Origin: Pseudomonadota bacterium
Lineage (GTDB): Bacteria > Pseudomonadota > Alphaproteobacteria > UBA1280 > JAAZVW01
Length of the DNA stretch: 64,000 nucleotides
Direction: 5' to 3'
Assembly (NCBI GenBank): GCA_018623135.1
Contig: JAAZVW010000001.1
Coordinates: 23,024 to 87,023 of the forward strand
Part shown: positions 1 to 64,000 of the stretch, piece after piece
How positions within the stretch are numbered: the first letter of the stretch is position 1
Layout of the letters: the number at the start of each line of letters is the position of its first letter
Made by a program: the position numbers and the translations under genes
The notes under the pieces: model-generated
Told to the model about the DNA's origin: nothing
Databases searched by the model: none
Seen by the model: the letters and a program-made list of their open reading frames with translations, nothing else

Positions 1-282
1 ATCGCCTGCGCCGTCTGATGTGTTTTTGTTAAAATCTCTAATTAATACTTCGGCGGCTAAGTTAATCGCTGAATAGCTATTGTATTTAAGCTGTTGAGAT
101 TCTGTAATTGCACTAAGCCTTGTTGTGCTTTGGTTTAGGTTTGTCATTTGCAAGGTCATAAATACGGCAACTAAGCCTGTAACACCTAAAACAGCAATAA
201 GAATTAATCCTGAATTATGTGCCGATTTTAAGACAAATTTAGGTGCACATAGTAGGTATAAACATCTGTTGATAAAAGCCAT
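1..282 (-). CDS. gspK: type II secretion minor pseudopilin GspK-like, N-terminal part (gene continues beyond the window start)
   Basis: Reverse-strand translation from the ATG at 282 gives MAFINRCLYLLCAPKFVLKSAHNSGLILIAVLGVTGLVAVFMTLQM..., a hydrophobic pseudopilin-like N-terminus. It lies immediately downstream of gspJ in the operon and the start is 1 nt from the gspJ stop. Confidence 0.5.
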   Translation of the reverse strand, partial: MAFINRCLYLLCAPKFVLKSAHNSGLILIAVLGVTGLVAVFMTLQMTNLNQSTTRLSAITESQQLKYNSYSAINLAAEVLIRDFNKNTSDGAGD

Positions 283-283
283 G

Positions 284-844
284 TTATTTAAGCTCCACAA
301 CAATAGGGAAGGTGCGCGACCAACCAGTTTCAACATCGTTACCTAAGGTAAGTTTAATAGCGATAGGTGTTTTATTATTTAGCCAAGTATTCAGCCATTG
401 TTTTTTATCATTTAGATATTTAATACTGTAGTCATCTACGGGGATAAGATAGGTTGTGAGAGGCTCTTTGCCGTTTAAATTGGTCAACTTATCTACCGCT
501 GTGCGGGTAAGGTAGGTTTTACCATCTTGCGGATGAGACTCAAATTTATAAGAGAGTAATTCTAGACCAGATTTAGGCATAGGCTCATCTTCTTTAATGC
601 TTGCAACTTTGATATAGCGCGTAAATGAGAATCCTTGGGTATCGCCTTTAAATCCAGATCTGAAATTTTCAATGTCTTCTTCTATTTTAAGCAAAGTATA
701 ATAGGTTTGTTCTTGCTGTTGCAAACGCTCATCTGCATGGTTGGTGAATGTTTGGAATAAAACAGACCCTAGGCTTGTCATTAAAATAGCCATTAAAGAA
801 AGTGCGATAAGCACTTCAATAAGTGTAAAACCTTTAATTTTCAT
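284..844 (-). CDS. gspJ: type II secretion minor pseudopilin, GspJ-like, with prepilin-type N-terminal methylation motif
   Basis: N-terminus MKIKGFTLIEVLIALSLMAIL fits the G-F-T-L-I-E prepilin cleavage/methylation motif. Its 186 aa size and position after gspH support GspJ rather than GspI. Confidence 0.55.
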   Translation of the reverse strand: MKIKGFTLIEVLIALSLMAILMTSLGSVLFQTFTNHADERLQQQEQTYYTLLKIEEDIENFRSGFKGDTQGFSFTRYIKVASIKEDEPMPKSGLELLSYKFESHPQDGKTYLTRTAVDKLTNLNGKEPLTTYLIPVDDYSIKYLNDKKQWLNTWLNNKTPIAIKLTLGNDVETGWSRTFPIVVELK

Positions 845-1352
845 CGCTAAAGCTTTCTACAACAAGTGGCATTTGTGTGCTGTTACTTATAAGTTTAAAA
901 CCTTTGTGATTGTCGTTGTTATCAATAAGAATAAGTTCAAAAGCAGGGGGTGTTGTAAAGCCTGAAAGGTTAAAGATAAAAGGCTCATTTTCATAGTCTT
1001 TATCAGCAATAATTTTTTGGATGCTTAAACGACTTGGTTTAAACTCTTTTGGTTCAAAACGCTCGATTTTGATTTCTTCAGAGCTTTCTTTAAAGGGGTC
1101 TATAAGCAGGTTTTGGTTTTTATATGTTGCAGTAATACTGTTTTCTGCAGGGTTTATCTCTATGCTTACAGATGCGTTTTGTTTTATACAGTCTTTACGC
1201 AATTGCTCCATAAAGGCGCGCAGCTGATTAGCTTCTTGTCTTGGGTTTAAGTGGTCTGCAGACGGGAATTGAGGCACTAAAAAGGCGGCCATTCCCCCAA
1301 TAATTGCAAGAACAACCAGCAATTCAAGAAGAGTAAAGCCGCCAATTTTCAT
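834..1352 (-). CDS. gspH: type II secretion minor pseudopilin, GspH-like
   Basis: N-terminus MKIGGFTLLELLVVLAIIGGMAAF is a prepilin motif. It is 172 aa and sits directly downstream of gspG. Confidence 0.6.
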   Translation of the reverse strand: MKIGGFTLLELLVVLAIIGGMAAFLVPQFPSADHLNPRQEANQLRAFMEQLRKDCIKQNASVSIEINPAENSITATYKNQNLLIDPFKESSEEIKIERFEPKEFKPSRLSIQKIIADKDYENEPFIFNLSGFTTPPAFELILIDNNDNHKGFKLISNSTQMPLVVESFSDEN

Positions 1353-1382
1353 GAGTATATTCTACTTTCTATAAAAGAAAGA

Positions 1383-1805
1383 TTATTCCCAGTTTGTGAT
1401 ATCAGCGTTATCTTCTGTACCACCTTTTTTACCATCAGCACCGTAAGACATAAGGTCATAGCCTGATTTAGACTGAATACCAGGGCTTAAATAAATATAG
1501 TCATTATCCCAAGGGTCTTTAGGTAGTTTTTGCATATAACCACCATCTTTCCAGTTTTTAGCGCCAGCTGGTTTTTCAACCAGTGCTTTAAGACCTTGGT
1601 TTGTTGTTGGGTATTTACGATTATCTAGCTTGTAAAGTTCAAGCGCTTGCTGAATTCCTTTAAGCTGCATTTCCGCTTGTGTGCGGCGTGCTTTTTCAGG
1701 CGCATCAAAAATTTTAGGGGCAACAAAGGTTGCTAGCACACCAATAATTACAATAACAACAAGTAGTTCCATAAGTGTGAAACCTGAAAGGCGATTATTC
1801 TTCAT
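1383..1805 (-). CDS. gspG: type II secretion major pseudopilin GspG
   Basis: MKNNRLSGFTLMELLVVIVIIGVLATFVAPKI is the canonical GspG N-terminus. The protein is 140 aa. Confidence 0.9.
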   Translation of the reverse strand: MKNNRLSGFTLMELLVVIVIIGVLATFVAPKIFDAPEKARRTQAEMQLKGIQQALELYKLDNRKYPTTNQGLKALVEKPAGAKNWKDGGYMQKLPKDPWDNDYIYLSPGIQSKSGYDLMSYGADGKKGGTEDNADITNWE

Positions 1806-1807
1806 TT

Positions 1808-3067
1808 TTATCCTCCAGCGAGTGTGTTTAGTTCAAAAATAGGTAGTAAAACAGCAATCATAATAAAGGCAATAAGCCCACCCATAAGCATAAGAAGTAA
1901 AGGCTGAATAAGTGTAGTTAAACCTTTAAGACTATTTTTAAGCTCGGTGTTATTTGCGCTATATAAACGCGCAAGCATTTGTGGCAATCTGCCAGAACTC
2001 TCGCCCACACGTGTCATATTAATAAGTAAGCTTGGGAAGCATTTTGCTTCTTTCATAGCGCGAGCTAAGGGCACACCTTCACGTACTTGTGTTTGCATAT
2101 GGTCAATCTTATCACCAATATAAGCATTTGGCATAAGTTTTTTAGAAATTTCTAATGATTTAAGCATAGGCACACCTGCACTTAATAAGGAAGAAAGAGC
2201 ACCTGTAAAACGTACCAATGCAATTTGTTCAAAGAGCTTACCGATTTTAGGAAGTTTTAGCAGTGTTCTATCTTGTATTTTTTTAGCCTGAATGTTTTTA
2301 CGTATAAATATTTTATAGCTGAAAGCCAGTAGGCACAGGCCAATTAAAAGCAGTAAGCCATGGTTTTGTAGCCAGTTACTTGTATTGAGTAAAAATATTG
2401 TGGCTTCTGGCAGAGCTTGCCCCATATCTGCAAACATTTCAGTTATTTTAGGCACAACAGAAACTAATAAAAAGCTGATAAGTGCCAAACCAACAACAAG
2501 CATTAAAACAGGGTAGGTAAGTGCAGATTTAAGCTCTGCAGTTAGCGCCTGCCTTTCTTCTAAAATATCAGCAAGTTCTAATAAAACACTACCCAATTTA
2601 CCTGTGCTTTGTGCGGCGTAGACCATATTTACATAAAGGTTGTTAAAGTACTTAGGGTGTTCTAGTAGTGCTTCATCTAAGCGTTTGCCTTCAGAAACTT
2701 CCGTACGTACTTGTTGTAGCACCTGAATAAATCCTCGGCTTTCTGCCTGATCTATCAGCGTATCTAAAGATTCGATAACCGGCATGCCCGCATCTACAAG
2801 TGTGGCAAATTGTCGTGTAAAGGCAACAAGTTCTTTAAAGGATACTTTACCACCACCAATTTCTAAAGCCATAATATCAGCAAGTTGCATGGTTTTAAGC
2901 TGGCTTACGTTAAAAGAGGCAGACTTTTTAGAGCTTTCTGAAATATGACTTACGAAGAGGCCTTGGTTTTTGAGTGTACTTTTTGCAGAAGATAAAGAAG
3001 CCGCTTCTAGGTTTCCTGAAACTTTTTTTCCATCAGCATTAAAAGCGTTGTACTTAAAAAATGCCAT
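1808..3067 (-). CDS. gspF: type II secretion inner-membrane platform protein GspF
   Basis: 419 aa polytopic membrane protein located between gspE and gspG. It shows the GspF/PilC-family duplicated-domain pattern. Confidence 0.85.
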   Translation of the reverse strand: MAFFKYNAFNADGKKVSGNLEAASLSSAKSTLKNQGLFVSHISESSKKSASFNVSQLKTMQLADIMALEIGGGKVSFKELVAFTRQFATLVDAGMPVIESLDTLIDQAESRGFIQVLQQVRTEVSEGKRLDEALLEHPKYFNNLYVNMVYAAQSTGKLGSVLLELADILEERQALTAELKSALTYPVLMLVVGLALISFLLVSVVPKITEMFADMGQALPEATIFLLNTSNWLQNHGLLLLIGLCLLAFSYKIFIRKNIQAKKIQDRTLLKLPKIGKLFEQIALVRFTGALSSLLSAGVPMLKSLEISKKLMPNAYIGDKIDHMQTQVREGVPLARAMKEAKCFPSLLINMTRVGESSGRLPQMLARLYSANNTELKNSLKGLTTLIQPLLLMLMGGLIAFIMIAVLLPIFELNTLAGG

Positions 3068-3079
3068 TTATATACCTTT

Positions 3080-4747
3080 CTAAGACGCTTTTGTTACGCG
3101 GAAAACTTCTTCAAGGGTTGTTTTACCCTGTGAAGCAAGTAAAAGCGCTTCTTGAAAGAGTGTGAGCATGCCTTCAGATTGAGCAAGTTCACGCATTTGT
3201 GTATCAGAAACATTGTCATTTACTAAGCGGCGTAACCCTGGCGTTACTTCTAGCATTTCACAAACAGCGGCACGACCTAAATAGCCTGTTGTTGATGAGC
3301 CAGAAGGCACGGGCGCATAAAGTTTAAGTGGTCTTGGTATTAAATCTTTTGGCAAATTATCTGTAAAGATTTTACGGATTTCAGGTGTTATTTTAATTTC
3401 TTCTTTGCTGCTGTCATCTAACGTACGCAATAGACGCTGTGCAATAACCGCACGCAGTGATGAGCCAACTAAGAAGGGCTCTATACCCATATCAATAAGC
3501 CTTGTTACAGCAGAAGGTGCATCATTGGTATGAATGGTTGTAAGCACTAAATGACCAGTAAGTGAGGCTTGCACTGCAATTTGCGCTGTTTCAGTATCAC
3601 GTGTTTCACCAATAACCACAACATCAGGGTCTTGCCTTAAAATAGAGCGTAAACCTTCTGCAAAGGTAAGCCCGATTTTTGTATTAACTTGTATTTGACC
3701 GATACCATCGAGCTGGTATTCCACTGGGTCTTCAACAGTAACAATGTTAATGTCTGGCTTATTAATCTCACGAATACCAGCGTACAGGGTTGTTGTTTTA
3801 CCAGAACCTGTTGGGCCAGACACTAAAATAATGCCGTTAGGTTCTTTTAAAAGGTTTTGTAATTTTATAAGTTGAGAATCCCTTAGTCCCATATCTTTCA
3901 GCAAAATTGCTTGTTCATCTCTACCTAATAAACGCATAACCACACGTTCACCATGAGATGTTGGTAAAATAGAGATACGCACATCCATTTCTTTACCAGC
4001 AAGTGTTATTTTAAAACGACCATCTTGTGGGAGCCTTGTTTCTGCAATATCAAGCTCAGACATAACTTTTAAACGTGCAGACATAGCGGAATGTAACTTT
4101 TTAGAAGGGGTTACAATCGTGCGTAAAACACCATCTACCCTAAAGCGAATCACAACTTGTTTTTCAAAAGGTTCAATATGGATATCAGAAGCTTTTTCTT
4201 TAATCGCTTGCGCAAGAATAGAGTTAATTAAACGGATAACAGGCGCATCATCGTTTGCATCTAGCAAGTCTTCAGTTGCTTGCAGATCATCTGTTAAACT
4301 TGGTTCTTCAGATAAAGAAGAGGCGACATCTTCAGCTGATTGTTGGATGCGATCAAATGTTGCATTAATAAGGTTTTTAAGTGTACCTTCTGGCATATAC
4401 ACAGGTCGCACACGTAAGTTATGCTCTTTTGCATAATCATCCATAATATCGCTACCTAAATCAGGGTTCGCCATAGCAAATATAATTTGGGTATCATTTT
4501 GGGCCAGGGGAAGGCACTTGTACTCTTTACAAATGCTTAAGTTTAAGGGTGCAACAAGCTCGGCTGTAATGTCATCTGTTACCTCTGTTACCAAAGGTAA
4601 ACCATAGTAATCTGCCGCTTTTTGTTGGGTGTGTGCATCAAATTGCCCTGTGCTTTCTAAAAAGCGATTTAGGGTGAAAAAATCATGCCCAAGATCCGCA
4701 GGGATTTGAATATCAAGTTCTGTTTTAAGGTAATCTGCGTATGTCAT
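3080..4747 (-). CDS. gspE: type II secretion ATPase GspE
   Basis: Walker A GPTGSGKTT is present. It has the secretion-ATPase architecture, is 555 aa, and sits between gspD and gspF. Confidence 0.9.
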   Translation of the reverse strand: MTYADYLKTELDIQIPADLGHDFFTLNRFLESTGQFDAHTQQKAADYYGLPLVTEVTDDITAELVAPLNLSICKEYKCLPLAQNDTQIIFAMANPDLGSDIMDDYAKEHNLRVRPVYMPEGTLKNLINATFDRIQQSAEDVASSLSEEPSLTDDLQATEDLLDANDDAPVIRLINSILAQAIKEKASDIHIEPFEKQVVIRFRVDGVLRTIVTPSKKLHSAMSARLKVMSELDIAETRLPQDGRFKITLAGKEMDVRISILPTSHGERVVMRLLGRDEQAILLKDMGLRDSQLIKLQNLLKEPNGIILVSGPTGSGKTTTLYAGIREINKPDINIVTVEDPVEYQLDGIGQIQVNTKIGLTFAEGLRSILRQDPDVVVIGETRDTETAQIAVQASLTGHLVLTTIHTNDAPSAVTRLIDMGIEPFLVGSSLRAVIAQRLLRTLDDSSKEEIKITPEIRKIFTDNLPKDLIPRPLKLYAPVPSGSSTTGYLGRAAVCEMLEVTPGLRRLVNDNVSDTQMRELAQSEGMLTLFQEALLLASQGKTTLEEVFRVTKAS

Positions 4748-7700
4748 TAACGAACCCTTAATACATGCACAGCGTTTTGTTCAATTGCTTTTTGGTTATC
4801 TGAGCTTAAAGCATAAATGTCAATTTTAGATTTTGAAATACCAGATGCAACAAGAAAATCTTGCACTTGCGAAGCGCGTTTAATGGCTTGTTTACGACCT
4901 GCTGCGCCTTTTGTGGCAGCAGAAAAAGCTCTTACTTCTAAGCGGATAGGTGACCAATCTACAAAAAGATTAGGTATCTTACTCAGTTGAGTTAAGTAAG
5001 CTTCCGCAATTTTGCTAGAGCCATCTTCAAATCCAATAAAAGCAAGTGGGTAAGGTAAGCTTTGTGCTTTTTGAGCGAGGTTCGGTTGTGTGAACAAAGG
5101 CTTAACAAGCTGTGTTTCTTGCAACTGAATTGGCGCTGGATCAATAGGTTTTGTAAGGTTAATAGCTGCTTCTGGCATATTAAGTTTTTTAAGTTCTTTA
5201 GGTTGTGCGAGCTTAACTTCTGGCTGTTTGAGTTTAACAGCATCTTGTTGTACTAATTTAGGTTCTTGGTAAGTAAGATTCGTTTCTGTTGTAGAAACCG
5301 CCGTACCTGTAGAAATTTTTGCTTGCGCTACGGCTTGTTGGCGTTCTTCAAGCAATGGTGCAGGAGCAGAAAATTCTTCTGCAGATGTTGCTGTATTTGT
5401 TTTTTGACCAAGCGGAGCGGATGTTCTTTTCGCCGTAAGCTCAGAAGGAATAGAAGGTGCAAATTCAGCAGATGTACGCATGCGTAAAACATCTATATCC
5501 ATAGCTGCGTTTGAGATCACTGAGTTTTGCGTAAGTAAAGCAGTTTCAGGCATTAGCATAGGCTGTTCACCATCTTCTAGCTGCTTTGCGGCTACAGGTT
5601 GAGCAGGTTTAATAAGTGTTACAGGCTCTTTTGCAATAGGGCGCGCAACTTGCGCTACCTTAATTTCTTTTGGAGCTGCAATGCGGTAATTTTCTGTTTG
5701 TGGGTTTACCTTAACTTGTTTTTGCTCAAGTTTATAAGCTTGGGGCTTTTTTGCACGGCTTTCCTCCTGAATCGGCGTGTTTTGCTGATGGACTTCAGGT
5801 GTTTGATTCGGCTCAATAACAGGCATTATTTGCTGAGCGTTTGTTGGTTTTGGTGTTTTAAATAAACCACGATTTTCATCACGCAGGTGGTTAGGTACCA
5901 TATCTGCTTCTGGGATTTCAACACGTTTTACAAGCGCAGAACCTTTGCGTGGTTTTGTTTTTTGACGCTCACGAATTTGTGTGTATTTATCATTTGTAAT
6001 GCTGTCTAGATCACCGAATGTATTGATGATTTGCGGCTTTAAGAAAACCATAAGGTTTGTTTTGCTATTTTGAACGCGCGAGGATTTAAAGAGTTGACCT
6101 AAACCCCAAATGTTAGCAAGACAAGGGACAGCGGAATTTGCTTCTGTTACATCGTCACGAATAAGACCACCAAGTACAACCATATTGCCGTTTGGTACAA
6201 CAACAGAAGTTTTGATAGAGCGTTTACGTGTAATCAGGTCGGCGGCATTTTCGTTATTTGGCGCGACAGATGAAATTTCTTGATAGATTTTCATTTGGAT
6301 AAAACCGTTTTCAGAAATTTGAGGGGTCATGCGCAATGTCAGACCGATATCCTGACGTTCGATTGTTTGAAATGGATCGGCGCTACCTGAAGAATTTGAG
6401 TAGGAACCAGTCACAAATGGTACGTTATCACCGACAATGATTTCTGCTTCTTCGTTATCCAGTGTTAGAAGCTGAGGTGTTGATAGAATGTTGATGCTTG
6501 ATTCTGACTTTAAGGCATTGATTAACATACCAATATTTGCAAATTCGGTGCCGTTAAAATCAATTGTTCCGCCCGCTAAACCGAATGAAAAACCGCTTGG
6601 TAATGCTAAAGGATTTGAGGCTAAGTTATTAATAAGACCATTAGCAGATGAGGTGACACCACCAAAAGGTACAATGCCAGAGCCTGAACCGATACCTTCT
6701 GTCGCGCGCCATTCGATGCCAAATTGGTCTGCTGTATCTGCGGATACTTCCATAATAAGGGCTTCAACATAAACTTGAAGGCGGCGGATATCGAGACGAC
6801 GGATAACTTCTTGCAGGGTGACCATGTCGACAGGATCTGCTGAAAGAACAAGAGCATTTGTTGTTTCATCTGCAACCACAGAAACAGGTGCACGAAATGC
6901 TGTAAGAGAGGCTAAAGATGATTTTTTAACTTGGTCGTTGTTGTCTTGAGCGTCTTCTTCTGCTTCTTCGTTACGTGTAATAACTTCGTTAAGTACTTCA
7001 GCTAAGTTTTTAGCATCTGCATGTTTAAGGTAGAAAATTTCTACAGATTTTACTTTAGCATTTGTGTCTAGATCTAGTTTATCCACAAGGCGTCTGATCG
7101 CTTGCAAATCTGAATAATCAGCAACTACAATAAGTTTATTACTTGTTACTTCAGGAATAATTTGAACGGGTGTACCTTCACGCGATTTAACTTCGTAGAT
7201 ACGGTCAATAATATCAGCGACTTGGGCTGCATCGGCATGGTTAAGTGGTACAAGCTCGATAGCACCTGCCGATGATGGTGTATCAAGATCTTTAATAATG
7301 CTTTCTAAGCGTGAAATATTTGCAAAATTTTCTGTAATAATAAGGCTATTTGTTGGCCTAAATGAGCTCAAGTTAGCTGATTTTGAAAGAAGAGGCTTTA
7401 TGATAGGAATAACAGAATCCACGCTTAAATATTTAAGTTTAAGAATGCGTGTGATGATTTCTGCCGGGCGGGCATCATCGGGTTCTGCTCGGCCTTTAAT
7501 TGTTTGAATTTGCTCGGATGTTGCTTCAGATGAACGGATAACTTTAAAGCCATTGCCCCCATCTTCGACTAATGCGTAGCCAACACCTTGAAGAAGACTT
7601 TCGTAGACTTCTAGCACAGCGTCTTCTGGTACTGGGTTAGGGCTAATAATGCTTACTTTGGCAGAAGCGTTAGAATCTAATGTAAAATTGTATCCTGTTA

Positions 7701-7857
7701 CTTCTGCCACGTAGCGTGTTAAATCTGTAATTGCAACGTTTTCAAAGTTAAAAACCACGCCTTCACTTGGTTGGGCATAGGCATAGCTAGAGCCTAAAGC
7801 CGTAAGGCCAAGTGCTAGTGTTTTTAAAGAGCTTTTTATTGTTGTTGTAAGGCTCAT
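4747..7857 (-). CDS. gspD: type II secretion secretin GspD with a roughly 375 aa C-terminal extension (Pro/Gln/Lys-rich linker plus OmpA-like peptidoglycan-binding domain)
   Basis: The N0/N-domains and secretin core are recognisable (VVVPNGNMVVLGGLIRD...NLMVFLKPQIIN). After about aa 660 comes a long low-complexity tract. The protein ends IRLEVRAFSAATKGAAGRKQAIKRASQVQDFLVASGISKSKIDI...NAVHVLRV, an OmpA C-terminal-domain-like pattern. Confidence 0.85.
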   Translation of the reverse strand: MSLTTTIKSSLKTLALGLTALGSSYAYAQPSEGVVFNFENVAITDLTRYVAEVTGYNFTLDSNASAKVSIISPNPVPEDAVLEVYESLLQGVGYALVEDGGNGFKVIRSSEATSEQIQTIKGRAEPDDARPAEIITRILKLKYLSVDSVIPIIKPLLSKSANLSSFRPTNSLIITENFANISRLESIIKDLDTPSSAGAIELVPLNHADAAQVADIIDRIYEVKSREGTPVQIIPEVTSNKLIVVADYSDLQAIRRLVDKLDLDTNAKVKSVEIFYLKHADAKNLAEVLNEVITRNEEAEEDAQDNNDQVKKSSLASLTAFRAPVSVVADETTNALVLSADPVDMVTLQEVIRRLDIRRLQVYVEALIMEVSADTADQFGIEWRATEGIGSGSGIVPFGGVTSSANGLINNLASNPLALPSGFSFGLAGGTIDFNGTEFANIGMLINALKSESSINILSTPQLLTLDNEEAEIIVGDNVPFVTGSYSNSSGSADPFQTIERQDIGLTLRMTPQISENGFIQMKIYQEISSVAPNNENAADLITRKRSIKTSVVVPNGNMVVLGGLIRDDVTEANSAVPCLANIWGLGQLFKSSRVQNSKTNLMVFLKPQIINTFGDLDSITNDKYTQIRERQKTKPRKGSALVKRVEIPEADMVPNHLRDENRGLFKTPKPTNAQQIMPVIEPNQTPEVHQQNTPIQEESRAKKPQAYKLEQKQVKVNPQTENYRIAAPKEIKVAQVARPIAKEPVTLIKPAQPVAAKQLEDGEQPMLMPETALLTQNSVISNAAMDIDVLRMRTSAEFAPSIPSELTAKRTSAPLGQKTNTATSAEEFSAPAPLLEERQQAVAQAKISTGTAVSTTETNLTYQEPKLVQQDAVKLKQPEVKLAQPKELKKLNMPEAAINLTKPIDPAPIQLQETQLVKPLFTQPNLAQKAQSLPYPLAFIGFEDGSSKIAEAYLTQLSKIPNLFVDWSPIRLEVRAFSAATKGAAGRKQAIKRASQVQDFLVASGISKSKIDIYALSSDNQKAIEQNAVHVLRVR

Positions 7858-7900
7858 TTAAGGCGCTCCTAATTTTTTAACAAAGAACTAAACGTTGTAA

Positions 7901-8707
7901 TTAAGCTTCCCCATGCAGGGTTTTAAGTAGGCGGGCATGCAATGTTGGGTTTGATGCCACCATTGTTGTGCTTTCTGCTGTTAAAGGTTCACCTTTAATA
8001 TCGGTTACTTTACCACCAGCTTCGACCATAACAAGACGACCAAGAGCGATTTCGATAGGGCTTAAACCTACAGCAACAAAACCATCTGCACGACCAGAAG
8101 CGACTTGTAAAATATCGGCTACTGGGTTTTGAGTCATACGACAAGAAACGCCTGTTTTTAAGAAATCTGACATTGCAGAAATAACGTAAGAGGCATCTTT
8201 ATTCGGTTTGCCTTCTAGACGTGAAGGTACGTGAAAGTGGAAAAGACCTTGTACAAGAGATGTACGGCCTGTTACACGGTAACGCATTTCGTTATCTTTT
8301 GCGCCTTCGCCTTTTGCACAAGTAAAGTCTGTATCTTGTACAAAGTCGTAAACAAGAGCCTCAATAGGTTCGTCTTTTTCTGTAACTACGTATGCAGAAA
8401 GACCAGGTTCGATTGAGTGCATAAAGTTTGCGTAGCTTGCAATAGGAGACGCCATGATTTTAACAGAGTCGGTACCTTCCTGCTGAAGACCTTCTTTAAT
8501 ATCAATTGTGCTTTCTGGGTATGTTTCACTTAAAACATTAAATTGAAAGCCGTTTACCTTGTTAATTGCCTTTTCTAGAGATTGTTCTAGACCAGCTGTT
8601 TTAACTTGTTGACGTGCCATATCACCAAAAAAGCGGTTAAGGTCTTTAGATGATTTGTGACACATGCGTAGAAGATTTTGCAAACGCGGTGCTGTGTTAA
8701 TAGCCAT
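7901..8707 (-). CDS. inositol monophosphatase family protein (SuhB-like, divergent)
   Basis: C-terminal region ...VASGRADGFVAVGLSPIEIALGRLVMVEAGGKVTDIKGEPL resembles IMPase/SuhB motifs (WDxAAG...EAGGxVTD). Confidence 0.55.
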   Translation of the reverse strand: MAINTAPRLQNLLRMCHKSSKDLNRFFGDMARQQVKTAGLEQSLEKAINKVNGFQFNVLSETYPESTIDIKEGLQQEGTDSVKIMASPIASYANFMHSIEPGLSAYVVTEKDEPIEALVYDFVQDTDFTCAKGEGAKDNEMRYRVTGRTSLVQGLFHFHVPSRLEGKPNKDASYVISAMSDFLKTGVSCRMTQNPVADILQVASGRADGFVAVGLSPIEIALGRLVMVEAGGKVTDIKGEPLTAESTTMVASNPTLHARLLKTLHGEA

Positions 8708-8709
8708 AA

Positions 8710-9273
8710 TTATTTAGCCCTTTCAACGTAAGTGCCATCGGCTGTTGAAACAACGATGCGTTCACCCGTTTCGATGAATTGTGGCACCATGACTGTTTCG
8801 CCGTTTTCGACTTTAGCTGGTTTATAAGATGAAGAAACAGTTTGACCTTTAATAGCGGCATCTGCTTCTAAAATTTCCATTGTAACTTGAGAAGGAAGCT
8901 CAACACCGATTGGGTTTGCTTCGTGCATTTCAATTTGGATTTCCATATTTTCTTGAAGCCATTTGGCTGCGTCGGCAATAACATCTTCTGCAATGGCGAT
9001 TTGTTCGTAAGATTCCATATCCATGAAGTTATGCATATCGCCTTCTGAGTAGAGGTATTGCATTTGCTTTTGTTCTAGCACGGCACGCTCAACTGATTCT
9101 GTTGAACGGAAACGCTCATTAAGTTTTGTGCCTTGAGTGACTTCTTTCATTTCTGCTTGAACGTATGCGCCGCCTTTACCCGGCTGTGTGTGTGAAATTT
9201 TTAGAACGCGCCATAGTTTGCCTTGGTGCTCAAGAACATTACCAGGGCGGATTTGGTTTGCATTGATCTTCAT
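8710..9273 (-). CDS. efp: elongation factor P
   Basis: MKINANQIRPGNVLEHQGKLWRVLKISHTQPGKGGAYVQAEMKEV... is the canonical EF-P KOW-domain N-terminus. The protein is 187 aa. Confidence 0.9.
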   Translation of the reverse strand: MKINANQIRPGNVLEHQGKLWRVLKISHTQPGKGGAYVQAEMKEVTQGTKLNERFRSTESVERAVLEQKQMQYLYSEGDMHNFMDMESYEQIAIAEDVIADAAKWLQENMEIQIEMHEANPIGVELPSQVTMEILEADAAIKGQTVSSSYKPAKVENGETVMVPQFIETGERIVVSTADGTYVERAK

Positions 9274-9380
9274 CTGAAACTAACCTTAAAGAATATGTTA
9301 TGTAATTTAGCTAAATATATTTATATCGCGCAAATTTAACAGTATAGCGTTTAAAATGCAACAGTATATTAAGGTGGTTT

Positions 9381-10181
9381 ATGAATATTAATTTTATGAA
9401 AAAGATGTGTTTTTGTTTTGTTTCAATGGGTTGTGCTGTTGTTGCAAGTGCCGAATCTGTGGTGGAAAAAACATCTTGGCAGCTTAAAGGGGTTTGGGCG
9501 CAAAAAGAGCTAGATATTAAAATACATCAAAAAGATGAGTGGCTTATACTGGATAACTTTTTGCCAGAGATGAATGTTTTATATTCTGCTCAAAAAGAGG
9601 TGTTTTACATTGATGCGACTTGGCAAGAGCAGGGGGTGTTTAGGATTTCTGTCATTAATGATTTGCCTAAATTTCAGATGGGGCGTTTTAAGGCTGTTTC
9701 TGATAAAAATAAAGATAAAATAAGGTATTCTCACTTTGTAAATCGTAAAAACTGTGGCTTATTGGAGACGAGGGCGCCTAAAAAGAATGAAGAAGTTTTG
9801 TTGGGCTTAAGGCAGGTAAACCAAATTTTATTCTTAAGAGAGTTTTTGACAAAACCTATTGAGGGACCACTTGGTGATTGTAGTTTGTTTGAGGTGAAAG
9901 AAGTTGTTTCTGAACTTGTAGGAGAGCCTATGTCATACTATTCAGGCAAGAACCAATATAATTTTTCTAAAACCTATAAGGGTGATTTGTATGATGAATT
10001 TGAGGTAAATATGATACAGGGGGATAAGTCTCTTTCTGCTAAGGATTTAGAGGTTATTAGGCTTTATTACCAATCTGATAAGATTAAAAAGTTTTTTAAA
10101 CAAGAGGTTGTTCAGCAATTAACAGAGCAGGAAAAGTCTAGGTCTTTAAAGGTGTTACAGGCCATTGAACAAGAAGAATAA
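9381..10181 (+). CDS. hypothetical secreted protein (signal peptide)
   Basis: RBS aaggtgg lies 4 nt upstream of the ATG. The N-terminus is hydrophobic (MKKMCFCFVSMGCAVVASA) and ends in an AxA site. No recognisable domain. Confidence 0.4.
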   Translation: MNINFMKKMCFCFVSMGCAVVASAESVVEKTSWQLKGVWAQKELDIKIHQKDEWLILDNFLPEMNVLYSAQKEVFYIDATWQEQGVFRISVINDLPKFQMGRFKAVSDKNKDKIRYSHFVNRKNCGLLETRAPKKNEEVLLGLRQVNQILFLREFLTKPIEGPLGDCSLFEVKEVVSELVGEPMSYYSGKNQYNFSKTYKGDLYDEFEVNMIQGDKSLSAKDLEVIRLYYQSDKIKKFFKQEVVQQLTEQEKSRSLKVLQAIEQEE

Positions 10182-10352
10182 TTTAAGAAAAACTCTGGAA
10201 ATATAATCTGTTTTAAAGAGGTTATATATAAAGAGGTGGCGGTGCTAAGTATAGATATTACTGTTTTCTTATAAGCTTAGCCATGTTAAACAAATAGCTA
10301 AGCATAAATAAAGATCAAATATAAAAAACTGGTGAATAGGTTACTATTACTT

Positions 10353-10378
10353 TTGACCTAATAAGTTGGTGCTATAAT
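10353..10378 (+). promoter_or_regulatory. candidate sigma70 promoter (TTGACC ... extended -10 TGcTATAAT) for the DUF4154-TBDR-MCP operon
   Basis: ttgacc at 10353-10358 and tgctataat at 10370-10378, about 110 nt upstream of the 10488 start. The 14 nt spacer is short. Confidence 0.3.
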
Positions 10379-10487
10379 AGTGAATATGTTAATCTTTATA
10401 TTGTTAACTAACTAGAATAATAGTCAGCACTAGTAAGATATGTGCTAAACAATAATAATAAGTGAAAATAATGTAAGGGAAAAAATA

Positions 10488-11021
10488 ATGAAGAAAACCC
10501 TTTTATCTCTTTCTGCACTTGCTCTTTGCGCTATGTCATTGGATGCCAATGCGGCGACAGAAGCTAAAGAAATGCAGGTTGTTGGGAAAGTTGCAGGTTT
10601 TGCAAATTCTATTGATAAATCTAAACCCGTTCAATTAGGTGTTGTTTTTGATGGCGCGAATGCTACGTCTCAGGCTGATTTTGATGCTGTGAAAGGCATT
10701 ATTGGTGCTGGGCTAAAAACGGGTAAGGTCACAATTAATTTTGTACCAGTAGCTATTTCTGAGCTTGGCTCTAAAGTGACTTCTGTTGATATGCTTTTTG
10801 TAACAGAAGGTCTTTCTGGTAAAATGGCAGAAATTAATTCTGTCGCTAAAAATAATAAGAAATTAACAGTTTCTACAGATATGTCTTGTGTTGAAACTGG
10901 TAACTGCCTTGTAGGTGTAGATGTAAGTTCTGGTGTTAAAGTATTTTTAAACCGTGCTTCAGTTGACGCAATAGGTATTGAATTTGATGCCGCATTTAAA
11001 TTCATGGTTAAAGAAATCTAG
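10488..11021 (+). CDS. periplasmic protein, possibly YfiR/DUF4154-like
   Basis: Signal peptide MKKTLLSLSALALCAMSLDANA. It is about 177 aa and is translationally coupled (20 nt gap) to a TonB-dependent receptor. The YfiR/DUF4154 family assignment is tentative. Confidence 0.35.
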   Translation: MKKTLLSLSALALCAMSLDANAATEAKEMQVVGKVAGFANSIDKSKPVQLGVVFDGANATSQADFDAVKGIIGAGLKTGKVTINFVPVAISELGSKVTSVDMLFVTEGLSGKMAEINSVAKNNKKLTVSTDMSCVETGNCLVGVDVSSGVKVFLNRASVDAIGIEFDAAFKFMVKEI

Positions 11022-11041
11022 ATTTTAGGAGATACATTAAA

Positions 11042-13102
11042 ATGGATATGAAAAAGTTATTTGCAGGTTCAATGCTTGTGGCAGCTTCTACAGCGCAGGC
11101 CTCAGTTGTTGATTACTCTTCTTTGCAAGACTTATTTGGTGAGCCAGTAACGCTTTCTGCAACTGGTAAGCCGCAACGTGCATCTGATGCTCCAGCTTCT
11201 ATGGAAATTATTGATGCTGAAACAATTCGTCGTTCTGGCGCTCAGAATATTACAGACGTACTTCGTCGTGCGACTTCTGTATCTGTTCGCTCTGGTTTTA
11301 AAGGTAATGCGGATGTTTCTATTCGTGGTATGAACCAAGCTTACTCAAACCGCCTTCTTGTATTGATTAATGGTCGTCAAATGTACCAAGATCATTACGG
11401 TGTGACATTCTGGGATATGCTACCTGTTCAGCTATCTGAAATTCAGCAAATTGAAATCGTGCGTGGCCCGAATACAGCGCTATTTGGTTTTAATGCTGCT
11501 TCTGGTGTAATTAACATTGTGACATACTCACCGCTTCTTAAAGATGTGGATGAGGTAACAGCACGTATTGGTACGCAAAATTATACAGAAACAAATGCTG
11601 TTTTAACGCATAAGATTTCTGATAATTCTGCTGTGCGTATTTCTGCAGGTATGAAAGATGGTGATGATTACAGCCGTGATACAATGCAGACACCAATTAG
11701 CGAAACAAATGCAATTAGTGGCCAAGTTGTGAATGTTGATTTTCAATCTACGCTGAAAAATGGTGGTGTTGTAAGTACAGAATTGAACCATGGTTACTCT
11801 CGTGGTGATCTTTATGCTCCTCCTGGTGCGGGTCGTTCTGCGCGTCATACTACATCTATTAAGGGTGAATATTCTAAAGATACAGACTTTGGTTTGGTGT
11901 CTCTTTCAGCTTACTACAACTCATTTAATGAAGATTTAGATTTAGGTAGTTTAGGTTCACCACTAGGTGTTTTTGAAATCGATAATGACCTTTATGTTGT
12001 AAAAGGTGAGTTGCTTAAAAAATTAAATGCAGACCATACACTTCGTGTAGCTGCTGAATACCGTCGTAATAATATTAACTCTAACTTAACAGATGAAGAT
12101 GAGTTAGATAACCTTTACTATGATGTGTACTCTGTTTCTACAATGTGGGACTGGCAAGTTAACTCGAAGCTTTCTTGGACAAACTCATTGCGTTTTGATC
12201 ATCTAAAACTAGGTCGTGATGATGAGATTGACCCGAATATTACAGCTTCACCTATTGGTGGCCTTGTAGGTCTTTCTAGTAAAGAATCTTACAGCCGTCG
12301 TATTGATGAAGTAAGCTTTAACACAGGTCTTCTTTATAAACACACAGATAAAGATACATTCCGTGCCTCTATCGCACGTGGTTTGCGTGTGCCTGCATTG
12401 CTTCAGTTAGGTAATACGTCGTTACGTCCTGATAATATTGCATTGTTAACAAGCCCACAAACAGAGCTTGAAGTGAATATGACTTATGAAGTTGGTTATA
12501 CACGTAAGTTGCCTGAACTGAATGGTGAAATTGGTGCTAATATTTTCCACCAACGTATTTCTGATGTGATTGGTATAGGTGTAATTCCTGCAAGCCCAAC
12601 AACAGATATTGGTGGTACGCAGTACACAGTTATTTCTGAGTTTAACTTAGGTGATACTGAGAGTGTTGGTGTTGAATTATTTATGAATGCTAATCCGACT
12701 GAAAACCTAGAATATGGCTTCAACTATACTTATAATATATTTGAAGATGAAAGTGATTCAAGAACAGCTGCAATTCAGCCATTGACGACATCAACAAGCC
12801 AGAATAAACATCAGGCTACTGTTTGGAGCCGTTACACAATGGGTAAATGGGAGCTAGATGGTGCGCTTCATTACGTATCTAAAGCTTTATACCCTGGTAG
12901 CGTTCTACCAGATGAGCAAGTTGATGATTACTTTGTACTTAACACTCGTGTAGGTTATAACCTAACAGATGCAACATCTATCGCATTAGATGGTGTAAAC
13001 TTGTTAGAAGAGCATAACGAGTGGGGTCAATCAGCGTTACTTGGTAATGGTGCCAACGAGCTGGGTCGATCTGTATTCTTAACTATTAACCATAAGTTTT
13101 AA
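11042..13102 (+). CDS. TonB-dependent outer-membrane receptor
   Basis: Signal peptide is present. Plug-domain motifs are DVLRRATSVSVRSGFKGNADVSIRGMN and IEIVRGPNTALFGFNAASGVINIVTY. The protein ends in a terminal Phe and is 686 aa. Confidence 0.85.
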   Translation: MDMKKLFAGSMLVAASTAQASVVDYSSLQDLFGEPVTLSATGKPQRASDAPASMEIIDAETIRRSGAQNITDVLRRATSVSVRSGFKGNADVSIRGMNQAYSNRLLVLINGRQMYQDHYGVTFWDMLPVQLSEIQQIEIVRGPNTALFGFNAASGVINIVTYSPLLKDVDEVTARIGTQNYTETNAVLTHKISDNSAVRISAGMKDGDDYSRDTMQTPISETNAISGQVVNVDFQSTLKNGGVVSTELNHGYSRGDLYAPPGAGRSARHTTSIKGEYSKDTDFGLVSLSAYYNSFNEDLDLGSLGSPLGVFEIDNDLYVVKGELLKKLNADHTLRVAAEYRRNNINSNLTDEDELDNLYYDVYSVSTMWDWQVNSKLSWTNSLRFDHLKLGRDDEIDPNITASPIGGLVGLSSKESYSRRIDEVSFNTGLLYKHTDKDTFRASIARGLRVPALLQLGNTSLRPDNIALLTSPQTELEVNMTYEVGYTRKLPELNGEIGANIFHQRISDVIGIGVIPASPTTDIGGTQYTVISEFNLGDTESVGVELFMNANPTENLEYGFNYTYNIFEDESDSRTAAIQPLTTSTSQNKHQATVWSRYTMGKWELDGALHYVSKALYPGSVLPDEQVDDYFVLNTRVGYNLTDATSIALDGVNLLEEHNEWGQSALLGNGANELGRSVFLTINHKF

Positions 13103-13137
13103 TAGTTAAATAATAAGACTAATAAAGGAGATTATAG

Positions 13138-15012
13138 ATGGGCGCACGTGGTATTCTTATTGCCTTAGTTGTTTTCATGACTACGCTAGTTTTTGTATTC
13201 GCTACGCAAGTAATTAACAATATTACACTTGAGCGTAGCTATGCAGAAGCATTTACAGAATCTAACAAATATGTGGATGAGCTAGCGTTAGATAGCTTTG
13301 GTTTTACAGTAGAACGTACATTAGGTGTTACGCTTATTGCATCTAGTGATAAACCAGAGGCTCTTGTAAAACGATTTAAGGCTAAATCGCAAGAAAATGA
13401 TACTCGTCTAGTTAAGCGCCTATCTGATCTTCGTTCTTTTGGTGAAGCAAACGATAGCTTGTCTTATTCTGAAAACTTAAAAGATCTTGAAAAATCTATT
13501 ATGGCTCTTCAGGAACTTCGTAAAGGGGTTCTTGAAGGTTCATTAAGTTCTCAAAAATGGATGGAAGGCATTAATGCTGTTATTACATCTATTGGTCTTA
13601 TGACTCAGAGTGTTTTTGTGCCGCAAAATGGTGTGCAAGATGCGATGTTCCAAAACTTGGTACTTAAGAATTTTGCAAACAAAACTGTTGAGTATATGAC
13701 ACTTGAACAAGCTTATCTTGGTGAAATTATTGCTGAGAATAAAGAAGAAATGACAGATGATGAGAAAAACAAACTTGTTGTTGTGCGCGGTTTAGCTGAT
13801 AACGCACTACAAAATGTTAAGTTTTTTGCTCGTCAATATTCGAAAGATGATGAGATTAAAAAGGCGTTATCTTCTTTAAATGAGCAGTTAGGTACTTTAG
13901 AAGAGTTGCGTCGTAGTATTTATGCGGCTGCGAGCTTTGGTCTAGGGTTTCCTATGTCTGCGACAGAATGGTTGGAAAAATCTGATCCTATTATGATGTC
14001 TCTTGTTGAATTGGAGCACAAATTAAGTGCACCAACAAAAAACAAACTTAATGATTTAAATGCTGAACTTGGTGCACGCTATACAACAATATTAGTTGGT
14101 GGCGGTGTGCTAGTGCTATTACTTGCAGGTGTTTGGGTTGTACTTAATGTGAAGATTTTACGCCCATTAAGTAAACAAAAAGAAGTAACAACAACATTTG
14201 AACGTGATATTAGTGAGCGTGTGACAATGTTGCGTAACTTTGCTGACCAAATGACAAATGCGGCCAATTCTGTATCACATTCTAATTCAGATGTAACAGG
14301 TCGTGCATCTGATATGCAGGGCGCTGTAGCAGGTTCGGAAGAAAACGTACAAGCTGTGGTAACTGCGATTGAGGAAATGCTTTCTTCAATTCAGGAAATT
14401 ACCTCTCGTTTAGCTGAAGTGGCTGATATGACATCTAACGCTGCGCGAGAAACACAGCAAACAACTGTTATTATGAATGAACTTGGTGATGCATCTAACC
14501 GTATTGGTGAAGTAACTAAGATTATTAATGATATTGCAGACCAAACAAACTTGCTTGCACTTAACGCATCTATTGAGGCGGCGCGTGCTGGTGATGCTGG
14601 TCGTGGTTTTGCCGTGGTTGCCGAAGAAGTGCGTAAGCTTGCAGAAGCGACAGCACAGGCAACAACTGAAATCCGTACAACAGTTGATAATATTCAGACG
14701 GGTTCATCGGGTGCGATTCATGCGATTCATAGTATTTCTGATACGATTGTTAAAATTAATGACATTGCGCAAGCGGTGGAAACTTCTATGCAACAACAAA
14801 ATATTGCAACGGAAGAAATTTCTGCCAACGCTGCTGGTGCTGGTGAAAGTACCAATGTTGTTGGTAATAACATTGCATCGGTTATGGAAGCGCTTACAAA
14901 TTCGAGTGAATCTATTAACATGATGAACACAGCAGTTGATGAAGTGAAAGAACAAGTTGATAGCCTAGATAAAACGGCACAAAATGTTTTGACACAAATG
15001 AAGAAACTGTAG
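13138..15012 (+). CDS. methyl-accepting chemotaxis protein with a roughly 290 aa periplasmic helical sensor
   Basis: Two TM segments are present. The signalling domain is [44 protein letters not shown] aaggag precedes the start. Confidence 0.9.
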
Positions 15013-15026
15013 TTTTTATTCGTCAT

Positions 15027-15057
15027 AAAATAGGGGTGCTTGCGCCCCTATTTTTGT
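15027..15057 (+). terminator. rho-independent terminator after the MCP
   Basis: Hairpin aaaataggggtgcttgcgcccctattttt. Confidence 0.6.
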
Positions 15058-15079
15058 GGCATAACCTAGGAGTAAAACA

Positions 15080-15604
15080 ATGTTTGGAAAATTATTAAGC
15101 TACAAAGGCATAATACCAACAATAGAAAAGGATGTTTTTATTGCTGAAGGTGCTGTTGTGATAGGAGATACGCACATAGGTGAAAAAACGAGTATTTGGT
15201 TTAATGTAACGGTGCGCGGTGATGTTAATAAAATTCGTATTGGTAAAGAGACGAATATTCAGGACAATGCCATGTGCCATGTAACCCGTAAAACAGGGCC
15301 TTTAACTATTGGTGATAGGGTAACGATTGGTCATAGTGCTGTTTTACATGCTTGTACTGTTGAAGATGAATGTTTAATTGGTATGGGTGCTGTGCTTTTA
15401 GATAAAGTTGTTGTTGAAAAAGGTTCTATGGTGGCAGCAGGTTCGGTGGTGCCGCCTGGCAAGGTTGTGAAGTCGGGTACATTATGGGTAGGCAACCCAG
15501 CTAAATACGCACGGGAGCTCACGGAGGATGAAAAAGCATTTTTAGCGGTATCGGCACAAAATTATGTGGAGCTTTCTAAGGACTATATGGAGTATACTAA
15601 GTGA
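15080..15604 (+). CDS. gamma-class carbonic anhydrase family / hexapeptide-repeat protein (YrdA/PaaY-like)
   Basis: Left-handed beta-helix hexapeptide repeats (IGDTHIGEKTSIWFNVTVRGDVNKIRIGKETNIQDN...). Confidence 0.8.
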   Translation: MFGKLLSYKGIIPTIEKDVFIAEGAVVIGDTHIGEKTSIWFNVTVRGDVNKIRIGKETNIQDNAMCHVTRKTGPLTIGDRVTIGHSAVLHACTVEDECLIGMGAVLLDKVVVEKGSMVAAGSVVPPGKVVKSGTLWVGNPAKYARELTEDEKAFLAVSAQNYVELSKDYMEYTK

Positions 15605-15668
15605 TTGAATTTTTCTTTTTGTATGCTAAAACTTTATTTAATCAAATAAATACCCTATTGGGGGATAT

Positions 15669-16037
15669 ATGACTTTTACACTTAAAGACCATGAGCGTTT
15701 TATTGAAAGAGAGGGGTTTGGCCCCTGTGTTAAACAAACAGTAACAGCAAGAATTGTTGCTACTACAGGTGAAGAGTTTGTTTCTACAAATTATTGTAAA
15801 AAACCTCAAACCCTGTGTCCTCGCCAAGATATGCCAACAGGACAGGGGTATGAAAAATGCAAAAATATATGTCATCAGGATGGGCATGCAGAAGAAAATG
15901 CTGTTGCCTTAGCAGGCGATAAAGCAAGGGGTTCTGTGTTGTATTTGACAGGTCACTATTATGCATGTGATAATTGCCAAAAAATTTGCAAAGGTGCTGG
16001 TGTTAAGGAAATTATTTTGTTAACACCAGAGGAATAA
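15669..16037 (+). CDS. CMP/dCMP deaminase zinc-binding family protein (small, dCMP-deaminase-like)
   Basis: HAEENAV (H-A-E zinc-binding motif), then 27 aa, then ACDNCQKIC (PCxxC-type motif). The protein is 122 aa. Confidence 0.5.
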   Translation: MTFTLKDHERFIEREGFGPCVKQTVTARIVATTGEEFVSTNYCKKPQTLCPRQDMPTGQGYEKCKNICHQDGHAEENAVALAGDKARGSVLYLTGHYYACDNCQKICKGAGVKEIILLTPEE

Positions 16038-16053
16038 CGAAATTATTTACTCA

Positions 16054-16084
16054 AAAAGGGCTCCATATGGAGCCCTTATTTTAT
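16054..16084. terminator. bidirectional intrinsic terminator between the deaminase-like gene and fba
   Basis: Palindrome aaaagggctccatatggagcccttatttt, flanked by A/T runs on both sides. Confidence 0.6.
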
Positions 16085-16102
16085 GTAGATGGCATATGAA
16101 TA

Positions 16103-17104
16103 TTATTTAATTTTATCGGCCATGCCACAAGCACCGAAAGCTTCGTAACGGGCAATACATTCTTTTTCCATAGCTTCGATAGCTGGTTTTAAATAGTGAC
16201 GTGGGTCAAAAGCGCCGGGTTGTTCTTGTAATGCTTTGCGTATGGCGCCTGTCATCGCCATGCGATTGTCGGTATCAATATTTACTTTGCGTACGCCAAG
16301 TTTAATACCTTTAACAATTTCTTCTAAAGGTACGCCAAATGTTTGTGGCATATTACCGCCATATTGGTTAATGATGTCCTGTAGTTCTTGCGGTACAGAT
16401 GAACTACCGTGCATAACTAAATGTGTGTTTGGAATAGCGGCGTGGATTTTGGCGAGTTGATCCATCGCTAGCACTTCGCCATCGGGCTTGCGTGTAAATT
16501 TATAAGCGCCGTGGCTGGTGCCGATAGCAACAGCAAGAGCATCTACGCCTGTGCGCAAAACAAAGTCTTTTGCTTGCTCAGGGTCTGTTAAAAGCATGTC
16601 TTTATCCAGTTTTCCTTCAAAGCCATGGCCATCTTCTTTATCACCTTCACCTGTTTCTAGGGAGCCTAGGCAACCTAGTTCACCTTCTACCGATACGCCT
16701 TTAGGATGTGCAAGATCTACAACTTTTTTAGTGATTTCAACGTTGTATTCGTAAGATGCTGGGGTTTTACCATCTTCTTCTAATGAACCATCCATCATGA
16801 CAGATGTAAAGTTGTTGGCAATGGCAGAGGCACAGGTTTCTAGTGAGTTACCATGGTCTTGATGCATAACAATAGGAATATGAGGGTAAGATTCTACCGC
16901 TGCTTGGATCATATGTTTTAAGAAAATATCACCAGCATAAGAGCGGGCACCACGGCTTGCTTGTAAAATAACAGGTGCGTTGCATTTTTCTGCCGCTTGC
17001 ATAATAGCACGTACTTGTTCTAGGTTATTTACGTTAAAAGCGGGTAGGCCGTAGCTGTGTTCTGCGGCATGATCTAAAAGTTTTCGTAATGAAATAAGAG
17101 CCAT
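16103..17104 (-). CDS. fba: fructose-bisphosphate aldolase, class II
   Basis: [40 protein letters not shown]... is the canonical class II FBA. The protein is 333 aa. Confidence 0.9.
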
Positions 17105-17134
17105 GGTGTTACCTTTTATATTTTAAAAATTTAC

Positions 17135-18316
17135 TTATTGTTTAAGGGCTTCGACAGCAGCTAAAGGCGTGCCTTCTAGAAGTTTAAGCATAGCGCCACC
17201 ACCTGTTGAAACAAAATCTATACCTTTGGTAATGTGCGCGGCTTTTAGGGCTGCAAGAGTATCGCCACCGCCGACTGTTGAGTAGGCATTTACGCCTGCA
17301 ATAGCACGGGCAACAGCTTCTGTACCTTTACAGAAAATAGGTGTTGCTCCGACAGGGCCATTCCATAATATACCGCCAGATTCTTTACAGTGAGCAAGCC
17401 ATGCTGCTTGTGTCTTAGTCCCGATATCAACAGCCACCATAACAGGTGGGATGTCTGTTTTTGTAGAGACGTCTCTGGTTGCTACACCTGGTTTAATTTC
17501 GATTGCGACGCTTAAATCGTCCGGAAGTACAAGCTTTGTTTTTTTCTCGTAAGCGAGGTCTATAAGTTCTTGAGCAAGTGGTACTTCGCTTGGCTCGTAC
17601 ATGGATTTACCTACTTTAGTACCCTGTGCAACAAAAAATGTATTGGCCATAGCGCCACCAATAAGCACACGGTCTACCATTGGAATAAGGCGGGCAAGTA
17701 GTTTTGCTTTTGTTGCCACTTTTGCACCGCCAATGATAAGGGTAATTGGCTTTTTAGCTTTTTTTAAGAAACCCATAAGGTTTGTGAGCTCTTTTTCCAT
17801 AAGTAAGCCAACAGCGGCGTTAGTGTTCATAAATTTGACAATGCCTTCTGTTGAGGCGTGAGCACGGTGCGCTGTTGCAAAGGCATCGTTAATAAAAATA
17901 TCGATACCGAAGGCAAGTTTTTCTGCAAATGTGGCGTCATTCTTTTCTTCTTCGGGGTGAAAACGTGTGTTTTCGAGCAGAAGAATTTGCCCTGCAGTGA
18001 GCTCTGCGATAGCGTGGGTGCGTTCCTCGCCAATGCAATCTTTCGCAAAGGCGACTTTTTGATGTAGTAAAGCTGCAAAATGATGTGCCACAACTTCTAG
18101 GCTTAAGTCTTTCACATATTCGCCATTAGGGCTTCCAAGGTGAGACATAAGCACAATTTTTGCGCCTTTGGCTGATAAGAAGCGAATGGTATCTATATGG
18201 CAACGAAGTCTTGTATCATCGGCGACTTTACCATCTTTAAGTGGGACGTTAAAATCGACACGAACGAGAACGACTTTATCTTTATAATCATCAAATGAAC
18301 GTAGTGTTTTGATCAT
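17135..18316 (-). CDS. pgk: phosphoglycerate kinase
   Basis: VVLVRVDFNVPLKDGKVADDTRL... matches the PGK N-domain. The protein is 393 aa. Confidence 0.9.
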   Translation of the reverse strand: MIKTLRSFDDYKDKVVLVRVDFNVPLKDGKVADDTRLRCHIDTIRFLSAKGAKIVLMSHLGSPNGEYVKDLSLEVVAHHFAALLHQKVAFAKDCIGEERTHAIAELTAGQILLLENTRFHPEEEKNDATFAEKLAFGIDIFINDAFATAHRAHASTEGIVKFMNTNAAVGLLMEKELTNLMGFLKKAKKPITLIIGGAKVATKAKLLARLIPMVDRVLIGGAMANTFFVAQGTKVGKSMYEPSEVPLAQELIDLAYEKKTKLVLPDDLSVAIEIKPGVATRDVSTKTDIPPVMVAVDIGTKTQAAWLAHCKESGGILWNGPVGATPIFCKGTEAVARAIAGVNAYSTVGGGDTLAALKAAHITKGIDFVSTGGGAMLKLLEGTPLAAVEALKQ

Positions 18317-18355
18317 TTATTTTAGCCTTAGTTAAGTTATATCTGTTGTTGTGGT

Positions 18356-19366
18356 TTAAAGTTTTGCCAAATAGGCGGCTGTATCGAGCATGCGGTTAGA
18401 AAAACCCCATTCGTTATCGTACCAAGATAGAATTTTAACCAGCTTACCATCTGTTGAAACACGTGTTTGTGTGACATCAAATACAGAAGATGCAGGGTTA
18501 TGGTTAAAGTCGCAAGAAACAAGGGGGCGTTCGTTAATATCGAGTACGCCTTTAAAGGCATCTGTATCTGCGGCTTTACGGATAAGTTCATTTACTTGCT
18601 CTACCGTTGTAACCGTTTGAGAAACAAAGCTTAAATCTACCACAGAAACATTAATAGTTGGCACGCGCATAGAAAAACCATCTAGCTTGCCATTGAGTTC
18701 TGGTAGCACAAGACCAACGGCTTTTGCTGCGCCTGTTGTTGATGGAATCATTGACTGGGCTGCGGCACGGGCACGTCGTACATCTTTGTGCGCGACATCT
18801 AGTAATGATTGGTCGTTTGTGTAAGCGTGAATGGTTGTCATAAGACCTGATTCTATACCTAATGCCTCATGCAGGACTTTAGCAACTGGTGCAAGGCAGT
18901 TTGTTGTACAAGACGCATTAGAAATGATTGTATCTTCTGCGGTTAAATCGGTGTGATTTACGCCGTACACAACGGTATTATCCACATCTTCACCTGGTGC
19001 AGAAATAATAACTTTTTTGGCACCGGCTGTAAGGTGTTTACCTGCTGTTTCTTTGGAACGGAACAGACCTGTGCATTCCATAACAATATCAATACCAAGT
19101 TCTTGCCATGGTAAATCTTCTGGATTACGTTCTGAAAAAACAGAAATTTCGCTGTTGTTGACAATCATTTTATCGTCTTTAAAGCCGATATCTGCATTAA
19201 ATTTGCCATGAGTGGTATCAAATTCTAGTAGGTGTGCATTTGTTTCCATTGGAGCGAGGTCGTTAATGGCTACAATTTCGATATCTGTACGTTTAGATTC
19301 ATGCAATGCGCGTAATACGTTGCGTCCGATACGGCCAAAACCGTTAATAGCTACTTTAATTGTCAT
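18356..19366 (-). CDS. gap: glyceraldehyde-3-phosphate dehydrogenase
   Basis: [20 protein letters not shown], the catalytic SCTTNCLAP and 336 aa size. Confidence 0.9.
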
Positions 19367-19383
19367 GGTTTTGTTCCCTTTAT

Positions 19384-21393
19384 TTAGTATTTATGCGTTT
19401 TAATTTTGTTGTTCTCGATGATCTGTTGGGCTGTTTCGCAAATATTTTCAACAGTTAGACCAAAATGTTGGTAGAGGTCTTCTGCTGGAGCGGAGCTACC
19501 AAAAGAATCTATTGCGATAATGGCACCTTTATCGCCCACGTAGCGGTCGAGCCCGAAAGAAGAGGCGGCTTCTACAAAAATGCGATTAGGGTTATCTAGT
19601 GAGAGTATTTGCGCTTGTGTATCATCGTCTTGTTCTTCAAAAAGTTCGACACAAGGCATAGAAACTACTTTGGCTTGAATGCCTGATTGTTTAAGTTTTT
19701 GTTGTGCTTCTAGGCATAGGTGAACTTCTGAGCCTGAGGCGATAAGTACAACATCGGCTTTTGTTTCTGGCTCAGACAAAATGTAGGCGCCAGTACGGCA
19801 GAAGTTTTCTTCTGTATATGTGTTACGCAATGCGGGTAGGTTTTGCCTTGAAAGAATATAGGCAGAAGGTGCAAAAGTATCTTCTAAACCAATTTGCAAG
19901 CATTCGATTGTTTCTGTTAAATCCGCAGGGCGGTAGGTGTATAAATTAGGAATAGCACGTAAAGAGGCTAAATGCTCAATAGGTTGGTGTGTTGGACCGT
20001 CTTCCCCTAAGCCAATAGAATCATGTGTAAAAATATACTGTACGGGAATTTCCATAAGTGCAGAAAGGCGCACAGCTGGTTTCATGTAGTCTAAAAAGCT
20101 TAAGAATGTGCCGCCACAAGGTCTTAACCCGCCGTAAAGTTGCAGACCATTCATAATAGCGGCCATAGCATGTTCACGTATACCGTAATGTACGTATTGA
20201 CCTGAAGCGTCATCTGCTGAAATAACCGCCATCTTTTGTGTTTGCGTGTTATTAGATGGTGTTAAATCTGCTGAGCCAGAGATAAGTTCCGGCATATGAG
20301 GGGCAATAGCTTCTAGGCAAGCACCAATTGCTTTACGTGTTGCCATACTGCTTTGGTTTTGACTGGCTGTTTCTTTTAAATTATCTAGCGCTTCAAAAGC
20401 TTTATCGGGTACCTGATAGCTGATAGCATTTTGGATGCTAAGTTGTTCGGATGCTGGTAGTTTTTGCCATTTTTGCAGCCATTCTATATACATATCACGT
20501 GATTTATCCGATGTATTAAGCCAAGCTGAGTGAATATCTTCTGGGATATCAAAAGGCGCTTCTTGCCAGTTGAAGGCTTTGGCAACTTTCTCACGTTCTT
20601 CTTGCCCTAAAGGAGAACCATGTGCAGATGATTTACCTGCATGTAGCGGGCTACCTAAACCAATTGTTGTTTTAAAACGAATAAGTGTTGGCTTATTTTT
20701 GGAGGCTCTGGCTTTTTTAATTGCGGCGTGGATATCATCTGTATTATGGCCATCGGCTTCAAGTACTTGGAAGCCGTATGCTTTAAAACGAGCGGTAATA
20801 TCTGTTGATTGTGTAAGCTTTGTTGCACCATCGATAGATATGCCATTGTCATCAAATAACACAATGAGTTTATTAAGTTTGTGGTGGCCTGCGAATTCGC
20901 AGGCTTCGTGGCTAATGCCTTCCATAAGACAGCCATCCCCAACTGTTACGTAGGTATAGTTATCAAAAAGTTCTGTGCCATGTTTTGCTGCCATTATTTT
21001 TTGAGCAAAAGCCATGCCGACTGCATTTGCAATACCTTGCCCAAGTGGACCTGTTGTAGTTTCGATACCTGGAAGGGCACCAAATTCGGGGTGGCCTGCT
21101 GTAAGGCTACCGAATTGGCGGAAGTTTTTAAGGTCATCGAGATGAACATCATAGCCTGTTAAATGTAGTAGACTATATAACAAAGCAGACCCATGGCCGT
21201 TTGAAAGCACAAAGCGATCTCGGTTTGGCCATAGAGGATCATCTGGATTAAAATGCATAAAGTCTTTAAATAAAACGGTGACAATATCTGCCATGCCAAG
21301 AGGCATGCCAGGGTGACCTGAATTTGCTTGGTTGACCATATCTATGCTTAAAAAGCGAAGAGCGTTAGAAAGTTGTTTGTAATTTGTGCTCAT
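19384..21393 (-). CDS. tkt: transketolase
   Basis: [22 protein letters not shown] matches the TPP-binding N-terminus. The protein is 669 aa. Confidence 0.9.
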
Positions 21394-21531
21394 AAAACCA
21401 CCGTTTGATTTTTTATTGTTAAATAGCCTTTATATTGTAAGAGTTCTGGCGAAAAAACTCAATAGAAGGTATATTAGTATTTATCAATGTTTAGATTTTA
21501 TAACTAGAGACGTGTTGAAAGGGATACAGCT

Positions 21532-21798
21532 ATGGATTATACCAGCTCTGAGGCTGTGACGCGTTTGCAAAGAGCGCTATCTGATTTAGAACAAAAGATT
21601 GCTGAAGGTGCTGTTGGAGCATCTGAAGCTACAGAGGTGGCAATTGCTGAAGGTTCAGTTGAAGAAAATACTGTTTCTTACGCGTTAAAAGAAGCCTTTG
21701 AAAAATTACAAAAAGACCATGAAGATTTGCAACAAAAGCAAGCGCAAAGCCGCTTGAAAGTGGAACGTTTGATTCAGAAAGTAGAAGAGGCGCTGTAG
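21532..21798 (+). CDS. small coiled-coil protein upstream of zapA (ZauP/ZapB-like, DUF4164-like)
   Basis: 88 aa with predicted coiled coil, immediately 5' of zapA as is typical in alphaproteobacteria. The assignment rests on context only. Confidence 0.4.
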   Translation: MDYTSSEAVTRLQRALSDLEQKIAEGAVGASEATEVAIAEGSVEENTVSYALKEAFEKLQKDHEDLQQKQAQSRLKVERLIQKVEEAL

Positions 21799-21801
21799 GT
21801 T

Positions 21802-22098
21802 ATGGATAAGCAAATAGAACTTTATATTGGTGGTCGTACTTATAAAATGACGGTGGAACAGAATCAGGAAGAACGTCTGATGGAGGTTTCTGGTTATTTG
21901 GATAAGCAAATAGATGTAATGCGTAAAGCGACAGGGAATTCTGTTGATCGTGATAATTTGCTGATTTTAACAGCTATGATGATGACGGATGAGCTTTTTA
22001 ATTTAAAAGAAAAAGATGAAAAAGCCCAAAAAATGCTAGATGCTCTGCATAATAATATTGCTGAACGTATTGAAGGTATGGCACGCAAAATATCTTAA
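21802..22098 (+). CDS. zapA: cell division protein ZapA
   Basis: About 98 aa. IELYIGGRTYKMTV...LLILTAMMMTDELFNLK fits the ZapA pattern. Confidence 0.7.
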   Translation: MDKQIELYIGGRTYKMTVEQNQEERLMEVSGYLDKQIDVMRKATGNSVDRDNLLILTAMMMTDELFNLKEKDEKAQKMLDALHNNIAERIEGMARKIS

Positions 22099-22126
22099 AA
22101 TTTAAGTAGTGAGATAGATTATATAT

Positions 22127-22726
22127 ATGCCTGAGTTATTAGGCGCTTCTAAAAAAGAGTTGCGCAAAACATATTTGAACAGACGTGTGCAACGCTCCTT
22201 TAGTGGGCATGAAAATGCCAGTCTATTTAACTTGTTACAAAAATTACTACAAAATACTTACTCTCAGGCAAAAACAGAAGATACGAAAAGGTTTTGTGTT
22301 GCCTTGTATGTGCCTATAGAAAAAGAGGTGGATGTTTTCTGTTGTGCTGAAAAGCTGGAAAAAGAGTATCAGCTATGTTTACCTAAAACAGTACATAAAA
22401 ATACAGCCCTTGTCTTTAATGCTTATCGCTCTGCTGAAACACTGCTAGAAAAAGATTCCTTTGGAATTTTAACAGCTTGTGGTAAAGAAATAACCCCAGA
22501 TATTATTATTGTACCCTTAGTTGCTTTTTGCAGAAATGGTCATAGAATAGGCTATGGTGCAGGGATGTATGACAGGACTTTTGAAAGCTATGAAAAATTG
22601 GGTAAAAAAGTTTTGAAAATTGGGGTCGCTTACGCTTTTCAGGAATGTGAAGCTTTTGAAACAAATAAACATGATATTCAGTTAGATTATGTTGTGACAG
22701 AGAAAGAGATTATAGAGTGTCGTTAA
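22127..22726 (+). CDS. ygfA: 5-formyltetrahydrofolate cyclo-ligase
   Basis: RIGYGAGMYDRT (GYGxGxYDR motif). The conserved zapA-ygfA neighbourhood supports the call. Confidence 0.75.
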   Translation: MPELLGASKKELRKTYLNRRVQRSFSGHENASLFNLLQKLLQNTYSQAKTEDTKRFCVALYVPIEKEVDVFCCAEKLEKEYQLCLPKTVHKNTALVFNAYRSAETLLEKDSFGILTACGKEITPDIIIVPLVAFCRNGHRIGYGAGMYDRTFESYEKLGKKVLKIGVAYAFQECEAFETNKHDIQLDYVVTEKEIIECR

Positions 22727-23526
22727 ACGTACTTTTTTTAGGTGATGTTGTTGGTAAACCCGGTCGGAGGGTGATTAAAGACGAGCTACCAAAATTTAGA
22801 GAAGAAAAGAATATTGATTTTGTGGTTTGTAATGCTGAAAATGCCGCAGGTGGTTTTGGTTTAGATCATAAATCCACAAGAGAGCTTTTTGAAGCAGGGG
22901 TAGATGTAATTACTTTGGGTGACCATACTTGGGATAAACATGAAATTAACTCTGTTTTTGAGCAGTATTCTAAGGTGTTGCGTCCGTTAAACTTCCCGAA
23001 ATCCGCTCCTGGTAAGGGGTTTGCTATTTACACAACGGCAGAAGGTAAGCGTATTGCTGTGCTTAATATTATTGGTCGTTCTTTTATGAATGGGGCTTAT
23101 GATTGCCCGTTTCAGGTCTCTCGTGCTTTACATAAAGAGTATCGTTTGGGTGAAGACTATGATGCGCTTGTGATTGATATTCATGCAGAAGCGACAGCGG
23201 AAGCTGTTTGCTTGGGGCATATTTGGGATGGTAGAGCGTCACTTATTTCTGGTTCTCATACGCATATCCCGACAGCAGATTACCGTATTATGCCCAAAGG
23301 TACAGGCTACCAGACAGATGCTGGGATGTGCGGCTTTTATGATTCTTCTTTAGGATCGGAATTTAAAGCGCCACTTCATCGGTTTGAAAATGCAGGTAAG
23401 GCAATGCTGCAAATTGCATCGGGTCCTGGGACAATGTGTGGTGTTATGGCTAAAGTGGCGGATAATGGTTTATGTGAAGAAATTACACCTGTTCGTGTAG
23501 GTGGGGTTTTGCATCAGGCGCGTTAG
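22717..23526 (+). CDS. YmdB-like metallophosphoesterase (TIGR00282 family)
   Basis: MSLNVLFLGDVVGKPGRRVIKDELPKFREEKNIDFVVCNAENAAGGFGL is the characteristic N-terminus. Confidence 0.8.
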   Translation: MSLNVLFLGDVVGKPGRRVIKDELPKFREEKNIDFVVCNAENAAGGFGLDHKSTRELFEAGVDVITLGDHTWDKHEINSVFEQYSKVLRPLNFPKSAPGKGFAIYTTAEGKRIAVLNIIGRSFMNGAYDCPFQVSRALHKEYRLGEDYDALVIDIHAEATAEAVCLGHIWDGRASLISGSHTHIPTADYRIMPKGTGYQTDAGMCGFYDSSLGSEFKAPLHRFENAGKAMLQIASGPGTMCGVMAKVADNGLCEEITPVRVGGVLHQAR

Positions 23527-23554
23527 TTTGCTGTTTATTTAAAAGTTTATTCAT

Positions 23555-23587
23555 AAAAAAGCTCCCGAAAATACGGGAGCTTTTTTG
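23555..23587. terminator. bidirectional intrinsic terminator (between the ymdB-like gene and tolC)
   Basis: aaaaaagctcccgaaaatacgggagctttttt. Confidence 0.6.
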
Positions 23588-23608
23588 TGTAAAGATAAGC
23601 TTAAGAGA

Positions 23609-24952
23609 TTAATCTAGCTCGTTCGTTGTTTCTTTATCGGCTTCAACATATTTGTTAATACCTTCCATGTCCAGAAGACCAATTGCAGCAGCAAGTCTGA
23701 AGCTTGAAGAGACAATGGCATTGCGACCTTGTGTATAAGAAACTTGGGCTGCAAGATATTCTTGTCGTGCATCCAAAACATCTAGTGTTGTGCGTTGACC
23801 AACTTCTGCTTCTTTAGAGACACCGTCGTAAGCCAAACGGTTGGCTTGTAATGATTCTTTTAAAGATTCAAAACGTGCGCGAGATGTGCGGTATTGGTGG
23901 TAAGAATCAATAAATTCTCGTTTAACTTCACGTTTAACTTGCTCTAGATTTTCTTCTGCTGATTTTAGGTTTGCTTTAGCTTCTTTTACAGCTGAGAAAA
24001 TGCGTCCGCCTGCAAATAGTGGTAAAGAGGCGCTTAGTGTAAAGCTTGTGTCTTCTGTTTCGCCTGATAAAAAGCGAGACGAATCTTGCGATGTTGTATA
24101 GCTTGCTTGGGCTTCAATATCAAATAAATGTTGTCCGCGTGCTGAATTTAAAAGGTTTTTAGCACGTTTAACTAACATTTCTGCTGCTTTGATATTTGGG
24201 TTTTGAGTCATTGTTTGCTCTAGCCAGTAGTCGTACTCTTCTGTAAAGAAGTCGTAAGTAACTTTTGGCCAAGTTAAGCCATCGCTTGAATCAATGCCTG
24301 AAATTTCTGTATAAAATGCGCGTGCTGTTTGTAGCTGTGCTTCTGCTTCTACAAGGTCTGCTTTGGCAACTGCGGCACGTGCTTCTGCTTGGCGTACGTC
24401 TGTTTGTGTAACTTCACCAACTTCATAGCGGAGTTTTGTTGCTTTAAGCTGTTCGTTAAGAACTTTAGATTGTTCTTCATTGAGTTTATGAACTTGCTCT
24501 GCTGTAAGTACGTTAAGGTAGGCCGCAGCGGCATTATTAAGAACTGTGATTTTTGTTGCTGTTAAATTAAGTTCCGTTGCCTCTAGGTTGCGTTTAGCAC
24601 TTTTAAAGTTATGGAAATTCTGGCCACCTTTAAATAGGCTTTGCGTTGCTTGAAATCCATAAGATTTAGGGTTTAACCTTGTTGTGCCTGTGTCGGTCTC
24701 ACTTTTGGTATAGCCCATGCCTGCTGTGGCAGAAATTTGGGGCATGAAATCAGCACGAGAAGCATTCTTTTGCGCTTCTGCGGCCTCTACACTTGCCTGA
24801 GCTTGCAGAAAATCAGGGTTATGTTTAAGGGTTTGGCTAAGCATATCGTTAAGATTCATCGCCTGTGATGAAAGCGCAGTTAAAGAAAGTGTTGCGCAAA
24901 GTAAAGCGTGACGAAACATTATTTGTTTTCCTCTTCTAAGAGTTGATACCAA
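23609..24952 (-). CDS. tolC: TolC-family outer membrane efflux protein
   Basis: Signal peptide, two repeated alpha-helical/beta-barrel halves and 447 aa size. Confidence 0.8.
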   Translation of the reverse strand: MVSTLRRGKQIMFRHALLCATLSLTALSSQAMNLNDMLSQTLKHNPDFLQAQASVEAAEAQKNASRADFMPQISATAGMGYTKSETDTGTTRLNPKSYGFQATQSLFKGGQNFHNFKSAKRNLEATELNLTATKITVLNNAAAAYLNVLTAEQVHKLNEEQSKVLNEQLKATKLRYEVGEVTQTDVRQAEARAAVAKADLVEAEAQLQTARAFYTEISGIDSSDGLTWPKVTYDFFTEEYDYWLEQTMTQNPNIKAAEMLVKRAKNLLNSARGQHLFDIEAQASYTTSQDSSRFLSGETEDTSFTLSASLPLFAGGRIFSAVKEAKANLKSAEENLEQVKREVKREFIDSYHQYRTSRARFESLKESLQANRLAYDGVSKEAEVGQRTTLDVLDARQEYLAAQVSYTQGRNAIVSSSFRLAAAIGLLDMEGINKYVEADKETTNELD

Positions 24953-25233
24953 GCGAGTATACCGCCTTGGATATTATAAACTTGTTCATAACCCGCAACT
25001 TCTGCAAGTTGGCAGGCCATTGCGCTTCTGCCACCGACGTGGCAAAGAAAATACAAAGGCCTATCTGGCAGGCCTTGTACTTTAGCTGATAATTGGTTTA
25101 ACGGAATATGTGTGGCAGAACCTTCGATAAAAGGCATTGCAGTAAGTTCATCTGCTTCACGGACATCTATAATAAGCGGTTTTTGATTACTTTTAATGAG
25201 ATGCCTAAGTTCTTTAACTGTAATAACTTCCAT
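24919..25233 (-). CDS. rhodanese-domain protein
   Basis: IIDVREADE...CHVGGRSAMA...GGILAW rhodanese fold, with a catalytic Cys in CHVGGRS. Confidence 0.8.
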   Translation of the reverse strand: MEVITVKELRHLIKSNQKPLIIDVREADELTAMPFIEGSATHIPLNQLSAKVQGLPDRPLYFLCHVGGRSAMACQLAEVAGYEQVYNIQGGILAWYQLLEEENK

Positions 25234-25886
25234 TAAAATACAAAGCTTTCTTCTTTTTTGAAGTTTTCTAGCACTTGACCGTGGGTTTCTAGCAGAGCTT
25301 CTTCAAAAAGGGTGTTGCCTTGTTTTGTGTAAATTGTAGCTTCTAGAACATGACCTTCAAGCTCAACAACTGCGGCTATTTTACCGCCATCTTTTACTTG
25401 CTCAATAAGTGTTTCAGAAATGGAAGCTGTTGGTGCATCTACAAAAATAACATCGTATGGCGCCTTCTTTTTAAGGCCTTTTTCTGGTTCGCTACAAATA
25501 AGTTCTGCATTGCTACATTTACAATCACTTAATGCGCGTTTACCCGCATCTGTTAAGTAACTATCTGATTCTACGGCATAAACCTTTTTAACGAGCTTAG
25601 AGGCAACTGCTGCTGTGTAGCCTGTGTTTGCTGCAATAACAAGCATTGTTTCATTGCCGCTAAGCTTAAGATCATTTAATAATCGTCCAATAATCATAGG
25701 GCTAAGAAGTGGGCGGTTTTCTGCTACAATTACTTGCTCTTCTGAGTAGGCAGATGTTTTACAAGATGAATCTACAAAGTATTCACGCGGGATAGAGCGG
25801 AAGGCATTTAAGACATCTGGGTTGCTTACTTTGTTAGGTTTAAGTTGGTTGAGGACCATATTTTCGCGTGCTGTTTCGTAGCTCAT
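25233..25886 (-). CDS. protein-L-isoaspartate O-methyltransferase-like paralog (PCMT family)
   Basis: PCMT-like SAM methyltransferase (LVIAANTGYTAAV..). It is clustered with a rhodanese gene and tolC, as often seen in alphaproteobacteria. Confidence 0.7.
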   Translation of the reverse strand: MSYETARENMVLNQLKPNKVSNPDVLNAFRSIPREYFVDSSCKTSAYSEEQVIVAENRPLLSPMIIGRLLNDLKLSGNETMLVIAANTGYTAAVASKLVKKVYAVESDSYLTDAGKRALSDCKCSNAELICSEPEKGLKKKAPYDVIFVDAPTASISETLIEQVKDGGKIAAVVELEGHVLEATIYTKQGNTLFEEALLETHGQVLENFKKEESFVF

Positions 25887-26009
25887 GCTTCTTCAAAAGC
25901 TCCATGTTATTGTTATATTTAGAATTTATTATGGTAAGCGCTATTATACAACAGATGGCGCTGAATTCCAAGGTGATAAAAATGGATAAAAAAGTAAAAA
26001 AATGTACTT

Positions 26010-26040
26010 TTTTGTGTTGACAATAACAAAGAGAGAGGAT
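26010..26040 (+). promoter_or_regulatory. candidate sigma70 promoter for the tRNA-Cys/tRNA-Asn pair
   Basis: ttgaca at 26010-15, then 17 nt, then taaaac. The tRNA begins about 55 nt downstream. Confidence 0.3.
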
Positions 26041-26097
26041 AAAACATATCCACAGTTGGAACGGCGAGTAGCCTTGGTTTCGACCGAATGAATAGGT

Positions 26098-26172
26098 GGC
26101 CGAGTGGCGAAGTGGTAACGCTGCGGACTGCAAATCCGCCATGCATCGGTTCGAATCCGATCTCGGCCTCCA
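26098..26172 (+). tRNA. tRNA-Cys (anticodon GCA)
   Basis: Hand-folded cloverleaf. Acceptor ggccgag/ctcggcc, anticodon loop ctGCAaa, T-arm atcgg-ttcgaat-ccgat, U73 discriminator (Cys identity), encoded CCA. Confidence 0.85.
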
Positions 26173-26175
26173 TGT

Positions 26176-26251
26176 TCCCGCATAGCTCAGTTGGTAGAGC
26201 ACTTGACTGTTAATCAAGTTGTCACAGGTTCGAGCCCTGTTGCGGGAGCCA
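26176..26251 (+). tRNA. tRNA-Asn (anticodon GTT)
   Basis: Acceptor tcccgca/tgcggga, D-arm gctc-agttggtaga-gagc, anticodon loop ctGTTaa, T-arm acagg-ttcgagc-cctgt, G73, CCA. It lies 3 nt after tRNA-Cys. Confidence 0.85.
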
Positions 26252-26255
26252 CTAA

Positions 26256-26287
26256 AAGCCCTTAGAGAAATCTAAGGGCTTTTTTGC
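26256..26287 (+). terminator. intrinsic terminator after the tRNA pair
   Basis: aagcccttagagaaatctaagggctttttt. Confidence 0.7.
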
Positions 26288-26481
26288 ATTGTCTTAAGCA
26301 TTTTGTTTGATGAATGTTGAATGTATCTAAATAAATCTTCTGTAAGATGTCTTTGTTTGTTAAGCTGTTGTTTTTAATGGTTTATTATTTTTTTTTATTT
26401 ATTTTGGGGTAGTTTTAATTACATAAATAAATTCCATAATGTTTAGTATGTAAAATAATAATAAATAATGATGGCTGGGTC

Positions 26482-28545
26482 TTGCTGATGTTTTCAAATC
26501 TTTCATTAAAGCATAAAATTTTATATGGCTTTATAACTGTGAGCCTTGTTCCGTTATTTATTGTTTCGGCGGCGACTTTTTTTGTATCGGTTGATGCACT
26601 TGAAAAAGAGGTTGAAAAAAAATTACATGCAACAACAATTGCTAAAAAAGAACATCTGGAGAGTTATTTTATTTTAGCGCAGCAGCAGCTTATTACTTGG
26701 GCGCGAGGCGGAACTTTTATAAAAGCGGTGCAAGAGTTTACGGTGGCGGTAAATGATTTGCGACCAGCTGATGAATTTTCTCCTAAATTAAAAGGGCGAT
26801 ATGGTTACCAAGAGACAAATACAAAAGATTTGGAAATTTCTGCTTTAAGGCGTTGGGAGCAAATCGATGGTATTGCTATTAAAATGCAGGACTTATATAT
26901 TGCCCAAAATTCAAATAAAGTTGGTGAAAAGCAAAAATTGTTAAATGCTAATGATGGTAGTAAATATTCGGCATTGCATGAAAAGTATCATCCTTATTTT
27001 AAAGATATTCAGCAAAAATTTGAGCTATATGATTTGTTTTTGATAGAGCCGAAAACGGGTCGTATTGTGTATTCTGTTTTTAAAGAATTGGATTATGGTA
27101 CCAAGCTTCTTTCAGGCCCTTATAAAGATTCAGGTTTGGGTGAGGTTGCAAAAAACGGGATTAAAGCGAAACCTGGGCAAATTGTAACATCTGATTTTAG
27201 AAGCTATGAGCCTTCTTATAATGATCAGGCTGCGTTTAGTTCTATCCCTATTTATGATAATGGTGAGCTTGTGGGTATTTTGGCTATTCAATTCCCGCTA
27301 GATAGGATTACTGCGTTGATGCATTCTCGTACTGGTATGGGAGAGACAGGGCATTTTTACTTTGTAGATGCAGAAGGTGAAATGAGAAATAATACTGTTT
27401 TATCAAAAGATTCAACGATTGGGTTTAAAATGGATAATAAAGCTGTTGAGCAGGTTTTAAGACGCGAAACGGGTATTATTAAAACAGTTGGTTACTCTGG
27501 AAATGAAGTGATAGCATCTTATGTGCCTATGGATATTAAAGGATTAAATTGGTTTTTAATTGCAGAGCAAGATATGTCGGAGGCTTTAGCTTCTGTGGAC
27601 TTTATGAAAATGGTTATTGTGATTGTGGTGCTGGTAACCGTAGGTTCTATTATGTTTTTAAGTATTGTTATAGGTAATAATTTGCAAAAGCCTTTTTATG
27701 ATTTAATGACAGAATTTGGTAGACTGGCTCAGTATGAATTGGATGCAAATCTTTCTGCTTTAGGGGGTAAAGAGATTAAAGAGCTTTCGGGGCGATTTAA
27801 TGGATTTATTGAGCGTTTGAATTCGATTGTTAAAAACGTTAAAAGCCTTTCTGATAATGTAAATGGCTCTTCTGATGGTATTTCTAAGCGTATGCAGCAA
27901 ATTAGCGAGTTAAGTGAGCAACAAATGCGTGCGGTTGGAGAGATTGAAAATGCTGTAGAAGGGGCAACTATTGTAACGGAAGAAATTAATAACTCAACAG
28001 CGCAGGCGGTGCAAAGTGCCTCTTATATTACAGAAAAAACAAGTTTAACATCTAATAATATGAGAGAGCTTTCTGACAGTGTTAAAAATATTACTGAGGT
28101 GATTGCTGTGATTAATGATATTTCGGATCAGACAAATTTGCTGGCTTTAAACGCGGCTATTGAGGCTGCTAGAGCTGGTGATGAAGGTAGAGGCTTTGCT
28201 GTGGTTGCAGAAGAGGTGCGTAAGCTTGCAAGTAACACAAGTGAATCCACACAGATGATTGCCGATACAGTTCAGAAACTTGTTGCCAAAAGTAAAGAAG
28301 CTGATGCTGCTATGCAGGAGATTCAGGATCAGGTTGCGCAGGTTGAGAAGGTGTTTAAAACTGTAGGTGAATCAGTGGATACACAATCTTCGATGATTCA
28401 ACAAATTAGTGCGAGTATGCATGAGTTTTCTAAAGCTGTGCAATCTGTAACCAATGATGTTGATGATGCAAATAAAGATAGTGAAAGAATGGCTGGTATT
28501 GCTAAAAATTTGAAGGATACAGTGAATATATTTAAAACGCATTAG
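26482..28545 (+). CDS. methyl-accepting chemotaxis protein with a large periplasmic (Cache-like) sensor
   Basis: TM1, a roughly 330 aa extracytoplasmic region, TM2, then [41 protein letters not shown]. Confidence 0.9.
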
Positions 28546-28565
28546 GTGTTTGTTGTTGTTTTAAC

Positions 28566-28632
28566 TTGACAAATGCCCCATTAATATGCTTTAATATTAA
28601 AAATCGCGGATTAAAACTCTGCGATTTTTTTT
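28566..28632 (+). promoter_or_regulatory. promoter-plus-terminator leader cassette, copy 1
   Basis: The cassette reads cTTGACAaatgcccca...TGcTTTAAT, then hairpin aatcgcggattaaaactctgcgatt plus a T8 run. The core is near-identical to the copy at 31018. Confidence 0.45.
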
Positions 28633-28696
28633 GTTTGTGATTGAGGTGTTTATTTGGTATACAGCTTATAACTTAATTATATCCCTTGGTGATATT

Positions 28697-29182
28697 ATGA
28701 CTTTTTTAATTTTGCGAACAAAATTTGCTTGGCTTAATAATATATCGATTGTTGTTTTTGTTCGATATTGGTTGTTTCAGGCCAAAATCCTTATGTGGAA
28801 GTATAATCCACCACAGTTTATTCTGGATAATCTTATTTTAGAATATGTGTATTACCATGAAGGTGTTGTAGAAGGCGCCGCAAGACCGCATTCTCATTTA
28901 TGGGATAGATTGAGATACGCGACCATTTTATTAACGGATGATGAAAAGCGTATTTATATTTTCTCTCGGAAAATGAGATGGAATTTATGGTGTGATTTTT
29001 GTTGTGAACCAGAGTTTGCCCGGTTTCATGCACATGGTTTACCAGGGCAAGGACCTGAAGATGAGGTTGCCAATATTTATTTTTGGTTTGAGCGTGATTA
29101 CCTTATTGTTTTTAAAAGGCTTATTGTTGCTTCATTTGCTTGTTTGGTAATGTCTTTACTGCTGTTTCTTGTGGGGCTGTAG
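28697..29182 (+). CDS. hypothetical Trp/aromatic-rich protein with a C-terminal hydrophobic anchor (start uncertain; the ORF opens at 28631)
   Basis: ORF immediately downstream of cassette 1. No recognisable domain. The C-terminus LIVASFACLVMSLLLFLVGL is TM-like. Confidence 0.3.
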   Translation: MTFLILRTKFAWLNNISIVVFVRYWLFQAKILMWKYNPPQFILDNLILEYVYYHEGVVEGAARPHSHLWDRLRYATILLTDDEKRIYIFSRKMRWNLWCDFCCEPEFARFHAHGLPGQGPEDEVANIYFWFERDYLIVFKRLIVASFACLVMSLLLFLVGL

Positions 29183-29199
29183 TTTTTAGCGAGTTATAA

Positions 29200-29239
29200 A
29201 CAAAGGTGGTGTGTGGTGCACTACCTTTGTTTTTTTTGT
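29200..29239 (+). terminator. intrinsic terminator
   Basis: caaaggtggtgtgtggtgcactacctttg followed by T8. Confidence 0.5.
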
Positions 29240-29330
29240 TATTTAAGCCACAGATATAAGGTTTTGTTGGTGGTAAAGCTTGATTATTATTTTAATTTAC
29301 AGCAGTATATTTTTAGAAAAATTGTAAAGG

Positions 29331-29675
29331 ATGATAAAGATGCTGCTTACAACAACATTTTATGTAGAAGGTTACCGTATTAGAAAGTATGGTCCTTTAG
29401 TGGCTGCCGAAGCTGTAATGGGTACCAACTTATTTAAAGATTACTTTGCAAAAGTACGTGATATTGTGGGTGGTCGCTCTGGTGCATTCCAGCAAGCGAT
29501 GTCGGAAGCCCGTGAAAATGTATTAATGGAAATACAGGAGCAAGCTCTTGAGATGGGATGCAATGCTGTTATTGGTATTGATATTGATTATGGCGAGGTT
29601 TCTGGTAAAGACAAAAACATGCTTATGGTTGCGGCACAGGGTACGGCTGTTTATATAGAACCTATAGAAGACTAA
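29331..29675 (+). CDS. YbjQ/UPF0145 family protein
   Basis: MLLTTTFYVEGYRIRKYGPLVAAEAVMGTNLF...GCNAVIGIDIDYGEV is the typical UPF0145 pattern. The protein is 114 aa. Confidence 0.8.
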   Translation: MIKMLLTTTFYVEGYRIRKYGPLVAAEAVMGTNLFKDYFAKVRDIVGGRSGAFQQAMSEARENVLMEIQEQALEMGCNAVIGIDIDYGEVSGKDKNMLMVAAQGTAVYIEPIED

Positions 29676-29692
29676 ATTTATATTTTAAGTAC

Positions 29693-29724
29693 AAAAAAAG
29701 CCCGCATTAAGCGGGCTTTTTTTG
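29693..29724. terminator. bidirectional intrinsic terminator
   Basis: aaaaaaagcccgcattaagcgggcttttttt lies between convergent genes. Confidence 0.7.
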
Positions 29725-29729
29725 TCGTA

Positions 29730-30164
29730 TTATAGTTGAAGAATTAGGGGTGCCAATTCTTCAATACTGCTGGGGTTGTGGTCGTACTTAACGGCGCCAC
29801 GTCTGAAAAATTCAGGTGTGTAAATGCAAATATGCATTTCTCGTGCACACCAGAATAAATCTGTATGGGTGCCGATAAAGACCGACTTTTGCCCTTTGTA
29901 GGGCTTGATCTTACTTAAAAGCTTTGGGAGATCTCGAGTCTCGTAATTGGGCAAAGTGTGTATAATTCGCCCAGCAGAGAGTAGATCAATACCGTTTTGA
30001 TAGTACTCTGTAATATCATCTCGGCTACGTGAGGTGCAGTAGTAAATTTCTCCGTTTTGCTGAAATTCTTTCAACATATTGATGAAATTTTCATTTATTT
30101 TACGGCTTTTACCCATAGTGTCGAGTAGGCCGTCAAGATCTATAAAAAGGGTATCATATTTCAT
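29730..30164 (-). CDS. HAD-superfamily hydrolase (putative nucleotidase-like); start taken at the internal ATG with RBS
   Basis: MKYDTLFIDLDGLLD carries the DxDG HAD motif I. IGTHTDLF is a motif IV-like Asp pair. AAGGA RBS lies before the ATG at 30164. The upstream 45 codons of the ORF are unlikely to be coding. Confidence 0.45.
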   Translation of the reverse strand: MKYDTLFIDLDGLLDTMGKSRKINENFINMLKEFQQNGEIYYCTSRSRDDITEYYQNGIDLLSAGRIIHTLPNYETRDLPKLLSKIKPYKGQKSVFIGTHTDLFWCAREMHICIYTPEFFRRGAVKYDHNPSSIEELAPLILQL

Positions 30165-30503
30165 GATAAATCCTTGTGAAGTTTTTTTAGTGAAAGGGAA
30201 TAAGGTTTGAGACTTATATATATGCTTTTTTTTTAGAATTTGTATAGTCTGACTTACAAAAAAATACAAATTAATGCGTGTTTTTTGATTTTTATGCAAA
30301 AATATACTTGCATAGGTTGTAAGTAATATGTATTATCCATCCTAGATTGGCATATACCTCTTTGAGGATATGACCGGGGTTATATAAATAATGAATATCG
30401 CACTTCTGCGATGTTCTTCTTCCATATACGTGTGTGAATGATTTGATGGGCTTGGCCTGCCTATTGTTGACGCATTTTGTTAATAAAAATAAGGAATATA
30501 AAC

Positions 30504-30995
30504 ATGGAATATCAATTTTCTTCTGCAAACCAAGCTTTAGATTGGACTGCGAACGTGCTAAGGAAAAAACTTTTTGCTCAGGTGAGCTCTGCTTATAGGT
30601 TTATTGAAAAAGAAGTGACAGATTTGCCTTCTGAAAGTAAAGAGTATAGCTTTTTACCTAGAAATGCTGAAGATGCTTATGATTTGGCGTTGGATATGGA
30701 TAAGTTATTAAGGTCTTTAGATGAAGAACATCATTTATTGTTGCGCATGAAGCATTGGGGTGATTTTTATACAGTCGATAAAATGAAAAAAGCTTTTGCA
30801 GAACAAGAGCTTTTGAGGCGCAAAGGTATTAGGGTGCGTGTAAGTTATCAGTATTCAAATCGTCAGATGGGTGTTTTGTTGGATTGTTGCCATAAAACTG
30901 TGCAACGTAAGTTGGCAAAAGCTTATCAGCAATTTGAAGAGCTTCTTATAAAAGAGGGGTATATTGCTGAAGTGAGTTATAAAAAATCTGCTTAA
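30504..30995 (+). CDS. putative phage-type late transcriptional regulator with sigma-70 region-4-like C-terminal HTH (RinA/ArpU-like or Q-like role)
   Basis: The C-terminus NRQMGVLLDCCHKTVQRKLAKAYQQFEEL resembles a sigma region 4 HTH. The gene sits directly upstream of the promoter-terminator leader of the terminase operon. The function is inferred from architecture only. Confidence 0.35.
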   Translation: MEYQFSSANQALDWTANVLRKKLFAQVSSAYRFIEKEVTDLPSESKEYSFLPRNAEDAYDLALDMDKLLRSLDEEHHLLLRMKHWGDFYTVDKMKKAFAEQELLRRKGIRVRVSYQYSNRQMGVLLDCCHKTVQRKLAKAYQQFEELLIKEGYIAEVSYKKSA

Positions 30996-31017
30996 ATAAA
31001 AAAAGATTATTTATATC

Positions 31018-31088
31018 TTGACAACTGCCCCAATATTCTGTATAGTAATTAAATAATCAGGAGAGCTAATAACAGCTCTCCTTTTTTT
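31018..31088 (+). promoter_or_regulatory. promoter-plus-terminator leader cassette, copy 2 (candidate late promoter with leader terminator before terS)
   Basis: cTTGACAactgcccca...TGTATAGT at 17 nt spacing. The predicted +1 is followed within about 7 nt by hairpin ggagagctaataacagctctcc plus T7, then the RBS aaggagg and the terS ATG at 31111. Confidence 0.5.
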
Positions 31089-31110
31089 ATGTCTAAAGGA
31101 GGTTGTTAAT

Positions 31111-31512
31111 ATGTTGACTAAAACAGGCTCTAAGATGAATCGTAAAATAAAACAAGAACTTATTACGATTTTAACAAATCCGGAACATGATGGATTATCC
31201 CAAAAAGAAATTGCTGAAAAAGTAGGTGTTTGCCGCGAAACTGTCTATAGATATTTAACGGCAGAGTTTTGGGCTGAGGTGCGCAGATTGCGTTTGGAGG
31301 TGATCTCCAAATCATTAGCTATGGTTGATAGAGCTTTATTTGAAAAAGCAGCAAAAGGCGATGTGCAAGCAGCTAAGCTGATTTACAGTAGGTGGGATAC
31401 AGAAGTAGAGCAAATTGAAAAGTTTCTGAGCTATGAACAGCTGGAACGATTAAATGAAGAGATTGCCGATGTGCAAAAACAAATTACAGAAATTGAAGAT
31501 ACAGCAGCTTGA
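31111..31512 (+). CDS. putative phage terminase small subunit (HTH-containing)
   Basis: HTH LSQKEIAEKVGVCRETVYRYL. 133 aa, immediately upstream of and overlapping the terminase large subunit. Confidence 0.45.
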   Translation: MLTKTGSKMNRKIKQELITILTNPEHDGLSQKEIAEKVGVCRETVYRYLTAEFWAEVRRLRLEVISKSLAMVDRALFEKAAKGDVQAAKLIYSRWDTEVEQIEKFLSYEQLERLNEEIADVQKQITEIEDTAA

Positions 31513-32854
31513 GTTGCTTAGTAAAAAGATAGAATTATATAAACAATACAATATTTTAAGGTACAAACCTTCAAGTAAACAGTTAAGTTACCATGATTTA
31601 GGCGCTCAGTACAAAGAGCGCCTTTTTTTGGCGGGTAACAGGTGTGGTAAAACTTTTTGTGGTGCGCAAGAAATGGCCATTCATTTAACGGGGCTTTATC
31701 CTAAATGGTGGCAAGGGCGTAAATTTGATAAATCTATTAGGGCATGGGCAGGATCGGTAACCGCTGAAAGCACACGTGATATTTTGCAGATTGCTTATTT
31801 AGGTGATGAAGATAGTTTTGGAGCAATACCTAAGGATTTAATTTTAAAGAAAACTTATAAAAAATCTGTTACTGATGCTATTGATTTTGTTTACGTGCGC
31901 CATGTAAGTGGTGGTGTGTCTAAATTGGGTTTTAAATCTTACGATCAGGGGCGTGAAAAATTCCAAGGTACGAGTAGGCATGTGATTCATTTAGACGAGG
32001 AACCTGATTTACGTTTATATGAAGAGTGTTTAATGCGAACGATGGATTGTGATGGGTTAATTATGTTAACGATGACGCCCCTTAAGGGGATGTCGGATGT
32101 CTGTTTACATTATTTGGATGAAGCGGCAAGTGATAAAGTTTATGTGCAGGCAACTTGGGAAGATGCGCCGCATTTGGATAAGTCTGAAATTGAAAAAATG
32201 CGTAAATCATTAAGGCCGCATGAGCGTGAGGCACGCGAAAAAGGGATTCCAAGTTTAGGATCTGGTCGTGTATTCCCGATTAAGGAGGAAGAGGTTCTGA
32301 TAGATAAAGAGCATATTCCTAAAGATTTACCTTTGGCAGCGGGTATGGATTTTGGTTGGCATAACCCTACTGCGATTGTTTGGGGTGCTTATGATAAGGA
32401 TGCGGATGTTCTGTACATTGTAGATAGTTACAAAGCTTCTGAAAAAACGCCAGAGCAGCATGCTTTGGTTCTTAAAGAAAAGGGGTTGTGGATACCTGTT
32501 GCTTGTGACCCAGCAGGACAAGCTGTGAGTCAAAAAGATGGGGAATCCCTAATGCTGGCGTACGAAAAGCAAGGGGTGTATTTGAATAAGGCAAATAACT
32601 CTGTTGAGGCGGGTTTAATGGAGATGCTTGAGCGGATGCGTTCTGGCCGGTTAAAAATTGCGAGCCATTTAACAGCATGGTTTGATGAGTTTAGATTGTA
32701 TCGGCGCAACGAACGAGGCGTGATTGTTAAGGATAATGACCATTTAATGGATGCGAGTCGTTATTTGGTTGTTTCTGGTTTAATGCTTGCGAAGCATAAA
32801 CCCTGCGTAAAAGGCAAAATTATACAAAGAAAGTTAGATTGGGTAACTCTTTAA
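31454..32854 (+). CDS. phage terminase large subunit (start uncertain; alternative TTG at 31514)
   Basis: Walker A-like GNRCGKT and Walker B-like VIHLDEEPD, with a C-terminal nuclease-like region. The protein is 466 aa. Confidence 0.75.
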   Translation: MKRLPMCKNKLQKLKIQQLELLSKKIELYKQYNILRYKPSSKQLSYHDLGAQYKERLFLAGNRCGKTFCGAQEMAIHLTGLYPKWWQGRKFDKSIRAWAGSVTAESTRDILQIAYLGDEDSFGAIPKDLILKKTYKKSVTDAIDFVYVRHVSGGVSKLGFKSYDQGREKFQGTSRHVIHLDEEPDLRLYEECLMRTMDCDGLIMLTMTPLKGMSDVCLHYLDEAASDKVYVQATWEDAPHLDKSEIEKMRKSLRPHEREAREKGIPSLGSGRVFPIKEEEVLIDKEHIPKDLPLAAGMDFGWHNPTAIVWGAYDKDADVLYIVDSYKASEKTPEQHALVLKEKGLWIPVACDPAGQAVSQKDGESLMLAYEKQGVYLNKANNSVEAGLMEMLERMRSGRLKIASHLTAWFDEFRLYRRNERGVIVKDNDHLMDASRYLVVSGLMLAKHKPCVKGKIIQRKLDWVTL

Positions 32855-33186
32855 TGGAAATTAATCAGAAAATAATATCGGTAGGTGCGCAAGCGCCTAT
32901 TTTTTTTGCGCCAGATGTTGATTGTGTTGATGTGAAAATAACAAGTAAAAACACTTTTAAAGCAAATGTTTATATTGGTTATTCTAAACCAACATCTTAC
33001 AAAAAAATAAGAGATAAGGAAGGGCTGGTTTTGCTTTCTGGTCGTGCAATAGATGGAGATTATATTGGCGAAATATTAGCGCAGCCTAAGTACTTATTTA
33101 TGAATGTAAGTGAGATAACGGAACCCATTGAAGTTGTTTTAATAACCCATAAACAAAATGTAGAGCAAAAGGATATGGCTGCATGA
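32839..33186 (+). CDS. hypothetical small phage protein
   Basis: ORF between terL and the portal gene with overlapping stop/start. No recognisable domain. Confidence 0.3.
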   Translation: MGNSLMEINQKIISVGAQAPIFFAPDVDCVDVKITSKNTFKANVYIGYSKPTSYKKIRDKEGLVLLSGRAIDGDYIGEILAQPKYLFMNVSEITEPIEVVLITHKQNVEQKDMAA

Positions 33187-34874
33187 GTACATATATAAAA
33201 GATAAATCGCAAATAGAGCAGGATGTATTAACAAAGGTTAAGGGTTATTTTGAAAAAGCTTATATGAACCCTATTTACCAAAAATGGTATACCTCTGCCC
33301 TTAATAATTGGCGTTTTTACGAAGGTGACCAATGGGCTGAAGAAGAGATTGATGCTTTAAGTGAAAAAGGCCAACCTGCGATAGTGATTAATAAAATTGC
33401 GCCGAAAATTGATAATTTATCGGGTGTTGAAGTTGCTGGACGCACACGGGTTGTTTATAGGTCTCGTTCTGGTGATGTGGAAGAAGAAAAAAAGGCGCGC
33501 CAACTTTCCGATGTGGCGTTGTATGTTGCAGAAAAAGCCGCGCAGGATGTGGAGGTTTCTTTTGCCTTTAAAGCGGGTTTAATTACTGGTATGGGGTGGT
33601 TAGACGTTGGTGTAGAACCCGCGGAAGAAGGCCCACGTATATTTAATACCGCAGAAAATGAACTTGATGTTGTTTGGGATACTCATGCTAAGCAGGATGA
33701 TTACTCTGATGCCCAGTTTGTGTGTAGACAACGTTGGTTGGGTGAGGCTGAGTTTAATAGATTGTTCCCGAAGCATAAAGGCGTTTTTGTAAATGGTGAA
33801 GCTCAGCTTTATGCGGCTGTTGATCAGGGCTTTTTAAGTAAAGAACCTGAGATTGGTTATGTAGATGCTGAGCGAGAGCGTGTACGTGTTGTAGAGGTGC
33901 AGTATAAGCAAATGGCAAAAGAATATAAGGTTACGCTTGAAACAGGTGAGATTTTTGTAACTTTTGATAAAGCAAAAGCGCAGATTACAAATGCTAAGGT
34001 TGAACAGGCTTATAAGCCAAGGGTTTATGTGGCTTATTATGTAGGTGACACTTTACTTTCTCATCAGCCATTAAACTATGCCCACGGCATGTTTACTCTA
34101 GTACCTTTTTATTTTAAGCGAGAACGACAAACAGGCTGCCCTTATGGTTTAGTAAAAGCGGCGATTGATCCGCAACGTGAGTTTAATAAGAGACGCTCTA
34201 AAGCAATGCATTTACTGAATACGGCACAGGTGATTGCAGATGTTGATGCGGTAGATGATCCGCAAGTTTTAGCAAGAGAGGCTGCAAGACCTGACGGTAT
34301 TATACTTAAACGACCAGGTAAAGACTTACGGATTATGCGTAATACTGACCTTGCTGCGAGCCAGGTTTCTGTTATGGAGAAAGCCTCTTACGATATTCAG
34401 GAAGTTATGGGTGTTTTTGATGAAGCTATGGGGCAAAAGACCAATGCGACTTCTGGTGCGGCGATTCGGGTGCGTCAGCAAGCAAGCAATATGAACCAAA
34501 TGTTTGCATACGATGCTTTAAGGCGTACGAAGAAAATTTTAGGTGTGCAGATTATGTCTCATATTCGACAATTTTTTAATAACAACATGATGATGCAAAT
34601 TACAGACAGCTTTTTACCAAAAGATGAAATTAGGCTCACAACCACGGCGGGGGAGCCTTTGACAATGCTGGATGTAAGAACCAGTCATTTTGATGTGCAT
34701 GTGGAAGAGGTGAAGGATGTGCATAGCTCGAGAGAGTTGGAGTTGGATCAACTGGAGGCGTTAAGGCAGGCTGGGATACCTGTACCTGCGGAAATGCTTA
34801 TTGATGCAACAAGCTTAAAAGATAAAGAAAAGCTAAAAAAATATTTAGCTGAACAACAAAATAAGGAGCATTAG
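33183..34874 (+). CDS. putative phage portal protein
   Basis: 563 aa, positioned right after terL and before the scaffold and capsid genes. Acidic composition fits a portal, and the start overlaps the previous stop (atga). Confidence 0.55.
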   Translation: MSTYIKDKSQIEQDVLTKVKGYFEKAYMNPIYQKWYTSALNNWRFYEGDQWAEEEIDALSEKGQPAIVINKIAPKIDNLSGVEVAGRTRVVYRSRSGDVEEEKKARQLSDVALYVAEKAAQDVEVSFAFKAGLITGMGWLDVGVEPAEEGPRIFNTAENELDVVWDTHAKQDDYSDAQFVCRQRWLGEAEFNRLFPKHKGVFVNGEAQLYAAVDQGFLSKEPEIGYVDAERERVRVVEVQYKQMAKEYKVTLETGEIFVTFDKAKAQITNAKVEQAYKPRVYVAYYVGDTLLSHQPLNYAHGMFTLVPFYFKRERQTGCPYGLVKAAIDPQREFNKRRSKAMHLLNTAQVIADVDAVDDPQVLAREAARPDGIILKRPGKDLRIMRNTDLAASQVSVMEKASYDIQEVMGVFDEAMGQKTNATSGAAIRVRQQASNMNQMFAYDALRRTKKILGVQIMSHIRQFFNNNMMMQITDSFLPKDEIRLTTTAGEPLTMLDVRTSHFDVHVEEVKDVHSSRELELDQLEALRQAGIPVPAEMLIDATSLKDKEKLKKYLAEQQNKEH

Positions 34875-34876
34875 GC

Positions 34877-35419
34877 GTGGAAGAGCTTAATAAACCCAAG
34901 ATGATGCAATTAAGGGAATTGTTTTCAGGTAAAAAAACACCTGAGGCAAAAGAAGCCCAGAATATTGAAACTGCACAAGAAACATTAGCAGATGATTATG
35001 CTGATGTACCAGCTGCGTTGATGCAAAAAATTCAGCAGACAGAGCCTTTGGTTCGGCAAGTGCTTGCGCTTGTGCAAGTAGATTATGATGCGCTTATTAA
35101 AATGGATGGGAAATCACCTTATGCGCAAGCAATTAAAGCAAATAAAAATGTGCTTAATGAAGTTGCTAAGGCGGATAATCCTGTGCTTAGGGCGTTGGAA
35201 ATTTCTTTAAAATACAAACCAATTGCGGAATTTAAAGAAAAATATGGCAATACGCCTGATGATATTAAACAAAAAATGAAGCAAGAACTTATGGAAGAAA
35301 TGGCGAGAAAAGAAGTGCCGACACAAAACCTTGCACAGATGGAGTTTAATAAAAAATCTGCTGAGAATGTGAAAAGTACAGAACAAGATGTACAAGAATT
35401 AAACAAATTTTTTAAATAA
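34877..35419 (+). CDS. putative scaffolding protein
   Basis: Acidic, helical/coiled-coil 180 aa protein between the portal and capsid genes. Confidence 0.4.
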   Translation: MEELNKPKMMQLRELFSGKKTPEAKEAQNIETAQETLADDYADVPAALMQKIQQTEPLVRQVLALVQVDYDALIKMDGKSPYAQAIKANKNVLNEVAKADNPVLRALEISLKYKPIAEFKEKYGNTPDDIKQKMKQELMEEMARKEVPTQNLAQMEFNKKSAENVKSTEQDVQELNKFFK

Positions 35420-35445
35420 TAAATTACTTTAAAAGGATTTTATAA

Positions 35446-36480
35446 ATGGTTGCTACTATTGAAAAAACACATGGTGTTTCTGCTCAAAAATGGTCGGAAG
35501 AAGTCTTTTCTGAATATTTAGGGCAAAACCCTTTTTATAACTTTATGGGTACAACATCTAATAATGTGATTCAGGTAAAAGAAGAGCTTACAAAAGCACC
35601 TGGTGATGCGATTACAGTTCAATTACGTGCGCGCTTAACAGGAAATGGTGTTGCTGGTGATGCGAAACTTAAAGGTAATGAAGAAGATTTGATTTTTCAT
35701 GACCAAAAGATTTCGGTAGATACATTGCGTCATGCTGTTATTTTGCGTGGTGAAATGTCTGAAAAACGTGTGGCATTTGATTTGCGTAACCAAGCGCGCG
35801 AGGCTTTGGTGGATTGGTCTAACAATAAGTTACGTCACTCCATTATTTCTGCTTTAACGGATACATCTAAGGGGCGTGATGCTTCTCGTTATATGTATGG
35901 TGCTACGGATGCAAATTTTGATGCAGACCATGCGACAGCACTTGCAAATGTGGATGCAACAGCAGATAAGCTTACAACAAAAATGATTTCTGTTGCTAAG
36001 CGTAAGGCAATGCTTGAGGGTAGCCGAAAAGTACGCCCGTTTACGCATAAAAAAGGTAATAAAACAGAAGAGCTTTATGTGTTATTTGCACATCCTTATG
36101 CTGTGCGTGACTTAATGGAAGACCAGTCTTTTAAAGATGTAAACACGCAAATTCCGACAACTTTTGATGATTCTGTATTGGTGCATGGTCAGCGTTACAA
36201 AGGTATGTGGGACGGCGTTATGATTTTTGAATGCGAAGAAATGCCAGTAGATGCAGCCGCAGGTGCTGCGGGTGTAGATGTTGCGCATAATGTACTTTGT
36301 GGTGCACAGGCTGTTGCCCTTGCTTACGGTAAGCGCACAAACTATAAAGAAGATTCGGATGATTATGGCCATGAAAATGGTTTTGCGATTGACGAAATTC
36401 GTGGTGTAGAGAAGCTTGTGTTTAATGGCATTGACCATGGTGTTGTGAATATGTTTGCGGTTGCTGAATCTGACCAGTAA
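35446..36480 (+). CDS. putative major capsid protein
   Basis: 344 aa, located after the scaffold gene, with RBS aaaggatt. Terminator-like hairpin downstream. Confidence 0.55.
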   Translation: MVATIEKTHGVSAQKWSEEVFSEYLGQNPFYNFMGTTSNNVIQVKEELTKAPGDAITVQLRARLTGNGVAGDAKLKGNEEDLIFHDQKISVDTLRHAVILRGEMSEKRVAFDLRNQAREALVDWSNNKLRHSIISALTDTSKGRDASRYMYGATDANFDADHATALANVDATADKLTTKMISVAKRKAMLEGSRKVRPFTHKKGNKTEELYVLFAHPYAVRDLMEDQSFKDVNTQIPTTFDDSVLVHGQRYKGMWDGVMIFECEEMPVDAAAGAAGVDVAHNVLCGAQAVALAYGKRTNYKEDSDDYGHENGFAIDEIRGVEKLVFNGIDHGVVNMFAVAESDQ

Positions 36481-36499
36481 AAATATAAAGCTAAAACGA

Positions 36500-36535
36500 A
36501 AATGGGGCACTCAAAAAAATTGGGTGCCCTTTTTA
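36500..36535 (+). terminator. possible intrinsic terminator after the capsid gene
   Basis: ggggcac ... gtgccc stem followed by ttttt. The loop is rather large. Confidence 0.35.
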
Positions 36536-36547
36536 TGGAGTTTTACA

Positions 36548-37162
36548 ATGAATGTACTTGATTTACAAAAACAGGTAACCAGTTTAAGCCATCAGGAAGA
36601 TAGCTTAAATTCTGGTTTAAAAATGAAATCGCTCCAATGGTTAAACCATGCATATCAGGAAATTATGGAAGAGATTGCGCCGTTTTTATCTGAAATTTAT
36701 ACAAAAATGGTTGATTTAACGTTAGATGAGCTTGGCCGAGCTGTTTTACCAGATGATTTTTATAAAATTGAGAAGGTCTTTCTTTCTGGTACAGAGTTAC
36801 CAAAGCTAACAATTGCTGAAGCTGTGATTGCAGAGGATAAAAAAGGTTATTGGTTAGAGCGTAACTATATACACATTTTACCTAAAAACACTGTTGGTCA
36901 TTTAGTTATGTTATACCAATCGACAATTCCGAAATTAACGGAAAGTAGTTTGGAAGAGGATATTTTGATACCTAAAAACTTCCATTATGCCTTGGTTTGG
37001 GGTGCTCTTGTATGGGCATCGGTTCAGGAGCGTGGGTTTTCAGCGCAATCAGATTTGAAATTATTTCAGCAAAAATGGTTAGAAGCTAAGCAAAGTCTTA
37101 AACTTTCTTTAGCCAATAGAGCTGATCAGAAGTTAAGCGTTGCGCCTTCTGAAAATTTTTAA
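36548..37162 (+). CDS. hypothetical virion protein (possible head-tail adaptor / tail tubular A-like)
   Basis: ATG at 36548 (MNVLDLQKQ...). 204 aa. The call rests on position after the capsid gene. Confidence 0.3.
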   Translation: MNVLDLQKQVTSLSHQEDSLNSGLKMKSLQWLNHAYQEIMEEIAPFLSEIYTKMVDLTLDELGRAVLPDDFYKIEKVFLSGTELPKLTIAEAVIAEDKKGYWLERNYIHILPKNTVGHLVMLYQSTIPKLTESSLEEDILIPKNFHYALVWGALVWASVQERGFSAQSDLKLFQQKWLEAKQSLKLSLANRADQKLSVAPSENF

Positions 37163-37590
37163 GCCTTTTTAGATCTGGTATTTTTGGCTTCTTTAGAAGG
37201 TTTTTTCAGAAATTTATTTAAGTTTTCAACGCCGATAGACATTTCTGAAACTAAAGAGTTACGCTGGTTTGTCATTTCTGATTTAAAGCAGCTTTCAAGG
37301 TCTTTAAGTGTCTCTAATCTGATTTGGTCGTTAATTTCAGGTAAGAGATAAATAAAAGAACTTTGTTTTTCAAATTCATTTTTTACAAGAGGATGGTTTT
37401 GGAAGTGTTGCTCAAAATTAGCGCAAGTGCCCATGCCTTTAATGTAATCCATACTTAATCCATAAGGGTTTGAATTGCATTCAATAATAAAATAAACACC
37501 ACCACACTTAGGTAGAGTAAAATTACCTTTAGGATTAAAAACACTAAATAAATGCTTTTTTTGTTTACCAGATACCGAAATGGTGGCCAT
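37159..37590 (-). CDS. opposite-strand moron ORF, possibly GIY-YIG/T5orf172-like
   Basis: RBS agggag before the ATG at 37590. The motif GGVYFII...YIKGMGTCANFEQHFQNH weakly resembles the GIY-(10 aa)-YIG...R..H core. This is the only reverse-strand gene inside the structural module. Confidence 0.3.
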   Translation of the reverse strand: MATISVSGKQKKHLFSVFNPKGNFTLPKCGGVYFIIECNSNPYGLSMDYIKGMGTCANFEQHFQNHPLVKNEFEKQSSFIYLLPEINDQIRLETLKDLESCFKSEMTNQRNSLVSEMSIGVENLNKFLKKPSKEAKNTRSKKA

Positions 37591-37704
37591 TGGCTTAACT
37601 CCCTTTAACTCGCTTATAAGTAAAATTATGATAAATACACTCATTAAGTGCAATTACTAATTGGAGTTAGCTAATAAGAGTAATAAATATGAAGAAGGAT
37701 AATT

Positions 37705-39465
37705 ATGAGTCGTATTGAAGAATTTAAGTTACCTTTTCCACCTAAGTTAATGTCTACAGATAAGAGTCCTGCAACAATGGGTGCAAGTTATGCACGTGAG
37801 ATTGTAAATATGTACATAGACCAAGATGGAGCAGGTTCTAAGCGAGGCGGATTTTCTTGCATTGTAAGAGATACGATAAACGATGATATTGTGAAGCTTG
37901 TTGAATTTGTACCTACAACGGGAGATAAACAGCTTTTGGCTTTTTGCGCATCGGGCGATGTTTTGAAAAAGGTGAATGATGCGTGGGAACTTGTTGACGC
38001 ACCCTTTAGCGCAATAACAAATTTAAGTAGTGTTGAATTTGGTAACAAACTTATTTTAGCTAATGGTGTAGACCCTGTAAAAAGTTGGGATGGAACATCT
38101 TTTAACGATTTAGAACAGGAGATATATGACTTTAGTGACAGTTTGAGTATTGAAAATACAACGATCATTAAAGTAAACAGTGACATAAGCTTGTATAAAC
38201 CTGGTACGAAATTAAAACTGATGTTGGAAGATGAAAATACGGCTGAAGTAACAGTTGTATTAACAGATGTGCTAAGTGCCACTGAAGATGATAATGGCTT
38301 TATAGATGTTGAATTAACAGATGCTGTGGCTGTGGGGATACTAAAAAATGTATCGGTTTATTTAAAACCACCCGCCTTTAGAAGTTTGTATGTATGCCAA
38401 GACCGTTTATGGGGTATGGGGGAAGGTGCTTTTAGCACGACAGAATATAGTAATTTAGCGACCCGAGGGGTCGTTTTTTTTACGCAAGCAGGCACAAACC
38501 CTAATGATTGGTATACGGATACGGGGGCTCTTTCTTACATTGATTTAACAATGAAGATGCCGATGAATGACGAATTGGTTTCTATGGCAGAAAAAGATGG
38601 TCTGATTCTGTTTTTGTTTAAAAAGAATATGCAGATTTGGAAAGGTTATAACCCTTCGGAACAGGGGAGCTTTGGTTGGTATAAAACATTGCCTGTTGGG
38701 GTGGTGCATCCGGAGCTTATTCTTTCTTTACCAAATGATTTGGCTTTTTTTACATCGTCGGGCGCGCGGAGTTTAAGTCGTATTTTACAAACAGAACAAT
38801 TAGATGTAACTGATTTTGCTAGAGATATAGACCCGAGCATACTCGCTGCTATAGAACATATTAAACAAAACCCTGATGCTAAGGTGGGTCGGTTTACTTA
38901 TGAAAAAGAAGGTTGGTATGCCTTTAAGCTTGGGCAAGATGTTTTTGTGTTTCAGACCAACGGTAGTTCTTATGGTTGGAGCAAATTTACGGGGCTATTT
39001 GCAGAAGCAACGGCTTTTTTAAACACACGAGATGCAGGGTTATATATTGCCAAGGGTAGGTGTTTGTACCAATACGAACCCAATACATACAGTGATGATG
39101 ATGTGCCCATAAAAACAAAATGGTGGACGCCTTGGTTACGTATTAATACTAAGAATAAAAGGTGGGCGAATAAATATGTATCGGTTATTACGGAGCAAGG
39201 TGTTTATATGCCGATAGAGGTGAAACGCTATAAAGACTACGATAGTTTTTCTTACCATAAATTAGAAACGGCGCAGATGTCTTCCCCGAGTTATATGGAT
39301 ACGGCTTATTGGGATACAAATACCTGGCAGGGTTTTAATGCGCAGGCCGCTAAAAAAGAAGATAAATTTATTTGCCAGATTTTTTCTTACGCAGTGGAGA
39401 CGGAATCAATTAAAGGACCATTTAAAGTACATGGTTTGACAATACAGGGGATTATAGAAAGATGA
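37705..39465 (+). CDS. putative tail protein (tail tubular/tailspike-like)
   Basis: 586 aa, located between the adaptor-like gene and the tail-fibre gene. No tape-measure-like gene is present in the module. Confidence 0.4.
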   Translation: MSRIEEFKLPFPPKLMSTDKSPATMGASYAREIVNMYIDQDGAGSKRGGFSCIVRDTINDDIVKLVEFVPTTGDKQLLAFCASGDVLKKVNDAWELVDAPFSAITNLSSVEFGNKLILANGVDPVKSWDGTSFNDLEQEIYDFSDSLSIENTTIIKVNSDISLYKPGTKLKLMLEDENTAEVTVVLTDVLSATEDDNGFIDVELTDAVAVGILKNVSVYLKPPAFRSLYVCQDRLWGMGEGAFSTTEYSNLATRGVVFFTQAGTNPNDWYTDTGALSYIDLTMKMPMNDELVSMAEKDGLILFLFKKNMQIWKGYNPSEQGSFGWYKTLPVGVVHPELILSLPNDLAFFTSSGARSLSRILQTEQLDVTDFARDIDPSILAAIEHIKQNPDAKVGRFTYEKEGWYAFKLGQDVFVFQTNGSSYGWSKFTGLFAEATAFLNTRDAGLYIAKGRCLYQYEPNTYSDDDVPIKTKWWTPWLRINTKNKRWANKYVSVITEQGVYMPIEVKRYKDYDSFSYHKLETAQMSSPSYMDTAYWDTNTWQGFNAQAAKKEDKFICQIFSYAVETESIKGPFKVHGLTIQGIIER

Positions 39466-40727
39466 GTAAGAAGTTTCAACGTCCGTTAGAAGTATATGAG
39501 GGCGACTCTAACCTTTTATATAGAGATAAATACCAAGTAGATGCTGTGGCTGAGCCACCAGTACCCATTTCTAGCGAGAAGATTGATGGCGACTTTAATT
39601 ACTTAATAGACGTAGTTAATGAGATAAATGCAGCAGCTGGAAGTTATAACAGTATTGCAGAGCGATTAGATAAAGCGCTAAATGCAGACGGTACACTTAA
39701 AAGCAGTATTGAAACGACTTTAGAGGAGTGGGTTACTTTATTACCTGAAGAGATAGAGTACGTAGCTGCCAATAGGTTTAATATACAGGGGGATAAAACA
39801 AACCTTTTAACGATAGGTAGGGTTTTAAAATCTGCATTGTTAACCTTAGAGCGTACAGCTGTAATTATTGAGAGTTTATATAATAGTTCTTCTGATAAGA
39901 CAGAGATTTTATTATCGGCTGATATTTGCTTAAACGATACTGACGTAAAATATTTATATAGCTCATATACACCTAGTGCTGTGCCAATTTGTTCAGATAG
40001 ACTGTATGCCTATACAGACACGACAGAAGCCTCGGTTGATTTTAAAAATGATACTGCGGCTGCTAAGGTTGCTTTAAATGGTAATAGTCTTTCTGTTGTG
40101 TTTAACATGGGAGATTTACTTAACCCAAATTGGCAAAGTGCTTTAGAAATTACCAATACAGGTTTGGATGGTGCTGGCATTAAGGATGCTTCTATTGATG
40201 CGCAAAAACTCGCAAGTGGTGTTTTAGGTACTGTGGCCTCTAAAAATACAGGTGTGGAAGTAGGGGAAGTTCCTTTATTGCAGGCGGGTGGTGTGCTTGA
40301 TACAGCTGTGTTGCCTACTATGGGTGCACCTGTTGGTTCTGTGGGTTTGTTTGTGACAGAATCATCGGTACCTAGTAATTACCTTATTTTAAATGGTGCG
40401 GTGTTTGATGAAACTTTATACCCAGAGCTGTACCAACTTTTAGGAGATTCTAACCAATTACCTGATTGGCGTGGTTATTTTGTGAGAATGTCGGATATGG
40501 GGCGCGGTGTTGATACTGGCCGTGTTACGGGCAGTTTTCAGGAGGATGCTCTTAAAAGCCATAGTCATGAAGTTTACGCTTATGCCAATGGTTCTGGTTT
40601 TTCTAATATTTCTAGCTATGGTTCTAACGGTACGGCAGGAGCTGTTGTAAAAGATACAGAAGCAGTTGGTGATGCAGAGACAAGACCTAAAAACGTTGCT
40701 GTTGTTTATGCAATTCGTGCTGAATAA
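39462..40727 (+). CDS. phage tail fibre protein with C-terminal tail-collar domain
   Basis: NGAVFDETLYPELYQLLGD...WRGYFVRMSDMGRGVDTGR matches the phage tail collar pattern (L.cnG...s...Yp.Lf..lG...lPDlRGrf). Confidence 0.6.
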   Translation: MSKKFQRPLEVYEGDSNLLYRDKYQVDAVAEPPVPISSEKIDGDFNYLIDVVNEINAAAGSYNSIAERLDKALNADGTLKSSIETTLEEWVTLLPEEIEYVAANRFNIQGDKTNLLTIGRVLKSALLTLERTAVIIESLYNSSSDKTEILLSADICLNDTDVKYLYSSYTPSAVPICSDRLYAYTDTTEASVDFKNDTAAAKVALNGNSLSVVFNMGDLLNPNWQSALEITNTGLDGAGIKDASIDAQKLASGVLGTVASKNTGVEVGEVPLLQAGGVLDTAVLPTMGAPVGSVGLFVTESSVPSNYLILNGAVFDETLYPELYQLLGDSNQLPDWRGYFVRMSDMGRGVDTGRVTGSFQEDALKSHSHEVYAYANGSGFSNISSYGSNGTAGAVVKDTEAVGDAETRPKNVAVVYAIRAE

Positions 40728-40733
40728 GGAATA

Positions 40734-41150
40734 TTGAAGATGATAAAATTTGTAGATGTTTATGCTTATAATGAGCAAGGCTTGTATGTAGGTTGCGTTT
40801 CGGCTCAAAAAGATAAAAAAGGGCAAGTAATGTTACCTGCAGGTGCGACAGAAAAAGAGCCTCTCGTATCAATTGAGGGCTGTGATGTTGTTTTTGACGG
40901 TAATAACTGGGTTTATGTGCAAAAAGAAGCTGAGAGCCCAGAGGAGCCTATTCGTGATGAGGGTGATGTGTCTTATAAAGAAAAAAGGGCAGCAGCCTAT
41001 CCTTTTGTTGGTGATCAGCTAGATGCCATTTATAAAGGCTTAAAAGAGTTAAGTAAAACAGTTGCTATGCCAAATGATGTTGAGAGTTGGTTTGCTCAGA
41101 TTGAAGCTGTTAAAGCCATGTTCCCTAAAGATGAAGGGAGTAGTGCATGA
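40734..41150 (+). CDS. putative tail fibre assembly protein
   Basis: 138 aa, immediately after the tail-fibre gene. The N-terminus VDVYAYNEQGLYVGCVSAQ is Tfa-like. Confidence 0.4.
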   Translation: MKMIKFVDVYAYNEQGLYVGCVSAQKDKKGQVMLPAGATEKEPLVSIEGCDVVFDGNNWVYVQKEAESPEEPIRDEGDVSYKEKRAAAYPFVGDQLDAIYKGLKELSKTVAMPNDVESWFAQIEAVKAMFPKDEGSSA

Positions 41151-41581
41151 TTAAGAAAATGCCATTTCACCAACTGCCAAGGTTGTATTTTTTAATGAAA
41201 GAAGTTTCGTTCCCGAATGTGGAGCAAGGCTTGTGGCGTTGTCTATGGGATTTACTTTATGTTGATGTGTATGCTGTTTATAAAGAAGGTCGCTTAATTG
41301 CGGCCTTTATTTATGGGCAAGATGGTATGAACGGTGCTTTTTTAGATTTAGTGGCCGCGCAGAATCAGCAAAAAATATGGCTAAATAAAACAGTACTTAA
41401 AAGCATTTTAGAGCAGGCACAAAAATATTCTGTTTTATGGGTAGAACCTAAAAATAGTCATGCATTAAGACTGTGTTTGAAGGCAGGTTTTAAAATGGTG
41501 GAAGGTTGTTTTACCAACCCCTTACTTGTAACAACACCAAAGCAATTACAAACCAGATTTAATAAAAATAATAAGCTTTAA
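41147..41581 (+). CDS. possible GNAT-family acetyltransferase-like protein
   Basis: The C-terminal ...ALRLCLKAGFKMVEG weakly resembles GNAT motif B. Confidence 0.25.
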   Translation: MIKKMPFHQLPRLYFLMKEVSFPNVEQGLWRCLWDLLYVDVYAVYKEGRLIAAFIYGQDGMNGAFLDLVAAQNQQKIWLNKTVLKSILEQAQKYSVLWVEPKNSHALRLCLKAGFKMVEGCFTNPLLVTTPKQLQTRFNKNNKL

Positions 41582-41605
41582 TAATATATATAGGGAGAAT
41601 ATGTT

Positions 41606-42319
41606 ATGGGATCAGTTTTTGGAGGATCTAAACCTTCTGCACCACCTACACCGCCGCCAAGTCGTTACCGAGATGAGGTTGCAGGTGTAGAGCAAGTGCC
41701 CGTTAAAAACCCAGATGGTAGTATTACATATATTACACGCCAAATTCCGCTTACAGAAGAACAGCAAAAAGAAAAAGAGCAATATGACAAAATTATGTCG
41801 GAAGCTTTGAGTGAAATAGAAAAACTTTCTTCGAGTGATTATGAATTTGATGAGGCGACTAAAGCTCAGTTAAAGGCTTATAAAGAAGAGCAATTGAGTC
41901 AGCTCAGTTCTATACAGGGGCAACGTGAACGTTCTGAAGAAGAGGCGTTGGCCGCAAGGGGATTGAGTCAATCAAGTATTGCAGATTCTTTAAGGCGTCA
42001 GCGCAATTTAGATGAATCTAATATTAAACGCTCTATTGACCGTGAGACCGAAATGATTGGGCAAGATTTAAGGTCTCAGCAATTAAATTATCAGCAAAAT
42101 CTTTATAGCTTAGCGGCTCAGGAAGAGCAAATGGATGCTGTAAATGCACAAAAAAGCCTGGCGAATGGCTTTAGTGCTACGGGAATGCTTAATAAGTACC
42201 AGCAAGATTCTATTGTTGATGCATATAAGGCTCAGCCAAGTGCTGGTGGGTTTGTACAACGCACTTTTGATGCTGTTGCTGAAAACCCTTTGTTTGATAT
42301 ATTTGATGGGATTTTTTAA
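41606..42319 (+). CDS. hypothetical phage protein (Pro-rich N-terminus, coiled coil)
   Basis: ORF with RBS gggaga. No domain recognised. Confidence 0.3.
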   Translation: MGSVFGGSKPSAPPTPPPSRYRDEVAGVEQVPVKNPDGSITYITRQIPLTEEQQKEKEQYDKIMSEALSEIEKLSSSDYEFDEATKAQLKAYKEEQLSQLSSIQGQRERSEEEALAARGLSQSSIADSLRRQRNLDESNIKRSIDRETEMIGQDLRSQQLNYQQNLYSLAAQEEQMDAVNAQKSLANGFSATGMLNKYQQDSIVDAYKAQPSAGGFVQRTFDAVAENPLFDIFDGIF

Positions 42320-42630
42320 TGGATATTGCAACATGGAAAAATGAGGTTTTTATGCCTTGGATGAAATCTGTTGAGGCGAGAAGTGAAGCACAAAAAAAAC
42401 AAGTGCAAAGTCTTAAGCTTTATAAAGGACGCATTATAGAGGTTATAGGGTTGCTTTTGGATGGTAAAAACGAGTTGGCAGTTAAATTATGGAATGCCAT
42501 TACTGATTTGCCAACATTGGAAACCGCTGAATATATGACGTCGCAAAAATTGTTTAAGCTTAAGTTTGTGAATGGGCAAGTGCAAAGCATTGCGCAAGAA
42601 CAGCTTTTTAAAGAGCTGAATAATTTGTAA
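42319..42630 (+). CDS. hypothetical phage protein
   Basis: 103 aa ORF whose start overlaps the previous stop (taatg). Confidence 0.3.
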   Translation: MDIATWKNEVFMPWMKSVEARSEAQKKQVQSLKLYKGRIIEVIGLLLDGKNELAVKLWNAITDLPTLETAEYMTSQKLFKLKFVNGQVQSIAQEQLFKELNNL

Positions 42631-42644
42631 AGGACTGAAATATT

Positions 42645-42833
42645 ATGGACAGTCATCAACAAATGTTACACCAAGAAATAAAAGAAATTCGTAAAGATAT
42701 GAGATCTTTACGAGAAGAAATAACAAAATATAAAGGTTTTGTTGGTGGTGTTTTTTGGTGTTTTGCAGCTTTTATAACGGCAGCTAATTTTGCTTTTACC
42801 TATATTAAACAATGGGTTTTAGGGGTTCATTAA
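42645..42833 (+). CDS. holin-like small membrane protein
   Basis: 62 aa. It has a charged/coiled N-terminus and one C-terminal TM (FVGGVFWCFAAFITAANFAFTYI). It is translationally coupled (taATG) to the endolysin gene. Confidence 0.4.
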   Translation: MDSHQQMLHQEIKEIRKDMRSLREEITKYKGFVGGVFWCFAAFITAANFAFTYIKQWVLGVH

Positions 42834-43207
42834 TGAGAAAAATACAAGAGCACATTATCCATTGTTCGGATAGCGAAATAGGGGATGCGACAACAATTGA
42901 TAAGTGGCATAAAAAGCGTGGTTTTAGAAAAATTGGCTACCACTTTGTGATTTTGCCAGATGGTAGGGTGGAAATAGGCAGAGATGTATCTGAAATTGGT
43001 GCGCATTGTAAAGGGTTTAATAGATACTCTGTAGGGACTTGTTTGATTGGTGTTAATAGGTTTACGCAAGCACAGTTTGAATCTTTAAAAAAAGTGCATC
43101 AGTTTTTGCAGTCTATCTGGCCTTCTATCCACATTAAAAACCATTATGAACACAATAGCCGTAAAAGTTGCCCTAATTTTGATGTTCACCTTAAAATAAA
43201 AGGATAA
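42833..43207 (+). CDS. endolysin, N-acetylmuramoyl-L-alanine amidase (Amidase_2/T7-lysozyme/PGRP type)
   Basis: IIHCSDS, GYHFVILPDG, GAHCKGFNRYSVG and SCPNFD match the zinc amidase motifs. Confidence 0.8.
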   Translation: MRKIQEHIIHCSDSEIGDATTIDKWHKKRGFRKIGYHFVILPDGRVEIGRDVSEIGAHCKGFNRYSVGTCLIGVNRFTQAQFESLKKVHQFLQSIWPSIHIKNHYEHNSRKSCPNFDVHLKIKG

Positions 43208-43210
43208 AAA

Positions 43211-43489
43211 ATGAAAATAAAACATCTATTGCCTTTGCTTAACCAGATTTTGGGCTTTTTAGTGCAAAAGGGAAAGTTTAATACAGCTTTTGCAACAACA
43301 ACGGTTGCAAGTTCCGTTGTGTATTCGGATGAACTTATTGCTTTTGTAAAAAATACATCTGAGCTTTTTTTTGATACGGTAACAAGCCAAATGATTGCTC
43401 AGAGTTTAACAACAGGCGGTGTGGCTACTATTGTTGCAGGTGTTTTTGCTACAATAAATTTATTTATGAACCTTAAGAAAAAACAATAG
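43211..43489 (+). CDS. small membrane protein (possible second holin/antiholin or spanin-like)
   Basis: 92 aa with a C-terminal TM (GGVATIVAGVFATINLFMNL). It follows the endolysin gene. Confidence 0.3.
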   Translation: MKIKHLLPLLNQILGFLVQKGKFNTAFATTTVASSVVYSDELIAFVKNTSELFFDTVTSQMIAQSLTTGGVATIVAGVFATINLFMNLKKKQ

Positions 43490-43597
43490 CTTGGCAGGTG
43501 TGTTGTAATTTTTTATAAATAAATTGCGCTTTTTTGTAAAAAAAGACTAGACAAGAGGGCGTTAAATGGGGTAAAAACATCCTCGCATTAGCTTTGC

Positions 43598-43687
43598 GGA
43601 TGAGTGGCAGAGTGGTTGAATGCACCGGTCTTGAAAACCGGCATGTCTGAGAGGGCATCGGGGGTTCGAATCCCTCCTCATCCGCCA
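43598..43687 (+). tRNA. tRNA-Ser (anticodon TGA)
   Basis: Acceptor ggatgag/ctcatcc, anticodon loop ctTGAaa, long variable arm, T-arm ggggg-ttcgaat-ccctc, G73, CCA. Length 90 nt. Confidence 0.85.
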
Positions 43688-43695
43688 CTAATGTC

Positions 43696-43735
43696 AAACA
43701 ACGCCCCAAATTATTTTGGGGCGTTGTTTTTTTGT
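43696..43735 (+). terminator. strong intrinsic terminator after tRNA-Ser
   Basis: aaacaacgccccaaattattttggggcgttgtttttttg. Confidence 0.75.
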
Positions 43736-43893
43736 TTTATGACAATGTTCTTTGTCTATCAATTATCATCTTATTTTTAGGGCTTTTTATAGCCTTTATT
43801 CAGCTTTTAACCTTTAGTTGTTGTAGTGTTTTATATGTGTGTATTAGCCTTAATTTGATCTGTTATTTTGTGATTTAAATTAGGGAAGGTAAC

Positions 43894-44472
43894 ATGTATA
43901 TGTACAAACTGATTTTGTTTGTCTTGTGTTTGGGGACTACTTTTACGATGTCATCCCTAGCTGGAGCAAGGATGTATGTTGAGTATGGATTTACACCTAA
44001 CCATGTTTATGCGCTTTGGGATGGTGTAGATGTTGCTTTGACTGAATTGGAGAATAAAATAGCAGAGGAGCAGTCGGTAGAAATACCTCAAATAATAGCG
44101 CAAAAGTATTCGGGTAAAAAACCAGCAGATGTTTTGGTTTTGGTTGAGGCTTTTTATGAGAAATTAGGGAAGTTAAGAGCTTATTACCAACTACCTTATA
44201 AAGCTTTGGATATTAAAAGTTCTAAGTCTCGCTCTTATGAGGTTACACCTAGTATCGTTTATACTTTTAGTGGTGAAGTTGTTGATAATTTATCTGAAGT
44301 ATTAATTAAAGCCGTGCCGAATGAAACTGTTTCTCGTTATTATCCTACCGAGTATTACCAAGGAAAAACGCCTTCGGATGTTTTTGGTTATGTGGAAAGA
44401 GCAAATAAACGCTTGATACAGTTATTAGCATATGTGGAGGTAGAGGATAATGACTTTAAAAACCTTAAGTAG
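43894..44472 (+). CDS. hypothetical secreted protein co-transcribed with the hybrid histidine kinase
   Basis: Signal peptide LILFVLCLGTTFTMSSLAGA. The stop overlaps the kinase start. Confidence 0.4.
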   Translation: MYMYKLILFVLCLGTTFTMSSLAGARMYVEYGFTPNHVYALWDGVDVALTELENKIAEEQSVEIPQIIAQKYSGKKPADVLVLVEAFYEKLGKLRAYYQLPYKALDIKSSKSRSYEVTPSIVYTFSGEVVDNLSEVLIKAVPNETVSRYYPTEYYQGKTPSDVFGYVERANKRLIQLLAYVEVEDNDFKNLK

Positions 44473-47308
44473 AATTATCTTTTTATCTATTGGCTTTATA
44501 TTTGGGCTTTTTATATTTGCCTCTTTATTTATTAATTCTAGAATTGATAATTTAAGTAATCAATGGAATTCCTTTGACCAAAAAACAGTTGAAAAGGTTG
44601 CATTGTTAACTGATATACGCCAGCAAATAGGTTATGGCGGTATGATTCATAATTTTAAAAACTACTTATTAAGGCAAAACCCTGAGCTTTTAGTGAAGGT
44701 ATATAAAAACATTCGCCTTGCTGGTATTGCAATCGCAAAATACAGAGTGCTTGGCACTTTTTATGAAGAGGAAAAGGCTTTAAGAGAAATTGAAAGTGTT
44801 ATTTTAACATATCGTAATAAAATACCAACGTTAGAAGCGATGGTTTTAAATGGTAAGGCAATTAAAGAGATAGATGGATTTGTTAAGGTAAGTGATATTT
44901 CGGCTATTTCTGCTATAGAATCTTTACAAAGCCAGCTTTTAGCTGTAAGAGCGTCTGAAAAAGCAGGGCTTTCTGAAACGATTAAGTCTATAAAAACAGA
45001 TACATCTTGGGTTACTATTGTTGTTTCCGCCTTATTGGTTCTGAGTGGTTTTTGTATTTTTTATTTTATGAGTATTAAAGTACTAAAGCCATTGTTTAAG
45101 CTAAAAAATACGATGCTTAAAGTAACCGAAGGTGATTTGAGAACTAAAATCCCGTATCAGGATAATTATGATGAGGTTGGTGATGTTGCAAAATCTTTAC
45201 AAATCTTTTTAAACCAAGCTAAAGAATTAAAAGAAAAAGATGGTAAAATTAAGGCTTACATAGAAGAGCTTGAAAATAATAAAAAAGAACTTCAGGAACA
45301 AATAGAAAAAGCCAAAGAGGCGAACCGCCTTAAAGATAGTTTTTTGGCGACGATGAGTCATGAAATTAGAACGCCTTTAAACGGTATTATTGGCACAGCA
45401 GAATTGATTTTACAAAGTGAAGATAAAGCTGTTGATAAAGATTTGCAGATTATTCTTAAATCTGCCGAGAGTTTGTTGCAGATCATTAATGAAATACTAG
45501 ATTTTTCTAAAATTGAAGCAGGGCAAATTGTTTTAGAAGAAGGACCATTTGATGTAAGTGAGGTGGTTGAGGATGTTGCTAATATTGCATCTGTTGCTGC
45601 AAGGCGCAAGAATTTAGATTTTCTGGTGAAATTAGATCCTCTTATTAAAAATTCTTATATTGGTGATGGGTTTAGGTTAAGGCAGGTTCTTTTAAACCTT
45701 GCCAATAATGCTGTTAAGTTTACCGAGGCTGGTTATGTTGTTATTGAGGTGTCGTTAGCAAATAATAGCAAGCCTATAGATGATGTTCAGCAAATTTGTT
45801 TTGAGGTGAAAGATACGGGGATTGGTATTTCTCATGAGAACCAAAAAAGAATATTTGATAATTTTGTTCAGGCTGATTCTTCTACCACAAGAATGTATGG
45901 TGGAACAGGGTTAGGCCTTTCTATTTGTAAACAGCTTGTAATGTTGATGGGAGGAGAGTTGAAATTAGAAAGCGCTCCTGCTAAAGGTTCTGTTTTTTCT
46001 TTTATTTACACCTTACCTGTGAATAAAGAAGGGGGTGCTTCTGAAAGTCTTGGGCATGTTAATAGCTTAAAAGGCTTAAAGGCCTGTGTGGTTGATGACA
46101 TTAAAATTAATAGAGATATTTTAATGGGGCAATTGAGCCATTTAGGGATTAGTTCTATAGATTTTGAAAGTGCGACAGAAGCTCTTAATTATATTAAAAT
46201 GGATAATGATTCTAGTTTTGATATCATTCTTTCTGATTTTAATATGAGGTATATGAATGGCGCTGTGTTTTGTAAAGAAATACGCAAAAACCCTAGTTTT
46301 AGTAGTACGCCCTTTGTTATTTTAACATCGTCGGATAGTCTTGCGACAATTTCTGAAATTAAAGCTTCTGGAGTGGATGCTTATTTAGCGAAACCTGCGT
46401 ATCAGTACCAACTTGAACGTGTTCTTTTGAAAGTTTTGGGTAAAAAAGATTCTGGTTTAGAACTAGAGGATGTAAAACCTTCAAAACAAATATTGGAAAG
46501 TTTGCAAGGCAATAGAGTACTCGTTGTTGAAGATAATCAGGTAAATAGAGATATTATGGTACAGATGCTTAACCGCTTAGGGTTGGAGTCTGACACAGCG
46601 GAAGATGGTTTGCGGGCGCTAGATATTCTTAAAAAAGATAGTGATTTTGATTTTATACTTATGGACTGTCATATGCCGCGTATGGATGGCTATGAGGCGA
46701 CAGGTAGAATAAAAGAAGACGAGACATTAAGTGGTATTCCGATTATTGCAGTTACTGCCAATGCAGGACCAGAAGACAGGCAAAAATGTTTAGATGCACA
46801 GATGGATGACTTTTTAACAAAGCCTGTTAGATTAGGTGATTTACAAGCTGTTTTTTGTAAATGGAAATCTATAAACAAAGATAATGAGAGAGTTTCGGGT
46901 GTTGTTGAAGAGGTTATTGAGCAAAAGTCTGGAACAAATGACTCGGTTGATAAATCAATTATTACTGATGTGAAAGATTTATTAAATGAGGGATTTGAAG
47001 ATATGATTGAAAAATACTTAGAAAATTCAAAACTACATATTGCAGAAATTATAAAAAATAAAGATGCTCAAAATGTTTTAAATACAATTGAAGCTGCTCA
47101 TAAATTAAAGTCAATTAGCAAGAAAGTTGGTGCGCTTCAATTAGGAGAAGATGCAGATAAGATTGAATCTATTTTAAAAAATGAGCAAGATGTGCATAAA
47201 GCAATGCGTGATTCTGTTGTTTATGTTGATAGTTTAGAAAAACATTATCAAGAGACTGAAAAAGAACTGCGTGAATATATTGCTTTTAAAGAGCGGCTTA
47301 TACACTAA
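44450..47308 (+). CDS. hybrid sensor histidine kinase/response regulator (periplasmic sensor, HAMP, HisKA, HATPase, two REC domains, C-terminal HPt)
   Basis: The H-box is FLATMSHEIRTPLNGIIG. ATPase N/G boxes are present. The REC domains are VVDDIKINRDIL... and VLVVEDNQVNRDIM...LMDCHMPRMDG. A C-terminal HPt-like helix is present. The protein is 952 aa. Confidence 0.9.
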   Translation: MTLKTLSRIIFLSIGFIFGLFIFASLFINSRIDNLSNQWNSFDQKTVEKVALLTDIRQQIGYGGMIHNFKNYLLRQNPELLVKVYKNIRLAGIAIAKYRVLGTFYEEEKALREIESVILTYRNKIPTLEAMVLNGKAIKEIDGFVKVSDISAISAIESLQSQLLAVRASEKAGLSETIKSIKTDTSWVTIVVSALLVLSGFCIFYFMSIKVLKPLFKLKNTMLKVTEGDLRTKIPYQDNYDEVGDVAKSLQIFLNQAKELKEKDGKIKAYIEELENNKKELQEQIEKAKEANRLKDSFLATMSHEIRTPLNGIIGTAELILQSEDKAVDKDLQIILKSAESLLQIINEILDFSKIEAGQIVLEEGPFDVSEVVEDVANIASVAARRKNLDFLVKLDPLIKNSYIGDGFRLRQVLLNLANNAVKFTEAGYVVIEVSLANNSKPIDDVQQICFEVKDTGIGISHENQKRIFDNFVQADSSTTRMYGGTGLGLSICKQLVMLMGGELKLESAPAKGSVFSFIYTLPVNKEGGASESLGHVNSLKGLKACVVDDIKINRDILMGQLSHLGISSIDFESATEALNYIKMDNDSSFDIILSDFNMRYMNGAVFCKEIRKNPSFSSTPFVILTSSDSLATISEIKASGVDAYLAKPAYQYQLERVLLKVLGKKDSGLELEDVKPSKQILESLQGNRVLVVEDNQVNRDIMVQMLNRLGLESDTAEDGLRALDILKKDSDFDFILMDCHMPRMDGYEATGRIKEDETLSGIPIIAVTANAGPEDRQKCLDAQMDDFLTKPVRLGDLQAVFCKWKSINKDNERVSGVVEEVIEQKSGTNDSVDKSIITDVKDLLNEGFEDMIEKYLENSKLHIAEIIKNKDAQNVLNTIEAAHKLKSISKKVGALQLGEDADKIESILKNEQDVHKAMRDSVVYVDSLEKHYQETEKELREYIAFKERLIH

Positions 47309-47340
47309 GTATATAAGGGTGAAGTAACTATGAAACTTTA

Positions 47341-47718
47341 TTAGACGCCAAAAGAGTTACCGCACCCACAGCTAGATGTTGCGTTTGGGTTGTTGATGAC
47401 AAATTGAGAGGCTTCTAATGTTTCAATAAAATCAATTTCGGAGCCTTTGATAAGCTCGTAAGAAATGGCATCAACAAGTAAAATAGCATCACCATTTTTG
47501 ATTTCTATATCTGCAGGGCCTTTTTTATCTTCAAATTTGAAAGAGTATGAATAACCATTGCATCCGCCACTTAAAACAGAAACACGTAAGAAATCTGTGC
47601 CTTCTGGTTCTGTTTCCATAAGTTTTTCAATGCGACGGGCAGCAGAATCTGTTAAAACAAGATCTATTTTTATATCGTCAGAATTGGCTACTTGTGGTTC
47701 TTCAAATGTGATTTTCAT
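47341..47718 (-). CDS. erpA: iron-sulfur cluster insertion protein (HesB/IscA/ErpA family)
   Basis: VLSGGCNGYSY...CGCGNSFGV gives the three conserved Cys residues. Confidence 0.85.
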   Translation of the reverse strand: MKITFEEPQVANSDDIKIDLVLTDSAARRIEKLMETEPEGTDFLRVSVLSGGCNGYSYSFKFEDKKGPADIEIKNGDAILLVDAISYELIKGSEIDFIETLEASQFVINNPNATSSCGCGNSFGV

Positions 47719-47816
47719 AAAAATACCTAACTAAAGCTTGAAATAAAACATTATTTATACCTATTATATAAGGGATTTTTAGATCACAAACAACCACAAA
47801 TTATAAGGGGTTTATT

Positions 47817-48968
47817 ATGACCTTAGCAGAATATGCAACAGATTGGCGCAAATCTCGCGGCCGTAAATATGAAGAATCTGAATCAGCAACGCGTACGCCG
47901 TTTCAAAGAGATAGGGATCGTATTATTCATTCAGAGGCTTTCAGGCGCTTGCAATATAAAACCCAAGTATTTGTGAACCATGAAGGGGATCATTATCGTA
48001 CTCGATTAACGCATACGATTGAGGTTGCCCAAATTGCACGCTCTATTTGCCGCGCACTTAATTTAGATGAAGATTTAGGGGAGTGTATTGCTCTTGCCCA
48101 TGACTTGGGTCATCCTCCTTTTGGACATGCAGGTGAAGATGCTTTAAATGAAGTAATGAAAGACCTTGGAGGTTACCGCCACAATGAGCAAACACTACGT
48201 TTGGTTTGTGAGCTGGAAAAACGCTACCCTGGCTTTGAAGGCCTTAATTTAACATGGGAAGCAAGAGAAGGTATTGCTAAGCATAATGGCCCAATTAAAA
48301 ATAAACTAGAATTGCAAAACCCACATGTGCAAGCAGTTGAGCCCCATACTTTTGCGGGTTTAGAGGCACAGGTAGCAGCTATTTCTGACGATATTGCTTA
48401 TAATCACCATGATTTGGAAGATGGTTTAACAGGTGGCACGCTTACGTTACAGGAAGTGCGCTCTCGTTTAGCGATTTTTAATAAGTTTTATGAACAAACA
48501 GAAAAAGCTTACCCAGATGCGGACGAGTATGCTCTTATTAGAGAGTCTATTCGCCAAATGATTAATAGATGTGTTGGCGATGTTATTGCAGAAACAACAA
48601 AACGATTAGCTGAAGATAAGCCTAAATCTGTAGAAGATGTTCGTGCTAACAGCCGTCCTTTTGTTGATTTTTCTGATGAGGTTATGGCAGATATTAAAGA
48701 AATGCGTAAGTTCTTATTCCACCGTATGTATCGTCATTATCGTTTAAATAGAATGTCTTTAAAAGCGCACCGTGTTGTTAAATCATTATTTGAAACTTTT
48801 ATGGAACACCGTAGGTGTTTGCCGCATGAAATTCAACATCATCTACCAGAAGACAAGTTTGATGAAGTTGGTAAAGCTAAAGAAATTTGCGACTATATTA
48901 GCATGATGACAGATAGAACGGCTAAACAAGAGTATGAAAAGCTGTTTGATCTTTCTACGCGTACGTAA
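47817..48968 (+). CDS. dgt: dGTP triphosphohydrolase-like HD-domain protein
   Basis: FQRDRDRIIHSEAFRRLQYKTQV...RLTHTIEVAQIARSI...HDLGHPPFGH matches the dGTPase family. Confidence 0.85.
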   Translation: MTLAEYATDWRKSRGRKYEESESATRTPFQRDRDRIIHSEAFRRLQYKTQVFVNHEGDHYRTRLTHTIEVAQIARSICRALNLDEDLGECIALAHDLGHPPFGHAGEDALNEVMKDLGGYRHNEQTLRLVCELEKRYPGFEGLNLTWEAREGIAKHNGPIKNKLELQNPHVQAVEPHTFAGLEAQVAAISDDIAYNHHDLEDGLTGGTLTLQEVRSRLAIFNKFYEQTEKAYPDADEYALIRESIRQMINRCVGDVIAETTKRLAEDKPKSVEDVRANSRPFVDFSDEVMADIKEMRKFLFHRMYRHYRLNRMSLKAHRVVKSLFETFMEHRRCLPHEIQHHLPEDKFDEVGKAKEICDYISMMTDRTAKQEYEKLFDLSTRT

Positions 48969-48977
48969 TTTGAAAAG

Positions 48978-49646
48978 ATGCTAAATAAAATACAATCTTT
49001 TGCTGTAAATACGTTGAGCCGTGTCTTAAATAAAGATGCGGCTTCTCTTTGTTCTGAAATAGAATTTAAAGTAAAAGATGGTCGATATTGCTTTTATATA
49101 GCGCATTTGTTTACGGAACCAACACAACAAAAAATCTATGTTGAAGAGCTTATTAAAAACGCATTTATACAAGAGGTTGTTGTTTTAAAAGGCTTTATTA
49201 ATATAACTTTCTCTGAAATCTTTTTCCAAGATGTACTTGATCAGGCTTTTAGGCAAGGGTTAGGTCGTATGGCATCTGTTTCTTTTAGTGAAACATTGTA
49301 TCAAAAACTCTTATTACAAACGGGTAATGAAGAGTTATCTTATAAACTTACATTTTTTATGTATCGACTAGAGCTTATTCTTACCTCTTATAATTTTATC
49401 CATGAAGATTTTCAAAGCATAATGGTACCAGAGGCTTTAAAAGCTTTTCTTATTGAAGTTATCTATCGTTGTAATCGTATAGAAAAAGCGCATGATTTAT
49501 CTGAAAATAGGATAAATACTCTAAATTATATTTCTAATGTATTTAATCAGAAATATTTATACGAAACAAAGGATCAGCAAAGTTTAATTTTTTATTGTGT
49601 TGCTAAGTTTATTTATAAAAGTTTTGCTTTAAATAATACAGAATAA
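48978..49646 (+). CDS. truncated arginyl-tRNA synthetase-like protein (N-terminal add-1-like domain plus a C-terminal helical region; catalytic core absent); possible argS remnant or pseudogene
   Basis: KVKDGRYCFYIAHLFTE...VVVLKGFINITFSEIFFQDVLDQAF resembles the ArgS N-terminal domain (..GPGFINIFL..). It occupies the syntenic argS position between dgt and the SPOR protein but encodes only 222 aa. Confidence 0.4.
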   Translation: MLNKIQSFAVNTLSRVLNKDAASLCSEIEFKVKDGRYCFYIAHLFTEPTQQKIYVEELIKNAFIQEVVVLKGFINITFSEIFFQDVLDQAFRQGLGRMASVSFSETLYQKLLLQTGNEELSYKLTFFMYRLELILTSYNFIHEDFQSIMVPEALKAFLIEVIYRCNRIEKAHDLSENRINTLNYISNVFNQKYLYETKDQQSLIFYCVAKFIYKSFALNNTE

Positions 49647-49737
49647 GGCCGTTTGAACTTTACACTTTTTAAGTGAGGTGCTAATCTACAGCTTGTATAG
49701 AATTTAATAGAAACAAAAATAAAGAAGGTGACAAAAG

Positions 49738-50556
49738 ATGCGCCACTCTAAGTACGCAGCTTATGCAAAAAATACAAAACCTTATGCCATGTTTAAACGC
49801 GGCGCTTTGCTTGTTGCATTTGCAGGTTTTGTAAGTTTGATCTGGTACACAACAGCCAAAAAAGATGATATTGAATCTGAATTTCTTGAGCCTCCTCTCG
49901 TGAAAGCGCCACAAATGGCCTATAAGGAACGTGCAGAAGATGAGGGCGGTATGAAAGTGCCAAATAGAGATAAGCAGGTGTTTGACCTTTTAAATGCTGT
50001 TTCTGATAAGGTTGATGTGAATTCACCTGAAGCTCAAGAGCAAATTAAACAAGCAGAAGAAAAGCAAAAAGAACTAGCTGCGCAACAAGCTAAGTTGGAT
50101 GCTGAAGCAAAAGCTTTAAAAGAAAAGCAAGCGCAAGAAAAGGCAAAAGCAGTCGCCGCTATGGAAAAAGCGAAAGCAGATGCTAAAAAAGCTGCCGAGT
50201 TAGCTAAATCTGCTGTGGTGACAGAAACGAAAAAAACATCAGAAAAAGTCGCTAAAGTTGTCAATAAAGCAGAGGAAAAAGTAAAAGAATCTGCTAAAAC
50301 TTTAACGGTTGAATATGGTATCCAAATGGGTTCATATCGCAATGCTGCAGATGCAGAACGTGCGAATGATTACTATCGTAAAAAATTCCCAGATGTTCTG
50401 AAAAATATACCGAGCACAGTTAAACGTGTTGATCTGGGCGCTAAAGGTGTTTATTACCGTGCTTACATGAGCGGTTACCCTGATAAAGCATCTGCTAAGG
50501 CGGACTGTGATAAGCTTAAAGCGTTAGGGCATAATTGTTTCTATGCTAAACTCTAG
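49738..50556 (+). CDS. SPOR-domain protein (septal peptidoglycan binding), Lys/Ala-rich coiled linker
   Basis: N-terminal TM. C-terminal SPOR domain YGIQMGSYRNAADAERANDYYRKKFPDV...VYYRAYMSGYPDKASAKADCDKLKALGHNCF. Confidence 0.75.
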   Translation: MRHSKYAAYAKNTKPYAMFKRGALLVAFAGFVSLIWYTTAKKDDIESEFLEPPLVKAPQMAYKERAEDEGGMKVPNRDKQVFDLLNAVSDKVDVNSPEAQEQIKQAEEKQKELAAQQAKLDAEAKALKEKQAQEKAKAVAAMEKAKADAKKAAELAKSAVVTETKKTSEKVAKVVNKAEEKVKESAKTLTVEYGIQMGSYRNAADAERANDYYRKKFPDVLKNIPSTVKRVDLGAKGVYYRAYMSGYPDKASAKADCDKLKALGHNCFYAKL

Positions 50557-51607
50557 GCCTATTTCTCCTTTTATTGTTGCTGTACCTGGACCAGAGCTTG
50601 ATGCACGCACAAAAGAAGCTATAGATAAACTCCGCCCAGCGGGGTTTATCCTCTTTGGTTGGAACTGTAAAGAGCATGCTCAGCTAGAAAAACTTGTTGC
50701 TGAGCTTAAGGAGCTAAGCCCTTTTGCAACACCTCTTATTCTGATTGATGAAGAAGGTGGCCGCGTACGCCGTATTAAGTGGACGCCTTATCAGGCACCA
50801 GCAGCAGAAAAAATAGGTAATCTTTATAATAAAGACCCTAAAATAGCTGTGCGTGCTGCAATGCTTAATGGCTTTTTAACTGCAGCTCAATTGCTTAGTT
50901 ATGGTATTACTTGTACTTGCGCACCTGTTGCTGATGTTAAGTTCCCTGAAACAGATGATGTCATTGGAAATCGTTCTTTTGGATCAGACCCTGAAAAAGT
51001 AGGGCACCTTTGTGGGGCAACAATTTCTGGCTTACTAGCAGGTGGGGTCTGGCCAGTTATTAAGCATGCGCCAGGGCATGGGCGAGCAATGGCAGACTCT
51101 CATAAAGAATTACCAGTTGTAGATGCAATGGCAGGACAGCTTGTTAAGGTTGACTTTAAACCTTTTGAAATGAATGCGGCGGTGCCTTTTGTTATGACAG
51201 CGCATGTTAAATATACGGCATTAGATGCTGAAAATTGTGCAACTCAATCAGCTAAAATAATTCAGATGATGAAAGAAGATATTGGCCTTGAAGGACTAAT
51301 TGTAAGCGATGATCTTACAATGGGCGCTCTTGAAGGTGATATTATTAGTCGAGCAGAAAAATCGTTAAATGCTGGCTGTGACTTGTTATTATATTGCCGT
51401 GGGGACTTGTTCTTAAATGAACTTACAGAAGAAGCCCTTGAAAGTTATTATAATGATTTAAGTGCTCTTTCTGGTAAATTTGAACTTAGCGGTAAAGCAC
51501 ATGCTAAAATACAAAAATTGCCAGCGCTTATGCCACCTAACCCCGATGTTCTTAAAGATTCATATAGAGAATTACTCCAAATTTATGCAGAAAACGGGAT
51601 CGCCTAG
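50543..51607 (+). CDS. nagZ: beta-N-acetylhexosaminidase NagZ (GH3)
   Basis: LILIDEEGGRVRRI and HAPGHGRAMADSH are GH3 NagZ motifs. Confidence 0.8.
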   Translation: MLNSRPISPFIVAVPGPELDARTKEAIDKLRPAGFILFGWNCKEHAQLEKLVAELKELSPFATPLILIDEEGGRVRRIKWTPYQAPAAEKIGNLYNKDPKIAVRAAMLNGFLTAAQLLSYGITCTCAPVADVKFPETDDVIGNRSFGSDPEKVGHLCGATISGLLAGGVWPVIKHAPGHGRAMADSHKELPVVDAMAGQLVKVDFKPFEMNAAVPFVMTAHVKYTALDAENCATQSAKIIQMMKEDIGLEGLIVSDDLTMGALEGDIISRAEKSLNAGCDLLLYCRGDLFLNELTEEALESYYNDLSALSGKFELSGKAHAKIQKLPALMPPNPDVLKDSYRELLQIYAENGIA

Positions 51608-51610
51608 TTA

Positions 51611-52258
51611 ATGGATATACATAGCATTTTACAAACTATTAGTATTGTATCTATTCCATTAGTGCTTGCAATTACATTGCATGAGGCCGCTCATGGTTAC
51701 ATGGCAAAAAAATGTGGTGATAATACAGCAGAAATGATGGGTAGGCTTACCCTTAACCCTGTTAAACATATAGACCCTATTGGTACTATTTTAATTCCGG
51801 CGGTACTGTTATTTACAGGAGCAGGCTTTTTGTTTGGTTATGCCAAACCAGTACCAGTTAATTTTAACAGATTAAGAGATATTAAATGGGATTCTATTAA
51901 AGTTGCACTTGCAGGCCCGGGGGTTAATCTGTTTTTGGCAATATTATCTGTTTTACTTATGAATTTTGTTACTTTTTTTCCTGAGTATATAGCAGAACCT
52001 CTTGTGCAAATACTGTTGTTTTCAGTTCAAATTAATGTAATTTTAATGGTATTTAACCTGCTTCCTTTATTGCCTTTAGATGGCGGACGTGTTTTGCATG
52101 CTTTATTACCAGAACCCTTTCAATCCAAATTTGGCCAGACAGAGCCTTTTGGTATGTTTATTCTTTTGGGCTTAATGTTTTTAGGTCTTTTGTTTACAAT
52201 TATTCAGCCACTGTATATATTTACAGTGAATATTTTACAAAATTTAGTTTTTGTTTAA
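51611..52258 (+). CDS. site-2 protease family zinc metalloprotease (peptidase M50)
   Basis: HExxH motif in LHEAAHGYMA, multi-TM, and LDGGRV downstream. Confidence 0.75.
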   Translation: MDIHSILQTISIVSIPLVLAITLHEAAHGYMAKKCGDNTAEMMGRLTLNPVKHIDPIGTILIPAVLLFTGAGFLFGYAKPVPVNFNRLRDIKWDSIKVALAGPGVNLFLAILSVLLMNFVTFFPEYIAEPLVQILLFSVQINVILMVFNLLPLLPLDGGRVLHALLPEPFQSKFGQTEPFGMFILLGLMFLGLLFTIIQPLYIFTVNILQNLVFV

Positions 52259-52277
52259 ATGAGCAGAGGTCTAGCTT

Positions 52278-53087
52278 ATGAAACTATTAATTATGTCTCT
52301 TATTACGCCACCGGGAATTTCTATTTTCCTATGTCTTTTGGCGCTTTACTTTTTTGGCTATAAACGTAAGCTTTCTGCCTATTTATTATTGGCTGCAATT
52401 GTTTTTGGTTGGGTGTTTTCAACTTCAGCAATGGGGCGTTTGCTGGCGACAGGCTTAATAGCACATACTCCAACACAGCCAACATACGAGCGTTTAAGGC
52501 GTATGGATTTAGATATGATTATTGTGCTGACGCGTGGTAATACCCTAACGGGTTCAGGCGAGTGGATTCCTTCTGCTGATACGTACCAGCGTGTGGCACA
52601 GTCATTTGAAATTCAGGATAAAGTAAGCTCACGCGTGCCGGTGCTTATTTCTGGTGGTAAAACCTATGGTCACAGGTATCCCTCAGAGGCGGCTGTAGCT
52701 AAGAATTACTTTACAAGATCTCGCGCACAAGTAACTCCTGTATTAATAGAAGAGACCTCTTTAAACACAAAAGAAAGCGCGCTTGAAGTTTCTCGTATTT
52801 TGAAAGAAAATGTAGCAAAAGATGTGCTTTTAGTCACAGATGAACTGCATATGTTAAGGTCTTTAGCGGCTTATAGAGCGCGTGGCATTAACCCAATTGC
52901 CTACCCAGTTTATGTGTTGCAACGTGGCGAAATGGGGCTTGCAGATTATTTGCCAAGCTGGCGTGGTGTTACGTTAAATGCTAAAGTATTAAGAGAAATT
53001 TACGGTATTGCAGGTTATGTGCTTTCTGGAGATATGCGCTTAGCTGATGTTTTTGATGATGGTGTTGTACCAGTTATTGTAAAGTAA
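52278..53087 (+). CDS. DUF218/YdcF (ElyC)-family membrane-associated protein
   Basis: N-terminal TMs and the DUF218 core (...LLVTDELHMLRSLAAYRARG...). Confidence 0.6.
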   Translation: MKLLIMSLITPPGISIFLCLLALYFFGYKRKLSAYLLLAAIVFGWVFSTSAMGRLLATGLIAHTPTQPTYERLRRMDLDMIIVLTRGNTLTGSGEWIPSADTYQRVAQSFEIQDKVSSRVPVLISGGKTYGHRYPSEAAVAKNYFTRSRAQVTPVLIEETSLNTKESALEVSRILKENVAKDVLLVTDELHMLRSLAAYRARGINPIAYPVYVLQRGEMGLADYLPSWRGVTLNAKVLREIYGIAGYVLSGDMRLADVFDDGVVPVIVK

Positions 53088-53099
53088 AGGAGTAACCAG

Positions 53100-53300
53100 A
53101 TGTTTGGTTCTACTGAGTTAATTATTATCCTTATTATTGTATTTGTTATTTTTGGTGCAGGTAAACTGCCAAAAGTAATGGGGGACTTTGGTAAGGGTGT
53201 GTCTTCTTTTAAAAAAGGTATGAAAGAAGAGGGTTCTGCACCTGAGAACAAACAAGAATCTCTTTCAGAACAAACAGATTCAGATAAAAAAGAAGGTTAA
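53100..53300 (+). CDS. tatA: twin-arginine translocase TatA
   Basis: [40 protein letters not shown]. Confidence 0.9.
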
Positions 53301-53306
53301 CTCCCT

Positions 53307-53489
53307 TTGTTTAATATCGGTCTTGTAGAACTTTTTATTATTATGGTTATTGCCACTATTTTTGTTGGCCCTGAACGTATACCCGAAGTGGCGCGCCAGT
53401 TAGGTAAATTTAGCCGTAAAGTTAAAGGTTTTATGAGAGAACTCACAGAGTCTGACCCTTTAAAAGATGATGATGTTGCTGGGAAATAA
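53307..53489 (+). CDS. tatB: twin-arginine translocase TatB (short form, TTG start)
   Basis: (M)FNIGLVELFIIMVIATIFVGPERIPEVARQLGKFSRKVKGF. It sits between tatA and tatC and is only 60 aa. Confidence 0.65.
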   Translation: MFNIGLVELFIIMVIATIFVGPERIPEVARQLGKFSRKVKGFMRELTESDPLKDDDVAGK

Positions 53490-54226
53490 TGATGGAAGCA
53501 ACTTCTCTTTCTTCTCATTTTAAAGAACTTAAAAGCCGCTTGGTTAAAATGATTTTGGCGATTATTATCGCTTTTTCTGCCTGCTATTATTTTATTGAGC
53601 CTCTTTTTTCTATTTTACTCTGGCCTCTTGATATTGCCCAAAACGCAAAACCAAATCTTATTTTTACAGAGGTTCATGAAGCTTTTTTCACACAAATAAA
53701 ATTAGCTTTTATTTTAGCTCTTTATGTGGCGATGCCAGTTGTTTTTTATCAGCTATGGGCTTTTGTTTCCCCTGGATTGTATAAAGAAGAAAAAACTTTT
53801 GCTTGGCCGATGATGTTTTTGGCGCCTGTTTTGTTTTATGCAGGCGGTGCTGTTTGTTTTTACTTTGTGTTGCCGGTTGTTATAGAATTCTTTTTTGCTT
53901 TTCAGACCGAGCTTGTAACGGCCTTACCGACAATGAAAGCTTATTTAAATTTTTGTACAAAGCTTTGTTTTGCCTTTGGCTTGGCTTTTCAATTGCCATT
54001 GGTTCTTATAGTTCTTTTAAAAATGGCTGTGATTTCAGTTGCTAAGCTTAATTATTTTAGGCGTTATGCTATTTTGATTATTTTTGTTTTTGCGGCTATT
54101 TTTACACCGCCAGACCCAACATCTCAATTGCTTCTTGCAATCCCTATGTGGCTTTTATATGAAGTCTCAATCCTCTTTGGATATTTTATTGAAAAAAGAC
54201 GCCAAGTGACTAGCGAATCCGCATAA
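53489..54226 (+). CDS. tatC: twin-arginine translocase TatC
   Basis: Six-TM TatC pattern (HFKELKSRLVK...). The start overlaps the tatB stop. Confidence 0.9.
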   Translation: MMEATSLSSHFKELKSRLVKMILAIIIAFSACYYFIEPLFSILLWPLDIAQNAKPNLIFTEVHEAFFTQIKLAFILALYVAMPVVFYQLWAFVSPGLYKEEKTFAWPMMFLAPVLFYAGGAVCFYFVLPVVIEFFFAFQTELVTALPTMKAYLNFCTKLCFAFGLAFQLPLVLIVLLKMAVISVAKLNYFRRYAILIIFVFAAIFTPPDPTSQLLLAIPMWLLYEVSILFGYFIEKRRQVTSESA

Positions 54227-54302
54227 TATTTGGTAGTATCTTTCTTTAAGATGAAATCAGAATAATTTCTTCAAAATACAGCGTAAAAAGAGATAAAAAA
54301 TA

Positions 54303-55571
54303 ATGTTAGATATTAAACTTATTCGTGAAAATCCAGAAGTACTGGATAATGCTCTTAAAGCTCGTGGTGCAGAACCAAAAGCTCAAGAGTTACTTGCTTT
54401 AGATGAAAAACGTCGTCAAGTTATGACAGACTTACAGGAGCTGCAACAGCGCCGCAACGAAATTTCATCCTTAGTAGGTAGCCTTAAAGCTAAAGGTGAA
54501 GATGCCTCTCATTTATTTGAAGAAATGAAAACTATTGGCCCTAAAATGAAAGATCTTCAAGAAGTAGAGCGCCAAGCGCAAGAAGATTTTACAGGCTTAC
54601 TTGAAGGTTTGCCTAATATTCAGGATGCAGATACACCAGAAGGGCAAGATGAAGAAAACAACGTTGTTGTGCATACATATGGTGAGCCAACTTCTTTTGA
54701 TTTTGAGCCAAAAGCCCATTATGATTTAGGTGAAGAATTAAACCAAATGAGCACAGAACTAGGTGCTAAAATCGCAGGTAGCCGTTTCACATGGCTGCAG
54801 GGTGATATTGCACGCCTAGAACGTGCTTTAGGCCAATATATGCTAAATAAACAAACAGAGCAAAATGGCTATACAGAAGTAAACCCACCACTTATGTGTA
54901 ATGCAGATTCTATGTATGCTGTTGGGCAACTTCCTAAGTTTGAAGAAGATTTATTTAAAACAGCGGAAGGCTATTACTTGCTACCAACGGCAGAAGCGCC
55001 ACTTACAAACTACGCACGTAATGAAATTTTTTCAGAAAAAGATTTACCAATTCAGTTAACGGCACTGACACCTTGCTTCCGTTCTGAAGCAGGCTCTGCT
55101 GGTCGAGATACGCGTGGTTACTTACGTCAACACCAGTTCATGAAAGTAGAAATGGTTTGGTTTGTAAAACCAGAAGATTCTATGGAAATTCATGAAAAAA
55201 TGCGCCGTCATGCAGAAGAAATTTTGGAAGACCTTAAACTACCATATCGTACAGTGCGTTTGTGTGCGGGAGACCTTTCTGCCAATGCGCGCCGTTGTTA
55301 TGATTTAGAAGTTTGGTTACCAGCTCAAAATAAATACCGTGAAATTTCTTCTTGCTCTAACTTTGGTGATTTCCAAGCACGACGTATGAAAGCACGCTAC
55401 CGTGATGAAGAGCGTAATACACAGTTTATTCATACACTAAACGGTTCTGGTTTAGCTGTGGGTCGTACTCTTATTGCAGTTATGGAAAACTACCAACAGG
55501 CCGATGGTTCTATAAAAGTACCAGAAGTGCTTATCCCTTACATGGGTAAAGACATTATTAAGGCTTCTTAA
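54303..55571 (+). CDS. serS: seryl-tRNA synthetase
   Basis: MLDIKLIRENPEVLDNALKARG matches the N-terminal coiled coil. Class II motifs are present. The protein is 422 aa. Confidence 0.9.
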   Translation: MLDIKLIRENPEVLDNALKARGAEPKAQELLALDEKRRQVMTDLQELQQRRNEISSLVGSLKAKGEDASHLFEEMKTIGPKMKDLQEVERQAQEDFTGLLEGLPNIQDADTPEGQDEENNVVVHTYGEPTSFDFEPKAHYDLGEELNQMSTELGAKIAGSRFTWLQGDIARLERALGQYMLNKQTEQNGYTEVNPPLMCNADSMYAVGQLPKFEEDLFKTAEGYYLLPTAEAPLTNYARNEIFSEKDLPIQLTALTPCFRSEAGSAGRDTRGYLRQHQFMKVEMVWFVKPEDSMEIHEKMRRHAEEILEDLKLPYRTVRLCAGDLSANARRCYDLEVWLPAQNKYREISSCSNFGDFQARRMKARYRDEERNTQFIHTLNGSGLAVGRTLIAVMENYQQADGSIKVPEVLIPYMGKDIIKAS

Positions 55572-55574
55572 AAA

Positions 55575-56258
55575 ATGACATCGAGACTTTCACGCGCACG
55601 CCATAAACTACTTACAGAGCTTCAAAGCCATGGCTTAGATAATAACGTTGTGTTAGATGCAATGGATTCTGTTGCGCGTGAAAGTTTTGTTGCAGGCTCC
55701 TTTGAAGAAGAAGCTTACGCAGATAAATGCTTCCCAATAGGGCATCAGCAAACGATCTCATCGCCTTATGTAGTGGGGTGGATGACACATAAATTGGATG
55801 TTCAAAAAACACATAAAGTCCTTGAAATAGGTACAGGTTCAGGTTATCAAACAGCTATTTTATGTAAACTTGCTCGTCGTGTTTATACTGTTGAGCGTGT
55901 GGAGTCTCTTTCCCAATCTGCTGAAAAACGTTTGCATGCTATGGGGTTCTTTAACTTTTCCACAGAAGTGGGTGATGGCTCATTAGGGTGGAAAAATCAA
56001 GCACCTTTTGATCGTATTATGGTAACAGCAACAAGCCCAACTGTGCCCCAAAACCTTATAGATCAGCTAGCGCCTACAGGCATTATGGTTATTCCTGTAG
56101 GGCATTCAGATGATACTGATCAGCGTTTAATGAAAATTACTAAAGATGAAGAAGGCCAAGTAACGCAAGAGTTGCTTGGTTATGTTAAATTTGTGCCACT
56201 TGTTGGTGAACAAGGGCATACAGATAAAGACCTAAAATCCAGCGTAAGGAGTTCTTAA
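55575..56258 (+). CDS. pcm: protein-L-isoaspartate O-methyltransferase
   Basis: VLEIGTGSGYQTAIL, the SAM-binding PCMT signature, in the conserved serS-pcm-nlpD context. Confidence 0.85.
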   Translation: MTSRLSRARHKLLTELQSHGLDNNVVLDAMDSVARESFVAGSFEEEAYADKCFPIGHQQTISSPYVVGWMTHKLDVQKTHKVLEIGTGSGYQTAILCKLARRVYTVERVESLSQSAEKRLHAMGFFNFSTEVGDGSLGWKNQAPFDRIMVTATSPTVPQNLIDQLAPTGIMVIPVGHSDDTDQRLMKITKDEEGQVTQELLGYVKFVPLVGEQGHTDKDLKSSVRSS

Positions 56259-56263
56259 AGGTT

Positions 56264-56851
56264 ATGATCAAACAACTTTATGATATGGTGCTTAAGCTAG
56301 CAAGTCACCCTCGTGCAGAGATGTGGCTATTTATTGTTGCCTTTGCAGAATCTTCTTTCTTCCCAATTCCACCTGATGTATTGCTTATCCCTATGTGTTT
56401 AGTTGCCTTTAATAAGGCTTTTAGGTATGCGGCCGTTTGTACTGTAGGTTCTGTTTTAGGTGGTGTGTTTGGTTACGCAATTGGTCGTGTATTCTTTGAT
56501 AGCGCAGGTGCTGCTGTAATTGATATTTACGGCATTTCAGATAAATTTGCGCAATTCCAAAGTTGGTACGATGTGTATGATTGGGCGATTATAGCTGTTG
56601 CAGGATTCTCACCCATCCCTTATAAAATTTTCACAATTGCGAGTGGCTTTGTAGGCATGAATATCGCCACATTTGTTGGAATGTCGCTTATTTCACGTGG
56701 TTTACGCTTTTTCCTAATCGCTTGGCTATTATGGCGTGGTGGGTTACCATTTAAAGCGTGGATCGAAGATAACATGTACCCACTTACAATGGCTGCGGCG
56801 GTTGTACTTATTTTGGGTATTGTTGTTTATAATTTGGTAATGGGCGGATAA
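56264..56851 (+). CDS. DedA/YqaA-family inner membrane protein
   Basis: Multi-TM protein with DedA-like core (FFPIPPDVLLIPM). Confidence 0.55.
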   Translation: MIKQLYDMVLKLASHPRAEMWLFIVAFAESSFFPIPPDVLLIPMCLVAFNKAFRYAAVCTVGSVLGGVFGYAIGRVFFDSAGAAVIDIYGISDKFAQFQSWYDVYDWAIIAVAGFSPIPYKIFTIASGFVGMNIATFVGMSLISRGLRFFLIAWLLWRGGLPFKAWIEDNMYPLTMAAAVVLILGIVVYNLVMGG

Positions 56852-56869
56852 AAGGGAAGTATAAAAAAT

Positions 56870-57982
56870 ATGGCGTGGCAAATTAAAGTAACATCTAGCT
56901 TATTGATTGCAGCTTTTACAACAGGTTGCACAATTAAGGATTCAACTGATTTTCTTAATAATTTGTTGCCTTCTAAACCTCAGCCTATGCTTTCTAAGTC
57001 TATTCAGGCAAAAAGCTATTCAAAGCCTCGTGTAGAACGTAGCAGATTACGTACATCTGTTGCTAAAGTACCTGCGGTTACGCATAAGGTTCAGCAGGGT
57101 GAATGGCTATATAAAATTGCCAGAGACTATAACGTTACGCCATCAGAGCTTATGAAACTTAATAATATGAATCGCTCATCTCAGCTAAGTCCTGGTGATG
57201 TTATTATTATTAAACCTGCAACGGAAGTCACATCTGCTGAAAATACCAAACGTGTTTATGGGTTTACAAATCGCGTTACGTCATCAGCTTCTTCAAAATC
57301 ATTAACAGCAACGCCACAGGGTAAAAAAGAGGCTTCTTTAACACCTGTTGTTTCTAAAACAAAACAAACAGAAGAAGTTGTTACTTTTACAACACACGCT
57401 GTAAAACGTGGCGAAACACTGTATCGCATTGGTCGTCAATATAATGTATCTCCGTTTGACCTTATGGCTGCAAACGAATTTGATAAACCGCAAGATCTTA
57501 AAGCAGGTATGCGCATTCAAGTTCCAATGACACGTCGTGTGGTTAAAGGTGATGTTACAAGCCCAATTATTCGTGAAGATTTACGCCGTGCTAAGGGTAT
57601 GATATGGCCTGCAGAAGGTCGTGTTATTAGCCGTTTTGGTAAAAAAGAAAATGGTATTGAAAACACAGGTATTAATATTGCAGTAGATGAGGGGGCACCT
57701 GTTTTTGCTGTAGATGGTGGTAAGGTTATTTATGCCGATAGTGGTTTAGAAAAATACGGTAATCTTGTCCTGTTGCGTCACAAAAATGGTGTTATTACAG
57801 CTTATGCGCACGCTAGCAGGTTGCGCGTCAAGCGTGGTCAAACTGTAGCGAAAGGCCAAGTTATTGCTCTGGCAGGGCAAACAGGTAATGTGGATAAACC
57901 ACAACTTCATTTTGAAGTGCGCAGAAATGCACGTGCGATTAATCCTTTAAAGGTTTTACCTAAAAAAGGTAAACAAGGTTAA
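56870..57982 (+). CDS. LysM-domain M23 peptidase (NlpD/LytM-like)
   Basis: Lipoprotein-like signal with TGC. Two LysM repeats (HKVQQGEWLYKIARDYNV... and HAVKRGETLYRIGRQYNV...). M23 catalytic region is present (HASRLRVKRGQTVAKGQVIALAGQTGNV). Confidence 0.85.
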   Translation: MAWQIKVTSSLLIAAFTTGCTIKDSTDFLNNLLPSKPQPMLSKSIQAKSYSKPRVERSRLRTSVAKVPAVTHKVQQGEWLYKIARDYNVTPSELMKLNNMNRSSQLSPGDVIIIKPATEVTSAENTKRVYGFTNRVTSSASSKSLTATPQGKKEASLTPVVSKTKQTEEVVTFTTHAVKRGETLYRIGRQYNVSPFDLMAANEFDKPQDLKAGMRIQVPMTRRVVKGDVTSPIIREDLRRAKGMIWPAEGRVISRFGKKENGIENTGINIAVDEGAPVFAVDGGKVIYADSGLEKYGNLVLLRHKNGVITAYAHASRLRVKRGQTVAKGQVIALAGQTGNVDKPQLHFEVRRNARAINPLKVLPKKGKQG

Positions 57983-57994
57983 GTTAGTTAAATT

Positions 57995-58023
57995 AAAAGG
58001 GAGCTTAAAAGCTCCCTTTTTTA
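57995..58023. terminator. bidirectional intrinsic terminator between the M23 peptidase gene and nadK
   Basis: aaaagggagcttaaaagctccctttttt. Confidence 0.7.
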
Positions 58024-58034
58024 TATCTGTTTAT

Positions 58035-58892
58035 TTATTGAGGTGATCCCCAGCCTAACTTAGTGTTAAGCAGGTAGAAGAAAGAATGCTTATCTTGACT
58101 AAATAATCGTAAATAATTTTTAGATTTGGTTACTTTAATATGATCATCTATCTGAAGTTCTATTTGTTTTTTACCATCTAAAAAGAGTGTTGCCTTACCC
58201 TTTGTAAGGCGTAATCCAACCGTTTGTGGCGGGATAACAATTGGCTTTAGGCTTAAATTATGTGGGCAAATAGGCGAAAGAATGACAACATCTAAGCTTG
58301 GGTGTACTAATGGCCCACCAGTAGAAAGATTATACGCAGTAGAGCCTGTTGGGCTTGAAATAATAAACCCATCACCACTGCCAGATGTTACAAACTCATC
58401 TGCAACACAAAGGTTATAGCTCATCATATTATTGTCTGCACTACGGTGCATAACCGCATCGTTTAAAAAATGACCGCTTAAAATTTCTTTGCTATTACGT
58501 GTCACCACAACATCTAAATAAGGTCTTTTATGGGCTTGGATTTTGCCATCTTTTATGTTCTGAATAACAGTATCAAAATCGCTACATTCTTCCAGCTCAG
58601 TTAAAAACCCTAAATGGCCTAAATTAATGCCTATAAGCTGGGCTTCACTTGCATATATTTTATTTGCAGCAACTAAAAATGTGCCATCTCCCCCAAGTGC
58701 GAAGACTAAATCAATTTTCTCACGAATTTCTGCATCTGTTATAAAAGGAGCTGTGGTTTCAAACTCCTCTTTATGATCATCAGAAATATATGCGTTAAGT
58801 CCATGTTTGATAACTGAATTAATAAGGAGTTTTGCAGCTTTTTGGGCGCCTGTATCACCTTTTTTTAGCACGAGAGCAATATTTTGGATCAT
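58035..58892 (-). CDS. nadK: NAD kinase
   Basis: GGDGTFL motif. The protein is 285 aa. Confidence 0.9.
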   Translation of the reverse strand: MIQNIALVLKKGDTGAQKAAKLLINSVIKHGLNAYISDDHKEEFETTAPFITDAEIREKIDLVFALGGDGTFLVAANKIYASEAQLIGINLGHLGFLTELEECSDFDTVIQNIKDGKIQAHKRPYLDVVVTRNSKEILSGHFLNDAVMHRSADNNMMSYNLCVADEFVTSGSGDGFIISSPTGSTAYNLSTGGPLVHPSLDVVILSPICPHNLSLKPIVIPPQTVGLRLTKGKATLFLDGKKQIELQIDDHIKVTKSKNYLRLFSQDKHSFFYLLNTKLGWGSPQ

Positions 58893-59040
58893 CTGTTATC
58901 TCTTTTTGTTGATTAAAAAATATGCATAATTTTTAGTTTGTTTTTGCCTTTGTCTGCGCTTTATATAGACAACAATGCTCAAATAGCCTAATCTAGGGGC
59001 GCTAAAGATACAAATAAAAATTAAGGATTAGACAACAATT

Positions 59041-59424
59041 ATGTTTAGTACAACTGCATATGCTCAAGAAGTTGCACCACAAGCAGCGCAAGGTGGCGCA
59101 ACTGGCTCTTTATTTATGATGTTGGCACTTTTTGCCATCTTTTATTTTCTTGTTATTCGTCCACAAAGCAAGCGTGAACAACAACACCGTGATATGACAC
59201 AAAACCTAAACAAGGGTGATAAAATTATTACGCAAGGCGGTGTGCTTGCAACAGTTACAAAGCTTATTGATGATAAACTTATTCAGGTAGAAATTGCTGA
59301 AGGTGTTAAAGTTAAATTAGCACGTAGTTTTGTGTTTGGTTTGCAAAGTGACAAACTAGAAACTGAAGCAAAAACAAATAAAACGGATAAGAAAGAAGAA
59401 GCTAAAGAAAAGAAAGCTTCTTAA
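59041..59424 (+). CDS. yajC: preprotein translocase subunit YajC
   Basis: LFAIFYFLVIRPQSKREQQHRDMTQNLNKGDKIITQGGVLATV. Confidence 0.85.
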   Translation: MFSTTAYAQEVAPQAAQGGATGSLFMMLALFAIFYFLVIRPQSKREQQHRDMTQNLNKGDKIITQGGVLATVTKLIDDKLIQVEIAEGVKVKLARSFVFGLQSDKLETEAKTNKTDKKEEAKEKKAS

Positions 59425-59479
59425 ATTTCTGTAAGCTCACTTAACTTTTTTCAATTAAGGCAAAACAAAAGGTAACGAT

Positions 59480-61069
59480 ATGCTTAAATTCCCATTATGG
59501 AAAAAAATCGCAATTTTTTCTGTGCTTGTTTTTGGTTTAGTTAACGCTCTACCAAACGTACTTTCAGAAAAAGCCATTACAAACTTACCGTCATTTTTAC
59601 CTAAAGATAAGATCAATTTAGGTCTAGATTTGCAAGGTGGTTCTCATTTAGTGTTGGAGGTTGATGTGGATGCAGCTTTCTTACAAGCGAATGAAAACCT
59701 TGAAGATGATATCAGGAATGTATTGCGCCGTAAGGGTGAGCGTATCGGTTATCGTGGTTTAAAATCAGATAAGTCGGAAGTTTCTTTCTTAGTTACAAAT
59801 ATTGCAAACGCAGAAGAAGCTTATAAGCGTTTACGTAAAGAAATTTCGCGTGAATATTATATTGAACGTGAAAATGCTGCTTTTAAGATTTACTTAACGG
59901 ATGACGCTAAGTTAAATAAAGAGCGTTATGCGTTAGAACAAACTCTAGAAATTTTACGTTCTCGTGTGGATGAATTTGGTGTTTCTGAACCTGTGATACA
60001 ACGCCAAGGTACGCGCCGTATTATTATTGAGCTTCCGGGTGTTGAGGATGCAAGCCGTGCAAAATCTATTATAGGTCGTACAGCTATGCTTTCATTCCAC
60101 TTGGTGGATACACGTATGACAGCGGAAGAGGCGATGCGTCGCCGTGCACCAGCAGGTACAAAAATTTATTATGAACAAGTTGTGTCTGGGGATGGTCAGG
60201 TATACGAAATACCCTACTTACTGAAGCGTCGTCCAGCCCTTACTGGTGAAAACTTAAATTCAGCTTCTGCAGGTTTTGATGAATCTAACCGTCCAGCTAT
60301 TTTTATTGGTTTTGATACACGCGGTACTCGCAAGTTTGCAGACCTTACTACAAAACATGTCGGCGAACGCATGGCCATTGTGCTTGATGGTAAAGTCTAT
60401 TCAGCACCAAATCTACGTGAGCCTATTTTAGGCGGTAATGCTTCTATTACAGGTAGTTTTAGTGTGAAAGAAACAGAAGACCTCGCCGCTATTTTGCGTG
60501 CAGGTGCGCTACCAGCCCCAGTTAAAGTTATTGAAGAACGCACAATAGGTCCTTCATTAGGTGCAGATTCTGTGAATGCTGGTACAACAGCCGTGGCTTT
60601 AGGTTTTATAGCTGTGCTGGTTGTTATGGTTTTATTTTACCTAGGTTTTGGCTTAGCTGCAAATATGGCCTTGCTTGCTAATGTTGTACTTATTGTCGGT
60701 GTCATGACTGCTTTAGGCGCAACACTTACATTGCCTGGTATTGCAGGCATTGTACTTACGATTGGTATGGCGGTAGATGCAAACGTACTTATTTTTGAGC
60801 GTATTAGAGAAGAAACACGTGCAGGCCGCAAACCTACTAGAGCTTTAGAAGAAGGTTTTAAATCGGCATTTGGTACAATTCTGGATGCCAATATCACAAC
60901 GCTTATTGCAGCGGTGGTGTTATTTGCTATTGGTTCTGGTCCAATTAAAGGTTTTGCACTTACATTAAGCGTAGGTATCGCAACCTCTATTTTCACAGCG
61001 ACAATGGTAACAAGGTTTATTCTTGTTGCTTGGATAAAAACAGTTAAGCCTAAAAAACTTAAAGCTTAA
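59480..61069 (+). CDS. secD: protein translocase subunit SecD
   Basis: LGLDLQGGSHLVLEVD plus the C-terminal 6-TM bundle. The protein is 529 aa. Confidence 0.9.
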   Translation: MLKFPLWKKIAIFSVLVFGLVNALPNVLSEKAITNLPSFLPKDKINLGLDLQGGSHLVLEVDVDAAFLQANENLEDDIRNVLRRKGERIGYRGLKSDKSEVSFLVTNIANAEEAYKRLRKEISREYYIERENAAFKIYLTDDAKLNKERYALEQTLEILRSRVDEFGVSEPVIQRQGTRRIIIELPGVEDASRAKSIIGRTAMLSFHLVDTRMTAEEAMRRRAPAGTKIYYEQVVSGDGQVYEIPYLLKRRPALTGENLNSASAGFDESNRPAIFIGFDTRGTRKFADLTTKHVGERMAIVLDGKVYSAPNLREPILGGNASITGSFSVKETEDLAAILRAGALPAPVKVIEERTIGPSLGADSVNAGTTAVALGFIAVLVVMVLFYLGFGLAANMALLANVVLIVGVMTALGATLTLPGIAGIVLTIGMAVDANVLIFERIREETRAGRKPTRALEEGFKSAFGTILDANITTLIAAVVLFAIGSGPIKGFALTLSVGIATSIFTATMVTRFILVAWIKTVKPKKLKA

Positions 61070-61093
61070 ATAAAGTTAAGGAGAATATTAACC

Positions 61094-62032
61094 ATGTTAC
61101 GTCTTGTACCAACACATACAAACTTTGACTTTATTGGTAAACGCATTATGTTTGTTGGCCTATCTGTTTTTATGATTATGGCAACAGCTGTGCTTTTGGC
61201 TCTTAAAGGCTTAAATTATGGTATTGATTTTTCAGGCGGTACGCTTGTGCAACTTCAGCTACAGCAGCCAACAGAAATATCTAAAATGCGCGATGCATTA
61301 TCAGAAGCAGGTTTTAGCCCTGTTATCCAAGAATACGGTAGCCCAACCGAAGTTCTAGTAAGGCTTCCAGCTAAAGAAACAGAAGGTATGAATGATACCA
61401 TTGCACAGCAAATTAGTAATGCTGTTGCAACAGTTTCAGGCAGTGCAGAAGTGCGCCGTGTAGAATTTGTCGGCCCACAAATTGGTGAAGAGCTTAAAGA
61501 GAAAGGGCTCCTTGCAACTGTTGTTTCTCTTATCGCTATTTTGGTTTATGTAAGTGCACGATTTGAACTGCGTTTTGCTGTAGGTGCAATTGCAGCACTT
61601 GCGCATGATGTAATTATTACCGTAGGTGTTTTTTCGTTAACGCAGAAGGAAATTAGCTTACCTGTGCTTGCGGCAATTTTAACAATTATTGGTTATTCAT
61701 TAAATGATACGATTGTTGTATTTGATCGTATTCGTGAAACGATGCAAAAATATAAAAAACTTGCCTTTGCAGAAATTTTAAACTTAAGCGTAAATTCTAT
61801 GCTAAGCCGTACACTTATGACATCCCTCACAACACTTGTTGTGTTGGCTATGCTATTTATGTTTGGCGGTGAAGTTATTCATGATTTTGCTTTTGCATTA
61901 TTATTTGGTGTAATTGTAGGTACATATTCATCTATATTTGTAGCAGCACCTGTCGTGATGTGGCTTGAGGGTAAATTAAAAATTAATTTAGAAGATGATG
62001 ACGATGAGGGCTTTTCATCTATCGATGCATAA
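61094..62032 (+). CDS. secF: protein translocase subunit SecF
   Basis: INYGIDFSGGTLVQL, 6 TMs and 312 aa size. Confidence 0.9.
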   Translation: MLRLVPTHTNFDFIGKRIMFVGLSVFMIMATAVLLALKGLNYGIDFSGGTLVQLQLQQPTEISKMRDALSEAGFSPVIQEYGSPTEVLVRLPAKETEGMNDTIAQQISNAVATVSGSAEVRRVEFVGPQIGEELKEKGLLATVVSLIAILVYVSARFELRFAVGAIAALAHDVIITVGVFSLTQKEISLPVLAAILTIIGYSLNDTIVVFDRIRETMQKYKKLAFAEILNLSVNSMLSRTLMTSLTTLVVLAMLFMFGGEVIHDFAFALLFGVIVGTYSSIFVAAPVVMWLEGKLKINLEDDDDEGFSSIDA

Positions 62033-62084
62033 GTTATTATTGTTTAAATATTTTTCAGATAAGAAAAAGAAGTAAGGAAATATT

Positions 62085-62702
62085 ATGGATTATAAAGTTC
62101 AGGAACATCTAAAACCAACTCGTTTACAAGGTATTTCAGAAGCACAGATCGATGATCACTGGAACCTATACGCTGCATATGTTGTGCAAACAAATGCATT
62201 AAAAAAGGAACTAGAAGAGCTTCGTGCAGAAGGTAAAGGTGGTACACCTAATTATGCCGATCGTCGCCGTCGTTTTGGTTTTGAATTTAATGGTATGGTG
62301 CTTCACGAATACTATTTCGCTAACTTAAAACATAATGTACCAGAAACAACAGCGGCTGATTTTATTGCAGCGGTTGAAAAATCTTTTGGCTCTTTTGATG
62401 CTTGGAAAGAAGATTTTATGGCAACAGGTAAGTCTCGTGGTATTGGTTGGGCTATTTGTGCAATGGACCCTGTAACAGGTGACTTGAACAACCACTTCGT
62501 ACAATTACATGAAGATGGTAATATTGCTGGTTTTAACCCTGTTTTAGTTATGGACTGCTGGGAACACGCTTATATGGTGGACCACAAAGCAGGTGGCCGC
62601 CCTGATTACATTAACGCCTTTTTCGGTAATGTTGCTTGGGATGTTGTAAACCGTCGCTTCCGCGATGCACAATCAAAACACGCTTCTATTCGTAATATTT
62701 AG
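62085..62702 (+). CDS. Fe/Mn superoxide dismutase family protein with a divergent N-terminus
   Basis: Metal-ligand context is present: ...DDHWNLY..., ...VLHEYYF..., DCWEHAYMVDH...RPDYI. The canonical HHxKHH motif is altered. Confidence 0.65.
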   Translation: MDYKVQEHLKPTRLQGISEAQIDDHWNLYAAYVVQTNALKKELEELRAEGKGGTPNYADRRRRFGFEFNGMVLHEYYFANLKHNVPETTAADFIAAVEKSFGSFDAWKEDFMATGKSRGIGWAICAMDPVTGDLNNHFVQLHEDGNIAGFNPVLVMDCWEHAYMVDHKAGGRPDYINAFFGNVAWDVVNRRFRDAQSKHASIRNI

Positions 62703-62714
62703 TTGTGTGCTGTT

Positions 62715-62743
62715 AAAAAAGGGGCTTCAATGCCCCTTTTTTA
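62715..62743 (+). terminator. intrinsic terminator after the SOD-like gene
   Basis: aaaaaaggggcttcaatgcccctttttt. Confidence 0.7.
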
Positions 62744-62807
62744 TTGTATTAAAATATTATTATTGTTAATGTTTTTTTGAAATTAATTCCTTTTTTAGGT
62801 GAATCTT

Positions 62808-63473
62808 ATGACTGCTTATAAACCTCTCTTTATTTCTGTTGAAGGTGTTGATGGTTCAGGTAAATCAACACAAATTCGTATGTTAAATGAAAAACTTTTA
62901 AGCTTAGGTATTTCGGTTGTTTTAACACGTGAGCCTGGTGGGGTAGCGGTTGCAGAAGAAATTCGCAACCTGCTTTTAAAAGGCGATAGTGATAAGTTTG
63001 ATGCAAAATCAGAAGCGATGCTGTTTTATACAGCGCGTAATGAACATTTGCGCCAACTTATTTTACCATCATTAGAAGAAGGTAAAATTGTTCTTAGTGA
63101 CCGTTTTGCAGATAGTACGATGGCTTTTCAACATTATGGCCGTGGTTTTGATCGCAACTTTATTGATTTACTACACCAGCAAACTGTAGGCGATAATAAC
63201 CCTGACCTTACCCTTATTTTTATGATTTCTGCAGATGAAGCGCATAATCGTGCTCTTGCACGTATGTCTGCTGTGGCAGGTGCAGAAGATCGTATGGAAA
63301 AAGAAGGTGTTGAATTCCAAAAACGTATTGCCAAAGGCTTTAAAGAAATTGCTCAGCAAAACCCAGAGCGTTGCGTTATTATTAATGCAGAAGGCTCGGT
63401 AGAAGAGGTGGCAGAACGTGTCTGGTCTGTTGTTTCTAAACGTTTAGAGCTGAAAGATAGCTCAATTGCTTAA
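62808..63473 (+). CDS. tmk: thymidylate kinase
   Basis: MTAYKPLFISVEGVDGSGKSTQ P-loop, with RBS aggtga 6 nt upstream of the ATG at 62808. Confidence 0.9.
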   Translation: MTAYKPLFISVEGVDGSGKSTQIRMLNEKLLSLGISVVLTREPGGVAVAEEIRNLLLKGDSDKFDAKSEAMLFYTARNEHLRQLILPSLEEGKIVLSDRFADSTMAFQHYGRGFDRNFIDLLHQQTVGDNNPDLTLIFMISADEAHNRALARMSAVAGAEDRMEKEGVEFQKRIAKGFKEIAQQNPERCVIINAEGSVEEVAERVWSVVSKRLELKDSSIA

Positions 63474-63477
63474 TTAA

Positions 63478-63849
63478 ATTATAATCGTCGGAGCAGGTGG
63501 TGCATTAGGTGCAGTATTGCGCTACCTGCTAATGATTTCTATCGGCACATCAAGCTTCCCTTGGGCAACAATGACAGTGAACTTTATTGGTTCATTTGTA
63601 CTTGCGCTCCTTGTGGAAGCTTTTGCTTATTTTGCACCTGTATCGCAAGAAATCCGTTTGTTACTTGTAGTGGGCGTTTTAGGCTCGTTTACAACATTTT
63701 CTACGTTTAGTTTGGATAGTATTTCTTTAATTGAACGTGGCGATATAAAACAAGCCGCCTTATATATAGGCGGCTCGGTTATACTTTGCTTAACAGCTTT
63801 TTGGCTAGGTTTAAAGCTTTGTCGTTTGTTATTTAAGCAGATGCTTTAG
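63478..63849 (+). CDS. crcB: fluoride ion transporter CrcB/FluC (likely begins upstream of the listed TTG at 63517; no canonical start codon found)
   Basis: The in-frame upstream sequence IIVGAGGALGAVLRYLLMISIG...FPWATMTVNFIGSF matches the CrcB N-terminal consensus. The only in-frame codons after the preceding stop are ATT/ATA/ATC. Confidence 0.6.
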   Translation: MIIVGAGGALGAVLRYLLMISIGTSSFPWATMTVNFIGSFVLALLVEAFAYFAPVSQEIRLLLVVGVLGSFTTFSTFSLDSISLIERGDIKQAALYIGGSVILCLTAFWLGLKLCRLLFKQML

Positions 63850-64000
63850 CTTGTGCTTTTTGCCACTGTCGTTGCTTATTCTTGTCCATTTTACTTTTTA
63901 AGGCTTCTTCTAAATTTACATCACAAAGGTTTGCAAGTTCTGCTAAGTAGGTAAGTACATCTGCAAATTCATGAGCAAGAGCTTCTTCTTGTGTCGAATC
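63833..64000 (-). CDS. MazG-like nucleotide pyrophosphohydrolase, C-terminal part (gene starts beyond the window end)
   Basis: The reverse translation ...EEALAHEFADVLTYLAELANLCDVNLEEALKSKMDKNKQRQW...* has a MazG-type EExxE/helical pattern. It is convergent with crcB and overlaps its 3' end. Confidence 0.4.
   Translation of the reverse strand, partial: DSTQEEALAHEFADVLTYLAELANLCDVNLEEALKSKMDKNKQRQWQKAQAKASA

What the first reader, a model, noticed from the sequence alone, without database searches (positions are those of the whole stretch)
4747..5880. GspD secretin fused to a long low-complexity linker and a C-terminal OmpA-like peptidoglycan-binding domain
GspD is 1036 aa, against a typical 650-750. 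After the secretin core (ends about NLMVFLKPQIIN) there is a roughly 270 aa Pro/Gln/Lys/Glu-rich tract with imperfect repeats (KLKQPEVKLAQPKELKKL). The terminal roughly 100 aa (FIGFEDGSSKIAEAYL...IRLEVRAFSAATKGAAGRKQAIKRASQVQDFLVASGISKSKIDI...NAVHVLRV) matches the OmpA C-domain pattern (GhtD..G...N..LS.rRA..V...L...G). In classical T2SS, peptidoglycan anchoring is delegated to GspAB/ExeAB or FimV-type partners. A built-in PG-binding module on the secretin itself would be an unusual solution. The operon also appears to lack gspC upstream and gspI, since the gene order is D-E-F-G-H-J-K.
Basis: partly seen in the sequence, partly recalled or inferred. Interest (0 to 1): 0.6.

Follow-up and report, generated by a model that had tools for sequence, protein, structure and literature searches.

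The report
Secretin with built-in OmpA-like wall anchor
The outer-membrane pore protein of a type II secretion system here carries an extra flexible tail ending in an OmpA-type domain, the fold other envelope proteins use to hold on to the cell wall. It is a real, rare, conserved gene fusion, but wall binding is not proven.

Summary
Window 4747-7857 (- strand) is one intact 1036-aa gspD. It encodes a normal GspD core, a short S-domain-like stretch, a roughly 260-aa disorder-type linker, and a 106-aa C-terminal domain.

The C-terminal domain is OmpA-like. Pfam scores it at the borderline, but a family profile hits only OmpA-like chains in the PDB. An AlphaFold model (pLDDT 93) superposes on OmpA, Pal and MotB domains (TM up to 0.82).

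It is not a frameshift artefact. The same architecture occurs in separate assemblies of this species and in three more distant lineages. There the domain has dN/dS of about 0.07.

The fusion is rare. Of the 120 closest GspD clusters, only these four exceed 800 aa and only they carry OmpA.

Caveats: the canonical DAP-binding Asp is missing while the Arg is invariant, so wall binding is inferred. T4P PilQ secretins already carry their own wall-binding AMIN domains.

New context: the operon ends with a second, inner-membrane coiled-coil OmpA-like protein. A relative without the T2SS keeps the tail as a free-standing secreted protein next to that partner.

Verdict: a new variant of a known kind, of moderate interest.

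The parts
4747..7857 (-). gspD, 1036 aa, one uninterrupted ORF. Its stop TAA overlaps the gspE ATG by 1 nt (TAATG).
   Evidence: TIGR02517 GspD 514.5 bits against a cut-off of 351.
7774..7857 (-). Predicted Sec signal peptide, residues 1-28 (…SSYAYA|QP).
   Evidence: Read from the sequence. Inferred, not tool-tested.
6022..7773 (-). Canonical GspD body, residues 29-612: N0, three Secretin_N repeats and the secretin domain.
   Evidence: PF21305 at 36-106, PF03958 x3, PF00263 at 448-611. Core end.
5857..6021 (-). S-domain-like segment, residues 613-667. It is basic (pI 9.6) and conserved in relatives that lack the tail.
   Evidence: Sequences, composition. The assignment as an S-domain is inferred from position.
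5068..5856 (-). Linker, residues 668-930. It is A/P/Q/K/E/T-rich and disorder-like. Orthologue linkers are 144-342 aa. It contains 4 copies of a hydrophobic-x-L-x-[KRQT]-P motif.
   Evidence: dN/dS 0.15 between L007 and L001.
4750..5067 (-). OmpA-like domain, residues 931-1036 (Pfam match 943-1023 = window 4789-5031). The invariant Arg994 is at 4876-4878. Ser979 (4921-4923, gap-free register) or Ala980 (4918-4920, one-residue-gap register) replaces the canonical Asp. Ala1029 replaces a near-invariant Arg at 4771-4773.
3080..4747 (-). gspE (T2SS ATPase), start overlaps the gspD stop by 1 nt.
1808..3067 (-). gspF.
1383..1805 (-). gspG, the major pseudopilin.
834..1352 (-). GspH-like minor pseudopilin, 172 aa.
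   Evidence: N_methyl hit and a weak TIGR01708 hit.
284..844 (-). gspJ, 186 aa.
   Evidence: PF11612 27.8 bits, TIGR01711.
1..282 (-). 5' part of gspK, which runs off the window. In the conspecific locus L005 the operon continues K, L, M, a 263-aa protein with no family match, and a 551-aa TM-coiled-coil-OmpA-like protein.
7901..9273 (-). Upstream neighbours on the same strand: efp (8710-9273) and a suhB-like inositol monophosphatase gene (7901-8707). There is no gspC. This synteny is kept in all relatives.

Best explanation
This is a genuine single-polypeptide type II secretion secretin. Its periplasm-facing C-terminus has been extended by a long flexible tether that ends in a divergent OmpA-like domain.

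Proposed mechanism:
- Each assembled secretin (15 subunits in solved GspD structures) would hang a crown of tethered OmpA-like domains under the outer membrane.
- These domains dock non-covalently on the peptidoglycan layer. They probably act together with the inner-membrane coiled-coil OmpA-like protein encoded at the end of the same operon.
- This would position and brace the pore in the wall. In classical systems that job is done by separate proteins (GspA/B, ExeAB, OutB).

Status of each step:
- Shown: the architecture, the fold, conservation under purifying selection, rarity, and the operon context.
- Inferred: the periplasmic location of the tail, peptidoglycan binding, and cooperation with the second OmpA-like protein.
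For: 1. One intact ORF with a GspD core well above family cut-offs. Its stop overlaps the gspE start by 1 nt.

2. The same architecture is seen independently:
- in other assemblies of this species (P0121 from two Logan runs; P0122 from ENA covers the core-tail junction);
- in three more distant lineages, P0002/L007, P0003/L001-L002 and P0004/P0123.

3. OmpA-like identity:
- PF00691 scores 29.1 bits on the isolated tail.
- The profile of six tails hits 44 PDB sequences, all OmpA-like. They include Rv0899, PA0833, YiaD, DotK, Pal, RmpM, MotB and MotY.
- The AF2 model has pLDDT 93.2 and pTM 0.86.
- Foldseek gives TM 0.81-0.82 to 9uu2 and to the A. baumannii OmpA-peptidoglycan peptide complex 3td5.

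4. The Arg equivalent to AbOmpA Arg286 is the only invariant column in a 52-sequence alignment.

5. Purifying selection: dN/dS is 0.07 for the domain and 0.15 for the linker between L007 and L001.

6. T2S secretin C-termini were not detected on the cell surface (PMC4453517). The C-terminal S-domain binds pilotin lipoproteins, which take secretin monomers to the outer membrane through the Lol pathway (PMC6532946).

7. No GspA, GspB or GspC family hit in the operon. Secretin assembly or anchoring through peptidoglycan is an established need (PMC9239104, PMC6532946).

8. Other envelope machines use OmpA-like subunits, as the fold and profile hits show: DotK, PorE, MotB/MotY and TssL.
Against: - The canonical Asp that pairs with the Arg in DAP binding is absent from the whole subfamily: Ser/Ala in the window, Ala/Pro, Ala or Ser/Leu (by register) in the relatives. 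An Asp sits next to that position only in one strain variant.
- The window's copy also lacks a near-invariant Arg (A1029).
- Between the two strains of this species, the OmpA-like domain shows 3 replacement and 1 silent change (dN/dS about 0.9). The counts are tiny, so constraint in this lineage is not demonstrated.
- The linker is far longer than needed to reach the wall.
- A T2SS-less relative keeps the tail as a stand-alone protein. The tail's function is therefore not strictly tied to the secretin.
- No binding experiment or ligand modelling was possible.
Confidence: 0.6

Rival explanations
1. The OmpA-like domain is mainly a protein-protein docking module, not a wall binder. It pairs with the OmpA-like domain of the inner-membrane coiled-coil protein encoded at the end of the operon. 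The pair forms an inner-membrane-to-secretin strut, analogous in function to GspB/OutB or GspC.
For: - The two genes co-occur in all three loci where the operon end is visible (L001, L005 and the P0004 contig). They stay adjacent in L004, where the T2SS is gone.
- Sister lineages lacking the tail also lack the partner gene where the contig allows a check (L019).
- Each domain lacks one half of the canonical Asp/Arg pair. The tail lacks the Asp; the partner keeps the Asp but has Gln for the Arg.
- No GspC or GspB is recognisable.
- OmpA-like domains appear in solved protein complexes among the fold hits, such as TolB-Pal and YfiB-YfiR.
Against: - No interaction was modelled or measured.
- The partner resembles PRK09039-type 'peptidoglycan-binding protein' and MotB, which are wall binders.
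- The invariant Arg in the tail argues for a retained ligand pocket.
Confidence: 0.2
2. In the window's own lineage the tail is a decaying remnant with little or no present function.
For: - The window's domain is the outlier of the family at 34-36% identity to all others.
- It has lost residues conserved elsewhere: GY to AF, the acidic residue before GRK, and NRVD to NAVH.
- dN/dS between the strains is about 0.9 for the domain and 0.41 for the linker.
Against: - The ORF is intact over 1.1 kb of tail in all assemblies of the species.
- The hydrophobic core is conserved well enough for a pLDDT 93 model.
- The substitution counts are too small for a test: 3 against 1.
Confidence: 0.1
3. The tail is exposed on the cell surface, as reported for type IV pilus secretin C-termini, and the OmpA-like domain binds something outside the cell.
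For: BfpB and PilQ C-termini were found to be extracellular (PMC4453517).
Against: - The same study did not detect T2S secretin C-termini on the surface (PMC4453517).
- The protein is a GspD equivalog with an S-domain-like segment.
- The characterised OmpA-like domains among the fold hits (OmpA C-terminal domain, Pal, MotB periplasmic domain) are periplasmic.
Confidence: 0.04
4. The long ORF is an artefact: a frameshift or misassembly joined gspD to a separate downstream OmpA-family gene.
For: The length is unusual, and a stand-alone version of the tail exists in L004.
Against: - Identical architecture in at least three assemblies of this species and in three other lineages from different data sources.
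- The tail has no start codon/signal peptide pair of its own, and it abuts gspE with a 1-nt overlap.
Confidence: 0.01

Closest known systems
Canonical T2SS secretin GspD (TIGR02517; PulD, EpsD, ExeD, XcpQ)
   Same: Signal peptide, N0, Secretin_N repeats, secretin domain and an S-domain-like C-terminal segment. It sits at the head of a gspE-F-G-H-J-K-L-M operon.
   Different: About 370 extra C-terminal residues: a disorder-type linker plus an OmpA-like domain. No recognisable gspC, gspI, gspA, gspB or pilotin in the operon.
OmpA C-terminal / Pal / MotB OmpA-like peptidoglycan-binding domains (PF00691)
   Same: The same beta-alpha-beta-alpha-beta-beta fold (TM up to 0.82). The Arg equivalent to AbOmpA Arg286 is conserved. 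Like E. coli OmpA, it is an outer-membrane barrel joined through a hinge to a periplasmic OmpA-like domain.
   Different: - It lacks the Asp of the Asp/Arg DAP-binding pair.
- The loop before the last strand is shorter.
- It has a subfamily-specific G-R-K-x-A-x-x-R motif.
- It scores only at the Pfam threshold.
- The hinge is 144-342 aa long.
GspA/GspB (ExeAB, EpsAB) and GspB/OutB scaffolds
   Same: The proposed job is the same: coupling the secretin to peptidoglycan for assembly or anchoring (PMC6532946, PMC9239104).
   Different: Those are separate inner-membrane proteins with unrelated domains that contact the secretin N0 domain. Here the wall-type domain is part of the secretin chain, at its C-terminus. 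No homology.
PilQ secretins of type IVa pili with N-terminal AMIN domains
   Same: They are a precedent for a secretin carrying its own peptidoglycan-binding domains, which there decide where the pore assembles (PMC10653833).
   Different: A different fold (AMIN), at the opposite end of the protein, in a different machine. That paper states that T2SS and T3SS secretins lack AMIN domains. No AMIN hit here.
OmpA-like subunits of other envelope machines (DotK of Dot/Icm, PorE of T9SS, TssL/TagL of T6SS, MotY/MotB)
   Same: An OmpA-like domain recruited into a trans-envelope machine. Several are direct profile or fold hits.
   Different: Those are separate subunits. None is fused to a secretin, and none belongs to a T2SS.
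Treponema pallidum Tp0624 OmpA-like domain (5jir)
   Same: It appears among the fold hits. From my own recollection, it is a divergent OmpA-like domain whose canonical binding residues are not conserved.
   Different: An unrelated multidomain protein.

Membership tests
T2SS secretin GspD (TIGR02517) | Full-length match above the curated equivalog cut-off | tested here: met
   514.5 bits against a cut-off of 351.35, residues 36-621.
T2SS secretin GspD (TIGR02517) | N0 domain, Secretin_N repeats and C-terminal secretin domain | tested here: met
   PF21305 55.2 bits, PF03958 107.7 bits (3 stretches), PF00263 158.6 bits.
T2SS secretin GspD (TIGR02517) | Encoded with the T2SS ATPase, platform and pseudopilin genes | tested here: met
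   gspE, F, G, H-like, J and K in the window; K, L and M in the conspecific L005.
T2SS secretin GspD (TIGR02517) | Forms a multimeric outer-membrane pore with a periplasmic C-terminus | not testable with these tools
   Inferred from homology and from PMC4453517 and PMC6532946.
OmpA-like domain (PF00691) | Sequence match reaching the Pfam gathering score (27.2 bits) | tested here: inconclusive
   24.6 bits in the full protein, 26.6 bits in the 377-aa tail, 29.1 bits in the last 127 aa. The family profile against the PDB gives E 6.9e-7 and only OmpA-like hits.
OmpA-like domain (PF00691) | beta-alpha-beta-alpha-beta-beta fold superposable on solved OmpA-like domains | tested here: met
   AF2 pLDDT 93.2 and pTM 0.86. 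Foldseek gives 95 PDB hits at E<=1e-3; all 50 listed are OmpA-like; TM 0.81-0.82 to 9uu2 and 3td5. The MSA used included canonical OmpA-like sequences.
OmpA-like domain (PF00691) | Conserved Arg that binds the DAP carboxylate (AbOmpA Arg286) | tested here: met
   Arg994 is the only invariant column in the 52-sequence alignment. It aligns to the RA of LSxxRA in PDB chains.
OmpA-like domain (PF00691) | Conserved Asp of the GHTD motif (AbOmpA Asp271) | tested here: not met
   Depending on alignment register the equivalent residue is Ser979 (gap-free, 15 residues before the Arg) or Ala980 in the window. By the same two registers it is Ala or Pro in P0002/3, Ala in P0004 and Ser or Leu in P0130. 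Only strain variant P0121 has an Asp at the adjacent position.
OmpA-like domain (PF00691) | Binds peptidoglycan | not testable with these tools
   No experiment or ligand docking was available.
GspA/GspB (ExeAB) or GspC accessory proteins in the operon | A family match for any operon product | tested here: not met
   Pfam and NCBIfam scans of all operon products gave no GspA, B, C, I or N hit. The 263-aa product has no hit at all, and none in the PDB.
AMIN-type secretin (PilQ-like) | N-terminal AMIN domain(s) | tested here: not met
   No AMIN hit. TIGR02515 PilQ scores 204 bits, below its cut-off of 284.

The most novel reading that the evidence does not exclude
The linker-OmpA-like tail and the inner-membrane coiled-coil OmpA-like protein may form a two-part envelope tether of their own. 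The T2SS operon is nested between them, with the secretin serving as the outer-membrane anchor of the tail.

Support:
- One relative has no T2SS at this locus. There the tail survives, with its own signal peptide, as a free-standing protein beside the same partner.
- By identity (tail domain and SuhB) that relative branches between two fused lineages. Its state therefore looks like secondary loss of the secretin core with retention of the tail.

If true, the tail has a function independent of secretion. The fusion would couple pore placement to a pre-existing inner-membrane-wall-outer-membrane bridge.
Probability: 0.25. Interest if true: 0.65.

Novelty: new variant of a known kind. Interest (0 to 1): 0.5.

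Why it matters
How secretins get through and hold on to the cell wall is solved differently in each well-studied system: pilotins, ExeAB/GspAB, OutB, or AMIN domains in PilQ. A natural T2SS secretin that carries its own OmpA-type module would be a compact, genetically simple fifth solution.

It offers a direct test of whether wall attachment alone can replace the missing accessory proteins. The stand-alone version in a T2SS-less relative, and the paired inner-membrane OmpA-like protein, give a natural 'domain-swap' series for that test.

The carriers are uncultured Pseudomonadota known only from metagenomes, so the practical impact is limited for now.

Tried and rejected
1. A profile search of the 5.8-billion-protein set with the six tail domains returned nothing, not even the parent proteins. 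It was uninformative.

2. A chimeric secretin+OmpA profile (A3) was meant to surface other secretin-OmpA fusions. It returned only secretin-only fragments and again missed the parent clade. I therefore could not survey all secretins for independent OmpA fusions. Rarity is shown only among the 120 closest GspD clusters and the 150 closest tail-domain relatives.

3. The first AF2 run used only 6 sequences and gave pLDDT 63, although Foldseek still returned only OmpA-like hits. It was replaced by the 52-sequence run.

4. Foldseek against AFDB50 was unavailable.

5. Genome and metagenome scans with the tail profile added only the known RI_95 MAG and one P0002-like fragment.

6. Literature searches found no description of a secretin-OmpA fusion. 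The accession search for the RI_95 MAG found nothing.

7. Frameshift artefact: rejected (see rivals).

8. DNA-level tandem repeats in the linker: essentially none.

9. Strain-level dN/dS for the tail rests on counts too small to interpret. It is also confounded by mosaic divergence along the gene.

10. No att-like direct repeats were found around the prophage.


Full report
**What is there**

Window 4747-7857 on the minus strand is a single 1036-codon ORF. NCBIfam calls it a GspD equivalog (TIGR02517, 514.5 bits against a cut-off of 351). Pfam finds N0, three Secretin_N repeats and the secretin domain between residues 36 and 611.

The core ends at NLMVFLKPQIIN (residue 612). It is followed by four parts:
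- Residues 613-667 are a basic segment, also conserved in relatives without the tail. From its position I take it to be the S-domain.
- Residues 668-930 are a linker.
- Residues 931-1036 are a basic C-terminal domain (pI 9.8).
- The stop codon overlaps the gspE start by one base (TAATG).

The linker is 60% disorder-promoting residues and 2.3% aromatic. A, P, Q, K, E and T each make up 9-12%. At DNA level it has almost no tandem repetition.

**Is the terminal domain OmpA-like?**

Yes, by four lines of evidence:
- PF00691 matches residues 943-1023, right at the threshold. It scores 24.6 bits in context and 29.1 bits for the isolated last 127 aa, against a cut-off of 27.2.
- A profile of the six available tail domains (A1) hits 44 distinct PDB sequences, all OmpA-like. 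They include Rv0899, PA0833, YiaD, DotK, Pal, RmpM, MotB and MotY, with a best E of 6.9e-7.
- The same profile finds 2513 proteins at E<=1e-3 among 1.84 billion representatives.
- An AlphaFold model built on a 52-sequence alignment (A2) has pLDDT 93.2 and pTM 0.86, with a beta-alpha-beta-alpha-beta-beta topology.

Foldseek against the PDB returned 95 hits at E<=1e-3, and all 50 listed are OmpA-like domains. TM is 0.81-0.82 to 9uu2 and to the A. baumannii OmpA-peptidoglycan peptide complex 3td5. An earlier six-sequence model was poor (pLDDT 63) but also hit only OmpA-like folds.

**Is it an artefact?**

No. The identical architecture is present in:
- a strain variant of the same species assembled from two separate sequencing runs (P0121; L005, L006);
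- an ENA gene call that spans the core-tail junction (P0122);
- three more distant lineages, of 1102, 1135 and 924 aa, from ENA, NCBI, JGI and Logan assemblies.

Between two of the distant lineages the domain has dN/dS 0.07 and the linker 0.15, with synonymous sites near saturation. The tail is therefore a maintained part of the protein.

**How unusual is it?**

Among the 120 closest GspD clusters the median length is 663.5 aa. Only these four clusters exceed 800 aa, and only they carry a precomputed OmpA hit.

Among the 150 closest relatives of the tail domain in 1.84 billion representatives, none outside this clade contains a secretin core. Genome and metagenome scans added only fragments of the same lineages.

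I could not survey all secretins, because two searches designed for that failed. I found no paper describing such a fusion.

The idea of a secretin with its own wall-binding domain is not new. PilQ secretins carry PG-binding AMIN domains at their N-termini, and the same paper notes that T2SS and T3SS secretins lack them (PMC10653833).

**Can it bind peptidoglycan?**

This is inference. Characterised OmpA-like domains bind diaminopimelate through an Asp and an Arg (Asp271 and Arg286 in A. baumannii OmpA; PMC12108004).

- The Arg (window Arg994) is the only invariant column in the 52-sequence alignment.
- The Asp is not conserved. The exact equivalent depends on alignment register. Gap-free spacing from the Arg puts it at Ser979 in the window, Ala in P0002/3 and P0004, and Ser in the stand-alone homologue. 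A one-residue gap puts it at Ala980, Pro, Ala and Leu respectively. Only the other strain of this species has an Asp, at the adjacent position.
- The wider subfamily has R-A-Y-A in place of G-H-T-D, and a shortened loop before the last strand. At least one member is labelled Alphaproteobacteria.
- The window's copy is the most divergent, at 34-36% identity to the others. It has also lost a near-invariant Arg (NAVH for NRVD).
- Between the two strains the domain shows 3 replacement changes and 1 silent change. That is too few to test but gives no sign of constraint.

**Context**

Upstream on the same strand are efp and a suhB-like gene, not gspC. Downstream are gspE, F, G, an H-like pseudopilin, J and the start of K.

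The conspecific locus L005 shows the rest of the operon:
- K, L and M;
- a 263-aa membrane protein with no family or PDB match;
- a 551-aa protein with N-terminal membrane segments, a long coiled coil and a second OmpA-like domain.

This second domain is PRK09039- and MotB-like. It keeps the canonical Asp but has Gln for the Arg.

The two other lineages whose operon end is visible have the same two extra genes. Sister lineages share the efp-suhB-gspD…gspM synteny, but their GspD is 715-794 aa without OmpA. Where the contig continues (L019), they have neither extra gene.

**A stand-alone version**

In locus L004 the suhB-like gene is followed directly by a 346-aa protein. It has a signal peptide, a Pro/Lys/Glu linker and the same tail domain (42% identity to P0003 over 142 residues).

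Next comes the orthologue of the coiled-coil OmpA-like protein (E 5e-41), then the same lpqE-like neighbour as in L001. There are no T2SS genes.

By identity, L004 sits between the window lineage and the P0002-4 clade:
- tail domain 41-42% against 34-36%;
- SuhB 41% to L001 against 26-31% for the window.

With T2SS-bearing outgroups at the same locus, parsimony makes L004 a secondary loss of the secretin core and the T2SS with retention of the tail. This rests on few markers. The low-GC window lineage may simply be a long branch.

**Mechanism I commit to (confidence about 0.6)**

The tail leaves the S-domain region on the periplasmic side of the pore, and the flexible linker lets the OmpA-like domains reach the wall. 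There they bind non-covalently, probably alongside the inner-membrane coiled-coil OmpA-like protein. This braces or positions the secretin and substitutes for the missing GspA/B/C-type partners.

- Shown: architecture, fold, selection, rarity and synteny.
- Inferred: topology (supported by PMC4453517 and PMC6532946), ligand, and partnership.

**Rivals**

- The domain is chiefly a docking module for the second OmpA-like protein (0.2).
- The window's copy is decaying (0.1).
- The tail is surface-exposed (0.04).
- The ORF is an artefact (0.01).

**Verdict**

This is a new variant of a known kind: a secretin plus a cell-wall-type module, achieved here by a C-terminal OmpA-like fusion in a T2SS. 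It is confined to a small uncultured clade. Interest is moderate (0.5).

Noticed in passing
L005 21069-22724 (same species, beyond the window's left edge); L001 21322-23055; L004 2436-4040: A 534-577-aa protein closes the T2SS operon. It has N-terminal membrane segments, a long coiled coil and a second OmpA-like domain (PRK09039/MotB-like). It keeps the canonical Asp but has Gln in place of the canonical Arg, the mirror image of the secretin tail.
   Followed up: partly
L004 1267-2307 (protein P0130): A stand-alone signal peptide + Pro/Lys/Glu linker + the same tail domain. It sits between the suhB-like gene and the coiled-coil OmpA-like gene, with no T2SS genes at the locus. It is probably a survivor of T2SS loss.
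   Followed up: partly
L005 20270-21061; L001 20485-21294: A 263-269-aa protein with an N-terminal membrane segment lies after gspM. It has no Pfam, NCBIfam or PDB match and is found only in the lineages with the fused secretin. It could be a divergent GspC or GspN.
   Followed up: partly
window 6000-7750 compared with L005: Divergence between the two strains is mosaic. The gspD core shows 5-11% mismatches, almost all synonymous (dS 0.32). The tail and most flanking genes show 0-3% (dS 0.01-0.05). This suggests recombination within the gene.
   Followed up: partly
window 4918-4920 (residue 980): A strain polymorphism lies next to the canonical OmpA Asp site. The window and the ENA assembly have Ala, while the Logan assemblies have Asp. 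A nearby EDG/EGD swap also differs between strains.
   Followed up: partly
window 5068-5856, and the linkers of P0002, P0003 and P0004: A short hydrophobic-x-L-x-[KRQT]-P motif (e.g. VKLKQP, IALKRP, LSLKKP) recurs 3-8 times per linker. Shuffles give about 0.2-0.8. The pattern was defined after looking at these sequences, so the enrichment is post hoc.
   Followed up: partly
P0005-P0008 (closest GspDs without OmpA): These secretins also have 130-180-aa C-terminal extensions beyond the core, unrelated to each other's or to the OmpA tail. The GspD C-terminus seems to be a hot spot for appended sequence in this group.
   Followed up: no
window 31454-40727: Phage genes: a large terminase subunit (31454-32854), a P22-like portal (33183-34874) and a tail-collar protein (39462-40727). 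tRNA-Cys and tRNA-Asn lie at 26098-26251 and tRNA-Ser at 43598-43687. No flanking direct repeats were found.
   Followed up: partly
window 16103-21393: A run of minus-strand genes includes transketolase (19384-21393). Aldolase and PGK were identified in the matching stretch of L005. Relatives carry RuBisCO nearby (L001), which suggests a carbon-fixing lifestyle.
   Followed up: no
window 9381-10181 and 10488-11021: Two predicted secreted proteins (266 and 177 aa) with no Pfam match, just upstream of a TonB-dependent receptor gene.
   Followed up: no

Follow-up and report, generated by a model that had tools for sequence, protein, structure and literature searches.

In Pseudomonas aeruginosa, the regulator AlpA has two target promoters, with an ABE between -35 and -10 and a -10-like hexamer, CACGAT, at -1 to +5; at PA0807, the terminator begins 26 bp past the TSS (PMC7969949; PMC9371919). 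GafZ of the Caulobacter CcGTA, a protein with a sigma-like HTH, bypasses terminators within the GTA cluster, and its ZBE is situated between -10 and -35 (PMC11150451). BrrG of the Bartonella BaGTA is associated with a constitutive TTGACA-N17-TATCAT promoter at which a -10-like element is required (bioRxiv 10.1101/2024.11.20.624540). Promoters defined experimentally for Q, AlpA, BrrG and GafZ carry a binding element in the spacer from -35 to -10, next a -10-like pause hexamer at around -1 to +5, and then a terminator (PMC9371919; PMC7969949; PMC11150451; bioRxiv 10.1101/2024.11.20.624540).

Here, we describe two promoter-then-terminator cassettes in a 64-kb stretch of DNA (the window). Judging from their sequence, we lean slightly towards the reading that the cassettes are loading sites of Q/AlpA-type processive antitermination for an integrase-less, podovirus-like (GTA-like) gene cluster.

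Two cassettes at the entrance of a phage-derived cluster

The cluster spans about 12 kb (31111-43207) of phage-derived head, tail and lysis genes, with the cassettes at its entrance:

31111-31512, + strand: terS
31454-32854, + strand: T4-type terL
32880..32909, + strand: conserved intrinsic terminator, 25 nt past the terL stop
33183-34874, + strand: P22-like portal, followed by a 180 aa protein
35446-36480, + strand: major capsid protein
36505..36534, + strand: terminator after the capsid gene, also in L006, L008, L011 and L013
36455..43207, + strand: rest of the module (SU10-type adaptor, 586 aa protein, collar-domain tail fibre, small ORFs, amidase)
37159-37653, - strand: the single minus-strand ORF in the module
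42812-43207, + strand: amidase
43598-43687: tRNA-Ser, beyond the module

The terminator after terL is present in all eight loci covering the position, with compensatory changes in five of its nine stem pairs, and the one after the capsid gene is found in five loci in total. The other ORFs scanned in the 64 kb matched no integrase or replication family and are housekeeping or unassigned, and these families are likewise absent on TARA contigs of up to 842 kb. The gene content is that of a GTA, namely a structural and lysis cluster without integrase, replication or lysogeny genes, set amid host genes. The module falls short of a complete prophage late region: its structural and lysis genes stand by themselves, surrounded by housekeeping genes. 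Synteny is kept in three close and about six distant loci. All loci have the order ybjQ-regulator-terS, and two (L007 and L012) contain split genes.

The two cassettes are composed as follows:

28565..28632, + strand: cassette 1 (orthologues at L001 1564-1631 and L002 4427-4496; distant copy before ybjQ in L026)
28566-71, + strand: -35 element TTGACA
28572-80, + strand: embedded element AATGCCCCA
28587-95, + strand: TGC-TTTAAT, its hexamer TTTAAT (28590-95) separated from TTGACA by an 18-nt spacer
28599-604, + strand: -10-like hexamer AAAAAT, at the predicted start site
28599-28629 (core 28603-28625), + strand: terminator hairpin (-13.1 kcal/mol, z = -5.1), running into a T8 that ends at 28632
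31017..31089, + strand: cassette 2 (orthologues in L001 from 3413, L002 from 6845, L006 from 923 and L014 at ~1401-1466)
31018-23, + strand: -35 element TTGACA
31024-32, + strand: embedded element ACTGCCCCA
31041-46, + strand: -10 element TATAGT, 17 nt after TTGACA
31052-57 (about -1 to +5), + strand: -10-like hexamer AATAAT, with the predicted +1 near 31053
31059-31082, + strand: hairpin AGGAGAGCT/AGCTCTCCT (-14.9 kcal/mol, z = -4.9)
31082-31088, + strand: T-run
31096-31102, + strand: RBS AAGGAGG, ahead of the terS ATG at 31111

The initial annotation had described a recurring architecture with a near-identical -35 region, spacers of 18 nt (copy 1) and 17 nt (copy 2), a hairpin and T-run close to the predicted +1, and a second copy directly before the RBS and ATG of terS. 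Reading of the sequence agrees on each point, the hairpin and U-tract starting at ~+2 in copy 1 and ~+7 in copy 2. In copy 1, TGC precedes TTTAAT. The extended -10 claimed for copy 2 needs correction: TG and TATAGT are contiguous there, and the spacer base of the canonical form is missing. Copy 2 scored 11/12 in a promoter scan (TTGACA-17 nt-TATAGT); the -10 of copy 1 is missing from the scan list because TTTAAT has no A at position 2. This -10 and a shifted -10-like hexamer are the weak spots of copy 1, the orthologues of which have TATCAT and TAGTAT as -10, at 17 nt. The second -10-like hexamer, found at the predicted start site in both copies, is absent from the initial annotation. Both window terminators double as the 3′ ends of the genes upstream, and cassette 1 is the sole terminator after the MCP gene (stop at 28545).

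The motif TTGACAA[A/C]TGCCCCA occurs exactly twice in the 64 kb, both times on the + strand, as TTGACAAATGCCCCA (28566-28580) and TTGACAACTGCCCCA (31018-31032), and tolerating two mismatches adds no third match anywhere in the window. The expected number of exact occurrences is 0.0002 analytically and a mean of 0.003 per shuffle in 300 dinucleotide shuffles. Relaxed patterns (TTGAC-N3-5-G-Y-Y-C-C and CCCCA-N19-20-MATART) yielded no extra copy in the window, while TTGAC-N5-CCCCA gave one extra match there, at 6094, without cassette features. Searched for more widely, the full cassette pattern has just three matches across 185,579 species genomes, all unrelated and coding. A scan of JGI metagenomes returned 30 matches, and the one with terminator-type features (L026) adjoins a regulator homologue and ybjQ.

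It is extremely improbable that the TTGACAAnTGCCCCA likeness arose by chance, or that it marks a type of promoter found commonly throughout the genome and having nothing to do with the element. The scan of this genome covered 64 kb only, which leaves such an origin some room, but two exact copies are far above expectation, and neither the species genomes nor the neighbourhood of L026 fits it. Both cassettes are moreover kept at orthologous positions in two other species (L001 and L002), which argues directly against chance, and their design is kept in L006, L014 and L026.

Conservation of the cassette design across related loci

Our comparison set comprises 12 loci, the window and 11 related ones. 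Both cassettes are retained at the same two positions in the syntenic relatives L001 and L002, and loci farther away, with regulator identity as low as 36%, repeat the design. Nine cassettes share this design: two each in the window, L001 and L002, and those of L006, L014 and L026. In all nine, TTGAC is followed after 5-6 nt by CCCCA, and the -10 box by a hexamer with A2 and T6 (CATAAT, CATAGT, CATACT, AATAAT or AAAAAT). This -10-like hexamer starts 5 nt past the -10 box (3 nt in window copy 1), and its distance from CCCCA is 19 nt in seven of the nine and 18 and 20 nt in the other two. The hexamer is immediately followed by a hairpin, for which the eight cassettes folded gave -9.6 to -16.6 kcal/mol, and by a T6-8 run. 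Directly 3′ of TTGAC lies a conserved (A/C/T)-x-x-CCCCA element, shared by the nine terminator-bearing cassettes and a terminator-less copy in L014; these come from six loci, and the window holds no other. L014, at 58% GC, keeps the AT-rich core TATGAT-TTAAT-CATAATC.

The hairpin sequence varies from locus to locus while the structure is kept, an observation that bears on whether the cassettes could be small-RNA genes, with terminated transcripts of 30-37 nt acting in trans instead of or besides leader control. A strong promoter joined to a terminator would give an abundant short RNA, and StxS, the terminated PR′ transcript of Stx phages, offers a precedent (PMC7547250). As with StxS, a constitutive late promoter here would be terminated at once, and antitermination control would thereby yield a short RNA as a side product. 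However, StxS is longer and has a defined function in trans, whereas the RNA predicted here would barely exceed its terminator hairpin, the sequence of which differs between the copy 1 and copy 2 types and again in L006, L014 and L026. No Rfam match was found, and the site immediately before the RBS argues for a role in cis. We therefore regard small-RNA genes as very improbable.

A terminator lies between the regulator gene and terS in all 12 loci, leaving no room for a promoter after it, and the order regulator gene, promoter, terminator, terS is found in 11 of them. In the twelfth (L026), the terminator is kept and the only cassette (CCCCA) promoter is situated 1.3 kb upstream, before ybjQ, with at least two terminators between it and terS. 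L006 has three terminators ahead of terS. In the distant (TARA) group, the terminator follows the promoter at ~45-100 nt, so that the transcript must include the whole hairpin.

The position of CCCCA in the promoter spacer, a common repressor site, could alternatively make it an operator for some repressor, with the hairpins serving as terminators of the MCP and regulator genes and expression arising through derepression and leakiness. Partial CCC-N7-GGG symmetry in both L002 cassettes, L001 copy 2 and L014 copy 1 would suit such an operator, as would the fact that the window hairpins are the only terminators of the genes upstream. The symmetry is missing in both window copies, though, and no repressor gene accompanies the element. 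An operator would also leave unexplained the -10-like hexamer in fixed register with CCCCA, the promoter-then-terminator order of all loci and the conserved internal terminators, and we consider it quite improbable.

A sigma-region-4-like protein encoded upstream of terS

The interval between the cassettes contains the following features:

28655..29182, + strand: Trp-rich ORF downstream of cassette 1
29200-29230, + strand: terminator after the Trp-rich ORF
29331..29675, + strand: YbjQ-family gene (PF01906)
29698-29718: bidirectional terminator after ybjQ
29730..30164, - strand: HAD-like gene, an insert in the window clade only (window, L001 and L002)
30308-36, + strand: conserved, putative promoter of the regulator gene, TTGCAT-17-TATTAT
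30347-74, + strand: conserved, putative promoter of the regulator gene, TTGGCA-16-TATGAC, with a palindromic spacer, TATACCTC-TTT-GAGGATAT
30504..30995, + strand: candidate antiterminator of 163 aa, directly upstream of terS

Copy 1 does precede a Trp-rich ORF, as first annotated, and this ORF matches no family. Its longest form runs from 28631, a TTG at 28655 is preceded by GAGGTG, and it is present in L002 and not in L001. The ybjQ gene always travels with the element and, in distant relatives, is directly upstream of the regulator gene.

A protein of 163-200 aa with a sigma-region-4-like HTH is encoded directly upstream of terS in all 12 loci. In the window protein, a conserved helix at the N-terminus (family consensus ALxWxTEVLRxRRFP) and a WGD motif are joined by the C-terminal HTH, and the predicted model consists of a single long N-terminal helix and a sigma-4-like bundle. 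The family has 59 representatives among 1.84 billion proteins, is matched by no Pfam or PHROG model, and has no homologues in 50,697 phage genomes. The recognition helix of its HTH and the promoter element change together: HKT(V/A)xR(K/R) occurs with CCCCA, and YKKAERE with TTTTGTCC.

By sequence comparison, the protein is detectably a member of neither any Q family nor AlpA. The window protein gave nothing against Pfam at E <= 0.01, including the Q families PF03589, PF06323 and PF06530, the last of which is touched weakly by three of 50 family members (best E = 0.0085). Neither Q nor AlpA chains came up in a PDB profile search with the family. In a Foldseek search of the PDB, the first rank went to 7xyb_G, a chain of the AlpA-loaded complex, at a non-significant E = 0.8 (TM 0.29), and hhalign aligned the family co-linearly with Q21/QuuD (P = 0.0015) at a probability of only 17%. 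What is clearly supported is a similarity to sigma region 4, which would suit an initiation factor or an activator just as well: TIGR02937 matches 39 of the 50 members, confined to the C-terminal half (profile positions 86-163 of 165), and Foldseek probabilities for sigma-4 domains reach 0.87. The HTH domain of the window protein carries an insert of ~25 aa, and no Zn finger is apparent. A complete sigma-70 or ECF sigma factor was considered and rejected, as the protein has a region 4-like part only and no region 2-like part; the 25 families with the most matches in the 50 members do not include Sigma70_r2.

The RinA, ArpU and DUF1492 proteins of Gram-positive phages are small and sigma-region-4-like, are encoded directly upstream of terS, and are needed for the expression of packaging and lysis genes; other late activators are typically encoded at this position too. 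The window protein resembles them in size, domain and gene position, and among the BFVD matches of the family are ECF-sigma-like and DUF1492 phage proteins. The TTGAC-CCCCA promoters could be fired by a sigma-region-4-type initiation factor or activator of this kind, or by a partial sigma factor; the hairpins would then be leaky attenuators or insulators, serving mainly to end the genes upstream. In favour of this reading are the similarity to sigma-4, the only one well supported in both fold and sequence, and the CCCCA-type promoter before ybjQ in L014, which has no terminator. Against it, RinA, ArpU and DUF1492 are described as initiation activators, show no sequence match here, and have targets without a consensus sigma-70 promoter leading into a terminator. 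The cassette promoters have near-consensus -35 and -10 elements at 17 nt, which activator- or alternative-sigma-dependent promoters usually lack, and the protein has no region 2-like part. The terminator between promoter and first gene in all 12 loci weighs further against it, since an initiation factor cannot overcome the three terminators of L006 or the 1.3 kb and two terminators of L026, and, in the distant group, transcription cannot start within the hairpin. On this evidence, initiation control of this kind seems unlikely.

The antitermination reading and its relation to known systems

Processive antitermination is favoured over the other readings by the comparative evidence, namely locus order, conserved internal terminators and cis layout. 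The initial annotation had proposed a late-operon leader under such control or under that of a dedicated activator, with the 30504-30995 product as factor and small-RNA genes as an alternative. The computational support for antitermination comes from gene order, the terminators within the cluster and the likeness of the cis layout to Q, AlpA, BrrG and GafZ promoters. The first rank of 7xyb_G, the co-linear Q21/QuuD alignment and the three PF06530 matches add weak hints from the protein side. At sequence level, the cassettes combine the embedded element, the -10-like hexamer, and the leader and downstream terminators of the Q/AlpA type.

The analysis shows how the cassettes are built, that this build is conserved, and that it occurs together with the protein family. 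Promoter activity, pausing, binding and antitermination, as predicted on this basis, would make the two cassettes paralogous loading sites of one Q/AlpA-type switch for the chromosomal cluster. In the off state, each cassette would be a near-consensus sigma-70 promoter, probably constitutively active, and the intrinsic terminator in the transcript would leave only a 30-37 nt RNA and keep the genes from terS onward silent. In the on state, the 163-aa protein would use its sigma-region-4-like HTH to bind the conserved A-A/C-T-G-CCCCA element in the spacer between -35 and -10. The -10-like hexamer at the start site would impose a sigma-dependent pause, during which the protein would engage RNA polymerase. 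Travelling with the polymerase, it would confer resistance to the leader, post-terL and post-capsid terminators. Processivity would be required by these last two, by the three terminators of L006, and by the 1.3 kb and at least two terminators of L026. Through cassette 1, the switch would also govern the Trp-rich ORF and ybjQ, and read-through from this cassette might reach the regulator gene, giving positive feedback. An activator role or a by-product small-RNA role may also exist.

Some observations count against antitermination. Ordinary phages, too, commonly have a terminator behind the capsid gene, the L014 promoter before ybjQ is terminator-less, and the TARA group has no -10-like hexamer at the predicted start site. 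The weak -10 and shifted hexamer of copy 1, the use of both window terminators as 3′ ends of upstream genes, the lack of a detectable match to Q families or AlpA and the likeness to sigma region 4 count on the same side.

Among the described systems, AlpA shares with the antiterminator proposed here a chromosomal location outside a functional phage, one small regulator with two target promoters (alpB and PA0807), an element set in the spacer from -35 to -10, a -10-like hexamer at ~-1 to +5, close intrinsic terminators, several of which are bypassed (here proposed), an N-terminal segment with a C-terminal HTH, and lysis genes among the targets. Unlike AlpA, with which it has no detectable sequence homology (the 7xyb_G match being non-significant), the window protein has a sigma-region-4-like HTH with a ~25-aa insert, its hairpins lie much nearer the start site (~+2 to +7), and its target would be a complete head-tail-lysis cluster.

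As in the lambdoid Q systems (lambda, 82 and 21; PR′-QBE-tR′), the regulator gene immediately precedes a strong, here predicted, constitutive late promoter with an embedded element, a sigma-dependent pause element (likewise predicted here) and a terminator before the late genes, and the P22-like portal recalls podoviral lambdoids. In contrast to Q, the window protein matches none of the three Q families and has no apparent Zn finger, the leader is 30-37 nt rather than the 194 nt of lambda, the late operon begins with terS instead of lysis genes, and there is no early or replication region.

The likeness to GafZ of CcGTA, and to the C-terminal domain of GafA of RcGTA, rests on the description of a sigma-factor-like HTH and on cis logic (PMC11150451). 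It extends to a domesticated phage-like cluster with terminators inside it and to a putative binding element between -10 and -35, with the antiterminator role proposed here. CcGTA differs in being siphovirus-like rather than podovirus-like and in needing GafY and IHF to initiate at a degenerate -35, whereas the -35 here is consensus. With BrrG, the locus shares a near-consensus promoter (constitutive in BaGTA and probably so here) at which the antiterminator binds, a -10-like element, an attenuating leader and a GTA(-like) capsid operon as target, binding and attenuation here being putative. BrrG is, however, structurally Q21-like, a family that the window protein matches only at the low hhalign probability given above, and the BaGTA leader is long, whereas the leader here is minimal.

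More tentatively, the 163-aa protein could found a new family of sigma region 4-derived processive antiterminators, with a minimal cassette, a new GTA-like, podovirus-type fixed cluster as its target and YbjQ as an obligatory partner; this wider proposal is possible but doubtful. If it is true, loading would take place at a minimal cassette, in which the terminator hairpin starts only 2-7 nt past the start site.

Paired cassettes beside a phage-derived gene cluster

Direct reading of positions 28300-31400 bears out the claim of the initial annotation that two promoter-then-terminator cassettes are present (copy 1, 28565-28632; copy 2, 31017-31089), and copy 2 does stand directly before the ribosome-binding site and start codon of terS. 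The cassettes and their surroundings comprise the following features.

26098-26251, two tRNA genes (tRNA-Cys, tRNA-Asn), 2.3 kb upstream of copy 1
26482-28545, dCache chemoreceptor gene, upstream of copy 1
28565-28580, copy 1, -35 segment cTTGACAAATGCCCCA
28587-95, copy 1, TGC-TTTAAT
28599-604, copy 1, second -10-like hexamer AAAAAT, at the predicted start site
28599-28629, copy 1, hairpin running into T8
31017-31032, copy 2, -35 segment cTTGACAACTGCCCCA
31041-46, copy 2, -10 box TATAGT
31052-57, copy 2, second -10-like hexamer AATAAT, at about -1 to +5 of the predicted start
31059-82, copy 2, hairpin AGGAGAGCT-N6-AGCTCTCCT, then T7
31096-31102, ribosome-binding site AAGGAGG, 3' of copy 2
31111, ATG of terS, 3' of copy 2
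43598-43687, tRNA-Ser gene, 0.4 kb past the amidase gene

The -10-like hexamer at the predicted start site of each cassette had previously been overlooked. An extended -10 had been proposed for both promoters. It fails for copy 2, where the TG abuts the hexamer and is not a canonical TGn; for copy 1 the TTTAAT is present, but it lacks A at position 2 and is absent from the promoter-scan list, on which copy 2 scored 11/12. Both hairpins were marked terminator-like by the scan and fold as RNA at -13.1 (copy 1) and -14.9 kcal/mol (copy 2), with z about -5. A search of the 64-kb window for further copies of the motif returned none beyond the two: the 15-mer has only these sites even with two mismatches permitted, and the exact motif occurred on average 0.003 times per shuffle in 300 dinucleotide shuffles. 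Rfam gave no family at either copy or in the 5' region of the regulator gene.

Between the cassettes lie, in this order, a Trp-rich ORF without family assignment, a gene of the YbjQ family, an oppositely oriented HAD-like gene, and the ORF of the candidate regulator, a 163-aa protein (30504-30995) with no Pfam or PHROG match. Copy 2 is followed by a 12-kb same-strand module that ends at 43207 before tRNA-Ser and encodes TerS, a T4-type TerL, a P22-like portal, a Phage_capsid_3 major capsid protein (MCP), an SU10-type adaptor, a collar-domain tail fibre, and an amidase. The other ORFs scanned in the 64 kb are housekeeping genes (transketolase, aldolase, TolC, TonB receptor, type IV pilus/T2SS genes, hybrid kinase, TatC, SerRS) or have no family match, and no integrase, repressor or replication gene was found in the window. 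Among INPHARED phages, the 163-aa protein has no homologue and no portal exceeds 29% identity to that of the module. Judged from gene content and synteny, the cluster would be GTA-like. A PICI or cf-PICI identity was discarded, as integrase and replication genes are lacking and fibre and lysin are encoded by the cluster itself. The tRNA genes near the two cluster ends may be left over from an old integration event associated with tRNA genes.

Relative loci and conservation of the cassette design

A word-index search returned just two relatives of the 163-aa protein, at ~65% identity. Their loci, L001 and L002, share the gene order of the window (MCP, (Trp ORF), ybjQ, HAD on the opposite strand, regulator, terS, terL), and in both of them each cassette is present at the corresponding position. 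In all three, the promoter halves are almost identical between copies and the hairpin type is specific to the copy, TCGCAG/CTGCGA in copy 1 and AGGAGAGC/GCTCTCCT in copy 2; since each copy keeps its own hairpin type, the duplication predates the three species. An exhaustive HMM search recovered 59 cluster representatives of the regulator in 1.84 billion proteins, and contexts were obtained for relatives at 26-39% identity (L006, L007-L013, L014, L026, L046 and L047; upstream sequence is missing in L006). The gene order ybjQ, regulator, terS, terL, small ORF, P22 portal, ~190-aa protein, capsid, SU10 adaptor holds in every locus long enough. The chromosomal contigs that carry the clusters reach 842 kb, and the clusters lie there amid unrelated host genes such as those for DsbD, a GGDEF-EAL protein, PheA, and ClpP. 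By gene order and contig context, these loci form one family of phage-derived clusters of particle genes, resident in the chromosome, each with its own regulator and with ybjQ as partner. Some copies appear to be decaying, with terL split in L007 (9122-10489) and the portal and capsid genes split in L012 (10859-14233); assembly error is an alternative.

The ybjQ gene (PF01906; window 29331-29675) is found upstream of the regulator wherever upstream sequence exists (L001, L002, L007-L014, L026, L046, L047), directly adjoining it except in the window clade, where the HAD-like gene is inserted. It seems to be part of the element, because the other flanking host genes differ. In L001, L014 and L026, a CCCCA-type promoter precedes ybjQ with no gene between.

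Nine terminator-bearing cassettes (both copies in the window, L001 and L002, and those of L006, L014 and L026) share one design, namely TTGAC, 5-6 nt, CCCCA, a -10 box, and then a hexamer with invariant A2 and T6 (CATAAT, CATAGT, CATACT, AATAAT or AAAAAT), directly followed by a hairpin and a T6-8 run. The hexamer lies 5 nt past the -10 box (3 nt for copy 1 of the window) and 19 nt from CCCCA in seven of the nine, the other two having 18 and 20 nt. The GC-rich L014 (58% GC genome) retains TATGAT-TTAAT-CATAATC. Hairpin sequence varies by locus, and a stable hairpin with a U-tract is present in every one. In the distant group (TARA-type loci), the -35 box begins at the regulator stop codon, TGA/TAA-ATTGACTTTTGTCC, and the terminator lies ~45-100 nt beyond the promoter, directly before the terS ribosome-binding site. 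The predicted HTH recognition helix of the regulator varies with the promoter element, HKT(V/A)xR(K/R) accompanying CCCCA and YKKAERE accompanying TTTTGTCC, a comparison of two or three clades only.

Close loci also conserve T7-ATGC(C/A)nAAAGG after the terminator. L014 alone has an inverted repeat (1376-1416), GGGGCGCTG / CAGCGCCCC, that extends over both the T-run behind the regulator gene and the -35/CCCCA element of cassette 2. Three other readings of the cassette were rejected. Initiation inside the hairpin from an alternative CCCCA/CATAAT promoter is impossible in the loci that place the hairpin ~45-100 nt further on, and a sigma-2 part is missing from the protein. A mini-ORF could open at the ATG that follows the T-run, but this reading frame is not conserved. 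A pac site or TerS-binding repeat agrees less well than a promoter with the position and the strand logic.

Protein-guided scans with the three close regulators found nothing in genome, viral or metagenome contig collections. The full-cassette DNA pattern matched only three homologous Firmicutes coding stretches without a hairpin in 185,579 species genomes, dismissed as chance, and nothing in the viral collection. A relaxed pattern gave 30 matches in JGI metagenomes, of which L026 alone is real; the remaining 29 read as unrelated sequence with no adjoining regulator, terS, terL, portal or ybjQ homologue.

Terminators along the clusters

Three terminators separate the promoter from terS in L006, two of them flanking a two-gene insert. 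This insert (900-1690, cassette to terS) encodes a 124-aa protein with an SAA-like match and a 46-aa ORF, and is bounded by duplicated 'hairpin-T7-ATGCC(T)AAAGGAGG' units. In L026 (2200-3760, minus strand), a CCCCA promoter with terminator is found solely upstream of ybjQ. From the regulator gene to terS this locus has a terminator and no promoter, so terS is reachable only by read-through that starts at least 1.3 kb upstream. In this arrangement the controlled unit includes ybjQ and the regulator gene.

A hairpin with a T7-8 run lies ~25 nt past the terL stop in all eight loci covering the site, with compensatory changes in 5/9 pairs. In the window this hairpin (32880-32909) is inside a conserved small ORF (32854-33186, encoding ..VGAQAPIFFAP..) that starts at the terL stop (TAATG), and RNA structure and T-tract are therefore kept within coding sequence across the eight loci. 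A terminator also follows the capsid gene in five loci. Three further strong, sense-strand, terminator-like hairpins with T-runs lie inside module genes of the window.

31600-31623, in terL
38457-38475, in the gene for a 586-aa protein
41287-41306, in the gene for a 144-aa protein

A scan of the relatives found no counterparts of these three at matching positions. In the rest of the window, nearly all such hairpins are found where genes end; a weak one at 49018 is the exception.

The regulator and a putative antitermination switch

A 50-sequence alignment gave a confident AlphaFold model (pLDDT 88.9), which superseded a poor three-sequence model (pLDDT 56). In it, a long, conserved helix at the N terminus is joined by a disordered linker to a bundle of helices at the C terminus. 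Similarity of the protein to sigma region 4 is supported by Sigma70_r4_2 matches in 22/50 family members, by TIGR02937 matches in 39/50, confined to the C-terminal half, and by Foldseek matches to sigma-4 domains (probability up to 0.87); no equivalent of sigma region 2 was found. The protein could accordingly be a sigma-4-type activator working at promoters whose hairpins are leaky, the main rival explanation. We regard this as improbable, given that the promoter boxes are already consensus, the promoter-then-terminator order is universal, and the L006 and L026 arrangements speak against it.

We lean instead, by a small degree, towards the antitermination reading offered by the initial annotation, on the strength of the cis layout, cassette conservation, and the L006 and L026 arrangements. 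Both cassettes would be loading sites of a Q-like processive antitermination switch, with the 30504-30995 product as the likely antiterminator. The cis layout matches three experimentally dissected systems. AlpA has two target promoters with an ABE between -35 and -10 and a -10-like CACGAT at -1 to +5; a terminator begins 26 bp past the start site at PA0807, and AlpA bypasses several terminators (PMC7969949, PMC9371919). BrrG of BaGTA acts at a constitutive TTGACA-N17-TATCAT promoter with a required -10-like element and an attenuating leader (bioRxiv 10.1101/2024.11.20.624540). In the Caulobacter GTA, GafZ carries a sigma-like HTH, binds an element between -10 and -35, and bypasses within-cluster terminators (PMC11150451).

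The regulator shares its plan of N-terminal segment and C-terminal HTH with AlpA, 21Q, lambda Q and 82Q (PMC9371919). Evidence for kinship with Q or AlpA is weak: Foldseek ranks the AlpA-loaded complex 7xyb_G first among PDB matches, but at E = 0.8; PF06530 is touched by three relatives; and hhalign against the QuuD/Q21-family alignment, whose QuuD homologues are too alike for a deep Q21 profile, was co-linear over 104 columns (P = 0.0015, probability 17%). Membership in known Q families, sought through PF06530, Foldseek and hhalign, was not found.

The regulator gene has two conserved promoter-like sites (window 30308-30374) and a 5' leader of ~130-170 nt. The spacer of the second site, TTGGCA-16-TATGAC, is an imperfect palindrome, TATACCTC-TTT-GAGGATAT, shared with L002, L006 and L014 and a candidate operator for the switch trigger.

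By default, the cassettes would yield RNAs of about 30-37 nt. A primary trans function of these RNAs is argued against by their unconserved sequence. By analogy they could have a side role like that of StxS, the Stx-phage sRNA that sets a precedent for a terminated transcript (PMC7547250).

If the antitermination reading is true, the cassette would be the most compact promoter-pause-terminator loading site known, with a default transcript of ~35 nt, suited to testing how far into the initial transcript antiterminator loading is still possible. Its partner regulator appears to have no sequence relationship to Q, AlpA or BrrG, and the system would bear on whether sigma-region-4-like domains were recruited more than once for antitermination, an idea put forward for GafZ. 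Such clusters could be annotated simply by the order ybjQ, regulator, TTGAC-N5-CCCCA cassette, terS. The proposal that antitermination gates GTAs, as domesticated clusters of phage-particle genes, would then reach beyond Alphaproteobacteria, to a podovirus-like cluster in marine metagenome assemblies.

What the first reader, a model, noticed from the sequence alone, without database searches (positions are those of the whole stretch)
30165..43500. Compact podovirus-like head, tail and lysis module with no integrase, replication or repressor genes
From about 30.5 kb to 43.5 kb there is a co-directional block: terS-like, terL, portal-like, scaffold-like, capsid-like, adaptor-like and a 586 aa tail protein. 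Then come a tail fibre with collar domain, a tail-fibre assembly protein, a GNAT-like gene, two unknowns, a holin-like gene, an Amidase_2 endolysin and a small TM protein. No tape measure, tube or sheath gene is present, so the tail is short. No integrase, excisionase, CI/Cro, DNA polymerase or primase is present anywhere between the flanking MCP and tRNA-Ser. About 13 kb is too small for an autonomous podovirus. The options are a decayed prophage, a satellite-like element, or a domesticated particle-producing (GTA-like) cluster retaining its own lysis cassette.
Basis: partly seen in the sequence, partly recalled or inferred. Interest (0 to 1): 0.7.

Follow-up and report, generated by a model that had tools for sequence, protein, structure and literature searches.

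The report
Domesticated short-tailed phage particle locus
This 13 kb block is not a dying prophage: it is a phage head, short-tail and lysis gene set kept intact at the same chromosomal spot across many uncultured Alphaproteobacteria, apparently a new gene-transfer-agent-like element switched on by its own antiterminator.

Summary
Window 30.5-43.5 kb encodes a regulator, TerS, TerL, P22-type portal, scaffold, capsid, SU10-type adaptor, a gp12-like nozzle, a collar-domain fibre, a GNAT-like protein, small unknowns, a holin-like protein, an Amidase_2 endolysin and a membrane protein. It has no integrase, repressor, replication, tube, sheath or tape-measure gene.

The same gene order occurs in about 20 species-level MAGs, on contigs up to 1.3 Mb, always among housekeeping genes. 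In many of them the same host neighbours flank it: YbjQ upstream and tRNA-Ser(UGA) downstream. Element GC follows host GC from 0.36 to 0.61 (r=0.99). dN/dS is 0-0.23, and dS equals that of the flanking host genes. IMG/VR holds no complete phage with close relatives.

The first ORF (30504-30995) has a sigma-region-4 fold and resembles the antiterminators Q21 and AlpA. It is followed by a consensus sigma-70 promoter, a -10-like element and a strong terminator. Further sense-strand terminators sit at conserved positions inside the operon. This matches a Q-type antitermination circuit, as reported for the Caulobacter and Bartonella gene transfer agents.

Best reading: a vertically inherited, domesticated podovirus-derived particle locus (GTA-like viriform). 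Host-DNA packaging and transfer remain untested.

The parts
29331..29675 (+). YbjQ-family host gene. It is the conserved left neighbour of the element, not part of it.
   Evidence: Pfam YbjQ_1, 9e-32. It lies directly upstream of the regulator or the element in L002, L006, L007, L011, L016, L025, L027, L030, L062 and L063.
30166..30503 (+). Control region of the regulator gene. It holds a putative promoter (TTGCAT 30308-30313, 17 nt spacer, TATTAT 30331-30336) and a 5' UTR of about 165 nt.
   Evidence: Read from the sequence. CTTGCATAGGTTGT and a -10 element are shared with L025 and L030. No Rfam family matches. Function is inferred only.
30504..30995 (+). 163 aa regulator: a sigma-region-4-like HTH with an N-terminal helical domain. 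Candidate Q21/AlpA-type processive antiterminator.
31018..31046 (+). Late-operon promoter, TTGACA-17-TATAGT. The spacer carries a conserved motif (ctGCCCCAAtatt), a candidate regulator-binding element.
   Evidence: It is the best plus-strand promoter match in the region, 11/12. The same TTGAC(A/T/C)-17-(-10) arrangement follows the regulator gene or precedes terS in L002, L006, L007, L010, L013, L016, L020, L021, L025, L026, L027 and L030.
31050..31057 (+). A -10-like element (TAAATAAT) at about +1 to +6. Candidate sigma-dependent pause site for loading the antiterminator.
   Evidence: Read from the sequence. ATAATC is conserved in L025 and L030, and ACAATC in L002. The role is inferred by analogy with lambda PR' and BaGTA.
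31059..31088 (+). Leader intrinsic terminator T0: a 9 bp stem followed by T7, lying between the promoter and terS.
   Evidence: Found by the terminator scan. Folding energy is -14.9 kcal/mol, z -4.07. A leader terminator is present in all loci examined upstream of terS.
31111..31512 (+). Small terminase subunit (N-terminal HTH).
   Evidence: Pfam HTH_Tnp_1_2 1e-11, with weak Terminase_5 and DUF5681 hits. It sits immediately before TerL. Identity across loci is 29-75%.
31454..32854 (+). Large terminase subunit (headful-type Terminase_6). It contains an internal terminator-like hairpin at 31600-31629.
   Evidence: Pfam Terminase_6N 5e-25 and 6C 1e-12. It is 43% identical to the Megaira phage terminase. 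The hairpin is conserved in L029 and L030.
32839..33186 (+). Small conserved protein of unknown function between TerL and portal. Terminator T2 (32880-32908) lies at its 5' end.
   Evidence: A gene of 94-115 aa occupies the same position in all loci. The T2 hairpin plus T7 is present in 13 loci, with compensatory changes in 4 of 7 pairs.
33183..34874 (+). Portal protein.
   Evidence: Pfam P22_portal 1.9e-104. 275 homologues were found, of which 117 have at least 48% identity, mostly on chromosomal contigs of MAGs.
34877..35419 (+). Scaffold-like protein, assigned by position.
   Evidence: It lies between portal and capsid. It is acidic and helical by eye. Only a weak hit to phrog_15452. Identity across loci is 35-49%.
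35446..36480 (+). Major capsid protein, followed by terminator T3 (36504-36535).
   Evidence: Pfam Phage_capsid_3 7e-45. Identity across loci is 70-79%. dN/dS is 0.055. T3 is positionally conserved in 11 loci.
36455..37162 (+). Head-to-tail adaptor. The true start is probably near 36548.
   Evidence: Pfam SU10_adaptor 6e-11, matching residues 32-221.
37159..37593 (-). Conserved opposite-strand gene of unknown function (about 144 aa). It looks like a moron inserted at the adaptor-nozzle junction.
   Evidence: Homologues occur at the same junction in L029, L030, L006, L007 and L027. dN/dS is 0.09. No Pfam hit.
37705..39465 (+). Nozzle (tail tubular protein B-like, 586 aa). It contains hairpin T4 (38457-38475) followed by a T8 run.
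   Evidence: tblastn hit to 'tail tubular protein gp12' of Megaira phage OP381185, 27% identity, 3e-26. It follows the adaptor in all loci. The T run is T9 in L030-L032, which splits the gene there.
39462..40727 (+). Tail fibre with a collar domain. The N-terminus is conserved and the C-terminus is variable.
   Evidence: Pfam Collar 9.5e-7. Only the first 90-140 residues align across most loci.
40734..41150 (+). Small tail-associated protein. The 'assembly' role is unverified.
   Evidence: PHROG hits to unknown-function families and weak hits to tail-fibre families.
41147..41581 (+). GNAT-like protein. It contains the conserved hairpin T5 (41287-41306).
   Evidence: The family profile hits only GNAT acetyltransferases in the PDB, best E 0.0017. 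Acetyltransferase genes sit at the same place in phages KLEP18-1 and MAnkyphage. T5 is conserved in 8 loci.
41606..42319 (+). 237 aa protein with a conserved MGS-F-polyPro N-terminus. Candidate small internal (ejection) protein, by inference.
   Evidence: Conserved in all loci at 40-63% identity. In the related phages, larger structural proteins occupy this position.
42319..42630 (+). 103 aa protein of unknown function.
   Evidence: Weakly conserved in most loci.
42645..42833 (+). Holin-like protein of 62 aa with one transmembrane segment.
   Evidence: It sits before the endolysin. One hydrophobic segment by eye. Conserved in loci.
42812..43207 (+). Endolysin (N-acetylmuramoyl-L-alanine amidase).
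   Evidence: Pfam Amidase_2 4.7e-12. Identity across loci is 51-56%.
43211..43489 (+). 92 aa membrane protein, the last gene of the operon. It may be a lysis accessory protein.
   Evidence: A hydrophobic C-terminal segment by eye. A gene of 92-130 aa sits at the same place in L001, L027 and L030.
43598..43729 (+). tRNA-Ser(UGA) and its terminator. This is the conserved right boundary.
   Evidence: Identified by ARAGORN and Rfam. The same tRNA lies directly downstream of the element in L002, L006, L007 and L027.

Best explanation
The block is a domesticated, vertically inherited remnant of a short-tailed (podovirus-type) phage. It retains only the late operon: DNA packaging, head, short tail and lysis genes, plus the late-gene regulator.

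Proposed mechanism:
1. A host signal raises expression of the 163 aa regulator (30504-30995).
2. The regulator loads onto RNA polymerase at the constitutive-looking sigma-70 promoter directly behind its own gene (31018-31046). It makes the polymerase resistant to the leader terminator (31059-31088) and to at least four further sense-strand terminators inside the operon.
3. The resulting 12.4 kb transcript yields terminase, portal, scaffold, capsid, adaptor, nozzle and fibres.
4. The element cannot excise or replicate, so the headful-type terminase fills heads with chromosomal DNA.
5. The holin-amidase cassette lyses the producer cell and releases the particles.

Functionally this is a gene-transfer-agent-like viriform.

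Shown here: gene content; absence of mobility and replication genes; conservation of gene order and locus; purifying selection; GC adaptation to each host; and the regulator-promoter-terminator architecture.

Inferred: antitermination activity, particle formation, packaging of host DNA, and delivery to recipient cells.
For: Gene content.

No integrase, repressor or replication genes, in the window or in the annotated neighbourhoods of relatives.

The same gene order occurs in about 20 species-level MAGs, on contigs up to 1.0-1.35 Mb.

Orthologous locus: YbjQ lies upstream in 10 loci. The wider host synteny DsbD-GGDEF-PDT-YbjQ-regulator is also conserved. tRNA-Ser(UGA) lies downstream in 5 loci.

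Element GC equals flank GC from 0.36 to 0.61, r=0.99, n=12. Pairwise YbjQ identity correlates with TerL identity (r=0.84) and portal identity (r=0.91).

dN/dS is 0-0.23 in element genes, with dS 0.02-0.24. The flanking host genes have dS 0.08-0.18.

IMG/VR holds only two short fragments with at least 49% portal identity. Real phage contigs reach 22-24%. Known phages stay below 36%.

The internal terminators are positionally conserved and carry compensatory changes.

Antitermination of this kind is documented for CcGTA (PMC11150451) and BaGTA (bioRxiv 10.1101/2024.11.20.624540).
Against: There is no experimental or metagenomic evidence here that particles are made, that they carry host DNA, or that DNA reaches recipients.

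Head capacity is unknown. Phages with the same capsid family have 36-62 kb genomes. The head may therefore hold the whole 13 kb locus, unlike classical GTAs.

TerS keeps an HTH domain, so packaging could be site-specific rather than random.

The co-divergence test rests on one short linked host gene. No whole-genome phylogeny was possible.

Some relatives show frame breaks: nozzle T9 in L030-32, and several genes in L018 and L019. Loss may therefore be tolerated in some lineages.

Confidence: 0.62

Rival explanations
1. Same domesticated element, but packaging is not random. The terminase starts at a pac site in or near terS. Because the element cannot excise, it fills successive heads unidirectionally with the downstream chromosome (tRNA-Ser, hybrid kinase and beyond). 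That would make it a fixed lateral-transduction platform.
For: TerS retains an N-terminal HTH DNA-binding domain. TerL is of the headful Terminase_6 type. There are no excision or replication genes. The locus is fixed next to the same host genes in many lineages.
Against: No pac site was identified. Without in situ replication, only one or a few packaging series per cell are possible. This reading differs from the best explanation only in what DNA is packaged.
Confidence: 0.25
2. A defective-phage particle kept for a use other than gene transfer. Possibilities are a PBSX-like killer particle, or a regulated self-lysis device that releases DNA or public goods. In that case the heads would be incidental.
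For: The operon ends with its own holin-amidase cassette. The regulator resembles AlpA, which controls a self-lysis pathway in Pseudomonas. The fibre C-termini vary between lineages, as expected for surface recognition.
Against: Terminase, portal and capsid are the most strongly conserved genes: capsid identity is 70-79% and dN/dS is 0.04-0.07. That is hard to explain if DNA-filled heads were dispensable. A lysis device would not need 10 kb of head and tail genes.
Confidence: 0.15
3. A phage satellite or mobilisable island that relies on a helper phage for induction, replication or spread.
For: It is small (13 kb) and encodes its own capsid and terminase, like capsid-forming satellites. It lies next to a tRNA gene.
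Against: It has no integrase, no replication or primase gene, and no att repeats. It has a complete adaptor, nozzle and fibre set, so no helper tail is needed. It occupies the same chromosomal position, with host-matched GC, across hosts of 36-61% GC. It lies 5' of the tRNA, not at the tRNA's 3' end.
Confidence: 0.06
4. An inert, decaying cryptic prophage remnant.
For: Integration, lysogeny and replication modules are absent. A few relatives carry frameshifts.
Against: All genes in the window are intact. dN/dS is 0-0.23 at the same dS as host genes. Gene order is kept across lineages whose portal identity has dropped to about 50% and whose GC differs by 25 points. The regulatory architecture is conserved too.
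Confidence: 0.03

Closest known systems
RcGTA / CcGTA (alphaproteobacterial type I gene transfer agents, Rhodogtaviriformidae)
   Same: A head-tail cluster of about 13-15 kb in an alphaproteobacterial chromosome. There is no integrase or replication module. It is inherited vertically and under purifying selection. Expression depends on reading through terminators inside the cluster, using a protein with a sigma-region-4-like HTH (GafZ/GafA; PMC11150451; PMC9662315).
   Different: The structural genes differ and so does the morphology. Here there is a P22-type portal, Phage_capsid_3, an SU10-type adaptor and a gp12-like nozzle. There is no tape measure, tube or other long-tail gene. The lysis cassette is inside the operon. 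No sequence relationship to the RcGTA-type regulators was detected. The host clade is different and uncultured.
BaGTA of Bartonella (type II), with the Q21-like antiterminator BrrG
   Same: It has the Q-type circuit: an antiterminator with structural similarity to Q21, a promoter with a binding site, an attenuating leader, a -10-like element, and a capsid operon with lysis genes.
   Different: BaGTA is a chimera of two phages and has a run-off replication module that amplifies a specific genomic region. No replication module exists here. In the window the regulator lies directly upstream of its target promoter rather than at a second locus. The structural proteins are unrelated as far as was tested.
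Lambdoid late-gene control (Q / PR' / tR', especially phage 21 Q) and Pseudomonas AlpA
   Different: There is no detectable sequence similarity to Q or AlpA families. The leader is very short, with the terminator stem starting at about +7. Lysis genes come last in the operon instead of first. There is no early or lysogeny region at all.
Complete podoviruses with related modules: Megaira polyxenophila phage MAnkyphage_25.80 (38 kb) and Paracoccus phage vB_PmaP_KLEP18-1 (39 kb)
   Same: The module order is the same: terminase, portal, scaffold, capsid, adaptor, nozzle, fibre, acetyltransferase-like gene. Identities to the Megaira phage are TerL 43%, nozzle 27%, portal 23% and capsid 24%. Capsid identity to KLEP18-1 is 31%.
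   Different: Those phages carry replication initiator or helicase genes, recombination genes, regulators and, in the Megaira phage, a resolvase. After the acetyltransferase they also have three structural proteins of 275-876 aa. The element lacks all of these and has only 237 aa and 103 aa proteins at that place.
PBSX-type defective prophages / Dd1 of Desulfovibrio
   Same: They are chromosomally fixed, non-replicating phage-like loci that package host DNA and lyse the producer. From my own recollection, not checked here, Dd1 particles are short-tailed.
   Different: PBSX is a contractile-tailed element of about 28 kb in Firmicutes, with its own repressor. The genes for Dd1 have not been defined. 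Neither shares the gene set or the host clade seen here.

Membership tests
Gene transfer agent (viriform), as defined by Kogay et al. 2022 (PMC9662315) | Uses caudoviricete-derived proteins to form tailed particles | tested here: met
   Terminase, P22-type portal, Phage_capsid_3, SU10 adaptor, gp12-like nozzle and collar fibre are all present. Particle formation itself has not been observed.
Gene transfer agent (viriform), as defined by Kogay et al. 2022 | [quoted passage not shown] | not testable with these tools
   This needs sequencing of particle DNA. There is only indirect support: a headful-type TerL and no excision or replication genes.
Gene transfer agent (viriform), as defined by Kogay et al. 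2022 | Genome fully endogenized in the host genome, often across several loci | tested here: met
   There is no integrase and no att repeats. The flanks are housekeeping genes on contigs up to 1.3 Mb. Element GC equals host GC. In L010, L013, L020, L021 and L026 the regulator gene is not next to the cluster. The regulator stays beside YbjQ in L062 and L063.
Gene transfer agent (viriform), as defined by Kogay et al. 2022 | Own genome cannot be fully packaged because the head is too small | not testable with these tools
   Head size is unknown. Phages with the same capsid family have 36-62 kb genomes, so this criterion may not be met.
Gene transfer agent (viriform), as defined by Kogay et al. 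2022 | Mostly vertical inheritance and co-diversification with hosts | tested here: met
   The same flanks occur in many lineages. YbjQ identity correlates with TerL and portal identity, r 0.84-0.91, and GC tracks the host with r 0.99. dS equals that of flanking genes. Limitation: only one linked host gene was used, and no genome tree was available.
Gene transfer agent (viriform), as defined by Kogay et al. 2022 | Packaged DNA is delivered to other cells | not testable with these tools
   This requires transfer assays.
Q-type processive antitermination circuit (four components as listed in bioRxiv 10.1101/2024.11.20.624540) | A Q-like antiterminator protein | tested here: inconclusive
Q-type processive antitermination circuit | A strong promoter with a factor-binding element, next to the antiterminator gene | tested here: met
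   TTGACA-17-TATAGT begins 23 nt after the regulator's stop codon. It is conserved in 12 further loci, with a shared spacer motif. Binding itself is untested.
Q-type processive antitermination circuit | A terminator between the promoter and the late genes | tested here: met
   The hairpin at 31059-31088 folds at -14.9 kcal/mol, z -4.07. It is present in all loci examined. Further conserved internal terminators show covariation.
Q-type processive antitermination circuit | A -10-like pause element just downstream of the promoter | tested here: inconclusive
   TAAATAAT at 31050-31057 is shared as ATAATC or ACAATC with L025, L030 and L002. It is not evident in the marine clade (L006, L007, L027).
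Phage satellite (PICI / capsid-forming PICI) | Integrase and att sites, its own replication module, and reliance on helper-phage tails | tested here: not met
   No integrase, replication or primase family was found and there are no flanking repeats. It has its own adaptor, nozzle and fibre genes. It occupies a fixed orthologous locus.
Intact temperate P22-like or other podoviral prophage | Integration, immunity and replication modules contiguous with the late region | tested here: not met
   These modules are absent from the window's 64 kb, at least within the 23.6-49 kb stretch that was scanned. They are also absent from the 10 kb flanks of relatives.
RcGTA-like cluster (Rhodogtaviriformidae) | A long non-contractile tail set (tape measure, tube, distal tail proteins) | tested here: not met
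   No such families are detected. The tail is of the adaptor-plus-nozzle type. Direct comparison with RcGTA proteins was not run.

The most novel reading that the evidence does not exclude
This would be a further, independently domesticated type of gene transfer agent, and the first short-tailed one with a defined gene set. It is spread through a large uncultured alphaproteobacterial radiation covering marine, freshwater and groundwater MAGs.

It would be controlled by a new family of Q21-like antiterminators that can act in cis or from a separate locus.

It lacks the large internal (ejection) proteins of its phage relatives. It may therefore deliver DNA only to the periplasm and rely on the recipient's uptake machinery, as RcGTA does.
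Probability: 0.4. Interest if true: 0.85.

Novelty: new variant of a known kind. Interest (0 to 1): 0.78.

Why it matters
Only a handful of independently domesticated gene transfer agents are known, and those with defined genes are long-tailed. A podovirus-derived one, conserved across many uncultured Alphaproteobacteria, would change two things. It would show that phage domestication into particle-producing host loci is more frequent and morphologically broader than thought. It would also add a sizeable unrecognised route of gene exchange, and of virus-like particles in viromes, in aquatic microbial communities.

The conserved regulator-promoter-terminator switch is compact. It gives a directly testable third example of antitermination as the control logic of such elements. 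The proposal that antitermination is general for alphaproteobacterial GTAs could thus be tested with a simple reporter.

Practically, prophage finders will call these loci 'incomplete prophages'. Recognising the family avoids that mis-annotation.

Tried and rejected
- att or direct repeats around the block, including copies of the tRNA-Ser 3' end: only chance-level matches.
- Rfam search of 25.5-44.5 kb: only the three tRNAs passed. Leader-family hits at 29.66-29.77 kb fall below threshold and are just the YbjQ terminator.
- Exact look-up of the window's own portal: not on record, so the source genome could not be named. Cluster look-up gave no names.
- Host placement with SerRS: only uncultured MAGs at 60-63% identity, and cultured genera at about 57%.
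- BLAST failed to link the regulator to its positional counterparts. A full HMM search was needed.
- BFVD fold search of the regulator: nothing significant. The afdb50 library was not available.
- Nozzle: no PDB sequence or profile hit, and no profile match to the KLEP18-1 'nozzle'.
- The PHROG label 'amidase' for phrog_5107 was not adopted, because the only annotated phage homologue is a gp12-type tail tubular protein.
- GNAT-like protein: no pairwise similarity to the phage acetyltransferases. The single-sequence AF2 model was unusable, pLDDT 37.7. Only the family profile gave GNAT hits.
- CtrA and LexA box patterns upstream of the regulator: none found.
- The overall terminator count is enriched in the window (24 against 11.1±3.0) and in L002, but not in L027. 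The argument therefore rests on positional conservation, not on counts.
- Literature searches found no description of this element.

Full report
**1. Observation**

The window is chromosomal DNA. It carries type II secretion genes, TonB receptors, chemotaxis receptors, transketolase, SerRS and SecDF. Its GC is flat at 0.34-0.43, with no dip or rise across 30-44 kb.

Between a minus-strand HAD-like gene (29730-30165) and tRNA-Ser(UGA) (43598-43687) lies a nearly co-directional block. Pfam assigns these genes:
- TerS-like HTH protein, 31111-31512
- TerL, 31454-32854
- P22-type portal, 33183-34874 (E 2e-104)
- Phage_capsid_3 capsid, 35446-36480
- SU10-type adaptor, 36455-37162
- collar-domain fibre, 39462-40727
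- Amidase_2 endolysin, 42812-43207

The 586 aa protein after the adaptor matches the 'tail tubular protein gp12' of a Megaira phage. It is therefore the nozzle of a short tail. A profile of the 41147-41581 family hits only GNAT acetyltransferases in the PDB, best E 0.0017.

No integrase, repressor, replication, tape-measure, tube or sheath family is detected anywhere in the block or its immediate flanks. No att-like repeats bracket it.
- The first ORF is a regulator, not TerS.
- One conserved gene (37159-37593) is on the opposite strand.
- The 'fibre assembly', 'scaffold' and 'holin' labels are positional only.
- Coordinate 30165 belongs to a host gene.

**2. The same element in many genomes**

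The portal has 275 homologues. The 117 best are 48-100% identical. They come mostly from MAGs labelled Alphaproteobacteria, on contigs up to 1.35 Mb.

A scan of GTDB species representatives returned 21 loci with at least 50% portal identity. tblastn shows the same order in all of them: terS, terL, small ORF, portal, scaffold, capsid, adaptor, nozzle, fibre, GNAT-like, 237 aa protein, 103 aa protein, holin-like, amidase.

Pfam-annotated neighbourhoods of six relatives hold only housekeeping genes: gyrA, queA, tgt, nrdR, clpP, pheA, dsbD. None has an integrase.

The host context is conserved as well.
- YbjQ lies immediately upstream in the window and in nine other loci.
- In several clades the wider order DsbD-GGDEF-PDT-small ORF-(ClpP)-YbjQ-regulator is kept.
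- tRNA-Ser(UGA) lies immediately downstream in the window, L002, L006, L007 and L027.
- Every contig carrying the window's exact YbjQ also carries the element.
- A second group (L010, L013, L021) has the cluster behind acpS-lepB-rnc-era-recO, identified by eye.

**3. Evidence for long residence and selection**

Element GC equals flank GC in twelve loci spanning 0.36-0.61 (r=0.99).

Pairwise identity of the host gene YbjQ correlates with that of TerL (r=0.84) and portal (r=0.91). The same groups appear in both.

Against a sister strain (L030), element genes have dS 0.02-0.24 and dN/dS 0-0.23. Flanking host genes have dS 0.08-0.18 and dN/dS 0.05-0.12. Against a more distant relative (L029), dN/dS is 0.06 for the capsid and 0.42 for the scaffold.

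The capsid is the most conserved protein, at 70-79% identity where the portal is about 55%.

IMG/VR contains only two short fragments of this clade. Genuine phage contigs reach just 22-24% portal identity. Known phages stay below 36% for portal and capsid.

The closest complete phages are 38-39 kb podoviruses of Alphaproteobacteria: Megaira MAnkyphage_25.80 and Paracoccus KLEP18-1. They have the same module order but also carry replication, recombination and regulatory genes.

These data exclude an assembly break, a recently acquired prophage and random decay.

**4. The switch**

The ORF at 30504-30995 has no family hit. A full HMM search finds only 59 representatives in 1.84 billion proteins. 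Its counterparts sit at the same position in other loci.

A PDB profile search also gives weak sigma-4 hits. A region-4-like fold in Q21 is reported in the literature.

The following signals come directly after the gene:
- its stop codon at 30993-30995
- TTGACA-17-TATAGT at 31018-31046, the best plus-strand promoter match in the region
- a -10-like TAAATAAT at 31050-31057
- a 9 bp hairpin plus T7 at 31059-31088 (-14.9 kcal/mol, z -4.07)
- a ribosome-binding site and terS

The promoter-plus-leader-terminator arrangement recurs in every locus examined. That includes loci where the regulator gene is not adjacent. The promoter spacers share a motif (GCCCCAA / GCCACAA / TCCGAAA).

Further sense-strand terminator-like hairpins occupy conserved positions: just after terL (T2), after the capsid gene (T3), inside the nozzle gene (T4), and inside the GNAT-like gene (T5). 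T2 aligns in 13 loci, with an invariant T7 run and compensatory changes in 4 of 7 pairs.

These are the four components of a Q-type circuit as listed for BaGTA. CcGTA likewise uses a sigma-like HTH protein, GafZ, to read through terminators in its 14 kb cluster.

I infer that the 163 aa protein is a processive antiterminator and the master switch. Its activity is not shown.

**5. How it most likely works**

Steps inferred from the anatomy:
1. Expression of the regulator rises. The signal is unknown. No CtrA or LexA boxes were found. A 5' UTR of about 165 nt precedes the gene.
2. RNA polymerase is modified at the constitutive promoter.
3. The 12.4 kb operon is transcribed.
4. Proheads assemble.
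5. The Terminase_6-type enzyme packages chromosomal DNA by the headful, because the locus can neither excise nor replicate.
6. Adaptor, nozzle and fibres attach.
7. The holin-amidase cassette lyses the cell.

The related phages carry three structural proteins of 275-876 aa after the acetyltransferase-like gene. The element has only 237 aa and 103 aa proteins there in all loci. This suggests that a full trans-envelope ejection apparatus has been lost. That part is speculative.

**6. Comparison and membership**

I used the six-point GTA definition of Kogay et al..
- Met on sequence evidence: phage-derived particle proteins, full endogenization, and vertical inheritance.
- Not testable here: random host-DNA content, a head too small for the locus, and delivery to recipients. 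The head-size criterion may fail, since relatives of the capsid package 36-62 kb.

The element is therefore GTA-like rather than a proven GTA.

It is not a member of the RcGTA-like family, because the long-tail genes are absent. It does not match BaGTA either, since it has no replication module. It is not a satellite and not an intact prophage.

Rival readings are PBSX-like killer or lysis particles, and a pac-driven lateral-transduction platform. These differ mainly in what the particles do, not in what the locus is.

**7. Verdict**

This is a real and well-delimited feature. It is a previously undescribed, vertically inherited, podovirus-derived particle locus with a Q-type switch, widespread in uncultured Alphaproteobacteria. 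Within the searched library, no paper describes it.

Novelty: a new variant of a known kind (GTA-like viriforms). Interest is high, limited by the lack of functional evidence and of cultured hosts.

Noticed in passing
window 38457-38483; L030 15276-15302, L031, L032: Inside the nozzle gene, a hairpin is followed by a T8 run. In three assemblies of a sister strain the run is T9, which splits the gene into 266 and 302 aa ORFs. This could be phase variation, transcriptional slippage or incipient pseudogenisation.
   Followed up: partly
window 37159-37593 (-); L006 7550-7948, L007 14070-14468, L027 14076-14474, L029 5772-6179: A conserved opposite-strand gene (about 132-144 aa) sits at the adaptor-nozzle junction, with dN/dS 0.09. 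By eye it has a GIY-YIG-like 'GGVYFI...YIKG' motif, but no family hit. Other clades carry different minus-strand membrane ORFs at the same junction, so this is a moron hotspot.
   Followed up: partly
L010 7190-7275, L021 7665-7745, L013 7575-7665, L026 7840-7905, L020 7800-7885: These loci lack the regulator gene next to terS. They keep the TTGACA-17-TAGAAG-type promoter and leader terminator, which implies a regulator acting in trans from another locus. In L062 and L063 the regulator gene remains beside YbjQ.
   Followed up: partly
window 31024-31040 and equivalent promoter spacers in L002, L006, L007, L010, L013, L021, L025, L026: A motif is shared between the -35 and -10 elements (GCCCCAA / GCCACAA / GCCACGG / TCCGAAA followed by A/T-rich bases). 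It is a candidate binding element for the regulator. It occupies the same place as the Q, AlpA and GafZ binding elements.
   Followed up: no
L018 2087-6153; L019 4092-5818; L015 1-5057: Some relatives show several frame breaks (portal, capsid, adaptor, nozzle) or a rearranged gene order. These may reflect real decay in those lineages, or indel and assembly errors.
   Followed up: no
L062 5996-6217 (-); L011 5927-6772; L016 5645-7025: In some high-GC lineages, extra genes are inserted between the regulator and terS. One of them is an Xre-type HTH protein. It could be a lineage-specific repressor of the switch.
   Followed up: no
window 30337-30503; L006 540-702, L007 7010-7146, L027 7075-7233: A long 5' UTR precedes the regulator gene. 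Within the marine clade it has conserved blocks (GGTACGTATC, GAGCGTAACC and a hairpin). No Rfam match. It may be a post-transcriptional control element.
   Followed up: no
window 29730-30165 (-): A small HAD-like phosphatase gene (DLDGLL motif by eye, no Pfam hit) is wedged between YbjQ and the regulator. It occurs only in the window's own clade (window, L025, L030).
   Followed up: no
L036 and L037 (IMG/VR fragments of 9-11 kb): This is a sister clade with the same terL-portal-capsid-adaptor-nozzle-fibre order, but only 31-33% portal and 52-54% TerL identity. The contigs are too short to tell whether they are phages or further domesticated elements.
   Followed up: no
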